Positions 1 to 64,000 of a stretch of DNA of 64,000 nt are shown here, in pieces. Location: assembly GCA_051362555.1 (NCBI GenBank), contig CM120642.1:30070001-30134000 (forward strand), in the 5' to 3' direction. The position numbers and the translations under genes are program-made. Below the pieces are notes generated by a model. The model was not told the DNA's origin and made no database searches. It saw only the letters and a program-made list of their open reading frames with translations. Origin of the DNA: Lingula anatina. Its lineage: Eukaryota; Animalia; Brachiopoda. Numbering within the stretch: the first letter of the stretch is position 1; the number at the start of each line of letters is the position of its first letter.

Positions 1-124
1 GTTTTTTTGGTTAAATACAGATAAAAATGAGAGTGGCAAGGGATACATGATTGTATAAATAGTATGTTAGAATAAAAAAGGAACACTTTTATTTCTTAAA
101 TTACATATTTTGTCCTTTTTAAAG

Positions 125-1129
125 GGGAAAGGGGAAATAGGCGAGTTGATCCATCAGAACTGATGTTCACAAAGAAAAATTTGAAAAAAGTAGATCTAAA
201 CCAGGGACGCAGAAGACAAGGTAATAAAGATGATTGGTGAATTGTCAGTGCAAAAAATATTTTTCTTTTTCACATATATTTGGTATTGCAGTTGATATAC
301 AGTGTACTTCTTTGTTTAAAGCTGTATGTACTAAGTTGTTTCAGTTGATGCTTATAGGCTGAGAGGACACGGCATGATATATATATCAATCATTCGATAA
401 ATTAAACATAAGTGTAGGTAATTTCTTGACATGACATTTCTACTTGTAGGCATCGGATTTAAAGAATTTTATGAAGATTTTAATCAAGCAGAGTACAAAA
501 AGTTTCCAGAAGAGGCCATCCACTATTTGCCAGTAGAATCAATTGTGGTAAGCAGGCCAGGGGATGATGGGTAGCTTTGATATGGGTCTCAATTTTCACT
601 TTTTGGCCATTGTACTTGGGGTTTTGGGTTAAAGTGGACATTGAAGTTATTTCTGAATGTTATTTTAGGATACCTACTGTAGTTATGTTTCAGAGTAAAT
701 ATACCATATACCTGATAGGCAAATACATATGCAGATCAGCCCTATGGTCTGTCCTATTTTACAGTGTAGTAATGTAAGTCTACTACATACTTTGACAAAT
801 AAGTTCAGATTGTTTGAATAGAAAATATGAAGATTTGGGTCGGTTTTGAAAAAAAAAAGTTATTTCTTTCATCTGTCAGTAATTTTGCTATAAATGCAAT
901 GTTTACATTTTGTATCTTGCAACTTTTCAGAAAGTAATAGAAAGAACTTTGCCCCCTCCCAGCATTCTTGACTTTAAAGGGTTAGATATGCTGACGGACT
1001 TCGTATTTGAGTACTTGATGCGGCGCAATGAAGAAGAGTCTTTGGAAGCAGCATTCACAGTCACCGCAATTGATTGTAGTGGTATGATGATTTTTATCAC
1101 TCACTTACTGTTAACTCTTTATTTATTTC

Positions 1130-1198
<69 letters not shown>

Positions 1199-4100
1199 TT
1201 TATTTTATTTTTTTTTTTTTTTTGAAAAATATACCTTCTTGGGTGAACCCCACTTGTTCCTTAAAATCATGTTCTTTTTATGACTTACAAAACAATCCTG
1301 GGAAAATTCATTTATTTAGTGTTCAAATTTAGAAAGTTATTGTGCTAGGTTCACATTTGGAAGAGACCAGTGATTAGCAAAGTTTATAGGGAAAATCATT
1401 TCTTTTTTATTGTTCTTTTTTTATTAATTGAATCATTAATTTGTCATTATAGTCTTTTGACTGATGTATGATATATGCTAATTTTAATTTTAATAAACCC
1501 ATGTGAGTGAGTGCCTTTTTTAAAATTCACTGAGAATAAAAATAATGTTAAAGCATTTGATGATGGAAGTTTAATCTAAATCCACTACATATTCACTCTT
1601 AAAAATCAAACATTTTATTCAAGTCAGTGATATATATAATACTTTGCATTTTTCACAGCAGAGCTTAGCATTGTTTGAATCTAACTAATACTACTAAAAA
1701 AATATATTTTTTAATTTCACTGTTCTCCAAAAATATTTGGCTTTAAAGTAGTATATGAGCATAAGCAAACACTTACAACAGTTGATTGATCTTTCAAAAG
1801 ATACACAAAGTAACAACTATTGTTTAATATAAATTAATAATTTTATTTTCTAGGTTGCAGATATCTTACTGATGAGGGTATTTTGCGTATGGTCCACACA
1901 TTCAAGTATCTCAAAGAGGTAAGATAAGTGATTTTTTGTAGACATGGCCCATTGGGGAAAACTTTGAAGATACTGAAGGTCTGTTGGACCTACACTAAGT
2001 CTTACTACATGTACTACAAATAAGAAATCTCCCCATTCAGTGTTGGAGCATTATATGTCCGTTAGGCTATGTTTAACACTGCTTTTTTTCTCAGTGGCTG
2101 ATGTGAAAATAGTGTATCTCATCATCCAAAGCTGTTTTTTTTTCAATATATTATTTTGAAATAAACTAACTAACAGTGTATTGTTTCTGCTTTGTATTTA
2201 ACTGACTCATTTAAATTTTACATAATTTAGGTTTTTATGTACAGACACAGATGTGTCTGTACATATAGCCATCATCTGCGTCTGTCGTCGCCGTCGTCGC
2301 CGTGCACTTTTACCGATAACACGATAAGTGGAAAACCATTTTACGTTTTGACTTGAAACTTGCAGAACTGATGAATATTCATAATACGCAGGTCAAGTTC
2401 GAAAATCAGCATGATCGGGTCACTTTTAGGGAATTTATGCTGTTTTTTCACTTTTTTCAGCATATATGCAGCACCGATAACACGATAAGTGGAAAACCAT
2501 TTTACCTTTTGACTTGAAACTTACAGAACTGATGAATATTCATAATACGCAGGTCAAGTTCGAAAATCAGCATGATCGGGCCACTTTTAGGGAATTTATG
2601 CTGTTTTTTCACTTTTTTCAGCATATTTGCAGCACCAATAACACGATAAGTGGAAAACCATTTTACCTTTTGACTTGAAACTTACAGAACTGATGAATAT
2701 TCATAATACGCAGGTCAAGTTCGAAAATCAGCATGATTGGGCCATTTTTAGGGAATTTATGCTGTTTTTTCACTATTTTCAATATAAATACAACACTGAT
2801 AACACAATATAAGAAAAACGGATTGGCCAATTGTAATTATACTCACAGGAGTGGTCAATCTTACTAAAACGCAGGTTGAGTTTGAAAATCAGCATAATCG
2901 GGCCATTATTTTAGAAGTTATACTGTTTTTCACATTTCCTCAGCTTCAATTATTAGGCATGTTAGCAGTCTCATTATTTAACTAATAAGATGCCTAAAAG
3001 TGTTTGTTTGATATTTCCTGCATCTTTACAACATTGTTAGTTGATTATGTAAAAAACATGGTAAACTTGTTATCATGTATTGTGTAATAAAGTGTCAAAA
3101 ATGGAAATAAACTCATATCATTGCAGTTTGTCAGATTCAATCATCCACTATGTTCAGAATCTCAGAATGGAGGAAATTGGACATTTAACACTGTTCTATT
3201 GATACTTTTCCCATCTCATCAATTTTCTTAGTTGGTCATATAAAATGGCAGTAAAATGTTTATTTTGTTTTATGTTAAAAAAGTGTTAAAAATGGAAATA
3301 AACCCATTTCAGAACAGTGCTGTCTTGTTTACATTTTGGCATTTTCAAGAAGTGACTTTGAAGTTCCATGGGCCTGAAGACCTTTGCTAGTCACATTTTC
3401 TGAATATCTGTGAAACAAATATTTTATAATTAAAAATTGATGGTCATTAAGCTGTTAAACATTATGTAATATTGCATCAAAATTTGAAGAAACCCCTATT
3501 TTGGGCACTGCTTCCATGATGACCATTTAAGGAAAATCATGTCACTTACTGTTCTCAAACTTACAGGAAAGAAACATGGGACTAAAATACAGCTTCAGTA
3601 GGCAATGCAGTCTGTTTGGTATTTTTATTTATTTATTTATTTTTTTTGGCAGTTAAACAGTTTTTTGTGAAAATTTAATTTTTCACATATTGGCATTTTC
3701 AAGGTGTGACTTTAAAGTTCCATGATCTTGAAGACTTTTGCTTGTCACATTTTCTGAATGTCCATGTTACTAATATTTTATTAATAACATTTGATTGTCA
3801 TTATGCTGTTAAACATTATGTAATGTTGCATCAAAATTTGAAGAAACCCCTATTTTGGGCACTGCTCCTATGCTGACCATTTAAGGGAAATCATGTCACT
3901 TACTGTTCTCAAACTTACAGGAAAGAAACATGGGTCTAACATACAGCTTCAATAGGCAACGCAGTCTGTTTGGTAAATTTTTCTGGCAATTTAACAGTTT
4001 TTTGTGAAAATTTAATTTTTCACTTATTTGCATCTTTATTTTCTGTTCTTTGTCTGTACATTTGACAGCTTTGCTGCCTTGTTTAATATTATAAATCTTA

Positions 4101-7100
4101 CCTTCAGGTTGTATTGGATGCCTGCCCTCTGCTCACAGAGATGTCTTTACTCTACCTGCTTGACCTCGAAGAAATAGAGGTCATCTCTATGAAAGCCACG
4201 GCAGTGTCCGTGGTCACCTTCAGTCTCAAGGACCACCCACAGTTGAAACATGTGAACTTGGAGGGATGCCCTTTACACACACCCTTTCCAAGCAATCGGG
4301 GCATTCTTCACAGCATTACAAGTGGGGACATTGGAAGAGAATCAGAGTTAAGAGGTAAATAGAAAGTTAGAAGTGAATGGATGAAAAAATAAATTGATGG
4401 ATGAATGAATGAATGAATGAATGAATGAATAAATGAATGAATGAATGAATGAATGAATAAATGAATGAATGAATGAGGGATGGATAGATTGATGGGTGGA
4501 TGGGGTCAGATGGACAATGTCTAAGATATTTATACAAATTAACAATTTACATAAATTATATTTATTTACTCTCTTTCTTTTTAACAATGTTTTACATTTT
4601 GTGGTTATTATAAAAATAGTCAAAATTGCATCATTCTAGTAATTAATTGGTTCACTGGTCCTCATAGGTTATCTGAGAGAGCTGACTGCAAATCACAAAG
4701 TGATGATGAATATGGTTGTCCTGAATATGTACACACCGTTTGGTTTTACACACTGGCTGGAAACTGGGGAGAAAAAAGAAAATCAGGAGCCATTCCACTA
4801 TCTGCCAGCCTGTGAAGTGAATTTTCCTATTAATACTCCTGATGGAAGGAGCTGGGATCATGCTAGTTATAACATTTTGGAGATAAGTGAAGGTTATCAG
4901 GTACAGTTTGTGTGGCTTTCAAACAGACATTTTTCATGATTTGAATAAATAAGAAATCTGTTTTTGTTTTGCATTTTATTTATTTATTTTTATTATTATT
5001 ATTTTATTTATTTTTTGTTATTGGTTTCCCACCTTAAGCAGCTCTCATTCTTTTTTGCATTTTTTTAAAAAATAGTAATTTTCACAAAAAAAGTACATTA
5101 TGGCATAGTACTACACAAAAGAATATTAGGGATTATAATTATGCACATTTCTGCCATTGACCAATTTTAGTAAACCACTTTATTCCTGCACCAAACCTGC
5201 TGGAGAAATTGAATTTACAATTAGAATCTGAAATAAAGCTTATTGATCTGCTTTGAGTGACAGGGTGGTTTTATTTGATTGACACTTCAGTTGACTGATT
5301 TATAGATAAAATAGTTGAATAGTTGAATACCCAACTACCAGATTCCGGGGTATGATAACACCTTGAAAAGGGGTAGTGTGGTCCAGTCTGCCGGTGAATT
5401 GGTGATCATTCGATGCTGAGTCTGGTAGTTGGGTAGGCCTGATAAATTTATTGATAAATTCAATAATTGTTTTTTTTTTTCTGATTCTAGGGATTTGAAC
5501 ATTTGTTTTTATCTGAGAGCAACCTTATAGTCATTCCGTTCCTGCTGTCCAAGTTCTCATCACAGGATGAGGTCCAGAAATGGATTTTGTCAAGGCACAT
5601 ACAGCTGAGCAAGTACAAGGTACAGATATGTACAGATGTATAATTGTTATTTATATATAAGCAGCATACACATATACGGTAGTGCACACCTTATTTCTGA
5701 TAATAAAATTTTGAAAAAGACAAAAAGAATTAGCATATTTTAGGAAATGGTTTGAAAAATTATTTATGTTCCAGAATGATTACGCATCCTAGCTTTTGTA
5801 ACATTCAATTACTTTCATCAGAATTTTGCTAAATATTATTTAATAGATGATAAAGTTATCTTGCTTCATTGATTTTTATTTTATTCATTTGTTATCTTGT
5901 CTCATTTTTTTCTTTGAGCAGCCTCTCCAAATTGTGTTTGCATGCATCTCGGATGGGAGAAAGGAAGAGAAGGACAAGCACCCAGATGATAGTGCTGTTG
6001 AAAAACTTTTTAGAAGTTGGTGGCCAGATGTGCTATTGGAAAAAGTCCTACAAGATGAAGAGTGAGTTATATGGAATTGTTTTATCTTCTTTTTACTGAA
6101 CAGTGGCACAGTTTGTGTTTAGTTTGAGCTCTGTTTTAAATTTTTCTACTTTAAATTTAGTCATTATTATGGAGGTACATGTTTTTGACTTTGATAGTTT
6201 TAATTTCCTTGTTTATTTACTTTTTAGTTAAATTTATTTATTTGTTGTTTTTATGATTGTTCTATTATTTCATTTTTTGTTGTTCTGTTAAATCAGATTT
6301 ATTTACTTACTTATATATTTATTGTAGTAATGACCCCACCTTCTGATTTCAGTTAAAATTAATTCTCATTATTGCACAAGTGATTCTCTTCTTTTTTTTT
6401 TTTTGCACAAAATAATTCATCATAATGCAATGGATATACTTAGTTTTAATCAAATATTGTGAACTCTATTTTTCATGAAGGTTTCTTCTAGCCCCCGGAA
6501 CTGTTCAGAACTTTAAATTCAGTTGCCAACAGGAACACATGGACTATGAAATCCTTCGTATGAACAGGGTGGCACCAAGCATCATTAATCTTAATCTTGA
6601 TGAAAAGGCAAGTGATAAAATACCAAGTGAAAATAAGTTGTTTCTAGGGCCCTTTCATCAAGAGAAGATAATTAATAGTAAGACTGACATTCATCACCAG
6701 CATTTCTGAAAATCATTATTGTAATCAAGTGATTTTTATTTGCTATTAAATGATAGGGGGTGTGCATTGGGCCTTTTTTTTCACATACGTAGTAACATTA
6801 TGAGATGCTTCTGCAAATTTTATTATGATATTCACTTTCATTTTCGTGAGTTTTAGTAATTATTATGACATTAACTCTATACAATTTAGCTCCCTCAAAT
6901 AATCTGTTACTTTAATTTTCTTCTTTAGGGATGTGTTCAACAATTCTGGAGAAAAATGGCGCAACTGGTCAGATTTTACCCACGGGTCAACTGGATTAGT
7001 TCCCCAGAGTTGATAGCAGTTACGGGTGCCGTTCAACGGTTAGGAACCAAGCAGGGAATATGGGCTTTCTCCGAGCTATATCAGGCATTGTTGGCAGATC

Positions 7101-10100
7101 TTGAGGGCTGTAAGTTGTCCAGTTCTGTAGAGGAGAAGTCGCCCAGTAGTGCCAAGATAGGAGAAGAAGAAGATACGCCCTTTGACACTGGCCCAACGTA
7201 CTGGCAATACCAGAAGGCCATTGAACGGATGTGCAAACAGGTAACTGAAGAACATCTCATGAGTTGAATTTGGTTTGAACAGTTGAATCTTTCTTTAAGA
7301 AGTGAAAATTTAAATTTAAAGTTACATTTGAATATCTCTCAAATAGATCGAGTATTGTGCATTTTAATACATTTTATTTATTTACAAATTTCGATTACTT
7401 ATATTTTAAGTAATTATAAAGGCATGTCTCTCTTCTTGTAGGGCCAGTGTCTGTATTTCCCTGATATGAGACATCAACCAGTTATCATAGATTTCTCCTG
7501 GCTGAAGACTGAACTCAACAAAATTGTCTCTCACGGTGACGGCAAGATCCCCTATGACCAAGAGAAGATGTCTGATACTAAGGTTTTTATATTTCCTAGT
7601 ATTGAAATTGGATTTCAGAATCTCAGGTTTGCCTATTTATGCCTTCATTGCAGTTATTTAAAGACCCAAGCTCTTTCACAATAGAGTTATGATCATAATA
7701 ATTATACCTCTCTTTAAATACTGTAGTAAAGTAATCATGAATAAACTTTACATTTAATTTTTCATTTTAGATGGCCATGCTTTTCAAATTACTGGAGAAA
7801 TGTGGAATTCTCATCCAAAGGCCACGACAGTATTTGCTGGTCCCTAAATTGCCAGCTGAACCAGATATACCAATGGTAAACTAAGGGCTTATTCCCAATG
7901 CAACTATTGTTCTACTTAGATCAATCCAATGCTGGGGGGACTCTCCCTGAATGCTATCTCATTAACATCTGAACACGCCTCTCCTGGCATTGATAAGAAT
8001 ACAGAAAAGCTGGTGATTATATGAGAATGTTGGAGACAAGAGGAGTCGTGGATTGATCTACTCAGAATGATAGTTTCACTGGGAATGACCCTTATGGTGA
8101 ATTATGGTTTATAGCTTTTAGTCTTTTTAGGATTTTTTCCTCAGGAGCTGTCCAAATATCTGAGATATTCTTGTATACTAGCAGTGTGCTACACTTAGTC
8201 TAGTTTGATGTGAAGGGTTCTTGTGATCATTGATAAAGTGGTTATAATATTTTTAGATAAATTCAGTAACAAATAGAAATTCTTTTCTTTCTCATGTTAA
8301 AAAGATTTTTAATATTGTATTGTTGGTATAAATAATAAAAACTGAGGCATGTCCATATGATTTGAGAAATAGTTATTAAGTGCTTAATATTATTCAGGAA
8401 TACTGCTGGTCAGACTGCCCAGATAGCAATGAAGTCCAGTTGTCTAAAGGCTGTGTGATCGTTGAAGATATCCCATTGGGGTTCTTTCCAGTGCTTCTCA
8501 GGTGATTTGGGCTCATTTTCAATGACACTATTGTTTTATGTAGATTGGTCCAATTCTGCATGGACTCTCGCTGAATGCAATCACATTAACAGATCAATTA
8601 TCATGCTGCCCCCTGGTGTTTAGTAGAATACTGAAAAATTGCTGAGTATGACAGTATGGTGGAAATAAAAGAAGGCATGTTAATTTAATGAACTGATTGT
8701 ATTAGCGGTAGCCCTGTGGAGTAGAATTGATCAGCATGGAGCAATAGTTTCTTTGGAAAATGAGCACTAAGACAGTCATGAAGCAAAAATCAATTTTCTT
8801 TTTTTTTCTTTTTTCCCCTACATTACCATAACATTATGCTCTATCTGAGACCATTATTGGCATTTTCAACTTAAGATATGTTAACCTTATTGTTAACCTT
8901 ATGCACAGAAACACAGGCCTGTTTGTGATGTAAAAATGCTCATATGCCATCAAAAGGCTTACGTTTTGTCCTCCCCAAATTTTTTTGCTATAATTTAACC
9001 AATATTCTGTGGCAGACAGTTTTGTTGTTGTAATGGCTCTGAATTTGTCCAATCAGGGAGTGCTCTAAAATTGCTGCGAATCCAGTGCTATGGCAAAATG
9101 GCCTCCTTGCACAGCATGGGGCAGTCACCTTACTGATTGAGAGAAGAGAAACCACAGCATACGAACTGGGTAAGAACTGCCAGATAACACCACTGTATCA
9201 TACCAGTTGTTTTCCTTCTCTTTTGCTGGGGTCAGCAGAATTTGGCTATTCTTGATAACTGCTGCCATCTAGTGACCTTTCCAAACCTTATCCATGTTTT
9301 CCATCTAAGATGGACACAGTGTGGAGATAAAATACTCTAGTTGATAATTTAAAATGTTTATTTTATTTGTAATGAATAATATTTGAAAAGCGTATATAAG
9401 TCACAATTTATGTTTAAACTTAGTCATTACTAAGTGCAGATATTACAATTGATATATGCTGATGTTGAATATGATGTGCGAATTTCATTTTAGAGGAGTT
9501 CTTGGAACCAATTAGATTGAAGACACCAATGAAAAAGGGACCGATGAAGAAAAAAGGGGGGAAGAAGAAAGCTCCAATGAAGAAAGCTCCAATAAAACAA
9601 GCTAACTCTAAACTGAAATCATCTCTGCTGGAAGATGATGATGATGATGATGAAATAGGTTAATTGTCATTGAACTTGATATACTGTTTGAAAGCATGTG
9701 TTTTTTGCTAGGCTTTTTGATTAAAATGTTGCAGTTGTTTAAATGACAGTGAAAGGGGAATGTTTGATTTATAACATAATGTACCAGAGTGTATTTAATA
9801 CTTTATTTATAAAAGGGTCTTATAAAAAATGGAATATTGCATATTTTGTGCATTAAAAGCAATGGAAAAAAATTAACATAATAAGGAACTCCTATAACCT
9901 TTAATGCCACATTTACAATTGACTAACTAATCCGCAGGTCAGATGTGGCTGACCCACTTGGAAATCTATTCAGTGTCTGTTAGGGTAGCCATATTTGATC
10001 CTCAGACTAGTTAGTCCACTGTTGTGAATGTGGCCTAAAACCATTTATTAAAAGGAATACATTAATTTTAGGATAATACTTTCATTGCAGAAGCTGAATT

Positions 10101-10433
10101 GAAGGCAAAGGCCCTACCAGAGCATACTAACATCATCTACATTGCGGTGCGTGCCACTAAAATGTTTGCAGAGGAAGAGGTGAGGAATCAGCATGCTCTG
10201 ATGTCCTGCCTGTGGTCTACACTCCTCACCTATGTCACCATAATGAAGTACGTGTGCCAGAAGTTCAAGGTGTATTGTCAGGTAGGGATGTTTTTTTGAA
10301 AATACTGTTTTTATAAAAGTATGACCTAATATTAGATTTTCCAAAGCATTGTTTTAATACTAAAATGACTGTGAGTAATTCCTGTTTATTTATTTATTTT
10401 TTTCAAAAGCTGTCAGAAACAAGTAGGGAATAT

Positions 10434-10464
<31 letters not shown>

Positions 10465-10871
10465 GTGAAAGTGAATGAAAATGTGTATGAAATATCATGC
10501 ATAATTTAAATATGTTTTATGCACTCAAGAAGTTGTAAAGACGTTACAACTTCTTGATGTTGTAATTTAGACCCCATAGAAGATAGTAGAATAAAAACAA
10601 CAGCAAATGGTTGCATGACATTATGTTGCTCTCACAGAATAGTTATTTATAAGACCAACAATCAAAGTTTAACATTCTGAAACAATTTTTTATGCAGTTT
10701 CTCACTCCCTGCCCACACAGTGAGACGTGTCACAGCAGGACGAAGTTCTACCAGCACAACATGTTGTCTAACAGAGACGCCACTAATGTAGTGTCCAGGC
10801 TGAAGTGTGCACAGTGCAAGAAGGACGTCAAGGTGGAGGAAATACTGGGGCCAAGTGAGTGGTGCACAGAT

Positions 10872-10922
<51 letters not shown>

Positions 10923-11293
10923 TTAAGATTGGGTCATTCTTGGGCTTTGGTGGAGTTAAAAGGCTGTTATAGTGATTTTTTTCCTTGGCCTTTTTTTCTT
11001 TGCTGCCTACCCGCCATATTCCTGTTTAAAAAGATTTAATTTAATTTACTTTGTTATTTTTTTTAAACTTAATTTTGAGAGATAAATATGTGTTTTCCAG
11101 ATGATTTCAGTTTTGTGAAGCCTGGAGGAATTGCCCCCACACATACCCTGGACCAGGTCAAGTTTGACACCAGCCCCCATGTAGACTACAGCAGGTGCTT
11201 TCTGTGTGGAAACTGTGCCTATGAGGGGATTGACTGCCCACAGAATGGAACACATGGAGAGACAATTTAGTATGTATTCAAAAAAAAAAAAAG

Positions 11294-11361
<68 letters not shown>

Positions 11362-14300
11362 GTGGAAAGCCACTGGAAACTCTGTAACTATTTTTTTTAT
11401 TAAAGATGTTGTATAAAGTGTCTGCCAGTGTTTTTCTTAGAAAGATACTGATATACCCTGAATATAATGGAGCAAATATTAAGTAAAATGTGAAATAAAG
11501 TGTCTGTCAATGTTTTTCAGTCATTGTGGGTGCCAGCGCAATGCACAAATGTGCAGCAAGTGTGGAGTCTGTACAAGGTGCACAAAGTATTTAAATGTAG
11601 GTATAATTGGTCAAGAATTACAAAATCTGCAGTTAATGTGAGCTTTCAGTTGATGCCATGACCTAAGAATTAATACACGGTATGTTATAAGCTTAAACCT
11701 GGCTACAAAGTTACATTTAGGGTTTTTATTTGAGTATTGATAATGCTTTTCAGATAATTCAACTTATATACTATTTTCTCATGAGAATATATAATCCTAA
11801 TGTATTTTATTTTTCTTCAAAGTTACATTTAGAGGTTTATTTGGGTATTGACAATACCTTTCAGATAATTCAACTTATTTATAATTTTCTCATGAGAATA
11901 TTTTCTAACGTAATTTTATTCATCTTCAATTTAATTTATAATTCACAATTTTTTTTTTTTCAAAATAGAAAGTTCAAACTGCCCTGCAGCCCGGCCTTGG
12001 TTCCTCCCGGCCATTCACTATGATTGAAGACATAAATGAGTCCTCCGTGATTTCTGTAGAAAATCTTAGTCGTGGCAACTTCATCAGCAATCGAAGGCTT
12101 AACGTTCAGAGTGGCACCAAATGGGCAGCTATGGATCCAGTTCATTTCAACTTCTTTGAGGTCACTCTACTTCCAGCAGAGATGGAAAGGAATAAGGTTA
12201 CAGTGGGTCTGTCAAAGTGAGTAACCAAGTTAACGTTTGCAGGAGTAGCCAGTATATATTTGAATTTTATAGTATTTGAATTTAGTCTAGTACCGGTAGA
12301 TCCAGTAGTAATTAGGTTAATATGTTACGTTCATGCCAGATGAAAACTTTGTATGGGTAGAATTTGTGGAAGTGATGTCTATATAAAATCACATTCAACA
12401 TTTGGATTATTTGGAAAAACGGTCATCATGTTTTTAGACTATTTCCAGTAAAACTTCATATACTTTATAATGAAGTGTAGAGACTCTCTTGGCTTCTCTT
12501 TACTTGCCTTGGATTGGGTGTTTGTTGCCATCCTAGCTTTTCAACTATTTTAAGATATTCAAATATTCTTAATATCAATCTGGTGCAAATGGTTAGAATT
12601 ATGACATATTTTCACTGGACTTGCCATTATAACCATAGCTCTTATGATGCTAGAGGCCTTGTAATATTTTGTATATCACATTTCATTGTTCACCCAAGTT
12701 TCAGTCTGTTTGAAATTTTGAAATATTAATAGCAGAATAATATAAATAGTTATGTTCTGACAGATACAGAAAGCATGGATCCAGTTTAGTATTCTTGCAA
12801 GGTAAATGTACAATGTAGAACAATGTCACCATGAATATGGCTCATAACTCCACTAAATCACTTAATACGTACTTCCAAACTTGTTACAAAATTGTTACAG
12901 GGTTTTTGGAAAACCTTTACTGGAATATCACCTGCAAACTGGTGTGATAGCCGACCATGAGGAGACAGGAGTGAAAGAGCATAAGGATGACAAGTGGATA
13001 GTATCAGAGGCATGCACCGTCAGGGTCCAGATGAGGTTCGACAGGGATGACCAGTGTAAGGCCATGGTGAGTACAGGCTACTAAATAAATACATCCTTAA
13101 AGTTGACCTGTGTACATTCAATTGAATTCATATGCCCTGGGAATTTAAGTTTTCTAATTTCTCAGAAAGACAAATTCCTACTTATTCTTGCTGTCCAGCA
13201 TTCCTTTCATATATGATAACATAATTTCTTTTCAATATTCTACTGATATTCATCTTTGAATTGTGCTGATACTTAAATCTGATATTTAAATCTTCCTGTT
13301 TTGTAGGATACAGAAAAGGTTAAGATAGAAATTTCAAAAGCAGGGGAGGTGATCTACACAAAGAAGACTCGACTTCAACGCCTGTGCGGTACCATAGGCT
13401 TCCATGGGAAAGGCATTGAGGTTTTCGTCAATGCACCTGGAATTAAGGTATTAATGGCTCTAGCTAATGTGTGTTTGCTTTCAGAGGTCACTGCAGTGAC
13501 GCTCATTCCTATTATCTGTCAGCTTGTTTCAGAATCTGTGGTTTATAGTGGAATTGACAATGGCATCCTGGTAATGGGGGTTCTTTAAGCAAAATGGCTG
13601 GGAATTTTTACCTTTTCAAAGTTGGTGATAAATTTGACATTGTAAGTAATTAAAAACAATAAGATAAATTTTTCATATAAGGAAAAGCATTTTATGTTTA
13701 AGTCTGAATGATGATTTAACAGGAAGCCGAGCTGACGCCCTCTCGGAGGATAAAGGAAGAGATGTTGGTAGAGATCAAGGACCCAGCTACAGGAGTCCAC
13801 CACTTGGCGGAGCTGGCATCCTCCACACATGACAACCAGTTATACACTGCAGGTAAAAACTAGGCCTCCATTTATAAATATTCTAATGTCATATGATAAA
13901 GAAAGTGAAACCTTGGGTGGGTGGGGGGGGGGGGGGGGGAGTTATAAGAGGGAACTTAATTCATAAATGTAATATACAGAAGAGCCATCAGAAATTAATT
14001 TTTGAAAACTTGAGATCAAATCTTCCTAGAGGAAATGGGAAATTAAAGGAAAGTTTTGCAATTTTTATTAAATTTTGTTTACAATAAGCATAATTTAAGA
14101 TTGATACTAATATTTTGGGAAAAAAAAACATTTTCAGTGATGAAACCTGAGGGCATTGAGAGCTTTAACATCAGCCCCTACAGTGACAGACTATTCCCTT
14201 TGTACTATTCATACTACAATAAAGAACCAAATGACTATTGGACTGAAGGTGAGAATTATTTTTTTAAATAATTTCAATCAAAAATGAATGCTTTAGAAAG

Positions 14301-14672
14301 CATAAGTGTGTCATTCTAAAATCATTGTAAATATTTACTGGATGGGTACATCTTGCAAACACTCTTGTTACAGTATTTTCAATAACAGTTATGATCTTCT
14401 CTTAAACATTTTGATTTATACTGAAAGCTGGAAAAGGTATTTACAAAATTTACCATTTATTTTCCAGCCCTGCATGAAGATTGTCCACAATGTAAAGAGA
14501 AGAATGAGGAAAAAGCTTCATCTTGTGAATTTTGTGGAACCTCTCTGAAGAAGATGGGTAAGTGGCATGTGTTTATTAATCATTTTGTTGCTTTAATGTC
14601 CAGAGATGTTATGTATGAAATAGATGCCAAGTGACAAAAAATGTAATGTTTACAGCCTTCATTGTAAGTTAT

Positions 14673-14742
<70 letters not shown>

Positions 14743-17700
14743 AGAAGGCAAAAATTGTGCAAATATCACAGTTGATGTCATTTTTTCAAATGTGTTATTT
14801 ATTTTAGAGTTGATATCTGCTGACCTTTCTGAGGAAGATTTGAACAGCAGAAGAGCACCAATATGGTTGTTTTCAGAGGTAAGGTATAAATTTATACATT
14901 TGAAGGTCTAAACTTGTATTTTGCACCTATAGTTTATATGTTGTTTATTGTTTATCCCCAGACAAGAACAAAGGTAAAGGTCATGCATGCAGAAATGGTT
15001 CAACTCTGGTTACCTGTATTAAAGGACTGCAAATACAAAAAAAAAAAAAAAATGTCTCCATGGTCCCAGGAGACATGCCAGTCGACTGAAACCCAGTACT
15101 GCTGTTGTATCTGCACCACTGTGATCCCATCAATATTTAAAGGAAAAAAACTTTTTTTTTTTGTATATTTGTAGACTCAGCGCACCAACATGAAGCCTTA
15201 CTACTCATCAAAAACAGACGGCCGCCTTGAGAAATGGTGTAGAAACTTCCTTCAGGGAACTGCAAGTAAGTGATAAGAACTGCAGCTTTTAAGGATTTTT
15301 GGTTTTACCTGCAACCCACTGATGTAAAAGTTTATGGACGAAAATTTGCCAGTCACCAACTAATAATTTGATTTCTTATTTGATATTAATGTAACTATTG
15401 GACAAGACTGCTAAAATTGTGCGTATTTCCATATTGTATGGGGTTTTGCTTCAGGTAATTCTGTTTTGAGTAGTAGTAGTTTTAAGTGTACAATATTTAT
15501 AGTCAGATTTATTCTTTGAACAATGTTGTTGACAGTATTCTTTGGGTAAAGTTATAATATATACCTTGGGATATTTTTATTTCCAGAAACTGCTTGTACT
15601 GTGGCCCAGAACCTTCCCCTGGTTGAGGAAAAGATTTTTGCAGAGAGTGATTTTAACTACTCTGGTTAGTTTCTTTTTCACTTTTTAATCCCTAATAAGT
15701 TTGAATTAAGCACATAGTAGTCTTTCTTTTTAATTAAAATTTTTAATTGATACAATATGGTTAATATTATATATTTGGATGACTATATAGTTCTATATAG
15801 TTGTGCATATATATCCATATTCTTGTGCATATATATCCATAGCAGCACAATGCATTTGATTGAGGGCATGCCTTCAGCTTGAACATACTCAATTTATTAT
15901 AGAAAGGTTCCCTGTTAGAATTATTTTATATGACAAATCTAATTAATAAAAAATAATAGATCAACCTCATTTTGACTCAAAAATTCTCGCTTTAGCAATA
16001 CAGATAATACACTATGCAAACGTGCACTATGCATACATTTAATAAATGTTATATGATAGTCTAAGTTATAACAATGATGGATTATTTACAGGTGTAGTTG
16101 GGGTAATAATCCCTAATCTGGTCAACCAGCACCTTGTTAAGATGTTACCCCATGTACGACAAGAAGCTTTGACCAAGGGAACAGAGAGAAAATTACACCA
16201 GTTGTGCTATTCTAGAGGTATGTAAAACAACTAAGACATTTCTGGCACAAATTAGACTTTCTCATTGATTGTCAAGCAGTTGTTTTGATTTAGGTTGAGA
16301 ACAAGGCTTTCTCCAGAGGGCCATCCAGCCATTATTTGGACAACCAGTAGCCTATATTTTCAAACACAGCTGGATGGCTGACATGTACCAACTTTTTGAG
16401 TTGGTTGGTTGGACTTAGGGTGCATTCCCAGAGATTTAGATGGATCCAGAGATTAAGATTTAGATCGACCTAACTCCCTGGGGGCTTACGCTAAATTGCA
16501 GTCAGCCGAGCGTGCACCATAGTTAATTACCCCCTTTCAGAATGGAATCAATCAACATATGTTTAAACAGACACACTTTTTCTTTTACACAAAAGTCTTC
16601 TAAATCTAAACTCTTTTCTTGGCAGTTTCCTGACTTAAGTTGCTCAAAGATCCCTTGTCATAAGGCCATCTAGCCATTTCTTCCAACTTTTTTCTTAAAT
16701 TCCAAAAAAAAAATGTCTTTTCTAGGAGATGCTGGTGAGATGTTGAAGGTGCGAGCAGACTACAAACTGCCTAAAGAGGAGGATGGGAAGTACTGGCAGC
16801 TCCATCTGGTGGACAGTCCAGGAATTGAAGTACCGGAAGACAACTTACAGGGAATGTTGGCAGTTTTAATTGCCTGTCATGCTATCATGGGATCACAGAA
16901 GGTGTGTAACATTATGACAGCCTAATTTGTTATATGCAATCAGTTGTTTTGGTGTTATCAGAATTCAAGGTGTTTGTACAGTGTCAGGGGCAGATTGAGG
17001 CAGTCTTCTGGATCTTCTGGAAGACGGTCAGATTTTAAAGTTTACATCGATGGGTATCTATTTTTTCTGTTGGAAGACCATCAAAAATGGAGGATGGATC
17101 AGCAAAGATTTGTAATACTGTCAGAAAATATTTCTGGATCTGTTCCTGTAATGGAGTCTTGTAGGATTCCTATACAGTCCTATATGACATCCTGTAAGAA
17201 TTTTTGTAAGGGAGGTGGATGCTCTCAACAGAATCCCAAAGAGAAATTTAAGTGAAAAGGGAATTTACAGTTTCAGTATCTTATTAGAGAAATCAGGATC
17301 ATGGACCATTGCTATATACAGGGAATTCTCAGAAGTTAAAAAGTTCCAGGCCAGCCTAAGTCAGTTAGTTTTCATTTACCCTGACTGTCATATTGATATC
17401 AATGTTGTGATTTTTATCTACTTAACGCATTTTTTTCCTGCTTTTATGTAAGATACCATTTGTCCCTTACAGGTGGAGCTGCCATCTCACAAGAAACTCC
17501 TGCCTGATTTAGACATTACTGAAGATGAGGTAGGTCAAGCCTTCACTTCTTGGCGAATTATTGTTTTTAACTAATTTATTTGTAAGAATTGACAGTGACA
17601 AATGTAGAAACTCAAGGATTTTATTCCCCAGATATTCATATGTGTGTATATATAAGAGGGCATTCCATCTGAATGACCAAGACTTTTATTATAATGGGGA

Positions 17701-20263
17701 GAAAGACAAAAATCAAGTTTCTCTAAGCACCTCAATATCTAGTGCAATCTTAGGTGGTCTTGAGCTTAAATGGTCTCTAATGATGATGCTATTCAAGGTT
17801 ATGACACATATTCCATAAATTATGTAAATATTTTTGTTTCCACTTTGGTCAGGCTGAGGAGTTAATCCAGACAGTGATCCACTTGTGCACCCAGTCCTTG
17901 ATGATGACGATGTTGTACCATGAAGTCAATGGATTTGGACAATATGTGTTGGCCAAGCTTCTGCCAGACCATGCATATGTAAGGAATACTGTTATACATT
18001 TCCACTTCATTGTTAACCAGTCTAAGACAATATGATTCCTGTTAATAGTTTTTATTTTTAGAATGCATGTGTTTTGAATTTTTAAGTTTGAAAATGAGAA
18101 CGAATTAATATTTTTGATAAAAAGGCTAATATGAAAATTGCAACTCCACTTAAATTTGCAAGACGTGACAGTCTACAGGTCCGTGTGCATGTACTAAATA
18201 CAAGTATTGAAGTGCTGCATCTGTCTATACACTGTACAGTTTTAGAATTAAGCAAAGTAAATTGATCATTTCTAACTTGAATTTTAGATATTCAAAGATG
18301 AAATCACTACATTGAATGAAGGCGGCATTCTTCACGAGCATGAAACAATGACTGGAGACACCCATCTTCTTTGCAAAGCGCATCTTAATTGTTACCTGCT
18401 TGAAGCTGGACTGACAGAATTTCCCATGGAAAAGTTTCAAATAGATGGCACCTCCTACACAAGACTGATCCGCTCCCTACGCATCCCCCAGAATGATATC
18501 AAGGCACTGCCGGAAGATTTCTTTCCATCTTTTCCATCTCTGGTGGAGTTTGATGTTAGCCACAACAAGCTTTCAATACTACCAAAAGGGATTGGGAAGT
18601 GCAAAAAACTATGTGGAATTAACGTTAAGAAAAACAATCTTCAGAATCTGCCAGAGGAATTACTGGAGCTCAAAGACCAACCTCTTCGATTAGAAATCTC
18701 TGAGAATCCAATCCATTCACTTCCAGAAGTCATTTGCCACCTTGAAAACCTGCAGCGTCTACTTGCCAATAACCTACTTTTAACAAGCCTGCCTGAAAAC
18801 TTTGGCAACTTGAAAAACCTGAATTATCTCACCTTGAAGCACAATTGCTTGCAGGTCCTGCCTTCGAGCTTCAAAAACCTCAAGAAACTCAAGTCTCTCA
18901 GTTTAGAGGGATTTCCATGGTTCAAACACAAACCAAATGGGTTTCTGTCACAGGAAGACTTTGGGGAATTCTTGAAAGGAACCTATGCCGACAAGTGGCT
19001 GGAGATGCATAAGGAGGTATGTCCCAGTTCTTGTGTATTATATATTACATTTTATGGAATGAACTACCCTCAAACATTCGGACTATAAATAGTGTTGAGG
19101 TTTTTTTAAAAAAGACTTAAAAACATTCTTATTTGCACAGTACTTCAATTAATTTTGATACTTGAAATTACATATTTTCACACAATAATAATAATTGTAA
19201 TGACTTTTTCCTAAACTCTAAAAACCATCATGTCATTAGACTTTACATACTAATTTAGTATTTCACAATATTCAGTAATAATAAAGTAAAATTAAAAGTC
19301 TTAATTGCAGTGTATGTAGTACCAGTTAAGGAATATATAGCTGCCATTTTCTCAGTTATGAGTACCTACATCTCTTCTTCTCCAGGACAAGGCCTCGTTA
19401 TACGAATTCTTTGATGAAGACTCCAATGGCCTGTTGGATGAAAAAGAGATTGCCAAGCTAAATGCATGTTTGTTCCACATATTTCCAAGGTTTAGAGGAA
19501 CTGAAGGTATGTTTTTTCCTCTTATGAAAAGGGAAGCCACATAAAATGCTATTATATGTGTAGAAGGAGATTTTCATGCAAGAATTCTCTCAAAATTTGT
19601 TGAACAAAAATTTTTGATCAATACATTAAGTGCTTAAGCTGTAGAGTTTTTCAAAATGAGCAAAGAAATTCAAATCATTGCACAAATTTCAAGATGTAAA
19701 TTTAAGTTGACTGTGATTATTCAAAGACTACAATTGTGTTACTGTGTAATTTACATTTTTAGAGGAGAGTGGTATCCCAGCAGAAATCCTGGAGCTAGAA
19801 AACCTAGAATATCTTGACCTGCAGTTCCAAGGTATAACCCACATCCCCGATGCAATCAGCAAACTCCACAAACTTCAGGAACTGGTAGTCTCCTTCAATC
19901 CGTGTCTAGAGACCATCTCCCCTCTTGCCGGGAGGCTACCTCTTAAACGATTAGTTCTGGACGAGTGTCCCTCTATTCGTACTCCACCCAAGGAGATCAT
20001 CTCCAAGGGGTTCCAGACCATTTATGCCTATCTGCGCCGACTGATTTCTGGGTCTGTGGAGTGCAAGAGGACGAAACTGATGCTTGTAGGATTGGGAGGG
20101 GTCGGGAAAACAAGGTGAGAGGGAAAAATTAGATTAAAATGTTTGATCATTTTCATCATAGCCAGTGTAACCTAGATTTGATGAGATGTTACATATGATG
20201 CTGATTATCTCCAAATTAAGGAAGGCCAAGTCTTAAGCAAAATTTCCCATTTATTCTTTGTGT

Positions 20264-20294
<31 letters not shown>

Positions 20295-23200
20295 GGAGCA
20301 TCCATCATGAAGTTCTGAAACTTTTAACCTATAGAATTTAAAACCTTCATAATCTGAGAATTGAGTAATAGATTAATAAAAATTTAATTTATCTATTTTT
20401 TTGTTTATTTTTGTCTTCATAGTCTGGTGAAAGCCATTATGAGTGGCGGTGGTGTTGGGGAGACACAAGAGGCGATACCCCAGGTGACTGATGGGATAGA
20501 TATCTGTACTTGGACTGTAACACGAGAAAAAGAAACTGTCAGCTATTCTGTGTGGGATTTCGCTGGGCAAACTGTCTACTACAATACACATCAGGTGGGT
20601 GCAAAGATTGTGAATTTGGAAAAATAAGATTAAATATATGATTTTATGAAAAGAAATAATAAACCAGCAAAAAGTACAATTTTAAATTTAAAAAAATTAT
20701 AATGTTGCCTCACCTCAGTATATCAGTTTTCCTCCAAATGAGTTTTTTTATTATCTTTTTTTCATATTTGTTTTTTTTTTTTTTAATGATTTATCTATTT
20801 ATTATATTAATATTATTCCCTCTCTTTCAGTTCTTTCTCTCAGACAGAGCAGTCTATCTCCTCCTGTGGAACATCCGCCAAGGTCACGAGCACGCTGGGC
20901 TGGACTTCTGGCTGAACTCCATAGCCGTCCATGCTCCCAAGGCCCCCATACTGGTGGTGGGCACTCACCTGGACCAGGTGTCCAAAGTGGAGATTCCTGT
21001 TGAAGAAATGCAGCAGAAATACAGCCAGATTAAAGGATTCCATTTTGTCAGCTCTCACAGTGGACAGGTGGGTACTGGATTGTGGTAGGTGAGACAGTGT
21101 GAGTTTTAATACATTGTGTTGGGTGAGACACATTGTGTTGGGTGAGACACATTGTGTTGGGTGAGACACATTGGACTGTATTTTGTAAGCTATATCATAC
21201 AAGGCACAGCAATGTGTAAGGTGAGGGTATACAGCAAAGTACATCCAAATAAAAAGAGTTTAGTCTATCTGTCTCTGTGGACAGGTGGTTAGAATAGCAT
21301 GTTAGGTGAAACAGCACTAATAAAGCACTGAAACAGATACATTGCGTTAGTTGAGATCCAGGATATTGTGCAAGATCATTGTTTTGGGTAATATTGTTAT
21401 GGAAATTCAACCTGTTGGAGAGGTAGCTAAATTGGCTAGGAAGGTAATGTATTAGGTAACCTTATTTATTTATTTTGTTCATTATTTACATAATATTTCT
21501 CTATGTTTGTTCGTTTTCTAAACTTTTTAAAAAATTTTTTAACTTTAATTTTTATATAATTATATTGCAGGGCATAAAGGACCTTCAGGAAATGTTGCTT
21601 GATGTGACTTTAGAGCAGCCCTACATTGGAGAACAGATCCCTCAAGTATGGCTCAACCTGGAGAAGGAGATTATCAAGTGAGTACAATTTTTATGTCATG
21701 TAATGTGTTGTGGTGTGTATGAATATGTTTTGATGTCATTTTACAAGAATTTTGCTTTTAACTTTCAGTTGACAATGAAAAGTTGTGCACTGTCAATGTA
21801 TTATCTCAATAAAGCAAAAAATATATACATACTTGTATATACATATCCCATGACATATTTAATGGATATTTCATTGAGGTGTTAGGTTACAGTATCTGTC
21901 CTTATATTCATAAAAATGTATAGTGCATAACTAGATTAATTCTATGTGACTTATTACACTGTTTACCCTTCCTGTTAACTTGTTATTTTTAGGTTGAGAA
22001 CTACAGAAAGTGTAGTCTCCTATGTTTCCCTAGAAGATTTAGCATTGACCAAATCAGGAATATATGATAAATCTGAGGTAAAAATCATGATATCATACAA
22101 AGTACACTTTAAGACCCCATTTCCAGAGATTAGATCGATCTACTTTAGATCGACCTAACTCCCTGGGGGTTCATGCTAAATAGCTGTCAGCCGAGCGGAC
22201 ACGAAAGTTAATTATCCCCTTACAGCTTGTAGTAGGCGGGACGGACATTTAAGCCGGATTATCTGACAGTAATCTAGTGAGACTCCCCGGGGGGATAGAT
22301 CGATCTAAAAGCTCTGGGAATACAGCCTAAGAGGCTGAAAATTACAATACCCTGGCTATTATATATTATCACGCCCCCTGGTGTTGAGTAGAATACAGAG
22401 AAGCTGGTGATTAGATGAATACGTTGGAAAAAAGAGGGGGCATGTGATTCTGTTAATCTGATTGCATTCAGCAAGAGTTCCTGTGGAGTTGGATCGATTT
22501 ATGTAGAACAAATTTCATTGGGAATGGGACCTTATGTGTAAGTATACCATTTGATGTGGGAATGTCCAAACTGTTCCTGTTCACTTTTCTTTCACTTTCA
22601 CTTTCATTTTCCTTTCACTTTCACTTTCACTTTCCAGGTCTCTCAAGCTGTGCAGTTCCTGCATGAGTTAGGAAGCCTGCAGCATTTTGACAACAATTTC
22701 CTCAAGTCACATGTGGTCATCAACCCCCAATGGATTGTGGACGTGATGTCCTGTGTGGTGTCTGTCAATGACTCGCACATTAAGGTGGGTAAAATGGAAC
22801 TGTTTTCATGCACTATAACATACTGGTATTGTGACAGGGAATTTTTCTGACCAGCCTAAAACGGTGTGTGCCAGAAACTTTTTAGTGTACTGGCCCACTA
22901 GAACCTTAGATAAGACAAGACTTTGAGTGGGGTTTTATGTTTAAAACTTGAAAAAAAATCAACAGTTCATAGATTTGAAATGTTACCATTAATTTGAAAA
23001 CTTGTGAAGAAAATGTAAATAATGTCATACTATATTTTGTGCATAATGTGTCCTTTTGTTTACATATGGATTGCATGGCTCAGTGGCACATGCATGGAAA
23101 AATTGCCTCATTATTTTACCGTCAAAATTTTTATCCCTGAAACATTGATTTTTCTATATTAGGATGGCTACTTCAACCACACAGACATTCCCAAAGTTTG

Positions 23201-24897
23201 GGAGGATTATCCCGCAGATCTCCACTGGTGGCTTCTTCGTCTCACAGAGGAGTATGATCTGACTTTCCAACTCCCAGACAAACCAGTCAACCTGGTGCCA
23301 TGCCTTCTCCCCGAGAAACAGCCTCACTTTGATTGGCCAGAACTTGACAGAGAAAATGGAGAAAGAGAGGCAAAGATGATTTACAAGTTTGATTACTTGC
23401 CTGCTGGGTTGTTTAACCGAGCACAGGTGAGAGAGACAGATGTTGAGATTTTTTTACCTGCCATTGGATGTTTTTGGACCCAAGCTAGAATACACTAGTT
23501 TTCAAATTGATTAGTTATTTATAATTAAATGTGTTATGTGAACAAAAATATTTGGCAACATGACTTTGTAAAATTTGGTTTAATTTCGGCATGGGTCCAC
23601 TGTAACTTTATTCAACTACATTTCTGATGTTCTTGTAGGTACGACTGTATGAGTTCTCTGATAGCTCTGTGATCTGGAAGAGGGGCTCTAGGCTGAAAAA
23701 GAATGACCACATTGCTCTCCTCACTCAGTTTAGGTAAATACCAGATATTGGACAATACCATTACTTCAAAAAGGCATTACTATATTGTGGTTAAACAGAA
23801 AATATTTCAATGGTTTAGACGTGATGGTTTATAAGATACTTTAGTTCGTATGTTAATGTGGCAATGTTGCAAAATTTTTTGAGTGAATTAAGCTGTACAT
23901 GCATGAAGGGAAAAATCGCCATAAATTTTCAAAGATAGTTCGTAGTTCTTAATTTGCATACAGTGTTATAATAGATTCATGGCTGTTTCTCAAATTATTT
24001 TTCACATTTCATTTCTTGTCTAGGTCTTTTAACTTAACTAATTAATTAATTAATTAATTAATTTATGTTTTCAGAGACTCTGAGCTGCATGTGAAAGTCC
24101 AGGGGACCACTCCAGAAAATGTCCTCTTCCTGGTCCATGAGGTGTTTGAGGGGTTGATCACAGAGTCTTTCCAGGGGGTGGTGTACGACTACCTCATGCC
24201 CTGTCCAGACTGTTCCAAGGCTGTAAGTATATAAACTTGGTCTGAGGGGTCATCCATTTTCAGGGGCGGATCCAGAGCTTTTTCTGACAGTCTTCCAAAT
24301 TATCTTTGTTGGTCCATCCTCCATTTTTCACCATCTTCTGACAGAAAAAAATTGAAACCCATCAATGTTAACTTAAAAATCTGACCGTCTTCCGGAAGAC
24401 TCAGAAGACGGCCTAAATCCACCCGATTTTTATCAGGTAAGTTTTTCACAAATTGGACAAACCTACTAATAGTATGCTGGGGTAGCGGGTTCATGTTCTC
24501 TGTGTGCTTTTGGAAAAAAGATGGGGAAAGTGCCTAGTTTGGACAAATATAACTGAATCTTTTGGCTTGAATTACATGTACGCAAAAAATTCTGGCTGGC
24601 TCTTTATCCCAAGGAGTAAACTTTTTCCAGACCCTCCCCCCCAACCCCCTGTTCAGAAAAATAGTGTATGATGATAATATTTCAGTTAAATTAATTATTA
24701 TAAAAGAATTAATGATCTATTTTCAATCTTCCAGCATGCCCGTGACCCTCACATGTTTTCAGCCTCCTCCATCAGAAGAGCTACACAACTTAAGGCACCT
24801 TTCCTGCAGTGTACCAAGTATTTCCATGTCATACCTCTGACAGATCTACATAGTAAGTTTTATTTTGCAGTTAAGATATAGCCATGTTTTTATTATA

Positions 24898-24937
<40 letters not shown>

Positions 24938-27900
24938 TGTCTTTACATGAACGCGTAGATAAAAAGATCTACAGTTGATTGAGTATTTGAATGATTAATT
25001 GTTTTAAATAATTCATCATTCCTTAATTTGTTTATTCACTTAGATCTATTCTTTTATTTGCAAGTTGCTATGAAAATATTATCAATTTATTACAGGTATG
25101 ATGCCCCCAGAGAGCAGCACAGACTATGACCTGCAGCTTGTGCAGACTGTGAGAGGATTGACTGACCTGAGGAAAGACATGTCAGCAGGTAAAAATGTGC
25201 TGTTGTCTCAACCAGCTTGGCACAACTAACACATTCACATCCTTGTACAACAATTTCAACAGTTTTAATTAGTGTTTGCCCTAATAAGTAAGGGCATGGT
25301 AAAAGCATTATTATTTTCTCAGCAGGTGTGTTATTCAAATAGAACACCCATAACTATGCAATGACATGTATTTTTGGCAATTGGAATGTTAATATGTTGA
25401 GTTTGTTTTCAGATATCTTTATCTCATATTGTGCGAAAGATGTTCCAAAGAAAAGCGAGAAACGTGTGGCCCCAGTGGATGTCTGCAGAGACTTGGAAGA
25501 GGCAGGATATAGATGGTGGGTTAAGATAATTCGTTTTTCCTTTTAAATTTCATGATCATTTTGATTTTAAGATTATTATTGAAATTCTGTTTCATGTTTT
25601 GGTATTAAGATCATTAAAAATTCCACTAGGTATTAAAAACTTATAGTCACATGGTTTGCTAACTCTGTTAACCAATCCATTTGTTCCACAAATAGTGTTT
25701 TTTTTTCAATCACCAAAATAACAGTCATTGTGCAATGGCCATTTGCATGGTTTCCAGTTGGATGGCACAGTGATTGGTACCTATATAGACCAGTTGAGAG
25801 CTAACCACTTTATTTTTTCTCTTTTTTTTCTTTAGCTGGTTCCAGGAGGACCCCAGTTCCCAGAGCCTCGAGGTTACGGCCATTGCTCTACGAGATGCCC
25901 GGGTGTTCCTGGCCTGTATATCTGACAACTATATTGAAGACCAAGACTGCTGTGCAATGTTCAAGTATGCCTGCACCACACTCAGGAAGAGCATTGTGCT
26001 GGTTGTGCTAGGGGATAGCATGAACTGGCAGACCAGTCAGATTGGATTATTGGTTGCAGGAGAGGTAGGTTATGGAAGTGTGTTAGGTGTGACCGTTGAA
26101 ATGTGTGAGGTGTGACAGTGCAAATTGTGTCAGAATGTTAAAGGGATAATAACTCTTCGTTTCGGCCAAAAAAAAATTATTTTCCTGGAGTAAACAACAA
26201 TTTTCCCATACTTACCAATGGTTAATGAAGCCATATTTACATTCAAAGTAAGTCCCTGTTTTTTTCTCAAAAGTTTTTTTTTTTTTTTTTGTTAAAATCT
26301 CTTAAGAGATTTTAACAGAGTATAGACATCAATGGAGGTCACGTGGTCTAAAGACAAGCTCAGATATCAGAATAATAGCTATAACTGCCGTTTTTGTGGT
26401 AAAACAGAATATATTATATTTCTATGAGTTATTCACAATGTTTTTATTGTGAAATATAGACCTCATACGAAGAGTTATTATCCCTTTAAGTGTGACATTG
26501 AAAAAAATATCAGCTGTCTGTTTATTAGTGTTAAATAAGTATACATGTAAAATTTATGCAGTGCACAACACATTACTGGCAGTACGAAGCAGTATTAGAC
26601 TATGTATTATTTTTCAATAACTTGATGCAGAAAACCATTAGTGTTTTTTACACTGTCAGAATGACAAATTTTACAAATTTTAGTATTTTGTACTTTGATA
26701 ACTTTTTTGTCCCTTTTACTATATTTTGACTCTGTATCCCAAATGCATTTAAATGAACTCTCAATCTTTTGTTGTTCTAGGTTTATGTGAATATGCAGCA
26801 GAAGGACAAGTACACATCCAAGCTGGAAGAACTGGCAAAGAAACTGGATATGAACACACTTTTAAAGAAAGACGAAGCCATTGATTACCCACCAGTGTTC
26901 ATCAGCTATGCTTGGGCCAACTCTGCTCGTGCTGTTGAGTTAGGGACCCCAGAGAAAGAGGGTGCTGCAGGCTTTGGTGATCCAAGAGACTACAAAGACT
27001 TCCTGGAGAAGAATGGGATCAAGTGCTGGCTTGATGTTGAACAAGTTGGAGCTGTAAGTGTTATTGCAGTTATTCAGCTTACAAACTGTCGCAAATTGCT
27101 CTGTCACACCTAACACACTGGAACATTCTGTACTGTCACATCTAACACACTGACTTTCTGAACTATTTGTCATTCTTTTATTAAGCTAATCATTTAATTT
27201 ATCCATTCATATTATTAGGTAAGATGATGAATCACACATTTATAACATATATATAAGTTATAACTCAAAGAACACTCATTTTTCACCTTCAGAATGGTCT
27301 GTTTGAAGACATAGCAGTGGGTCTCCAGAATGCCAAACTGGTGGTGGCCTGTATATCTGATCAGTATGCTGAGTCCACCAACTGTAATATGGAGTTCCGC
27401 TTTGCCAAGACTGCCCTGAACCTGCCCATTATTGTGGTGACGGTGGGCAGGGGACAGATGTGGAGGAAGTCTGAGGTGAGTGTTGTCCTGCTTGTGTTCT
27501 CATATCTGATAGGTTTCTGTATGACATCCATTGGTTGAAGTTTTCAGGATTGTGTCTGATTTCAGGATTTTTAGTCTTCATTTTGATCTTTTTTTTTTTC
27601 ATTTAGTCTAAGTACAATAAGAAATTGCAAGGTATGTTTTGGGGATTTTCAGTTTTAATACCTTTCACCTGTGATTATTTATGACACCATATCCACCATA
27701 TAACAATGATCATCATAATGTATTGTTACAATTATTATCCTCCTTTTTATCCTTTTTAAACACACTGTTGCTCTGAACATCACACATGGTTATTTTTTTA
27801 ATATAAGGTTGGAATACCAGTGACATCATTTCTTCCTATTTTCTTACAACTGAAAACAATGTCATACTTTATAACATAATGTTTACATGTACCTAATTAC

Positions 27901-30900
27901 AGGTGGGCATGTTGTCCATTAACTACCCAGTGGTCAGCCATGATGATACTGACCAGCTGCTGAAGCTTGTCAAGGAAAATTTACCAAGTGAGGTACAGCA
28001 ACCAGTCTCCAATGAGACCAAGGAGAAGAAGAAGGAGAAGGAACAGGCCAACCAACAACAGAAGAATACATCTTTCCAGGTAGAAAAGACGCACTTTGCC
28101 TGTGTTTTTTAGCCAAATGTCTGCAGTTTTGCAGAGAAAACCACAATATGTCACAAATTAATGCTGAAAATACCAATTTAAGCTGCTATTTACTACATTT
28201 CTGAATCATTTCTGATGTACTTCTTTTCCTTTCATAGGAACTGTATGAACTTGCCCAGAGAAAGTTCTTACGTCAGGTTGCCAAACTTGCTGACTCATTC
28301 AACATGGAGGCATACCCACGGCTAGTGGTCATAGATCATATGGACACAGAGGAAACAGAAGAGGGTAAAATAGTTGAACAAGAATAGGAGCATTGTCTTT
28401 ACACAAAGATTTTAAGATTATTACAGTTCAATGACTTGTCTGGCAATCTTTAGCTGGTGCTGCTAAAAAAATTATGTGAATACGAGTGCCAAATGTTATT
28501 CAATTTAACCAAAAATATCTAAGTTTTCTTTCCCTTTTGAATTTTGATTCTGTGTTTTTGAACAGGAGAAAAAGAATCTGAGAAAGAAAACAGCAAAGAT
28601 GCAGAGAAAGATGAGGAGAAAGAAAAAGATGAAGAAAGGAAACTTTCCACACCTCACGCCTTCAGTAAAATAAAGAAAGATCACCCACATGGACAGAAGC
28701 ATTGTTATCGGGTGCTGTGTGAACATGAACAGGTATGTTGGTTAATACAGGTGCTATAATGTTACTGTGTTGGTTCTGAAACATCTCACTAGAAGAGATT
28801 TAGTTGATTCAATGACGAAATTATGGAATTTTAGTCTTTTTTATACATCACCCCCTTTGCTTGTATCTTTTTGTAATAAAAGAAAGTTTTGGTAGGCTGT
28901 TTTTTAACCCCAGCATAATAGAAACTTTGCTTTATGTTGAAACATTTTGAAATTAAAGCAAATTCAAAGAATTGAGTTTCCAAGAAATTGCAAAATGTCT
29001 TCAATATTTAAAATACATTGGGCAGTCCAAATATTAAGTGTTTTACTACTTTATTTGAAAAATTTGTGAAACTGAAACAATTGAGTACACATTGCATGCA
29101 AGGAATTGGCTTTTGAGAGATTAGTGAAAACCAGCATGTACTCCATGAATTTGATTTTTTTTCTATGAAGGCCTGGCATACTACTGGAGACAGCTTATAT
29201 ACCCTAATATGATTGATACCTTAATTTACCTGAATGTACAAAGTGGAGGATTTGTCATCATAAATAATTAGTTCAGTTGAGATGCTGGCATATTGTATTG
29301 TTGGTGATTTGGTAGATGCTCTGTATGCTACCCTTTTGCACATATTGATTATTTATATCCCCACTTAGTTTAATGACAGGCTATAGTCCATGAGCCAAAT
29401 TGAAAAGAGCTTTATTTAAGGATTTGGCTGCACCCCCCCCCCCCCCCCCCCCCCCCTTAAGGCAAAGGTTTTATGATTGATTCATGTAGTTTAGAACCTG
29501 AATTTTTTTTATATTTCTGCTTGTTTCTGGATTTAAAAAAAAGAATATCACATATTAGTGATCTTTGCCATATGGTACTGTCATGCACAATGTACAGTGT
29601 ATATTATCCATAATTTGAATTGACTTTTTGATTTCAGGGCTGGCATGTTGCTGGTGATCCCATACCTGCTCCAAACATGAATGATACATTCCTGCACAAG
29701 TTGATTCCATATCTGGCTCGCATCATGGCCATTGTGAAGCACAGCAAGCACATTACACTGAACTGCATCAGTGGAGAGGAGGGAGAGCAGTTCCTCAAAT
29801 GGCTGGAAGAGGTAGGATGGAAGACAGTGCACAGGCCTGTAACCAGAGGGTGGGGGGGTGAACAAACTGCCCTTTTTTGCCTAGAAAAGTAAATTTTTAT
29901 CTAGGCACACAGATCTCATGGTAAAAGGTCCACTTTTTCTGAAAAAAGACCCCAACCTCCCCCTTGAAATTCCTGGCTACGGGCCTATGATTAACTCAAA
30001 CATGCGGTTGATGATTACAAACTCTAAACCAAGAAGTTTGAAAAAGACTGATTATTTTACATATGTAATTTAAGATCATTTCTAGTCAAGTTTTAATTGG
30101 TAACCTTGTACAGGCTGACCTTTGAACTTCAAAAGTTAAAGAAGCTTTACCGGGACTTGTGTCCAGTTCCAAACATACATATACAAATAAAAATCAAAAC
30201 ATTTTACCCAAGTTATCTCTGAATTAAATCATGCAAGATGCCTTTTTGTAGTAAAAAGATGTTTGGTATTTCAGACACCTAGAAATGCTGTATCAGAGTG
30301 GCAGGATGTCTACAGAGATCTCCTCCAGGAAGTATTGAAAGCTGATAAAGACAGCACAATGGCAGGTCTGGCAAGGTGAGAGAATTCCCCCTAAGTCTTA
30401 CAGTCTCATGGTTTGTTCACTAGATGACACTTGGTGTAGTGTGTGGAAGATGTTCAGAATTTTTCACAAGCAAGATAAGCGTAGCATTAAAAAGAGTCAT
30501 CTTTAAAGTTAAGTTACATTTATGTCTTGTCATTACTCTGTGTAATATAGATTACATCTTTTTTTCTAGATACTTTCTACATTAGCATTTTAATTAGATT
30601 CCACCCTCAGACTTCATATTTTTAATTTTCCAGATGTCACCTGCCTAGTGGTAAAGTAGCCTGGCTGTGTGAAGGGCACCGTTCTCAAGGTCGCATCACC
30701 GTCCTTAGCTCCACTGGCAGCTCAGCTGTGTCAGCGCCAGATGCTGGGAAAGAGAACTTTATGTTGAAAGCATTAATGGCTCCTGACAACCAGCTGACAC
30801 TTAAGTACAAGGCACACAATGAGACACAGATGGCAGGTGAGCTTAGCTTGAAGTGCACTGTGGCAGAATTGTGTTATTCTGTAATGTGAGTTGTCATTGT

Positions 30901-31490
30901 GTTAGTTGTGACATGGTTGAGCCAAGATTGTGTGCTATTCATGTTGTGTTAGGTGTGACTGTTAGCAATTAAATTTACTTAGGGTTCTTGTATTTTGTTA
31001 CCTGGGTAAGATTGTGATTACAGGTTCATTTTTATTTTCTAACTATGAATAGTTTCTATAAAACATGACTATTTAATTTTTTTAAGAAGTTATAGATTTT
31101 AAGTAGGGTAATTTGGTAAAAATACTGACAAAATTGACCTTTTTAGTCAGTAATAAAGATATATCGCAAATTTAACATATTCAAATTAAAAATCAATGTC
31201 GTAATACTCACATCTCTTTCATTTCAGCTGCAATGAAAGACAAAAAGAAGGCAGAGACAACACAGAAACCCAAGTCAGGTAAAACCTCTCGTCCCTCAGA
31301 GACAGGACCTCCCAGTGTCAACCCATTGGTGGCAGCTACGGCGAATGCCATGACACTTGACGCTGTGCAGAAGACAGCAGCAGCAGGCAACAACAGCCAG
31401 AGAACTAAGGCCAGATTCAAGGCTGCGGGCATTGCGGCTGCAGTAGCTGGTCAGAAGAGAAACTCCAGCCAAACTTGTGTTATTTTATAG
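125..31490 (+). CDS. Giant multi-exon ROCO-family protein (LRR-pseudoROC-COR ... LRR-EF-ROC-COR-TIR-TIR-CTD-CaaX), 5' end outside window
   Basis: Manually spliced exons, all AG/GT except one GC donor, phases consistent, total 9098 nt (2 nt + 3032 codons incl. stop): 125-220, 450-547, 931-1081, 1854-1918, 4108-4354, 4668-4900, 5491-5619, 5922-6061, 6481-6607, 6929-7240, 7442-7582, 7771-7875, 8398-8501, 9057-9169, 9494-9658, 10091-10281, 10698-10854, 11101-11269, 11521-11596, 11969-12216, 12901-13066, 13307-13447, 13723-13852, 14138-14248, 14468-14557, 14808-14878, 15175-15265, 15587-15664, 16092-16217, 16726-16901, 17473-17529, 17853-17978, 18288-19016, 19386-19506, 19763-20114, 20423-20594, 20831-21067, 21571-21677, 21993-22077, 22638-22784, 23163-23426, 23639-23733, 24075-24222, 24735-24852, 25096-25188, 25413-25515, 25836-26064, 26781-27053, 27293-27475, 27903-28079, 28238-28364, 28566-28732, 29638-29811, 30275-30375, 30634-30836, 31228-31490 (TAG). 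Confidence 0.88.
931..4354 (+). CDS. ROCO gene: N-terminal cysteine-containing (F-box/AMN1-type) LRRs
   Basis: Spliced IDCSGCRYLTDEGILRMVHTFKYLKEVVLDACPLLTEMSLLYL ... LKHVNLEGCPL matches the LxLxxCxxLTD cysteine-containing LRR consensus. Confidence 0.75.
1131..1198. repeat. (TAT)n microsatellite
   Basis: Direct reading; source of poly-Tyr in the ORF track. Confidence 0.95.
2313..2935. repeat. Tandem array of 161-bp units (about 3.8 copies)
   Basis: Unit starts ccgataacacgataagtggaaaaccatttt at 2313, 2474 and 2635; a diverged fourth copy starts near 2796. Confidence 0.92.
3335..4030. repeat. Tandem duplication of about 355 bp (2 copies)
   Basis: ggcattttcaag..gtgacttt..aagttccatg at about 3338 and 3692; ccctattttgggcactgct and gcagtctgtttggta recur at the same spacing. 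Confidence 0.88.
4403..4475. repeat. (GAAT)n microsatellite
   Basis: Direct reading. Confidence 0.9.
4668..10854 (+). CDS. ROCO gene: first, degenerate ROC-COR module
   Basis: Aligns by eye to the second module: HLFLSESNLIVIPF vs HQFFLSDRAVYLLLW; AIERMCKQGQCLYF..PVIIDFSWL vs AVQFLHELGSLQHF..HVVINPQWI; IPLGFF vs LPAGLF; LWQNG vs IWKRG; TPCPH vs MPCPD. No GxxxxGK[ST] or DxxG motif. Confidence 0.7.
5328..5435. mobile_element. Small MITE-like element
   Basis: Perfect 15-bp terminal inverted repeat tacccaactaccaga/tctggtagttgggta with TA ends. Confidence 0.6.
7882..8114. mobile_element. MITE family A copy
   Basis: Ends taagggcttattccca...tgggaatgaccctta; core cctggc.ttga.tagaatacagaaaagctg shared with copies near 8600, 22375 and 33682. 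Confidence 0.65.
9902..10038. repeat. Imperfect foldback/MITE remnant
   Basis: gactaactaatccgcaggtcagatgtggctgaccc is inverted-complementary to gggtagccatatttgatcctcagactagttagtc; outer arms gccacatttaca/tgtgaatgtggc. Confidence 0.55.
10870..10924. repeat. (ATTT)n microsatellite
   Basis: Direct reading. Confidence 0.92.
11707..11905. repeat. Intronic tandem duplication, about 111-bp period
   Basis: caaagttacatttag...ttcagataattcaactta...ttctcatgagaatat at 11707 and 11818. Confidence 0.8.
14675..14740. repeat. (TA)n microsatellite
   Basis: Direct reading. Confidence 0.95.
16413..16540. mobile_element. MITE family B partial copy
   Basis: cttagggtgcattcccagagatttaga...tagatcgacctaactccctggggg...gtcagccgagcg matches 22110-22331. 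Confidence 0.6.
16985..17148. mobile_element. MITE family C copy (CAGGGGCGGAT-type ends)
   Basis: Reverse-complement match to 24261-24426; both give a spurious KWRMDQQR translation in the ORF track. Confidence 0.7.
18288..20040 (+). CDS. ROCO gene: second LRR array with EF-hand insertion
   Basis: Typical LxxLxLxxNxLxxLP repeats in exons 18288-19016 and 19763-20040; exon 19386-19506 encodes FFDEDSNGLLDEKEI. Confidence 0.92.
20070..24852 (+). CDS. ROCO gene: intact ROC GTPase and COR domain
   Basis: KLMLVGLGGVGKTSL (P-loop), TDGIDI (switch I), VWDFAGQTVYYNTHQFFLS (switch II), PILVVGTHLD (G4), FVSS (G5); COR motifs FLHELG, INPQW, LVPCLLP, YLPAGLF. Confidence 0.96.
21089..21172. repeat. 19-bp minisatellite (gggtgagacacattgtgtt)
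   Basis: About three near-perfect units plus a degenerate one. Confidence 0.8.
22110..22534. mobile_element. Adjacent or nested MITE family B (22110-22331) and family A (22370-22534) sequences
   Basis: Family B end tctaaaagctctgggaatacagcctaag; family A core ccctggtgttgagtagaatacagagaagctg and end tgggaatgggacctta. Confidence 0.6.
24261..24426. mobile_element. MITE family C copy, inverted relative to the 16985 copy
   Basis: Begins caggggcggatcc, ends aaatccacccga; a further partial copy lies at about 35408-35481. Confidence 0.7.
25413..27990 (+). CDS. ROCO gene: two tandem TIR (TIR_2-type) domains
   Basis: TIR1: DIFISYC...LEEAGYRCWF...ARVFLACISDNY. TIR2: VFISYAW...LEKNGIKCWLD...GLFEDIAVGLQNAKLVVACISDQYAESTNCNMEFRFA...LPIIVV. 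Confidence 0.9.
29832..29987. mobile_element. MITE with CAGGCCCGTAGCCAG-type ends
   Basis: caggcctgtaaccag ... ctggctacgggccta. Confidence 0.6.
31476..31490 (+). other. C-terminal CaaX prenylation motif (CVIL*)
   Basis: tgt gtt att tta tag ends the final exon, after the basic stretch QKRNSSQT. Confidence 0.8.
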
Positions 31491-32052
31491 AGAGAGGATG
31501 GTTTGAAGTGACAGTTTGTTGTAATGATGAAACCTAAGTTTGGATGCTAACATGTATTTCTTTGGCAGTCCCAATATTATTTGCAGGCCATGCAGAGATC
31601 TATTCAAGGGTTATTTTTTATATTTTATATTATATTTTTTTATATTTATTTATATAATTATTTTATTACAGGGAGTCATGCTGTTCACGGTTTCCAGGCA
31701 GTCGTGCATTTTGTCACAATGCATTATTTTATGTTTTACAGCAATTCCAAACATTGGTTGTAACTAGAAATGTACAACAGCTGGGTGTGGACTATGTATA
31801 TTTTTATAGTCTGTACACATCTGCAGTAGATCCAATTAAATATGTAATTCTGGATATACATATTTAAATTAGTCTATGTCGAAGGAGATTTTAAACTGAT
31901 TCAGAGATTTTTGGTACATAAGAGGCTTAGAAATGTTCAGATGCTACAGTTATTGAACAAGGTGTATGAATGGTCAAAATTCTTGTGATTCAAAAATTTT
32001 TATTACCTTTGGGGACATTTCATATATTACATACTCTTCATATACAGGTGTG

Positions 32053-32842
32053 AATAAACATTCCATCCATTAAAAAACATAGGTCTCTTCTCTGTGATAC
32101 AGTGCATTTTTGCATTCAGATTATCTTTTATATTATAGCATGAATTATAGATGATTCCCACTTTTTATATGTACTTTGCTTTTTAGAAGTGATTTTGTAT
32201 TTTATCATCATATTACTATGTATGCCTCCTGTTTTACAAATATTATAGATTTCAGAAATTTCTGTGATATTTTGTCTGCATTGATTTGATAACAATCAAA
32301 AGTCATTGAATACTCATTTTGCATTGGTTATTATAGATTTTTGTCTTTTGTGGTAGACCACATATTATTAAAGGAGAACACTTACTAATACTTGGTTTAG
32401 ATTAGTTTCGTGTGTCTAAACAATACTTCTGAATTATTAATAAAACTGATTTTAACATGAGGATGTGGAATTTGATGATAAATATGTGCCATGTTGTATG
32501 TGTGTATAGCTGTATGAGATTGTGCGTTCAGCTATATAGTAACAGGTAGTATTTCTATTGTGATGCTAATTATTTTATTAAAGTGGAAAGCTAAGATGGG
32601 TGTTTAGACTCAGAAGAGGCTGTGATGAAGATAGTGCACAGGGTACAACTTGTTTCAGCTCCCTGGAGCTTTATTGTATATAATCTCTGTTTACATCAGG
32701 GTCGACTTTAAACCATAAATTGACTAAACTGCATCAAATCGTGCCATCATAAGATCAGGTTACATACAGTACAAACCGTTTGGGACCGTGTTTTTTGAAA
32801 ATGCCTTATTGAGTGGTATAATTGTCTTTTCACGTCAATAAA
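32053..32842 (+). terminator. Candidate polyadenylation signals of the ROCO gene
   Basis: AATAAA at about 32053, 32439 and 32837 in an AT-rich 3' UTR; the site actually used cannot be determined. Confidence 0.4.
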
Positions 32843-33681
32843 TCTATTTCTTTTCTACACTCGTCTTTTATTGTGTTAAATTTGATACTTGCTGATATCC
32901 TAATGGACTGGGTATCCTTAGTGGGAGAGTGCTCCATTATCAGTGTGGGAGGCCGTGGGTTTGCTACTTAGGAAAGGTCACACCAGGCTGCTTGAAAGAG
33001 TTGATTTCGGATAGATAAAAGAAGGAAAGACGCCTTGGAGGGGTGCTATCATTATCACATTATTGGGTAATGATACACTGGCACAAGTACATGTAAATCC
33101 ACTGTCTGCTTTATGTTTTATTCCATCAGCTTGCCACGTCTTAAGACAATGCCAGAAGGCTGTGGGTACTGGGCTTTTCATCCCTTACTTCAACGTTAAA
33201 ACGCGGCTTGCTTTGTTAGGAAAATATCGCAACATAATGATGACCTTTATTCATGTATCGTTATTATTTAACTCACCACATTTGCATAAAATAAATCCAA
33301 GGCCAGGAAAAAAGATTAGCAGTTTATTTAAGTAAAAATAATAATAAACGTATGTAGCGCTGTTTTGTATCACTTAATATTAAATTTTGTATTTTAATAT
33401 GATTGTCGCTGCAGAATTTGGTAAGGTTCAAATGTACTTTTTTTACTGATACTTTAATGTTATTCATAAACCGCCTTTGATCCGTAAAAGTAGATAATAT
33501 CGTTCCATCCATTTAGACCCACAGTAAACTAAAACATTGCCATATTTTTATCATAAACGGTCGCATTCTGGTTACGAGTTGCTTAAGTAAAGATAGATAC
33601 AGTTATTCTTCTCTTTAAATGTCTTTTAAACATGTCTTTGCTAGAGCGTTTCTAAACCTCAATTCAACAGTGCATTATCAG

Positions 33682-34018
33682 TAAGGCCCCATTCCCATTG
33701 ACACCACCAGTCTACGTGGATCGATCTAACTTTGCAGGAATTCTCGTTGATTGCAATCAACTTAACAGATTGAGACACCTCCTCCTGGCGTTGAGTAGAA
33801 TACAGAAAAGCTGTAGATTATACAAGTACGCTGGAAACAGGACGAGCTGTCTTAGTCTGCTTATCTGATGTACAGAGTCCCAACTCAGTTGGATCGATCT
33901 CAGGGGCGGATCTGGGATTATTTGAGGGGGAGGGCGGGGGGGGGGGGGGTCAGGACCCCCTAAGTCTGCCAAGGAATCTACACGTAGGACGATGGTGTCT
34001 ATGTGGGAATGGGGTCTT
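33682..34018. mobile_element. MITE family A copy interrupted by a short CAGGGGCGGATC-type insertion (33901-33971)
   Basis: Ends aaggccccattccca/tgggaatggggtctt; internal ggatcgatct is broken by caggggcggatctggg...taagtctgcc. Confidence 0.65.
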
Positions 34019-35150
34019 CATATAGCTTTTATTAACTACATCGTATTTACAAATTATCTTTTCAGAACTTGAAACACATCACTAACTGGACGTCTTTGGG
34101 TCCATAATCGATTAAAATGTTGCATCTTATGAGTCAAGACGTACCTTGTTGTTTATAGAACTCCCGACGAAAAGCACCAGCTCAGTACTGCACTTATAGT
34201 ATCATCTTTTCATTAATTAAATTAAAATACTACAAACTACTATATACCGCATGCAACAGATTGCCCACGCACAGATACCTGTAGAAACGGATATCAAAGG
34301 CTTTAAAAAATACTTCTGTAGTAGGTATACCTATCTAAACATTACAGTATACACGCTGCACTAGTAGCCTACCCTGTTTTGGGTTATATTGTCCGTTTTC
34401 TGATATCCTTCTGGATAACAAATGGTATAATAATATCACGGTTTTCAGATACATTTGTCTTTATAAGCATGAACTACTGTATTGTAGTTTTTACATAAAT
34501 TTACCCACCGGATCTTTTACAAGCATGAATACTAGATGAAAAACACAATTTTAGTTCATATTTAAAACAAAGCTAACGATTATGTCCAAAAAGCAAAACA
34601 AATTAAAAATCATATGTTATACCTAATCGGTATAATACCAAAAACTGATCGTTTGCAATTACAATATTAGATTCTTCAAGCTTTAAGTTATTGCCACTTC
34701 AACATTTCAAAGTCTAACAATTCTAAATGTTTAAAAATCACGTTTTAAGAGAATTAGGCTAAGCATGGGTGTTCTTGGTGTTGTATTGTGCATGTGTAGT
34801 AGCCTCAACCTGAGGAATGCTATAATCTCTCCTCCCCGCCCTTGTTAGACACTGATATTTTGCAGTGGTAACAACTCCCACTTTTAAATCACAAATTCAA
34901 ATAAACCAAGCTGTGGTAAGCACTATGTCAGATAATTGCTTTTATCGATGACAGTACCGTACTTTGCATTTAACCTAAAATCGCAGAAATCAAGTCTCAA
35001 ATATACGAGTTCATGTAATAGTAGGCCTACACGAGTTTTATTTCACATCTGACCTTGAATTTTTTGAATACCTATTGGATCTCCATAACCCTATAAAATG
35101 CCCGCAGGTGTATTTATTTGTTACCACAAGCTCCCAGTTTTCTCTCTTCG

Positions 35151-36260
35151 TCATAATGTCATGGCAAAAATACCTCCAACAAGAAACGGCAAGAACCCGA
35201 CGACATGTTGAGAAGCACCGAGTCCTAAGGCCGCGGCGGCGTTCACGTCTGTGACGGAAGCTACATTGGCCTTCCCTGCAACGGACATATGTAATGATCA
35301 GGCGTGTTATTCATACAAAAAACATGCTATTGCTCCTAAATAATACTGCTAAAAACGTTTAACTCAAGATAACAACAGGGTCAAATAGAGAAACAGCACC
35401 GAATCCTGGTCAAAAATGGACCATGGATCAACAAGGATATTTATGGAAGACTGTCAGAAAATATCTCAGGATCGGTCACTGCCTACCTTGGTTCCGTCTA
35501 ACTCTGGCCGTGGTCAGCTCCCGGGTGGCCATTCTGGGGTCCACCTCTGGGCAGTAAGACCCTGTCGTTTCTTTACATTCTTTGTATTTGGCCTTGTATT
35601 CTTTGCCACTGGCCAAGATCAGGGTATTGAGCGAGGTTTGACTCAGTGACTGACAGGTGTTATACACCTTGTTAAGGCACTCGACTGTGAGTTCGTAGGC
35701 CCTGAAATTCAAATTAAAAAGGAAAATCAATTTCTTAAAATTATTATAAAATGTGGTATTGAAAGAAAATGTTTTGGTTGAAATTTGAATACACCGGCAA
35801 GATTCGGGGAATAAACGGAATATCCCCAACCCCGATGCACTTGCTGACTGTGGTGAGGCTAATTTTGCCAGAGAAGGGCCGACTTATATATCATTGAAAC
35901 AGACCTTCTATAAATAAGAAGCTGTCAACCAGAGGTATGAAATGTATAACGTAACAGGATAACATCGCGGTCGTGACGAGAACTAACTTGGAAACGGGCC
36001 CCGTGTGAAAGGCTCTAGGACAGACCACTCAGATTGCATACTTTGTTTTAATTTTTTTAGGAGAGTTAGCCAACATCCAGGGAGATTGGTTTTGATTGGA
36101 TTTGAATACCATGGTCTCAAACACAAGATTTATCGTTGATAAAAAAGAGTTTTTTATCCCATAATCTATAACCATGGACCAAAAAGGATTTTGTGTGGGA
36201 TCGCTTGGCACTGCAATGATTTGTTTGCAGTCTTGAGGGTCTTGACCGTAAGCGTCCTTC

Positions 36261-36297
<37 letters not shown>

Positions 36298-36458
36298 CAC
36301 CTGCAGCTGCAAGGGTGCTTCTCCTCCACTACGGTTCCTAGGACCAGGTGCGCTGTCGTGGTGATATTTAAGTGGAGACGGCGACACTGGACGACGTCGC
36401 AATCACTAGGGAGGCAGGAAGACACGTGAAACACTGAGAAGAGAAAGATATAAATCAC

Positions 36459-36531
<73 letters not shown>

Positions 36532-36615
36532 TCCAGAATAATTACGGAAAACTAATTGTTTACTAAATAATTGTTTTGCCGAAGACCTTTTATCCATAAG
36601 AGAAAAGCTAATAAC

Positions 36616-36656
<41 letters not shown>

Positions 36657-39600
36657 CACTTTTGCTCTAATGAAGATAGATGGAATGACAATAGAATTAA
36701 TTCAAGATGACGCCATGTTAATCTGAAATGAGCCGCAACTCAACAAATTTGTATTCGGCGAAGCTAAACCGACCAACTTGTCAGAAAAATCAATCGACGC
36801 AGTTTATCCATTCCTGTCAACTCATTGGCGGTCGTGTTTGTTTAATATTTCCTTATCCATTTAAGGTTTGATAATTACTACAAGAACTTAAAGAATAAGA
36901 ATGAAGAAAACTGAATTAAACGAAAATCCGTTGCAGTGCAATATGGTAATTCCTGTGTTACTCAATATATACATTCCACCAAATCATAATTAACGTAAAC
37001 CCCAGCGCTGAGTCGCTGTTATTGTTAGAGGGTTCTTTGGTTTAATATGTCCAATTCTTCCCAAACCCTCCCCCCTAAACTTCCTATGCAAATGCACAGA
37101 AAGAAGAGAGCAGGTGCGTTATTACACGTAAAAACTTATCGCCAGTGCGTAGAATTACGCCACGACCCCCCCTCCCGACCCCAACAGGACAGCACTCCAA
37201 GCACTTCACGACTGAAGTAATAAGGCTGATGTTTGCAATGCATGTCAAGAATCCTAACTTGAATAGTATTCTCTGTATTTACAAAAGGGTGGGCAGTTCC
37301 TCATTCCAGTAAGGCTTATTTCCACATCAATAAAATGACTTGGATAGAAATAATGAACATGGCGTGCTCGCACAAGCAAATTCCCAGACAGGCATTCACA
37401 TCTAAATCGTCCTGGCGCTAAATCTATCACAAAATTTCTAAATTTAAAGCTGTGGGGATCAAAACCCTAGACGAATTACCGTAACTCATCCCTGGACTTG
37501 ACAACCAATTTGAATTTGATACTCAGACGAGCAATGGTTGTGGCGGCATCGGGTAGATGGGCATAGGATAACCACAACATTAAATCACCAGGTTTATCCC
37601 AATACCTATAAAAGTTCTGTGTCATTGCCCCACGGAATCTAATCCGTAATTGTGTTGAATTACGGTGCTATACATTTGTCGTCAGGAAGTGATTAAACGC
37701 CGCAGTAAACTATAGTTACGAGCAAACTTGACCAGTCACTATATAGCTACTGTTGAAGTCAAAGTGGTTGTTTTAGCAGTTCTATACGCAGGCCCCTACA
37801 TCCCACATGACTACGATAACGAGTTCTTTGTCATTAATATTCTATTTTACTTTAAAACTTTTAAATGTTAGATCAACAAATATTAACACCTTGTGTGTAT
37901 ATACTTCTTCACTGACAAAAAACGGCAGTATTTTCATATTATTAACATTGCATGTAAGAATTATCCTGAAACAAGCAAACAAACAAGCAGAAAAGATTAA
38001 AAGAGTTAAAACCAGATTTTGCAATTTTACTGTTTTAAGCAGTGGCGCTGCGCGATCGATTTTTGTGAGACGCTATTGCTGAATGGTCAATACATATATT
38101 ATTATTATTAAAGGTTTTGCTGTGCTACTGCAGTGAAATAGTAACAGCAGCCCTGTGGTTCAAAAAGCATGCGAGATTCGATTTTAACCTTGAGTCTCGG
38201 ATTCACTTCCAGCAAACTCGGTTGGAATGGCAATGTTTTCGCGTGGGATGTCTTAAAAAGTGTGTACTTCACAGTCTTTTTGCCCCCAAATTATACTACC
38301 GAGTTCATTGCCCGTTTGATTTAATTATTGCCCAGCTGAGTTAGAGCATATTGTCTACACATATAAGTTTAAAAAGAAACAATGCTAACAGTGGTAAGCA
38401 ATTCGAAATCCCAAAAGACAGAAAGATAAATATGGTGCTGATTAACTTTTTCTGTAATAATTGTATGTCAAAATGCCAGTTATACAAAAAAGCATTTCCT
38501 TTCTTCCTTTGAATATTATCAATATTAGAAATAGGGACCGACATTTAAATGTATTTTCAAAAACCACACTGGATAAAAATGATCGTTTAAGATTTCATGG
38601 TTTAATATTTTCACAGGCAAGTTACGTAACATCGTAGGCTAACAGCCTCCCCTTGAAAGGAATTGGCTTTCACGGAATAACTCATTTTGGGTTTTTATAT
38701 GTTTGTGTATGTGCGGTGGGAACGAGGGCGAGGGAAGGAGGCAACGAGAGGATAAGTTATATTGATAATGATACACATCATATTTTAACTTATAATATTC
38801 ATAATAATAAAGAATACACACTATAATATGATAAATATCATATTATAATTTATACTCTTTATTCTTATAAATATTGTGTATATAGTATTGCGGTGCTATA
38901 TAAAATGGCAGCAAAAGGTCACCAACCCCATTGCACTCGCTGTATCCCAAATGTGACTGCATTTGAAGTGTACAGTGCATGTTGGCGCTCATTGCAAAGA
39001 TGTGTCACTGATGCGTGCTCCTGTTAGTATATTAATAACTATATTTGAACATCCTACATGGGTGGCAAGCGTCTCTAACTAACTTCCATTCAATTTGTTC
39101 ACGGTGAAGCCAAATTGGGCAACAAAATAATAAAAGGCCCGTTTTCCTAACTCTATCTGACATGTGGAAATTATTACTCTTTGCTCTTTTACAGTCCAAC
39201 AAAGTGAATTATCAAATATTCCCTTTAAATTTTGCCACTGTCCTCGAATTCAGGTATTGATTGGTAAAAATGAGGTAGTTAATTCCAGTAACCAGAGAAT
39301 CAGTTGTATGAGGTGATTGATGTCGGTGCCAAGGCAGGGTTCTCATCTCGTATATCATAGCAAATCCTTCGTCGTTGTCAGTGCAGTTATGCAACGTACA
39401 TCTCACGAAATGCGCATTGACAGGTTTATTCCAATCGATGCGGACTTTAAAATGTTTAGATAGTGATGAAACTACCGCCTCCATCGTGGTATCATATCTG
39501 ATTTTTATGCTAAATTTGCTTTGTATTCTATCTACGGAAATGTCGACACTTTAGCTACAGTGTGGATTTTTTTCTTTGTATTAGACAATTTGGTATTTCA

Positions 39601-40229
39601 ATAGCAATCTGCTAAGTTATGCATTGGTTTTGATTGCATTGAGTACTTTCATTATTGATTCAGGTTTCTATCTCATTACGAGTGTCTCTCCGTCGCAAAA
39701 CACTTTTATGTACAAAATTACTTACCATACAAAATTTATTTAAGTAGAGCACATAGAGGACCCTGCTTTTTCGTCTAATTGATTTTTAAATCCGGTCGAT
39801 TATTTATATCTCTTATCAGTAATGTTTGGTTTGGTACAGATAGAAATCAGAATCGAAATGAAGGCAAATGGAATCGAGTGCGTAGGTGCGTAGTTCCAGA
39901 ATCCTCCGTCTGAGTATTTCTGTTGTCACGTAAGTGCTTCAGTCATACTCCCTGCTTTTACTTATGAAATTTAATGTATGAATAATAGAAATAAGTGCAG
40001 TTGATGAAAACATTTTCTTCTATTCCTTCCCTAGTCCTGAGAAGGGGGAATGTTTTTGTGCACACTATAAGTGAATGTTGTGTTGTTTAAAAAGTGGTTT
40101 TCATAAAGGGTTTTATTATTTTCATGAAGCACTAAACTTACAGAAATGAACAGTGAATTTGTATATTAACCAGTATGGAAGACCTAATCATCACAGAGTT
40201 TCCTCTCCCCCGGGTACCGCACCTCCAAC

Positions 40230-40280
<51 letters not shown>

Positions 40281-43200
40281 GCACGTATAGACACACTCTA
40301 TTATTCAGACATAGAAGGGACTGCTGGCAAATTTTAATTCTATGAACAGACCACGCCTAGAGAAGATATGCAAATCATCCACAATTCCTCTGGCTGAACC
40401 TAAAGGACAAAACAATTACAAAGCGCCTGATCCTTTCGGTGTCCTTTCATGTGGTAGGTACGCCATAATGGCTTATTACTTAACTTTCGACGATGCTCAG
40501 TGAACAGAGAGCAAATAAATGTGTTTGAGTTAAGATACCACGCGACTCTGTTATTGAAATTGATAGTCGGTATGTAATCAAGCGTTCACCCAATGATCAA
40601 TAAACCTGCATTTGACATAAATGGAATGCGAGTTGAGCATAGGAATGATGAGTTATTCTGGTCCTTCATTCTAATATGTGTGAACTGCAAACGATAAAGA
40701 CGAACTAACAAAAAAATGTTCTGATTATTCTAAAAATTCTTTGAGTTGCCATCCGACTGATTTTATTTGCATTACATGTTGTGCAGTTGTCAAGAATGTA
40801 TACGTAATATGTACATGTTGATGCTTCCATACGAGCTGCTGTTTTCATTACAAGAGCACTGGCAACTGCATTACAAGAGCACTGGCAACCGACTAAGAAA
40901 CACTTATCTCCATATCAATCATAAAGAGAAAAAGACGATATATGAACTAAGTGGCATCATTACTTTAGGCGGATGTAGACAGAGACAAGATCTGCATTTA
41001 GATGTACAGAGTTGGTTACAACATATAATAATAAACAGAACAAAAGCGCCCTTCACAAAATGTAAGTGAACGGCCTTGAATAGCCGACTTCTCTTCTGGA
41101 GAAAATCACAGTTTTTATAGATTTGAAGTTTCCCCTGTGATACAGAGTCCGGTTCCCTTTTATTTGTACAGGTAGGTCATCTCCAACTTACGTCACGCTA
41201 ACCCTAACCTGTTTGAATCCAATAGAAGACGGATTTTCCAATAGGCCTACACGGCCCCTTTGTTTCATCACACCGCATTTTACACCGTAGGTAACGGCTC
41301 GGGTGTTGACGGTCAGCCGCCGTGAATGTGTTTGGTGACTGTTTGCGAGTTGTCGCAGTTCACTTCTCGGTTATTTGAAGGATATACCCTGCACACCGCA
41401 GCTGCGAAACTCCACTGAGAAAACGTGCAGCGAGTTGAACCAGTTTGCTCTCATATGGCGTCCATGTGAGAAATCGTCACCGGGTGTTGATTTTATTTAA
41501 AATTTTTTTTTTGTCAAACTTTCGGCTTTCAGTTCGCGCTTCTTGACAAAATGGTTACGTGTTTACTGTAAAAATTGTGAAAACTTACCCTACGGATTCT
41601 ATTGTCATTCTACCATGCTCTGTTTGTAAATGTACCTTTGTAGAGGAGCAAGTCGACAAAAGCAGTAGGGCTAAAACCATTTTCTTGGGCTGATTTTTAC
41701 AATTTTGTAAAAGCATTGTTGTTTTCGCGTGCTTTCCTCAACTTCAAATAGAATATAACACGCACGACCAAATTGTTTCTACTGGCAAGTGGCTCAGGCA
41801 TTCAATATCCTTTTCCGTAATTAGATTCGATTATACGCTTCTGCTCTTGCAAGTACGCGAGCTAATTGGTAAATTCATCAGAATAAATCTAACGCGTTAA
41901 GGATTAGAATGCCAAGTCCTATTACCGAGATTACTCCAGGATACGATAATCAGCTTCAGCTTATTCATTATGTCATCGCTTTGTTTGGCACAATTCCATC
42001 CATTCAGAAACAGCTAGCCTATCAAATGAAAATTATTGGTTAGTATAATTTTGGTTTATGAGAATATGGTTTACTAGCAGGTTTACCCACCCCAGAAGCA
42101 TGTTAGGGTGTACTTGGTGCAAAACCTCAATGGTCAAAATATGTATGTATGAAATGATTCTATCAACGTTTTCCCAAGCGCTGGCCGGAATATCAAAGTG
42201 GAAGTTGGATGAGAAAGGAAACCAAACGCACTAAATGGACATACTTGTTTAGGGATATGATGAGAAAGAAGGATGCAAGCTCAAAATAGACCACGCCATA
42301 TGGCGTTACAACAAGCTAACTGCACTATGTAATTGAAATAACGTCGGCGTCATTCCACAAAAAATGACTCTTTGAGACACGCAAGTAACACAAACATTTT
42401 GTGCAATGTTTGCATAATTCTGATTTCCCCCATTATTTTAGCAATCTCATACTTAATAACCCTCAAATGTGGAAACAGATTTACAGTAATTAAAAAATAG
42501 TGTAAAACAGTTGTGCAAATTTAACACAACAAACTCAGAGAGTAGGCCCCCTAACATTTTTTGTAAAACGACCAGTCGATTCATTATATTTTCTAGGGTA
42601 CTTCTGATTGTATGCGTGACCCGACATCCTTACCGTGCCCGTTTTCATCTTGCTTAAGATACGGCTCCCGTGAGGAATAAAACAAAGCAATTACAGACCC
42701 GTTTCTGAGGCCATTAGAAATATGTATCGATCATTTAAAATAAACGATTCTGACTTTCTTCGTAGGGTTTAGGTCCTGTGTGGTGCGTATCCAGCTCGAT
42801 TGGTTTTGTATTTGGCTATCCCATATATAATATATAATAAATCTTTTCCTTCAGCTTCTGGGTTAACAGATCGTTCGGTAAATAGAAGTTTATGGACTGT
42901 GTTGCATACAGGGAAAGCATAAAAAAAAAACATCCCAAATCCAGGATGGATCTTGAGGGCGGTGAGATGTATTAGTAAATAGAATTACCGAGAGCATACA
43001 GAAAAGTCCCGGATTCCAATCAGTCTAATACCGACTTGTAATGTATTTATTCATATTCCATTAGTGAGACGAAACACTGGCAGAAATGAGAAAATAAAGG
43101 ACTAGCGTCCTTGAAATACATTCAGTCTATAGCGTACTAATTTGCTGGAAACAAAGTTTAAGTGACAGACCATATAGCAATGTACCCAAGTGCGTTTGTA

Positions 43201-44302
43201 TAACTTGTGTTCTTTCTATCCTTCAAAAAATATAAAAGTGGAGTCATTAAAATCTGGTTCAAATACGTTTGATGTTTAATGTTTTGTTTGTTTATATCGC
43301 CTCTTCAATTATTCGATAGACTATACACGTGTATATTAGCTGGCAGTGAGAAGCAAGGGTGGTAGATACAATATTTGACTATGTAACTCTTGTGACACAG
43401 TAGCAAAAACCTAGCATGATCTCTATGGTACTATCCTTATTTAGCGTTCTGCTGAAATCAAGGCACGCCAAAGAGCTTTCCGTGTTAATTGACGATGACT
43501 TCTTTGGTTAGAACATTGGAATAGCATTTTGGATAAAGCCATTTAAAAAGCGCACGAAGTTTAAAGAAACTAATGGACAAGCGTTCTTGTGGTATTTCAA
43601 GTAAGATAGAAAAAATAATTGTTGCTTATTTATGAAGTTAAATGTAAGCACTATGTAGAAAATCCCAAGTTATGGGTTTGAATGTAAAATTGATAAAATA
43701 CTTTTGGGATGCAACAGACAATAGGCGCATAAATGTTTACATACATCTGCTCTGCCTTTGGCCTTTTTTTGTATAATTTGCCGTGGCATTTCAATTGCAC
43801 ACGAAATGCTCTGTAACTAAGATAAAGGTACCGTTATATCACACCGGTGATTTTCAGCACACATCTGGGCTTTCGTTTTACTGTGAAAGTAATGGGCATC
43901 TGTATTTGTTGATTACAGCGTCAATCGTACTCAATTTTCCTGGAAATATACTACTGTTTATCCTGTCTCATATTTGTGCCGCTAATATTTCCCAACGTTG
44001 AATGAACATTGTGTAATATTTAGGTGCGAAAAGTACAATCAAAGATGATCATATTCCCGCCGGCAATTTTTCTTTAATTTATCGACTGTCAATCTAAGAT
44101 CCAAACTAAAAACTACGTTTAACTTCATCCGGCTGGGTCCTAGTGAAAGATAACATGTATGCCTGGACACAAAGGCGCCATTACTGGTATAATGCAAATT
44201 GTACGCCTTTGGACATTGACAGAGGCTATTCAAAAAATAAAAATAGACTAAAGACGACAAAAAACTCTATTGTTGCCCCTTGGATATTTACAAAGCATAT
44301 GC

Positions 44303-44346
<44 letters not shown>

Positions 44347-45061
44347 CTAGGAAATAGAAAAACGGCACAAAGCATGTCAAAGATTCCGCGGTGCTGTGGA
44401 ACTGGAGGCATAAAGTAATTACAAGTTTAACTGATGGAACTATTCTTTAATACTGCCAGGACAAGACGCCAGCAGGTATTCCAGCAGAACCTGCCAACAG
44501 CTGTGTCTCTGTTAAACTGTTGGTCAATCTCAATCCTTTGCCAATTTCTATATTTCTTAACAGTTCGTTTACCAATCGGTCATTATTAGGTGAACTGTCA
44601 TTCACTCCCGGGCAATTGACAACACTTCAATTAATCTCTCTCGCTCCCTGTAATTCTTGGTTACTATCCAATCTCCTTATATAAAATAAATATCGCAAGG
44701 CACGATCTTGTCCAGTTGTCAGTAGAAGAAACTCATTTTTCAAACAATTCTCAGCCCCTCGAGTCAACGAACATTGTACGCGGAGGACTACTGTTTACAA
44801 ATCTACGAAGGAATGCCCCGTGTGATATCTTATTTAGAGTGCCGGCAGGCAAAATTAACCTTCCAATATCGGAAACAAACAGCACAAATACCGTTGTCAA
44901 TACTGTGTATTGTCTACAAGGTCTCTCGTCTCTACTCGTTGAAACAATGACATTTATCCGTAAACCTAATTTAACACAGAGGCCCAATATGCTTGTATAA
45001 ACTTACCTGTGACAATCAGAAATCCCAGTAATCGCGTAATTCGCCGTGAAAAGTCGCTCAT
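35151..45061 (-). CDS. Secreted, GPI-anchored cysteine-rich protein, RGM N-terminal/neuritin-like, 175 aa, 4 coding exons
   Basis: Exons 45061-45007, 36433-36301, 35701-35487, 35275-35151 with donors GTAAGT, GTGAGT, GTAGGC, phases 1/2/1, 528 nt. Protein: MSDFSRRITRLLGFLIVTVFHVSSCLPSDCDVVQCRRLHLNITTTAHLVLGTVVEEKHPCSCRAYELTVECLNKVYNTCQSLSQTSLNTLILASGKEYKAKYKECKETTGSYCPEVDPRMATRELTTARVRRNQGKANVASVTDVNAAAALGLGASQHVVGFLPFLVGGIFAMTL*. Exon 1 is the least certain (8.6 kb intron). Confidence 0.8.
36462..36527. repeat. (TA)n microsatellite
   Basis: Direct reading; just upstream (on - strand) of the 36433 acceptor. Confidence 0.95.
40233..40279. repeat. (AC)n microsatellite
   Basis: Direct reading. 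Confidence 0.95.
44303..44345. repeat. (AAT)n microsatellite
   Basis: Direct reading. Confidence 0.95.
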
Positions 45062-45400
45062 TGTCACAGTCAAACGGCGGAGCAGTTAAGTCGTTCAGCA
45101 CGAATGAACACGGTCAGTGCTCTTTGCAGGCAATCTGCGTCGGTTAAAAAAAAAAAAAAAGCCACGCGGGTCTCCCAGATCCGTGAGTGTAATGCCGACT
45201 TTGACTTGGAGCGCTTTCGATTCGTGCTTGCTGGTTCGTGTATGCAGTGCGTTATCACAGCGGCTCAGCGGCGCAGCTTCTCGCTACTTGAAACCGAAGT
45301 TTGTACAAGAAATGAGGTAATTTGTCCGAGTCGCCGGGGAAATAATAGACTTTCGTCGGTTGCTAACTCCATTGTACTGAGTAATCAGGGCACGCCGAAT
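45062..45400 (-). promoter_or_regulatory. Probable 5' UTR/promoter region of the GPI-protein gene
   Basis: Locally GC- and CpG-rich stretch directly upstream of the ATG at 45061. Confidence 0.4.
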
Positions 45401-48400
45401 CAATGATATTTCCAGATAGTCGAATATGTTATCTAATTAACACCGTTCTTCCACATATGCTTTTGTTCCCCTGTTGGTGCAGTCCGATTTCGGGCAATTA
45501 TATAGCAGAAAATATTTCCAATTGCTTAAATGGAGAGCACAGTGTATTTCAAAGCTCGCTGGTCTCATGGAAAGTTCACACCTTGACAACAAACAGATGA
45601 TGAATGCGGAGAACACTTTGTAGAACTATGTGGTATACGACCACCGGAAAACGGCATCAATAGTTTCAAAGCAAAGTGGCTTCAGTGAATCACCTGATAT
45701 GTTGAATCAGCCAGACATTGTCCTGGATCATCAAAACAAAAGCAACAGCGTCAATAACACCCATTGGTTCAATTCAAGTCATATTAGAATGTCATTTACA
45801 CACGCCTGGAAGTAAGACAACAATAAACACGGAGATTTTAACTAATGTCTTGTATTCATTGGGCAGTAAGGGCGTTGAGAAATATTGGGATATACAAAAT
45901 GTGTGATATTAGGGGTGAATTGAGGTAATGCTTTATTATTGAAGCGCATGTACATGTGTATTGGGAGGTGAAAACAAAAGCATCCAAAGACTAATTTTCT
46001 TAATTGAAATTCTAAATGTTTTATTGGTAGTTGCATGCCAGGTCAAATGTGAAAGAGGACACAAACTGGTCTCATTATCTGCGATTTACTAAAATCTTGT
46101 TCTTGCTGTTTTCGTGAAACATTTCGTGAAACATTTCATCCCTCACTATGGCATCATGTTGTCAGAATGGCTGCAATATAATATAACATCCTTTCGAAAA
46201 TAATTATTTAGGGAAATCTGAGCAACAACAATTATCGACTTATTACGAGAGATGTGTATTGACAACCTCTCTAGTTTCTGTTATTTCATTTCATATTTCT
46301 TTCTCTGAATGTGCAACTCGTACGGTCACCATTGTCAACCAATTCATGATTCTATATTCAAACAGAACTGATTGCACCATCCAACGTTTTATGGTTTTGA
46401 TGTTGGTCTCTTTACTTCTTCAAAACACAAAATCCGTTTTAACCAGGTGAGGTAAACAAAAATATATCATCTGTAATAGTGTTTGTACCATTATTTATCT
46501 ATATTATTCATATGGAACATATACTATGGTTTGTGATACTCTGTTTCTGTCTTCAGAGGAATTCAGAACATCCTTCTTCTCTTGACTCAAACTTAATGAT
46601 CTGTTACATGCGTACCTTGCACAGGGAGAACCTGGACAACAAAATAGTATTTACCCTTTAAAATGGCTACTTTTGTCTGATTGTGATGTATTAGCGCTGT
46701 CGTTTTAGACATGTCACTGTTTATGAGCGATGCCTCAACGCTTGTTGGCAACAAACGAATGACGAACGGGTACGAACCGGGCAAACTGGTGCCAAACTGG
46801 CGTAAGAAAAAGCCAAAATCGTATGTAATGCGGATAGGAAATTGCCAATACTGATAGAAAAATACGTACACTAGAAAATTTTTAAAAAAATGCCCTGCAG
46901 TCATATTTTGATACTGACAAGCAGCAGACAACTGCGCCCGTGACGTCACAGATGCACGTCCTCCCCGAAACGATCTAATTCTTAGATAGCATGACAAACA
47001 TATTGTGTGCGTCAAAAATCTTTAACTAATAAACTCATCACACAGTCACAAGAATGCCACTCATCATATCCCCAATACAACTGTCTGTCAGATAAATGAA
47101 TTATTTCAAATTTTCAAAGACATGACACTACCACCAGTACGTGGCCTTACGGAAGTCCGACCATTGTACTTTCAATAACATTCTTAATCGAAACGAGAAG
47201 TCAGGGGTTGCCAAAGAAGAGGCTTTTCTCATTCCGTTTCTGTACAGAAGATATGTTATTTGATCAGTTCTAATATCAACACAGTTCCAGGTCCACAGGG
47301 GAGATTATTGATGGCTTGTGAATTCGAAATATCACAAATGATCGATGACCGCTATTAAACATGCATCTCTGTATGCTCCTATGCATTTTGAATTTGAATA
47401 CTGATAAACTAGTAAACCCCTTTACTTCGATTTATTCCAACTGCCCTGTGTTCGCGTTTGTCATATCACTCACATGTAGTGTTGTTTATTAGTTTACATA
47501 TCAAGAAAAGGAAAAAAGAAAATTATATTTTAGCAGTGATGTATATCAAACCTTTGTCAAGGCACGTAAGCAGGAGCACTTATGCACAGTACAAAGCGCA
47601 CTTTACACCAAAAATTACACAAGTATGTGAGACGCCTCCTATCAGTTCGTCTCAGACATGAGCAGACAACCATAGATCTTAACCAAGGCACCGATTTTTC
47701 ATTGTCAAAGCGGATTTGAGTTTAAGCTTTTGTTATTAAAGTGCAAGCGCTGGGGTGCGTGTTTCAATTATAACGTTGTGCAAAAAAAAAAAAAAAAAAA
47801 AAAAAAAGACCTCAAGTGATAAACATTTTACATAGTTTAAACTAATAGACACTTTATAGGCTGGAGTATATAAATTTATAATACTCACAATCCAATGGTT
47901 ATTAATTTAACCTAGGGTTTCCTAACGTATAATTATTTTCAGTCTTATTTTTGTTATTGTTTATCTTATTTAAAAAGAGAATTGACGAATGTTTGGGTGC
48001 GCGCGTGCGTGCGTGGGTGCGCGCTTGTGTGTATTTGATTAAAGAAAACTTACATAATACCGAATAGAGAAAGGGAGAGGAAATTTATGAAGCCATTCTA
48101 AAATACAAAGAGGCGGGAGGAACAAGAAGTCAAAAATAGCCTGGCATTAGGAAGTGCACAAAAGGGGAAAGAGTCGAAGAAATGACAGGACAGCGTTCGT
48201 GTACATTCCAAGCTGGTTTGTGAGAGGTTTCCCTGAGGTTTCCTGGCCTATATTATCAAGTAATGTGTGACATCCATCATTGTGGCTCTGGGATCAAAGT
48301 TTTAAAGAATCGATGAGAGACATGTAATGATTTAACGCTCCAAAGCCGACACTAATCAATTGTATACTTACTGACGCTACGCGCCATGAATTGACAGGTA

Positions 48401-51400
48401 GATGCCCAACATTGCGTGGCCTATTCATGATTACTGTATGAGGTCTTGTATCGGCTGTCAGTTTTGGCAGTTCCATTTCAGAGATGTTTGACTGGTGTTG
48501 GTACTTTTTATTGGTGCTGTGCCAAGTACTTTGGGCTACAGATTCTAGAAATAATTTTCAAGCTCGAATTTTCAGTCAAACTGTAACAATGGCACACAGT
48601 CGGACAGACGAGTAAAGTCATTATAGCTTACGAGTAATGTTTTAACCTTTATCATTGCTTTAAAGTCTTGCTATTCAGAGGCCTGCTAAACTCCTTTAAA
48701 TCCCAAACTTCCCGTGGCACTGGGGATCTATATACAATGACACAGAGTCTATGGTTTGTGTTCAGTACACTTGTAGTATTTCTCAACCCAATATGCCTAT
48801 AAACTTTCTTCCCTTAGGGACATGGAGCTGATATTTCGCCAAAGTGAAATTAATTTAAACTGCAGAATGCATCCAAATTACAACTGGTTCGTTTATTCTA
48901 CTTTTAATAAGTGTATTATATAAAAAGAGCCATCTTATTCACCATCACTTCGAAATGTTCAAAAAGCTCTTTTGATTTTCTAATGTTGAACTGTTTCTGT
49001 TATAGATATTTTAAGAAAATAATGGCATGTTGCATATTTGGGCAACTGCGCCGATCGCCATAAAGATCAAACCTGCGGTTGGCTTTATACACAAAGGACC
49101 GTTGCTGGAGTCGGGATTCTAAAGCACTGGTAACTTTTTCCTCGAGAGAGGGCCACTCTGAGTTTGTCACTTAATTGAGTTTCTGCCAATTTGTCGACAA
49201 TTTATGTCTCATACTTTCTCATTCGTGACGGGAGTAATAAAGCCATAGGCTGCCTCTGACCACATGATGACCCATTCGAGCTTATTCAGTAGCCTTCTGT
49301 TTTTACTGAGGCCATTGAAAATGCTTCTGTGGACAAACACATTTTGAGAGAATAAAACCTGATATCTTTTGCTCCGAATTTTTTTCTCAGGGGGGACGAA
49401 TGCAGACAACACATACAATTTGAATTACATTCCGTTTTTTATTGATCTTATTAATCTGTTTGTTCACGATCCGGAGTAGTTCAAGCATTACATATTTATA
49501 CAGGTCAAAAGGCCGTGGGGGTGGGCAGGTGTCTTTGGACATATTTGTAGTGACGTTTTGAATAGTTGATAAGATTTACGTATCAAACATGAACCAACAA
49601 AGTGCTTATAAAGCCTAAAGCTATGGGTACAAATTATTAGTGAATTCTAAATAATGTATGAGAAAGGAACGGGTCTCTTTTAAAGCCAAATATCAGAACC
49701 ATTGTGTACCATGCTTGGGTCTAGATTTTAATGGTTTTATGACAAAATGTCAGTAGAAAGTAATGGATCTTTATTGTCATTGTTATTGTTTTTCACATTA
49801 TCAATATCCAGAACTAAATAGACGGATAGCGTGACGAAGTTGCATTGATATCAAACGGGAAATCTGACAGGTATAATTGTGAAGGCAAATCCATAGTGTT
49901 TTCGTAAGTAATTTGATCCCGAGAGCTTGTCCCTTAGAAAGTCTCTAGCTCTCGATCAGTGGGGGTTCTCATATTCATCCAAAAATCATGGTGTTTCATT
50001 AATGATATGTAGTCTATAATCACTATACAGCTATTATTAGTATTTTCATGAATTTTTCAAAACCTTATTGTTGACATTGTTTCATATTTCCTTTTGAACA
50101 TCGCACAAAACTCATGCACTCCTGGTTCTTTGTCAGGACTTTCATTTCTGTTAAAATTAAAAAAGTTGGTTTTTCTTTTTTTTTCATTTTATTTTGGCTA
50201 TTAGTTGGAAACGTACTATACATGAGAAAGCCATGTACAAAATCAGCTTACATTTATGGGGGTTGTTGTATGATATGACAGAATTTCATTATAGTTAAAA
50301 TATCTGTCTTTCAATGTTGCGCGCTCTCTGGAGTATTTGCTACCACAAAAGATGCGCGACCAACGTAACCTTCGAGTTTATTGGTGAAGAAATAAGGGGT
50401 GCCTTGGAGATTTTAATCTCGTTTCCCGTTTTAGTTGCAGCTGCTACTTGTCTATTTTCATTTGAATCTCAGCTAATTAGGCATATATTTGGCAAGATAA
50501 TCTTGCCATTGTTAACGGATGCCAAATATGTGGCATTGGCTGATTCACGCCACCCACTCGGTACATTTCCTGTCCCTATGCCATACAAAATATGGTCCGC
50601 GTTACCATTTTATATCGGTGAACATTTTTTGCAGCCTTCAACCTTCCCCTCTTCCCCCTCCAAAATCTTTGATCTCCAAGCGTGTTCACGTATGCAAAAA
50701 CAATCAGCATAGTATTATATTATGATATATTATAATGCTAGTACAAAATATGGGAAATAAACAAAGTTCAGTTTATCATGTTTAGTTTCGATTTTTTCAC
50801 AAATGCAGATTTGTGATATGAATTTTCTTGGACATATGACTAATATTGAGGTTCACTTACTATTCTATGATAAATATTGCAGACTTGGTATTAGTAAATA
50901 TACCATACACGGGTGCAATTTACATAATAAAATGTTTGTCGTCATTTTTTCTTTCTAGCATTCAGTATGAAAATTTGCCAAACATTCCACTCATCTTTTC
51001 ATATCTGTTTTAATAAGACCATTCAACTACTAGAATATTATCATTCAAATAAAGGGATTCTTTGTAGGTTAAATTTCTCAAAGCCATCACATCAGACAGC
51101 GTTCGATGACAAACGTGATTTTCAGACGAACAATAATTTAAGAATTGTCTGTATCGTTGTTCAGTGATATAACCGCGTTGGAACAATATAATTCCATCCA
51201 GACTTATTGAGTTTCTTTCAGAAGGCCTACATGTTCTTCTTGTGTTGCAGACAGAGTTGAGATTATCACTGAGAAAACAAAGCAGCTGGGTGCTCTCCCA
51301 TGAGCCTCTTTCTCATTGAAGATCTTTGGCACTAAGTTGTATGTGGACAGAATTAAGGACGAGGCCCTGCGAAGAGCTCGTGCAGCCCTCTAGTGGCATA

Positions 51401-52627
51401 GAAGAGGTAAAAAAAACATACATTAACTGTGTGAACTTAAACATGAAAAAGGTAGCTTCTGTTTCATCACAATTCATTAACATGTACATGTATTATCGTA
51501 ATGTGTATTTGGATACTCATTGAAGTATCATGAAGTGAATTCTTTAAGCTGTGTTCACATACCTCCCTGGTTTGAAAGTAAAACTTTTCCCATTCCCATC
51601 CCCACCCCTTACAGGGAAATATGAATAAAAGAGTAAAAAACGGAAAAGAGAAATTCACCAATAGGCAAACATTTTAAAGTAGTTAAACATTTGGTACCCC
51701 TTACAACTGTGATTTTAGAGTACACTCATTAGACGGTTGAGGTCGAACTGCCAAAAATAACCACGCAGTCTGTAACATCCTGATTAACATCCGGGTTAAC
51801 ATCCTGGTTAACAATCCATCATCCGTCTAATTGAATTTTTGAGCTGCAAAAAAGTCGGTAGATTGCTTACGATGGCCAGAGTATGGTGCCCATGAATTTA
51901 GGTACAAAACGGAATACCGCATGGAACCCGTTGAAAATAGTATTTATAACGGTACTTAAATCTAATATCTTTAAAACACGGTTGAGGTTTTAGATTATTT
52001 TTCAGGATTTTTTCAAGTAAGCAATTGGTCGTTTGTTGGCAGATGATGACGATTTACGATCACAAATTGCCTCTTACAGAATTGACATGACAATCATTAA
52101 TGAATTAAGTGGTTCTAATAAAAAAAACGAGCATTTTTACAGATAGTTAAAGATATCAGCAGGTTAGTTAAAACAATTTTTCCTTGGTGTAAAACACCAT
52201 GAGTTTCTTTTTTACCCACTGATCTTATTTTTATCATTTATCTGTTTCGCTTATTTTGTCAACAAGTAAGTCCAGTAGATAATGGCCATTCCTTAAACTG
52301 ATGTTTCATTTAATGTTTTAGCGTCTTTTCCGCATATTTTTTCTCTTTAAAGCATCGTCTTCTAACGAATATCAGTAAAATTATTTTACGTTAAATATGA
52401 ATGTGTTTTACAAAGTTTTGGAACTGTACGTGTTACCAGAGTGGGTCCACGGTACCCTAATCAACTAAGTATAACTAGGTACTTCTAAACACGATTTTCC
52501 TGACTAAATTGGATGTTCAAGTTCGAATACTTTTTAAATCAAAATACTATACATTCATTATAGTTCATTGCCATTTACTTCAGAGAGGACACAAAGATTC
52601 ACGTAATGTGTATGAGTGCGTGTGTTA

Positions 52628-52629
<2 letters not shown>

Positions 52630-52678
<49 letters not shown>
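52630..52678. repeat. (AG)n microsatellite
   Basis: Direct reading. Confidence 0.93.
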
Positions 52679-52680
<2 letters not shown>

Positions 52681-52810
52681 AACTTTGGTAAAAAATGCAA
52701 AAAATTCAAGTTACTTTACTTCACGTCCATTTAACATGCTACTTAATTATGATATACATCAGAAATAACAAAGAACACCATCTCTTTTTTCCAGTTGTTT
52801 ATCAAGCTCA

Positions 52811-52829
52811 TTTATTGACGAACTTTATT
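52811..52829 (-). terminator. Candidate polyadenylation signals of the IF gene
   Basis: Two TTTATT (AATAAA on - strand) at 52811 and 52824, about 1.25 kb after the stop. Confidence 0.5.
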
Positions 52830-54069
52830 CCCATTCAAAAATGTGTCGCCAGTAATCACATCCACCGCTCAGAGTGTCAACACCCTATTACGACTAACGC
52901 GTGTAAAAACGTACACCTTAACGACAAACGCGTGTAAAAAGTTACACAACCACGTGAATCACAGTTTTGTGTTCACCGTGCTTTGGAATCCATCAGATTT
53001 GTTTTATAGCACGTTTGATAGCGTGTATCTAAATTGGAAATTGAAGACTAACAAATAAACATGTATAAAGCACAAAAAGGTAAAAATGTATTCATCCTCC
53101 ACCGATTATAACATACTGCATTTTCGTAATCGTTATGCTTTTCTATAACACAAGACTACTGACGAACACAATATCATTTTTCACGCGTGCATACAGCAGC
53201 TGACATACACAACTACATATTATTGTCCACATCAAATATTGTGAATATGGAAAGTAAAAAATGCTTAAAAGTTCGAAAAGAGTTAAAAACAATTCATAGA
53301 GTTATACATGAAAAAATAAGGTTGAATAAAACATAGGAAGCGAAACTACCGTCTACATGGTCACATGATGAATGCATATCCAACCAAAACACATTGAATA
53401 TTCACTTCATCACGTAACCATTCAACTATATTTCCATCGCTGCCTATATAATATATAAATGGTATAGCTGAACCTAATGCCTCTATAATTATATATACGC
53501 TATATATAACCGTGTCTTGTCAACGTTTGAGAAGTGACTTCTACAGCAGTCAGCGCAGCTACGTATAACTCCGGCATATCTTTCTAATCCACTTTAAAAT
53601 AGAGATTTCGTGTGCACATCACTATTTCTTGATATTCACCCACCACCAGCGAAATGGGCATCATGGCATACGTGGTCGGTTGATCCCTCCTTGTATCCTC
53701 GAGTTTAATACATATATGCGTCATTCATCCTTCCTCACAGCGTTGGCTATATCATTATGGCAGTGGCAAAAATACTTAAACAGTTTACATCCTGGGCTGG
53801 GAAACGGATCATGGTGAGTCGCCCGACTCAATAAGTTCTGGTACATCTTTCTGGTTATGTATATGAATATATATATATTGAAATCATCGCATAGAATAAC
53901 ATAATTGGCAGTCTAATCCACTATTTCGTAAGCAATAAGCACCGAAGAATATTGTTACGACTGTGTTAACTACGTTGACAGCGTTAAGCATGACAAGTAT
54001 CTCTGTCTCTCTCTACGGTTTCCCTTTCACCTTGTTCCACGATGTGTTGGTTGCATTGACAGCAGCGCT

Positions 54070-57000
54070 TTATGAGTAGGTGGTCTTTGAAATGTGGGAG
54101 GCCTTCTCCTGCAAAAAACAAACACGGGGTGTTGATTACACTTTTTCCGTCATTAAGATCATTTTGGGGGCATTCTGTGTGAGAAAATTATCACCATAGA
54201 AGACACACCAACGACTGACACAAGACCTGAACTTTCGTAAACACAGATTTCAAAACAATGCATCTAAATACTGATAATCATTATTAAAAAAAAAAATCAA
54301 ATTTTGCACAACGCCTTACGGCATTAAAAATCACCGAAGCACTTACCGAACCATTCATATCGACGAGCATAGTGTGGATGTTGTTGCCAAGGGACCATTG
54401 GTCGAAGTCTTGGCTCTCCAGACCTGGAGCGCCACCCGATTTACCATGACCGAATACCTAAAACAGAAAGAAGTGGTTTTAGGCGTTTTCATTTCTGCCG
54501 AGATGGGCATAATTCCAAAGTGATGGTTAGGAGAAAGTTCTCTAACATCAAAATAGCAAACGTTTTTGTTTTTTTTTTTTTTTGTTTTCATCGGTCTTGT
54601 TTCTGGCTTGTTCCATGTTACACGCGTGTTTAACCGCTGGAATTGGTCAGCTTTACTGTATTTACCTTCAGTTTCTGGTGTGGGCTCAACAGAACGTTTT
54701 GTAGAACGAAGGCCTCTTTCTCTTTGCCATCAACCATACGTCTGATTTTCCATCCGTTGAGATTTTCCTCCTGGAAAACGAGAGTTTATCACAGTCATAT
54801 ACAATGCAAAATTGCACGCCATCGACAGGGCAAAAATAAAGAATAGCAATTTACTTTTAACAAATATTAATAAAAGTGAACCCTGGTAAATTAAAATCAA
54901 ATTGTAGTGTATCGCATGGATTTTTCATGGGAACTACCATCAACTGACACGAATGTAGTTCATATTTTTTGCTAGTAACATAAAGTAAGATGTTTTAAGA
55001 GCGAATAAAGAATGCACTGAATCGCACTGAATGCACTGAACTACCTAGACGTACAAAACGAGTTTCCAGAACAAAATGATAATCGCGTTGGGGTAATGAG
55101 GGTTACTTCTTTTGTACAGCGTTGTAGCAAAGAGTCTGTCACGTGGTATCAGCTCTGTGTGACTGCGATCTTAGTCGTACCTTTCTGCTAGTGTTCTCCA
55201 ACTCGATGAAGTTGCCATGGGCATCAACTTCACTAATCGTGATGGGGCCCTTAGCACTGCGCTGGAACGTTGTCTTGGCGGACATCTCACCCTTCACCGT
55301 GCTCTGGGAAGCTTCAAATTCACCAGGAAGTAAACCAGATTGCATTTGATACGCTTGTTGTGACATGTCTGAGCTGGACATTACAATCGGACCACCCTGA
55401 CCACCGCTAGTTTGGATGACGAACTCTGCCGTAGACGACCCACCGCCGCCACCACCACTCATGGTTGAGGTGCGTGACGCGTACGTCGCTGAACTTCTCT
55501 CTACGGTTCAGTATTAGACAGGGAAATGTGAGAATACATATACCGGTACACCAAACAGAATGAAAACCGTAACGCCGGCATGACATGAATGATGAATAAA
55601 GTGTTGTAGAAGGTCTACATGGAAAAATATCTGCTACCAAGTAAACTAAATGCCTTCTTGAGTAAAGATCAAAAATTTTATCTGCGAAGTAGCATCAATG
55701 ACAGGTATATTTTTCAATATGCAACAGAAAAAATTATCTTATATTGGTAAAATTTCAGATAACCAAAGTGCAAGAAAGAAGTTTAGAAGAATCCGAAAAT
55801 TTTACTGAAAAAACGCTTTACTGATAAGGAAAAAGTACACGAAACATCAGTAAAGATGCGGGCAAAAGTCAAGACAAAACATGTCATGTTAGTTTGGCAC
55901 TACCATGCCTTTTAAATAGCGTTCCTTTTCTATCACTCCTACGTCAAGATCAATTCACAAACTGTTTAGCATCAGTGACGTCACTGAGCACGATGCACGA
56001 AGGCCGGGTGGTCAGGCGTGGCCAGGCAAGTCCAGCACAAACGCAATGCAATAAAACAAGAACAAGTTTTCACACAGCAATTATTGTATAAAGCAACTTC
56101 CAGATATCTGTTTTACAAGATGCACTGAACATGACAGTGAGTATCTACAGTACTCTTACGATATTAATTAAATTCTAGATTAAAAAGAACATCTACAAAA
56201 TGTTGCATATACTTTATAAAATAAACGTTATTCTATTCTTCGACGCACTAATTCAAATCATGTTGTGCACACTTAATCTAATGAAATATAATATCCATGC
56301 TTGTTAGAGATCAGTTTATAAAGCTTCAAGGCCGATCTTAAGACTCAAAGATCCTATGTTTAGAATATCCTGAGCCGCGTCTCAGGGACATATCTTAAAT
56401 CAAAAGTTGCGTTTTTTAAAAATATTTACACGACCGTTAAAGTGGATTCTAACTTGCTAATAGCTTTACGTAGGTCAAATATGACTACGTTCTCTCAACT
56501 TCAATTCTGTATTGTAAAACAGGACCCGAGTCATAAGATGCGACCATAAATTTCAAACCAACTATGACGACAACAACAAAGAAAGAAAGAAAAATACAAT
56601 ACTAATAAAGATTGTCAAAACACAAAGTAAAAAGGAATAAGATCCAAACCACAGCGAGTTCATATAAAAAGTAAAAAGGCACCATCGAGTTGATGTATGG
56701 CCTCAAGAAACCCGAAGTAGTCACCGTACGTAAGATGGGTATACAGTAAAGAATCTCGCTGTGCTTTGTATCTCTGGTCTACATTGAATACAGATCACAA
56801 TAAAAAAGAACAAGCAGTAAATATAATGATGATGATGAGCACTAATATTAAGGCACAGTGTAAGTAAAACGCGAGTTCAATTCAATTTAGAAATATTAAG
56901 AACAGTGCGCCCTTCCTGTGTCATTGAACAGGGGTTGGGCGTACCTTCTATGATGCACCGTAAACCTTAGATACAGAAGCAAAAAATCTGGTCATTAAGT

Positions 57001-59663
57001 TGTTCATATTAGTGCAGGGATAAGGCAAATAAATCACACCTCACATGCTACATGCATTTCAACGTCAACTTTCGCTATAATTTCGAAGAAGGTCGAGGCT
57101 CATTTGTAAGTTGGTCCATCTCTTACCAGAATAAAACTTCCAGTTCTACCGCAGATAGCTCTTATTTTGGGACTACCAGACATAATTGAATTTTATTAGA
57201 AGTAGCAAGACTTTTAAAGGAAATGAATTTTAAGGCACCAGTAGTATTCCATTTATACATGTGAAAAAAACTGACGTGTACAATACAAAAGAACGACCAT
57301 TTAAAACACGAGCAGCGTAATGAAACCAAATACACTTGCTGTCGAGAAAAACAAAAACAGAAATGTTTTGATCATATTAAGCATCACGGAGTTCTGATGA
57401 AAAAACAACAGAATTCTATCAAAATACTTAAGAGGACGAGAAATGAAAGTGATTTTGAACAAAAATGGTCTGGTTTCTGTACATTAAACAACAAGCAGGA
57501 CACCCACATACCGGGGTCCGCCTCACTGCCGCCATCTTTTTTCTCCTCAATTGGCGCCTCTCCTTTCTCGTCTTGTTCCTCCAAAGCACCCTTTTCTTTG
57601 GGAGGAGAGCTGGGAGAGTGTTTCTCCTCAGGCCTTCCTCTAGTGATGAACTTACGAATGGAAGCATCTCTCTCTCTGTAGTAAACCATTGGCTGTTAAT
57701 AGGGTGTCATGTTATGCAAATTAGTAAGTGCGCATCGCAAAACCCAGGGCAATCTCACAGACCTTTTGTTGAGCTACATAATTTTCATTTACTCTTGGTA
57801 AAAATCATGAAAAAAATCATGTAAAAATCATCTGTTTAAGTTTCTTTTTCCTTCGTGAGATATCAAAAGCCAAACAAAAAGTCTTGAGTGTACTGCCCCT
57901 AGCGTAAGTAGATATATAGATATATCTATGACTACAGATGGCACTCCTATCAGCACCCTTCAAGACGTACCCATTTGCATACCGCCGGACATACCACCTG
58001 ACATGGACATGCCACCGGACATCCCACCGCCAGCAGACATAGACTCGGAGCCGGTCATAACCTGTTCAACTACACTTCTCAAACCGATCCTAATAGAAAA
58101 AAATGAAATGCAGTTCGATTGAATTAATATGCCACGAGCACGTGTCACATCTTCCACTGCGACCAGGTCATTCTCACTACCCACTTTGGCTGAAAGGTTG
58201 AATGATAACATATTAACAGTTAATAGACGGCTTGGTCATTCTAAAGGAATTTTGAGAGAGTAAAATCTTAAATGTGGTACGTTTTTTTTAGCCGTACGAT
58301 ATAGTTAGAAAATGCCCTTATGGATGCCGCGTAATATCACCTTCAGATGTAACCTCCACGACTTTTAGAACAAAATTTATTATCTCTGTCCAGTTTCAGC
58401 AAAGCAACACACTAAAAACATTTATTAAAAGTATCCTTTACAAACAAACAAAAACAATTAAGGCCGTATAGCATTTTTTTACTTTGTGAATTCTTTACAC
58501 AGTAAGGTTAATTTAATTAGGTTTTGCACCAGACGATATCGATCTTTTTTATCTAGGACCAGCCACGGAAGCAAAAGTACGTCCCTTCCCAACATGAATG
58601 ACTACTCTCAAACATAGTCGAGACAAAGGGTTTGAAGATATGGAAATGGTCGAAAGTAAACACACCCTTATCAATACTCACCTGTCTTCTCTTATGTTAG
58701 ACAAATACAGGGCAAATAAAAAATGAATATCTTTCGAACTAACATGACTTTGGTCATAATCTTTAACTTAACAGTAAAAGAAAAGACATATAATTCAAAA
58801 CATGTTCTTAATTTTGAGTCATGTAAATTAAGTTTTCATTTATAACTCCTTAATTTTTTTTATCCGGAAATGGGATATTATTATATTCTAATCTCCTCTG
58901 TAATATGAAATAGCTTTTTACAACACATGGATATTAACAAGGAGTAGTCCTTACCTGCTCTCCTCTCCTTCCAGAAGTTTTCTGTAGGCTGCAATCTCGA
59001 GTTCCAAGGACAACTTGGCATCACTTATGTGGTTAAAGTCAACCATGATCTTTTCATTTTCTGCCCTCAGTTCTTCCAATTCTGTCAGAAGTCTGGACCT
59101 GTCCAATTCGTTCTCACGGAGAAGTTCGTCGAGCTCGCGACACTTCATGTCCAAATCATTTTTCAAGTTGGCAATCTATTAAAGGAGTGTAAATATACGT
59201 CAAGTTGATACAACGTGTACACCAAAGTTACATACACAGCTTTAAATCTTCTCTGGGAGAACCTTGCTAAAGTTTTATGCAACTGCCTCACAACAACTGG
59301 TAAAAACCTAGAGTTACGCCAATTTGCTCATTTGCTTACGAGCTAGTCCCATGTCTATGTTTTATGGGTGCCCTCGTGACAAACGATACATCAGCCCCTT
59401 TACGGCACCAACTAATGGAGCCACACTAAATCAATGAGGAACTAACTGCACATAATTTAGAACCTACCTGGCTTTGGAGATCGGATGTGTCTCTGTTCTT
59501 GTCGCTAAGGGTACTTCTCAGTCTCTGGATCTCTTCCTTGGTGTGAACCAGTTCCATATTCTGGCGATTGGCACCAGTGCGCTGTTCTTGGATCTGAAAC
59601 ACAACGGGGCATATCAATTATATCAATTGAAATCATGTATTTAAATACCCAAAAGCAGCCGAT

Positions 59664-59695
<32 letters not shown>

Positions 59696-62600
59696 GGGGG
59701 GGGGGGGTGAAAATATAATGCAAACTTCAGTTACAGTGATTCGCACTGCGGTAGGTGTGAATTTGTCACAGAAAAACATTACTTCCAAGGATTGCATTAC
59801 AAATTGCGGTAGGGGAGAACAATTTTGCAGTCATCTTACCTTAACATTGTAGAAGGCTTCCATTTCCTGCTTAGCGTTATCCATTCTGCTTTCGTACTCT
59901 TGGGAGATTTCTCTAAGAGCCTGTGCCATCTCACTCTTCCAGAACTCGCGGTTTTCCTGGGTGGTGTCTCTGTATGCAAGAGCCGCCAGCTCCTTCATTT
60001 CCTACAGTAATTAAGAAAGAAATTTATTAGGAAGTAGTTGCATATAAAATAATCAGAAAACTCTTTTTGGCTAATTTAATGAAGAAGAATCAAAGGGATT
60101 TGAATAGCATTTGCTTTAAAAAACTGGCACATATTTTCAGGAAATATGCATGAGTTAAATCAAAATATATCTTTGAAAAATAAAAGATAAAAAACATATG
60201 ACTAAACTTCATTGATCAATATGTTTCAACTCGACATTAGACAAGACTGGTGGAAATAACAGCATTCAGTTTTTTATATGCTGGTGCCAGCTCAAAAAAC
60301 CTAACTGTTTACCGTTACACGCTGAGGTACCAGTGCATTTATGATATATAACGACAAAAGCTGACATCAATTTAGGTCCACCGAAAAAACAATAACGATA
60401 TTGTGACAAGATTGTACGATGTCACTTCGCCGGCCCGCCCAAGTGACGATAAGTGTTCACCGTGCTCTGTGAGTAAAATTTCGTTTTGCCGGATCATATA
60501 GGATGGTGTGCATAGAAGACTGGTCACAAATAGATGCGCATCCACGCAATATGTTAAAGGTACAAACCTGGTCATTGATCTGTTTCTGGAACTCCAGGGC
60601 CTCTTCAGCGGTCTGCTTCTCATTCTCGGCAGTGATACGGGCCAGGGTTTCAGCGTCAAGTTCCTATAAATATGATAAATAATGAGTCAATTAAAAGAAA
60701 TGTGCTTTTTTTGATAACTTAAAAGCTCCCACGTTAAGGTCCATGTCAAATGGTGACAAATATGTCCCAGGAAAAGAGTAAAAATCAATTCTTTCACGCT
60801 ACGAAGTTTGAATATCATTTCCTACTTTGCTTAAGTTTGATCTGAAAACAAAATTAGTTTCTTAATAGCTGATCGTGAATGTTGCACTTTTATAATAGGG
60901 CAGTGGTGTTATAATTATTTAACGGGCATTACATTGTATTATGGCTGGGTTCCACGCCAGGTTGGAGAGATTTCATCTAATCAAAATGCTTTTATCGGAA
61001 GGGCAAGGCGATCGATAGATTCTCAGACATACATGTACATTGCTACGGCGCCCTATAAGTTATTGATGCTTGCTCTGGACACAAAGGGCGGTAGATATTC
61101 CCGTTATGTGTTTCTATTTCCTTAACTGGAAAAACGATTTTAACCTATATTTCGTTGTTAAAATAAGATATGTAGACACCGATCTGTCCAACCAATTGAC
61201 CAAGTTGCAGATCTCTCTCTGTCTCTCTCTCTCTCTCTCTTTCTTTCCGTTTTTCTCACTTAAGTCGACTATTTTTTCTGTTGGCCAACAATAGAGTCAA
61301 AATTCCAAGAATTGACTGATAGCGATATGTTGAATGAAACATCATCTACGAGGCATTTGGAATGATTGGGTTTTGATGTGTCTTCCATAGTAATTATATG
61401 GAGCATTTTAAAAGGGCGTTTGCTGACTAACTCTCCTAGAAATCCAGGCACGTATGGAAGACATCCAACCAAATACATCATGGAAAGAGCAATTCCTGGA
61501 TGGGCAATGGCTCAACGTATACGTGTTGACATAATGGATTATGCTAAAAGTGTCGCCAAGAGAAAAAAATTGTACGAATTTTATGCACGTTCAACAATGC
61601 CTGCATTTTGAAGCGTATCACACAAAACTGTATATGTATATGTATGTATGATGTCGTCTGTCTTTTTCCTTGTTCCCTAAGCCGGTTTCTAGGGTTACGT
61701 GTACACGGGCACCTATATGATGTGCCCCTCTCTCAGTCTTAGATAGTAGAAGTGGACGAGGACGGTCCAAGGTTCTAATATAAAACGCATCGCATTATGA
61801 TCTTGATAAAAATGACACATACATAACTTAACCTGCATACAAGTCAATCCAACCCAACGTTTTGTTTTGCTCGACACGCATACAGGATGAAGATGTGCAT
61901 TCACCGGTAACTGTTTTATACAGTGTATAATGCCAGGTCACCTTTATCTTGCCGTCGTCAACTGCTATATAATATATCTTGTTAGCCGAGACGGGGACCA
62001 CAGAAAGATCACCGCAGTTTACTTTAGGGTGTCAAAGCAAGCATGCATGACCGAACACGGAGATTCAATCAAAGGGAGTCTGGTCATCTAAAGACCAATG
62101 CTACTACCGAAACAGCAAACACAGAATTTTATTTTGCTAAGATTTCAAAAGCAGAGTATATGTGCAAGGGATCTACACTGCTGTTGCACGAATACCACAT
62201 ATTCGTCAATATCCAAACACACAGCTAAATAATACGTGTCTTTTAAACACTGCACTCATAACTGCCGCTATTCCCTCCAATATGCCAGCACGGAAAACAA
62301 GGGGGTGACAGCGGCAACACAGAATCCTTAATCTTAACAAACAACACGGAAACACAGTAACTTTAAACGGCCACAAAATTCAGTTCTCTGCTGAGGTTAA
62401 AAACAGGTAACGCAGAGCCCGCGCCACCGCCCACCTTTTACATGGTAAAACGAACCACCTAAGGCACCTAGCAAACCGGTTTGACTGGTAGCCGGGTAGC
62501 GTATATCCGGCCTGTTGTTGTATCCCAGGCCACCGAATACGTTGAATAAACCGAAGGTGAACTTCTAAGTGCTTGGGAAAGAAAATATGAGATTTTTTTT

Positions 62601-63284
62601 GCGAAATAAGCAATCGCTTTGAGTGGTTTGGGCACACCGGGGAAGGCAAGGGACGCTACAACGCTTGATTGGCTGATGTATTAAAGGCGCGTCACCAGAG
62701 TTGCCAGGTGGAAAAACGTTGCACTAGATAACCAAGGGAACTTCTATTTCCCATACAACTTGTTTCGATACGTAGATTCCAAATGAATTTGAGATTTCTG
62801 GCACAGTGTTTAATGTCGTTTATGGTCAGGATTGCAAAGTTTATTTGCGCCCTGTTCTTGTGTCACGTACATTGTACACCTTGATAATTAACATGACTGT
62901 TCAACTGTTTGGATCCCTTCCCATTTGTGCGTTGCTGAATCGTCACTCATTTTTATCTTTGAAGCGTTTGGCTTTTATGCAAGTTCAACACAAATTGAAA
63001 GTAACAAATATAAACTTCAAATACGTTTTTTTAGAAATGAGTTACAACATTAAATTAAATAGAATAAGGATGTTATATAAATAAAAAAGAAACTCACCAT
63101 CTGCTTCTGTTGGCAGGCGGTTCTCCATTTATCGGCGTTCTTCTTGGCGACGTCCAGTTCTCTCTCCATGAAGTCCACGCGTCTTCTCAGAAGGTTGATT
63201 TCGGACTCGTAGTCAGAGAGGGTCTGGTGGTTCCTCTCGATCTCGTCTTTGTCTTGGTTGCGGAGATTAAGCAGATCTGCATTC
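54070..63284 (-). CDS. Cytoplasmic intermediate filament protein (protostome type, neurofilament NF60/70-like) with lamin-tail domain; 5' exons beyond window
   Basis: Exons 63284-63098, 60663-60568, 60001-59840, 59593-59468, 59175-58955, 58089-57971, 55500-55181, 54770-54666, 54457-54347, 54108-54070 (TAA). Motifs LAYRDTTQENREFWK, rod end LELEIAAYRKLLEGEESR, lamin-tail KTTFQRSAKGPITISEVDAHGNFIELEN...LNGWKIRR. Ends KTTYS* with no CaaX, so not a lamin. Confidence 0.95.
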
Positions 63285-64000
63285 CTGCAAAAAGATTGAT
63301 GATATTGGTTAACACAACGTTTTTCAATGAAAAAGCCAAGAAATCGTCCCTGATGCAGTGAAAGTGTAGGTTATAATTGATGCTATATGTTTTTTTTTAA
63401 TGCGTGTATACAGGTTGTCAAAAAATATTCCGCTTTTATGTCATACTGCTTAAACTGTACTCTAAAGGCACCTTTAATCCGTCAATATTTAGGATACTCA
63501 ACATCATGAGCAAGATTTTTTACCCCTCATATAGGATAACCAAATGTACTGGGCTAGAAGACTATTGGTCCCACTTATTGTTGTTAAAATATCATAGTTT
63601 TTTAGAAGATAAAATCAATGGGAAAGGACGGGCAAATTTTGAAAAATGCACCCTATATACCGATATTATAGTTGTGCCACGTGTCTCACTTCCTTTTTTT
63701 TTAACGCTTAATATGGGCTATGATGATGATCCGGGTTTTCTGTGCTATGGTTACTGATTGAATTATGTACAATTGAAAGGGGGTCATTGCATTTTTTCTC
63801 CGGTATCAAATCTACACAGTTACAATGTAAAATATATTTTATCCAGTGTGTATATTTTATTTTTAAAAAAATCGACACCTAATATTTGAACAATTTTCAT
63901 ATCAGCCAAAGCGAGCTTGGGGCGAAGGCAACGTTTATGGAAAGGGCATGCATATGATGACATAAAATTTGAAAAATTGCCGACAACATCTGTATTAACT

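Follow-up and report, generated by a model that had tools for sequence, protein, structure and literature searches.

The closest described relatives of the gene analysed here are placozoan proteins of about 3,000 aa, named ecTIR-DC 14 II in a classification attributed to Gerdol et al. 2017, that combine LRR, P-loop NTPase, MBT, EF-hand, Roc, COR and two TIR domains (PMC6321704). Those of Trichoplax include TrispH2_004509 (3,019 aa) and TrispH2_001486 (2,928 aa), the figure of the latter also marking a second set of LRRs as well as a P-loop NTPase, and the same paper regards any prediction of function as speculative (PMC6321704). In bacteria, conflict proteins of the type LRR-AP-GTPase(ROC)-COR-effector carry an LRR sensor, a ROC-COR switch and a C-terminal effector that is sometimes a TIR, and a logic in which the GTPase replaces a STAND ATPase has already been proposed for them (PMC8195603). 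Bacterial Roco proteins form COR-mediated dimers and undergo a monomer-dimer cycle (PMC6337361). A 2026 preprint describes invertebrate TIRs that synthesise cADPR in a Glu-dependent way; the legend to its Fig. 3 names Roc, COR and LRR as some of the parent architectures (10.64898/2026.04.20.719644).

Here we analyse a stretch of 64,000 nucleotides from the brachiopod Lingula anatina (hereafter the window) that contains a gene for a protein with two ROC-COR modules and two TIR domains. An earlier note on this DNA did not recognise the full architecture from any characterised protein; nearly the same domain list had, however, been published for the ~3,000-aa Trichoplax proteins (PMC6321704). The Lingula protein is thus a member of a family that has been catalogued since 2017 and whose function has been predicted only.

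Results

Gene structure and transcript continuity

The following features were assigned (window coordinates, strand, description):

125..31490, +, coding span of 56 exons, residues 119-3150 of a 3,150-aa protein
949..4345, +, N-terminal LRR, residues ~190-335 (family profile; pLDDT 70-90 in its first 80 residues)
4688..6524, +, pseudo-ROC, residues ~345-520, ROC-like, without GxxxxGK[ST] P-loop (hhalign, Foldseek)
6929..10713, +, first COR, residues ~548-930 (hhalign, Foldseek Roco matches)
10848..11987, +, Cys/His-rich domain, residues ~975-1065, predicted to bind zinc (profile, 65/128 proteins)
11972..14825, +, slot that varies by lineage, residues ~1060-1360, SPRY/Neuralized-like lead followed by a CxxC-x10-CxxC ribbon
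14825..18360, +, conserved unnamed domain, residues ~1360-1620 (profile, 110/128 proteins)
18420..20064, +, second LRR with inserted EF-hand loop at 19410-19445 (Pfam LRR_8, E 1.1e-19)
20065..21592, +, ROC GTPase, residues ~1980-2140, G1-G4 intact (Pfam Roc, E 2.6e-21)
21640..24846, +, second COR-A and COR-B, residues 2156-2452 (Pfam, E 1.9e-30 and 5.8e-30)
25415..26832, +, TIR1, predicted to lack catalytic activity, with Met2560 (codon at 25957) occupying the Glu column
26892..27939, +, TIR2, with invariant alphaC Glu2720 (codon at 27392)
28059..30689, +, C-terminal domain with C-E-x-x-x-G-W-H and W-L-C-x-x-H motifs, both conserved, predicted metal site
31476..31490, +, CaaX box CVIL with the stop codon, preceded by a stretch of basic residues

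The exon model was guided by RefSeq XP_013412619.1 (P0077, Lingula anatina, 3,150 aa), with one of two fitting sites picked at 5 junctions, and all junctions lie in the same frame as in that protein. Among the 55 introns, 54 are GT-AG and one, after 6607, is GC-AG. The spliced window allele has 3,032 codons with a sole, terminal stop and differs from residues 119-3150 of the RefSeq protein at 29 positions without indels (99% identical), so that the in-frame, stop-free splicing of 56 exons claimed earlier agrees with the annotation. Because the first exon of the window begins at 125 behind an AG, the gene is 5'-incomplete in the window, and both its start codon and the codons for residues 1-118 are upstream of it.

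The sequence makes it very likely that this is one gene and not two. The N-terminal COR and the C-terminal ROC-COR are fused in 73 of 73 examined homologs of at least 2,700 aa, drawn from several phyla, which upholds the single chain that had been proposed; alignment over residues 1400-1500 is unbroken in 18 of 120 homologs. Introns across 10854-18288 measure 219-684 nt, similar to the remainder of the gene. That annotation merged two adjacent genes would fit the way RefSeq divides a second copy (on a 38.8-kb scaffold) at the joint 15664/16092, with a partial model of 573 aa on one side and one of 1,405 aa on the other, and also the presence of five N-half-only proteins (631-1,348 aa) in the representative library. 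It would fit, too, the RNA introns listed, where 4 of 10 introns in the stretch examined were supported and the other six, including this joint, did not appear. The RNA runs, nine in all, had been selected by species label. Spliced plus-strand RNA nevertheless flanks the joint on either side, the two halves share one frame around a 427-nt intron with GT-AG sites, and at an RNA depth of only 0-6 over exons no pile of read starts or ends was listed. In view of this and of the fusion in long homologs, we consider a merger of two genes very improbable.

Second LRR and C-terminal ROC-COR

Pfam places Roc at residues 1983-2101, COR-A at 2156-2294 and COR-B at 2313-2452, all above cut-off; COR follows ROC immediately, as in ROCO proteins. 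The G1 Gly, Lys and Thr, the G2 Thr, the G3 DxxG and the G4 Asp are each present in 110-111 of 111 sequences, and the C-terminal ROC is likely to be a working GTP switch. No NACHT or NB-ARC ATPase was matched by Pfam at E<=1, the NTPase being Roc, and no protein kinase was matched after COR, where TIR_2 directly follows COR-B. (Note that the RefSeq and UniRef names 'kinase pats1' and 'serine/threonine protein kinase' were rejected, since Pfam finds no kinase domain.) The LRR with EF-hand described earlier is substantiated by the LRR_8 match together with a canonical loop, the pattern of which occurs in 64 of 118 family members; the Pfam match to EF-hand_7 reaches only E 0.24.

A degenerate N-terminal LRR-ROC-COR module

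The first COR was detected by hhalign with P 97% and E 7.6e-11 over 158 columns, and the pseudo-ROC profile aligned to the C-terminal ROC of the same protein with P 57% and E 1.1e-4. When the model of the N-terminal module was searched with Foldseek, the 28 listed of 30 matches (E<=0.001) were all LRRK1, LRRK2 or C. tepidum Roco, at 9-17% identity. The double ROCO and the degenerate nature of its first copy, both asserted in the earlier note, are therefore borne out, the second ROC-COR by Pfam and the first by hhalign and Foldseek, with an LRR-ROC-COR fold by profile and structure and a lost P-loop. Note that the signal of the Lingula pseudo-ROC is weak when its single sequence is used (E 0.0014, tied by 1 of 500 shuffles) and in a one-way profile test (E 0.26), and that its model has a pLDDT of about 35-70. 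The first COR contains a basic/acidic low-complexity insert at ~805-860.

Of 74 aligned rows with letters, the GxxxxGK[ST] P-loop of the N-terminal ROC is present in one, that of Trichoplax P0182, and is absent in Lingula; DxxG was not found in the N-terminal ROC of Lingula, and none was seen in the Trichoplax stretch either. The N-terminal ROC module is likely to be a GTPase-dead copy. Compared by eye, the two ROC-COR modules show no obvious correspondence in intron positions, which thus do not date their duplication. A word-indexed search with residues 150-1600 gave no matches among 4,488 candidates, which reflects its limit of sensitivity, since homologs recovered with the C-terminal core have the region.

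Central region

The central slot differs among lineages and paralogs. While the Cys-rich domain reported before it was recovered by profile, the domains named within it fared less well. The slot of the Lingula protein is matched, among 128 proteins, only by the Lingula paralog P0079, and in the structure model residues 1067-1428 have a pLDDT below 40, mostly below 30. SPRY is no more than a lead (its Atlas feature score of 0.87 falls short of the 0.9 bar; TM 0.47). The MBT-like domain was rejected for the Lingula protein, with no Pfam match at E<=1 and a TM of 0.31; MBT is present at the same slot in paralogs.

The unnamed domain at ~1360-1620 had been overlooked in the first reading of the sequence, and Pfam gives no match to it with E under 0.4.

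C-terminal domain and CaaX box

The C-terminal domain was found by profile in 116 of 128 proteins, and it matches the tail of a metagenomic LRR-Roc-COR protein with E 8.5e-6 (among 75). No fold match to it was present among the matches listed, which TIR filled, the domain having been searched together with TIR. The chain ends in CVIL, as had been noted, and a C-x-x-x ending is conserved in 97 of 120 homologs (a CaaX box is carried by 92 of the 104 that extend to where the C-terminal domain ends) versus 2 of 75 unrelated LRR proteins. The last 30 residues include 6 basic and no acidic ones, and the highest 19-residue hydropathy is 1.42, with no transmembrane helix. CVIL is predicted to be prenylated and to act as a membrane anchor.

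Tandem TIR domains

Two TIR_2 domains are present, as the earlier note had stated; its treatment of them as alike does not stand, since only TIR2 keeps the Glu at the catalytic position. With the two profiles in register (P 99.9%), this column is Glu in 111 of 111 sequences of TIR2 and Leu in 51, Met in 27, Ile in 18 and Glu in one of 111 sequences of TIR1. Mean identity is 54% for TIR2 versus 36% for TIR1. In the model, E2720 sits in helix alphaC, after strand C, at what we take to be the Glu position of the spacing S-x-x-Y-x-x-S-x-x-C-x-x-E. The best Foldseek matches of the TIR model were SARM1/TIR-1; the TIR2 exon alone gave no match to PDB sequences. An invariant Glu in TIR2 that is lost in TIR1 is hard to explain without catalysis, and TIR2 is likely to be the working copy and TIR1 the dead one.

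We also considered that the tandem TIRs are non-enzymatic adaptors, in which case the protein would be a GTPase scaffold tethered to the membrane, recruiting TIR proteins, MyD88-like or other, as part of a TLR-type pathway. The TIR fold scored Z 14-16, and adaptor structures equal or beat SARM1 (VIA Z-scores: Hydra TRR-2 15.7, MyD88 14.9, SARM1 14.6). Among Glu-bearing animal TIRs, 12 of 61 were active and 49 silent, and those of the TLR2 type lacked activity despite the Glu (10.64898/2026.04.20.719644). Moreover, a GTPase TLR signalling cascade was suggested for Aplysia ROCO-TIR proteins (PMC9334734), and a role as adaptors or regulators for ecTIR-DC proteins (PMC6321704). Against it stands the pattern of the Glu column, and we regard the adaptor role as improbable.

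Discussion

We propose that the Lingula protein is a prenylated, membrane-bound ROCO GTPase switch that gates an NAD+-cleaving TIR, most likely in innate-immune or cell-stress signalling, a proposal whose chances we judge to be about even. Prenylation of CVIL would hold the protein on a membrane, where the nucleotide cycle of ROC2-COR2 would alter its self-association state, as in other Roco proteins. Self-association would unite TIR2 domains and so lead to NAD+ hydrolysis or a cADPR isomer, TIR1 would be a dead structural partner of TIR2, and the dead LRR-ROC-COR, the variable slot and the EF-hand LRR would form the regulatory and input half. By analogy, it is reasonable to see in this arrangement an NLR-like logic in which a GTPase stands in for the STAND ATPase. 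If TIR2 is indeed an enzyme under ROC-COR control, the protein would, in animals, tie switching of the LRRK type to nucleotide signalling by TIRs and would offer a natural model of a pseudo-ROCO regulator. The dissection pinpoints K1994 (GTPase), E2720 (TIR), C3147 (anchor) and the dead module as testable points.

We infer an immune role for the Lingula protein; the same enzymatic logic could instead serve to sense membrane or organelle damage or calcium, in the manner of LRRK2 or SARM1, and provoke changes in trafficking or a local degeneration. The subfamily has few copies and for the most part tracks the species tree, unlike expanded receptor families, and core identity between Lingula and molluscs is 50-57%, which suits a conserved signalling part no less than a fast-evolving receptor. 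The EF-hand loop, the PLAT or C2 domains, which bind membranes, within the N-terminal halves of abalone and oyster orthologs, and the low, unremarkable expression (4 runs, tissue unstated) also speak for a non-immune function. Against it, the combination of TIR, LRR and NTPase is a recurring immune theme, the bacterial LRR-ROC-COR-effector proteins are predicted counter-invader systems (PMC8195603), and the central slot varies by lineage and paralog. On balance, a non-immune role seems unlikely, if credible.

A bolder form of our proposal, which we hold to be doubtful, is that the protein is an ancient animal immune receptor, in which the dead ROC-COR would pair in cis with the live one to form a pseudo-dimer that restrains the dead/live TIR pair. 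The central slot (SPRY, MBT, PLAT or C2 by lineage) would be swappable, akin to integrated decoys, and its ligand would lift this restraint at a membrane, with synthesis of a cADPR-type messenger by TIR2. If true, a whole sensor-switch-enzyme pathway would lie in one chain, retained from placozoans to amphioxus.

We did not find the dead/live pairing or the CaaX box reported for the ROCO-TIR family in the published literature, and the sections of the placozoan paper on ecTIR-DC 14 II describe no first COR, dead TIR1 or CaaX for that class (PMC6321704). With it the Lingula protein shares a length of ~3,000 aa, the lack of a transmembrane helix, and LRR, EF-hand, Roc, COR and two TIR domains. 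T. adhaerens P0182, whose domain list suggests that it corresponds to TrispH2_001486, shows 46% identity across 82% of the core, has the N-terminal COR in common and was recovered by both N-half profiles (COR and ROC). The Trichoplax protein keeps the N-terminal P-loop and has SH3, MBT and chromo domains, whereas Lingula has lost the P-loop, has the SPRY-like lead in the slot and belongs to a separate lophotrochozoan subfamily.

The 'TLR-like' ROCO-TIR proteins of Aplysia, LOC101848126 (with MBT) and LOC101845043 (with EF-hand), and NG1 of a sea anemone (LRR-Roc-COR-TIR_2) share the order LRR-Roc-COR-TIR. LOC101848126 (P0124) is 46% identical over the core and ends in a CaaX box, but belongs to an MBT clade that is paralogous; neither LOC101845043 nor NG1 appeared among the 120 matches listed. 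LRRK1/LRRK2, MFHAS1, DAPK1 and C. tepidum Roco share the LRR-ROC-COR core, whereas the Lingula protein has two ROC-COR modules, a TIR output and a CaaX box, and neither kinase nor WD40 by Pfam. As for the bacterial systems, the metagenomic LRR-Roc-COR protein has the W-L-C-x-x-H tail in common with it; the conflict proteins have a single ROC-COR, a variable effector and fast-evolving LRRs, whereas the Lingula family has a fixed, conserved effector end. SARM1/TIR-1 and plant TIR-NLRs share the TIR fold with its alphaC Glu, but the Lingula protein has no ARM-SAM and no NB-ARC/NACHT match in Pfam, and its switch would be the ROC GTPase. RPS4/RRS1 pairs an active with an inactive TIR, which resembles the predicted pairing of TIR2 with TIR1.

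Gene model and window allele

The largest exon of the gene under study (18288-19016) matches a Lingula anatina RefSeq protein at a listed identity of 100%, and the cluster of that protein includes a 3,150-aa model, XP_013412619.1 (P0077, whose residue numbers we use). P0077 maps to about 125 to 31490, its residues 1-118 lying upstream of the window, and with P0077 as a guide 56 exons and 55 introns could be placed (54 introns GT-AG and one GC-AG), with phase kept throughout. The exon number and coordinates in the earlier note are thereby borne out. The spliced window allele has no internal stops, ends in CVIL-stop, and differs from P0077 at 29 of 3,032 positions. Features of the window are as follows:

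125-31490, plus strand: double-ROCO, tandem-TIR gene
2320-2900: tandem repeat, unit ~161 bp (sequence and ORF list), in intron 4, which at 2,189 nt is the sole intron of the gene longer than 1 kb
16417-16540 and ~16970-17150: intronic stretches covered by loose-ended RNA reads from both strands, in numbers from tens to hundreds, and therefore likely high-copy interspersed repeats
~22110-22320: sequence resembling these two read-rich stretches
~55100-63400, minus strand: intermediate-filament gene exons, among them a lamin-tail-like match (single-exon Pfam E-values of 6e-9 for Filament and 0.0015 for LTD, each short of the cut-off)

Evidence for a single gene

We regard 125-31490 as almost certainly one gene. 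Two separate genes are suggested by the annotation of another copy (38.8-kb scaffold), where a pair of models is split at a position matching 15664/16092, yet we consider that reading very improbable: the intron at 15664/16092 is only 427 nt long with canonical ends, and 16/16 introns between 10854 and 18288 fall within 219-684 nt. Moreover, a word-limited search with residues 1880-3000 found 136 homologs, of which the best 120 were listed; 73 of the 76 proteins of at least 2,700 aa among these 120 were examined (the other three, without a full C-terminal ROC-COR match, were left out), and among the matches listed all 73 have an N-terminal COR and 68 an N-terminal LRR/ROC. Alignment over residues 1400-1500 is unbroken in 18 of the best 120 homologs. 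These 120 include molluscs, annelids, nemerteans, rotifers, a flatworm, a nematode, a hemichordate, amphioxus and Trichoplax; none of their named rows in this word-limited search is from a vertebrate, arthropod or cnidarian.

RNA evidence covered 14800-20700 and drew on 6-25% of each of four runs labelled as this species. Exons there are covered on the plus strand at a depth of 0-6, and GT-AG joints are listed for four of ten introns (14878/15175, 15265/15587, 16217/16726 and 20114/20423); the other six, 15664/16092 among them, fall below the listing threshold at this depth. No accumulated read starts or ends are listed in this interval, a weak result at depth 0-6.

The second ROC-COR, the TIR pair and the C-terminus

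The second ROC retains its G1, G2, G3 and G4 residues in 110-111 of 111 aligned core sequences. A model of residues 2481-3023 (pLDDT 82.5) shows a pair of TIR folds (highest Z 15.7), its top Foldseek rows being SARM1/TIR-1. In TIR2, Glu2720 lies on helix alphaC in 111/111 sequences; the equivalent TIR1 column holds Leu, Met or Ile in 96/111 and Glu in 1/111. The domain after TIR2 has two invariant-looking Cys/His clusters and a tail motif (W-L-C-x-x-H) in common with the metagenomic LRR-Roc-COR protein P0013 (its residues 1161-1198), a hint that the TIR pair may have been inserted into an older ROCO frame.

A C-x-x-x ending occurs in 97 of the best 120 of 136 homologs (92/104 of those reaching the last domain) and in 2/75 unrelated LRR proteins. 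A CaaX with a final Leu favours geranylgeranylation. P0077 has no transmembrane-like stretch. These motif states (ROC G1-G4, TIR Glu, CaaX) are direct observations.

The first ROC-COR

Pfam gave no match above cut-off ahead of residue 1650, and single-sequence comparison of the first and second modules was marginal. The second-module profile matched eight real N-terminal parts at E <0.001 (one of them a separate Ras domain) and no shuffled or reversed control, with the N-terminal part of P0077 at E 0.26. When profiles were compared with each other, COR gave a clear likeness (P 97%, E 7.6e-11) and ROC a suggestive one (P 57%, E 1.1e-4, with the register held between strand 1 and G4). Residues 235-1428, modelled with AlphaFold2 on 28 sequences (mean pLDDT 50.5), had Roco proteins only among the matches listed at E<=0.001, namely LRRK1, LRRK2 and C. 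tepidum Roco, with query-based TM scores of 0.13-0.27. The P-loop is missing in 73 of 74 aligned rows, the one having it being Trichoplax P0182, and this absence, with the ROC-COR likeness, leads us to read the first module as a putative pseudo-GTPase. The degenerate first ROC-COR that had been proposed is thus upheld.

Residues 190-300 of P0182 (Trichoplax adhaerens) have an intact P-loop and a G4-like motif and no DxxG, the sole such case seen in the family and possibly an intermediate in loss of the first GTPase. Another family member, Owenia P0128 (3,850 aa), has a complete Ras-family domain at its N-terminus (residues 21-189), which could reflect either a genuine fusion or a gene model that joins two genes.

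The middle of the protein

Of 128 proteins, 65 have the Cys-rich domain and 110 the unnamed domain at residues 1360-1620; residues 1060-1360 match only a Lingula paralog among the 128. Relatives carry extra PLAT, C2, MBT/chromo/SH3 or SPRY domains or a dynein-stalk match. For the Lingula protein, a SPRY-like domain claimed earlier persists as a lead only (SPRY/Neuralized, score 0.87), and the MBT-like domain claimed with it is unsupported. In a quick tree (53 chosen of 111 rows, SH-aLRT only, midpoint root), the protein and its paralog P0079 lie in a 23-row lophotrochozoan clade (SH-aLRT 100), separate from the MBT, SPRY and dynein-stalk clades.

Matches to the dynein microtubule-binding stalk (PF12777), precomputed or scanned, occur in the family members P0137 (residues 450-568, in the N-terminal half), P0120, P0151, P0163 and P0144, and may be coiled-coil artefacts.

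Proposed mechanism

We give an even chance to a mechanism in which a prenylated ROCO switch gates TIR2 as an NAD+-cleaving enzyme. The C-terminal CaaX is predicted to be prenylated, GTP turnover by the second ROC-COR together with oligomerisation would gate TIR2, TIR2 would cleave NAD+, and TIR1 and the first ROC-COR would be dead regulatory partners. In a preprint (10.64898/2026.04.20.719644), Glu-dependent activity is given for 12 of 61 animal TIRs. An architecture-figure legend in it names Roc, COR and LRR, and a member of this family may be among the TIRs already assayed there. We infer an immune role for the gated enzyme. A non-enzymatic TIR scaffold is an unlikely alternative, and a non-immune sensor of damage or calcium a doubtful, if conceivable, one.

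Published relatives

The Lingula protein is real and rightly read, and it belongs to a catalogued, uncharacterised family. Its dead/live dissection and predicted anchor make it directly testable; in the literature searched, which misses most subscription journals, we found no description of the first module as a dead ROC-COR, of the contrast between TIR1 and TIR2, or of the CaaX. The architecture itself has precedents. The earlier note had not recognised it, and yet PMC6321704 classes two Trichoplax proteins of ~3,000 aa with a similar domain list as ecTIR-DC 14 II, one of which has LRR, P-loop NTPase, SH3, MBT, chromo, EF-hand, Roc, COR, TIR and TIR (supplementary file 1, label order from the PDF layout). 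Other reports describe LRR-ROC-COR-TIR proteins with MBT or EF-hand in Aplysia (PMC9334734), an LRR-Roc-COR-TIR_2 protein in an anemone (PMC5094078), and LRR-ROC-COR-effector systems in bacteria (PMC8195603).
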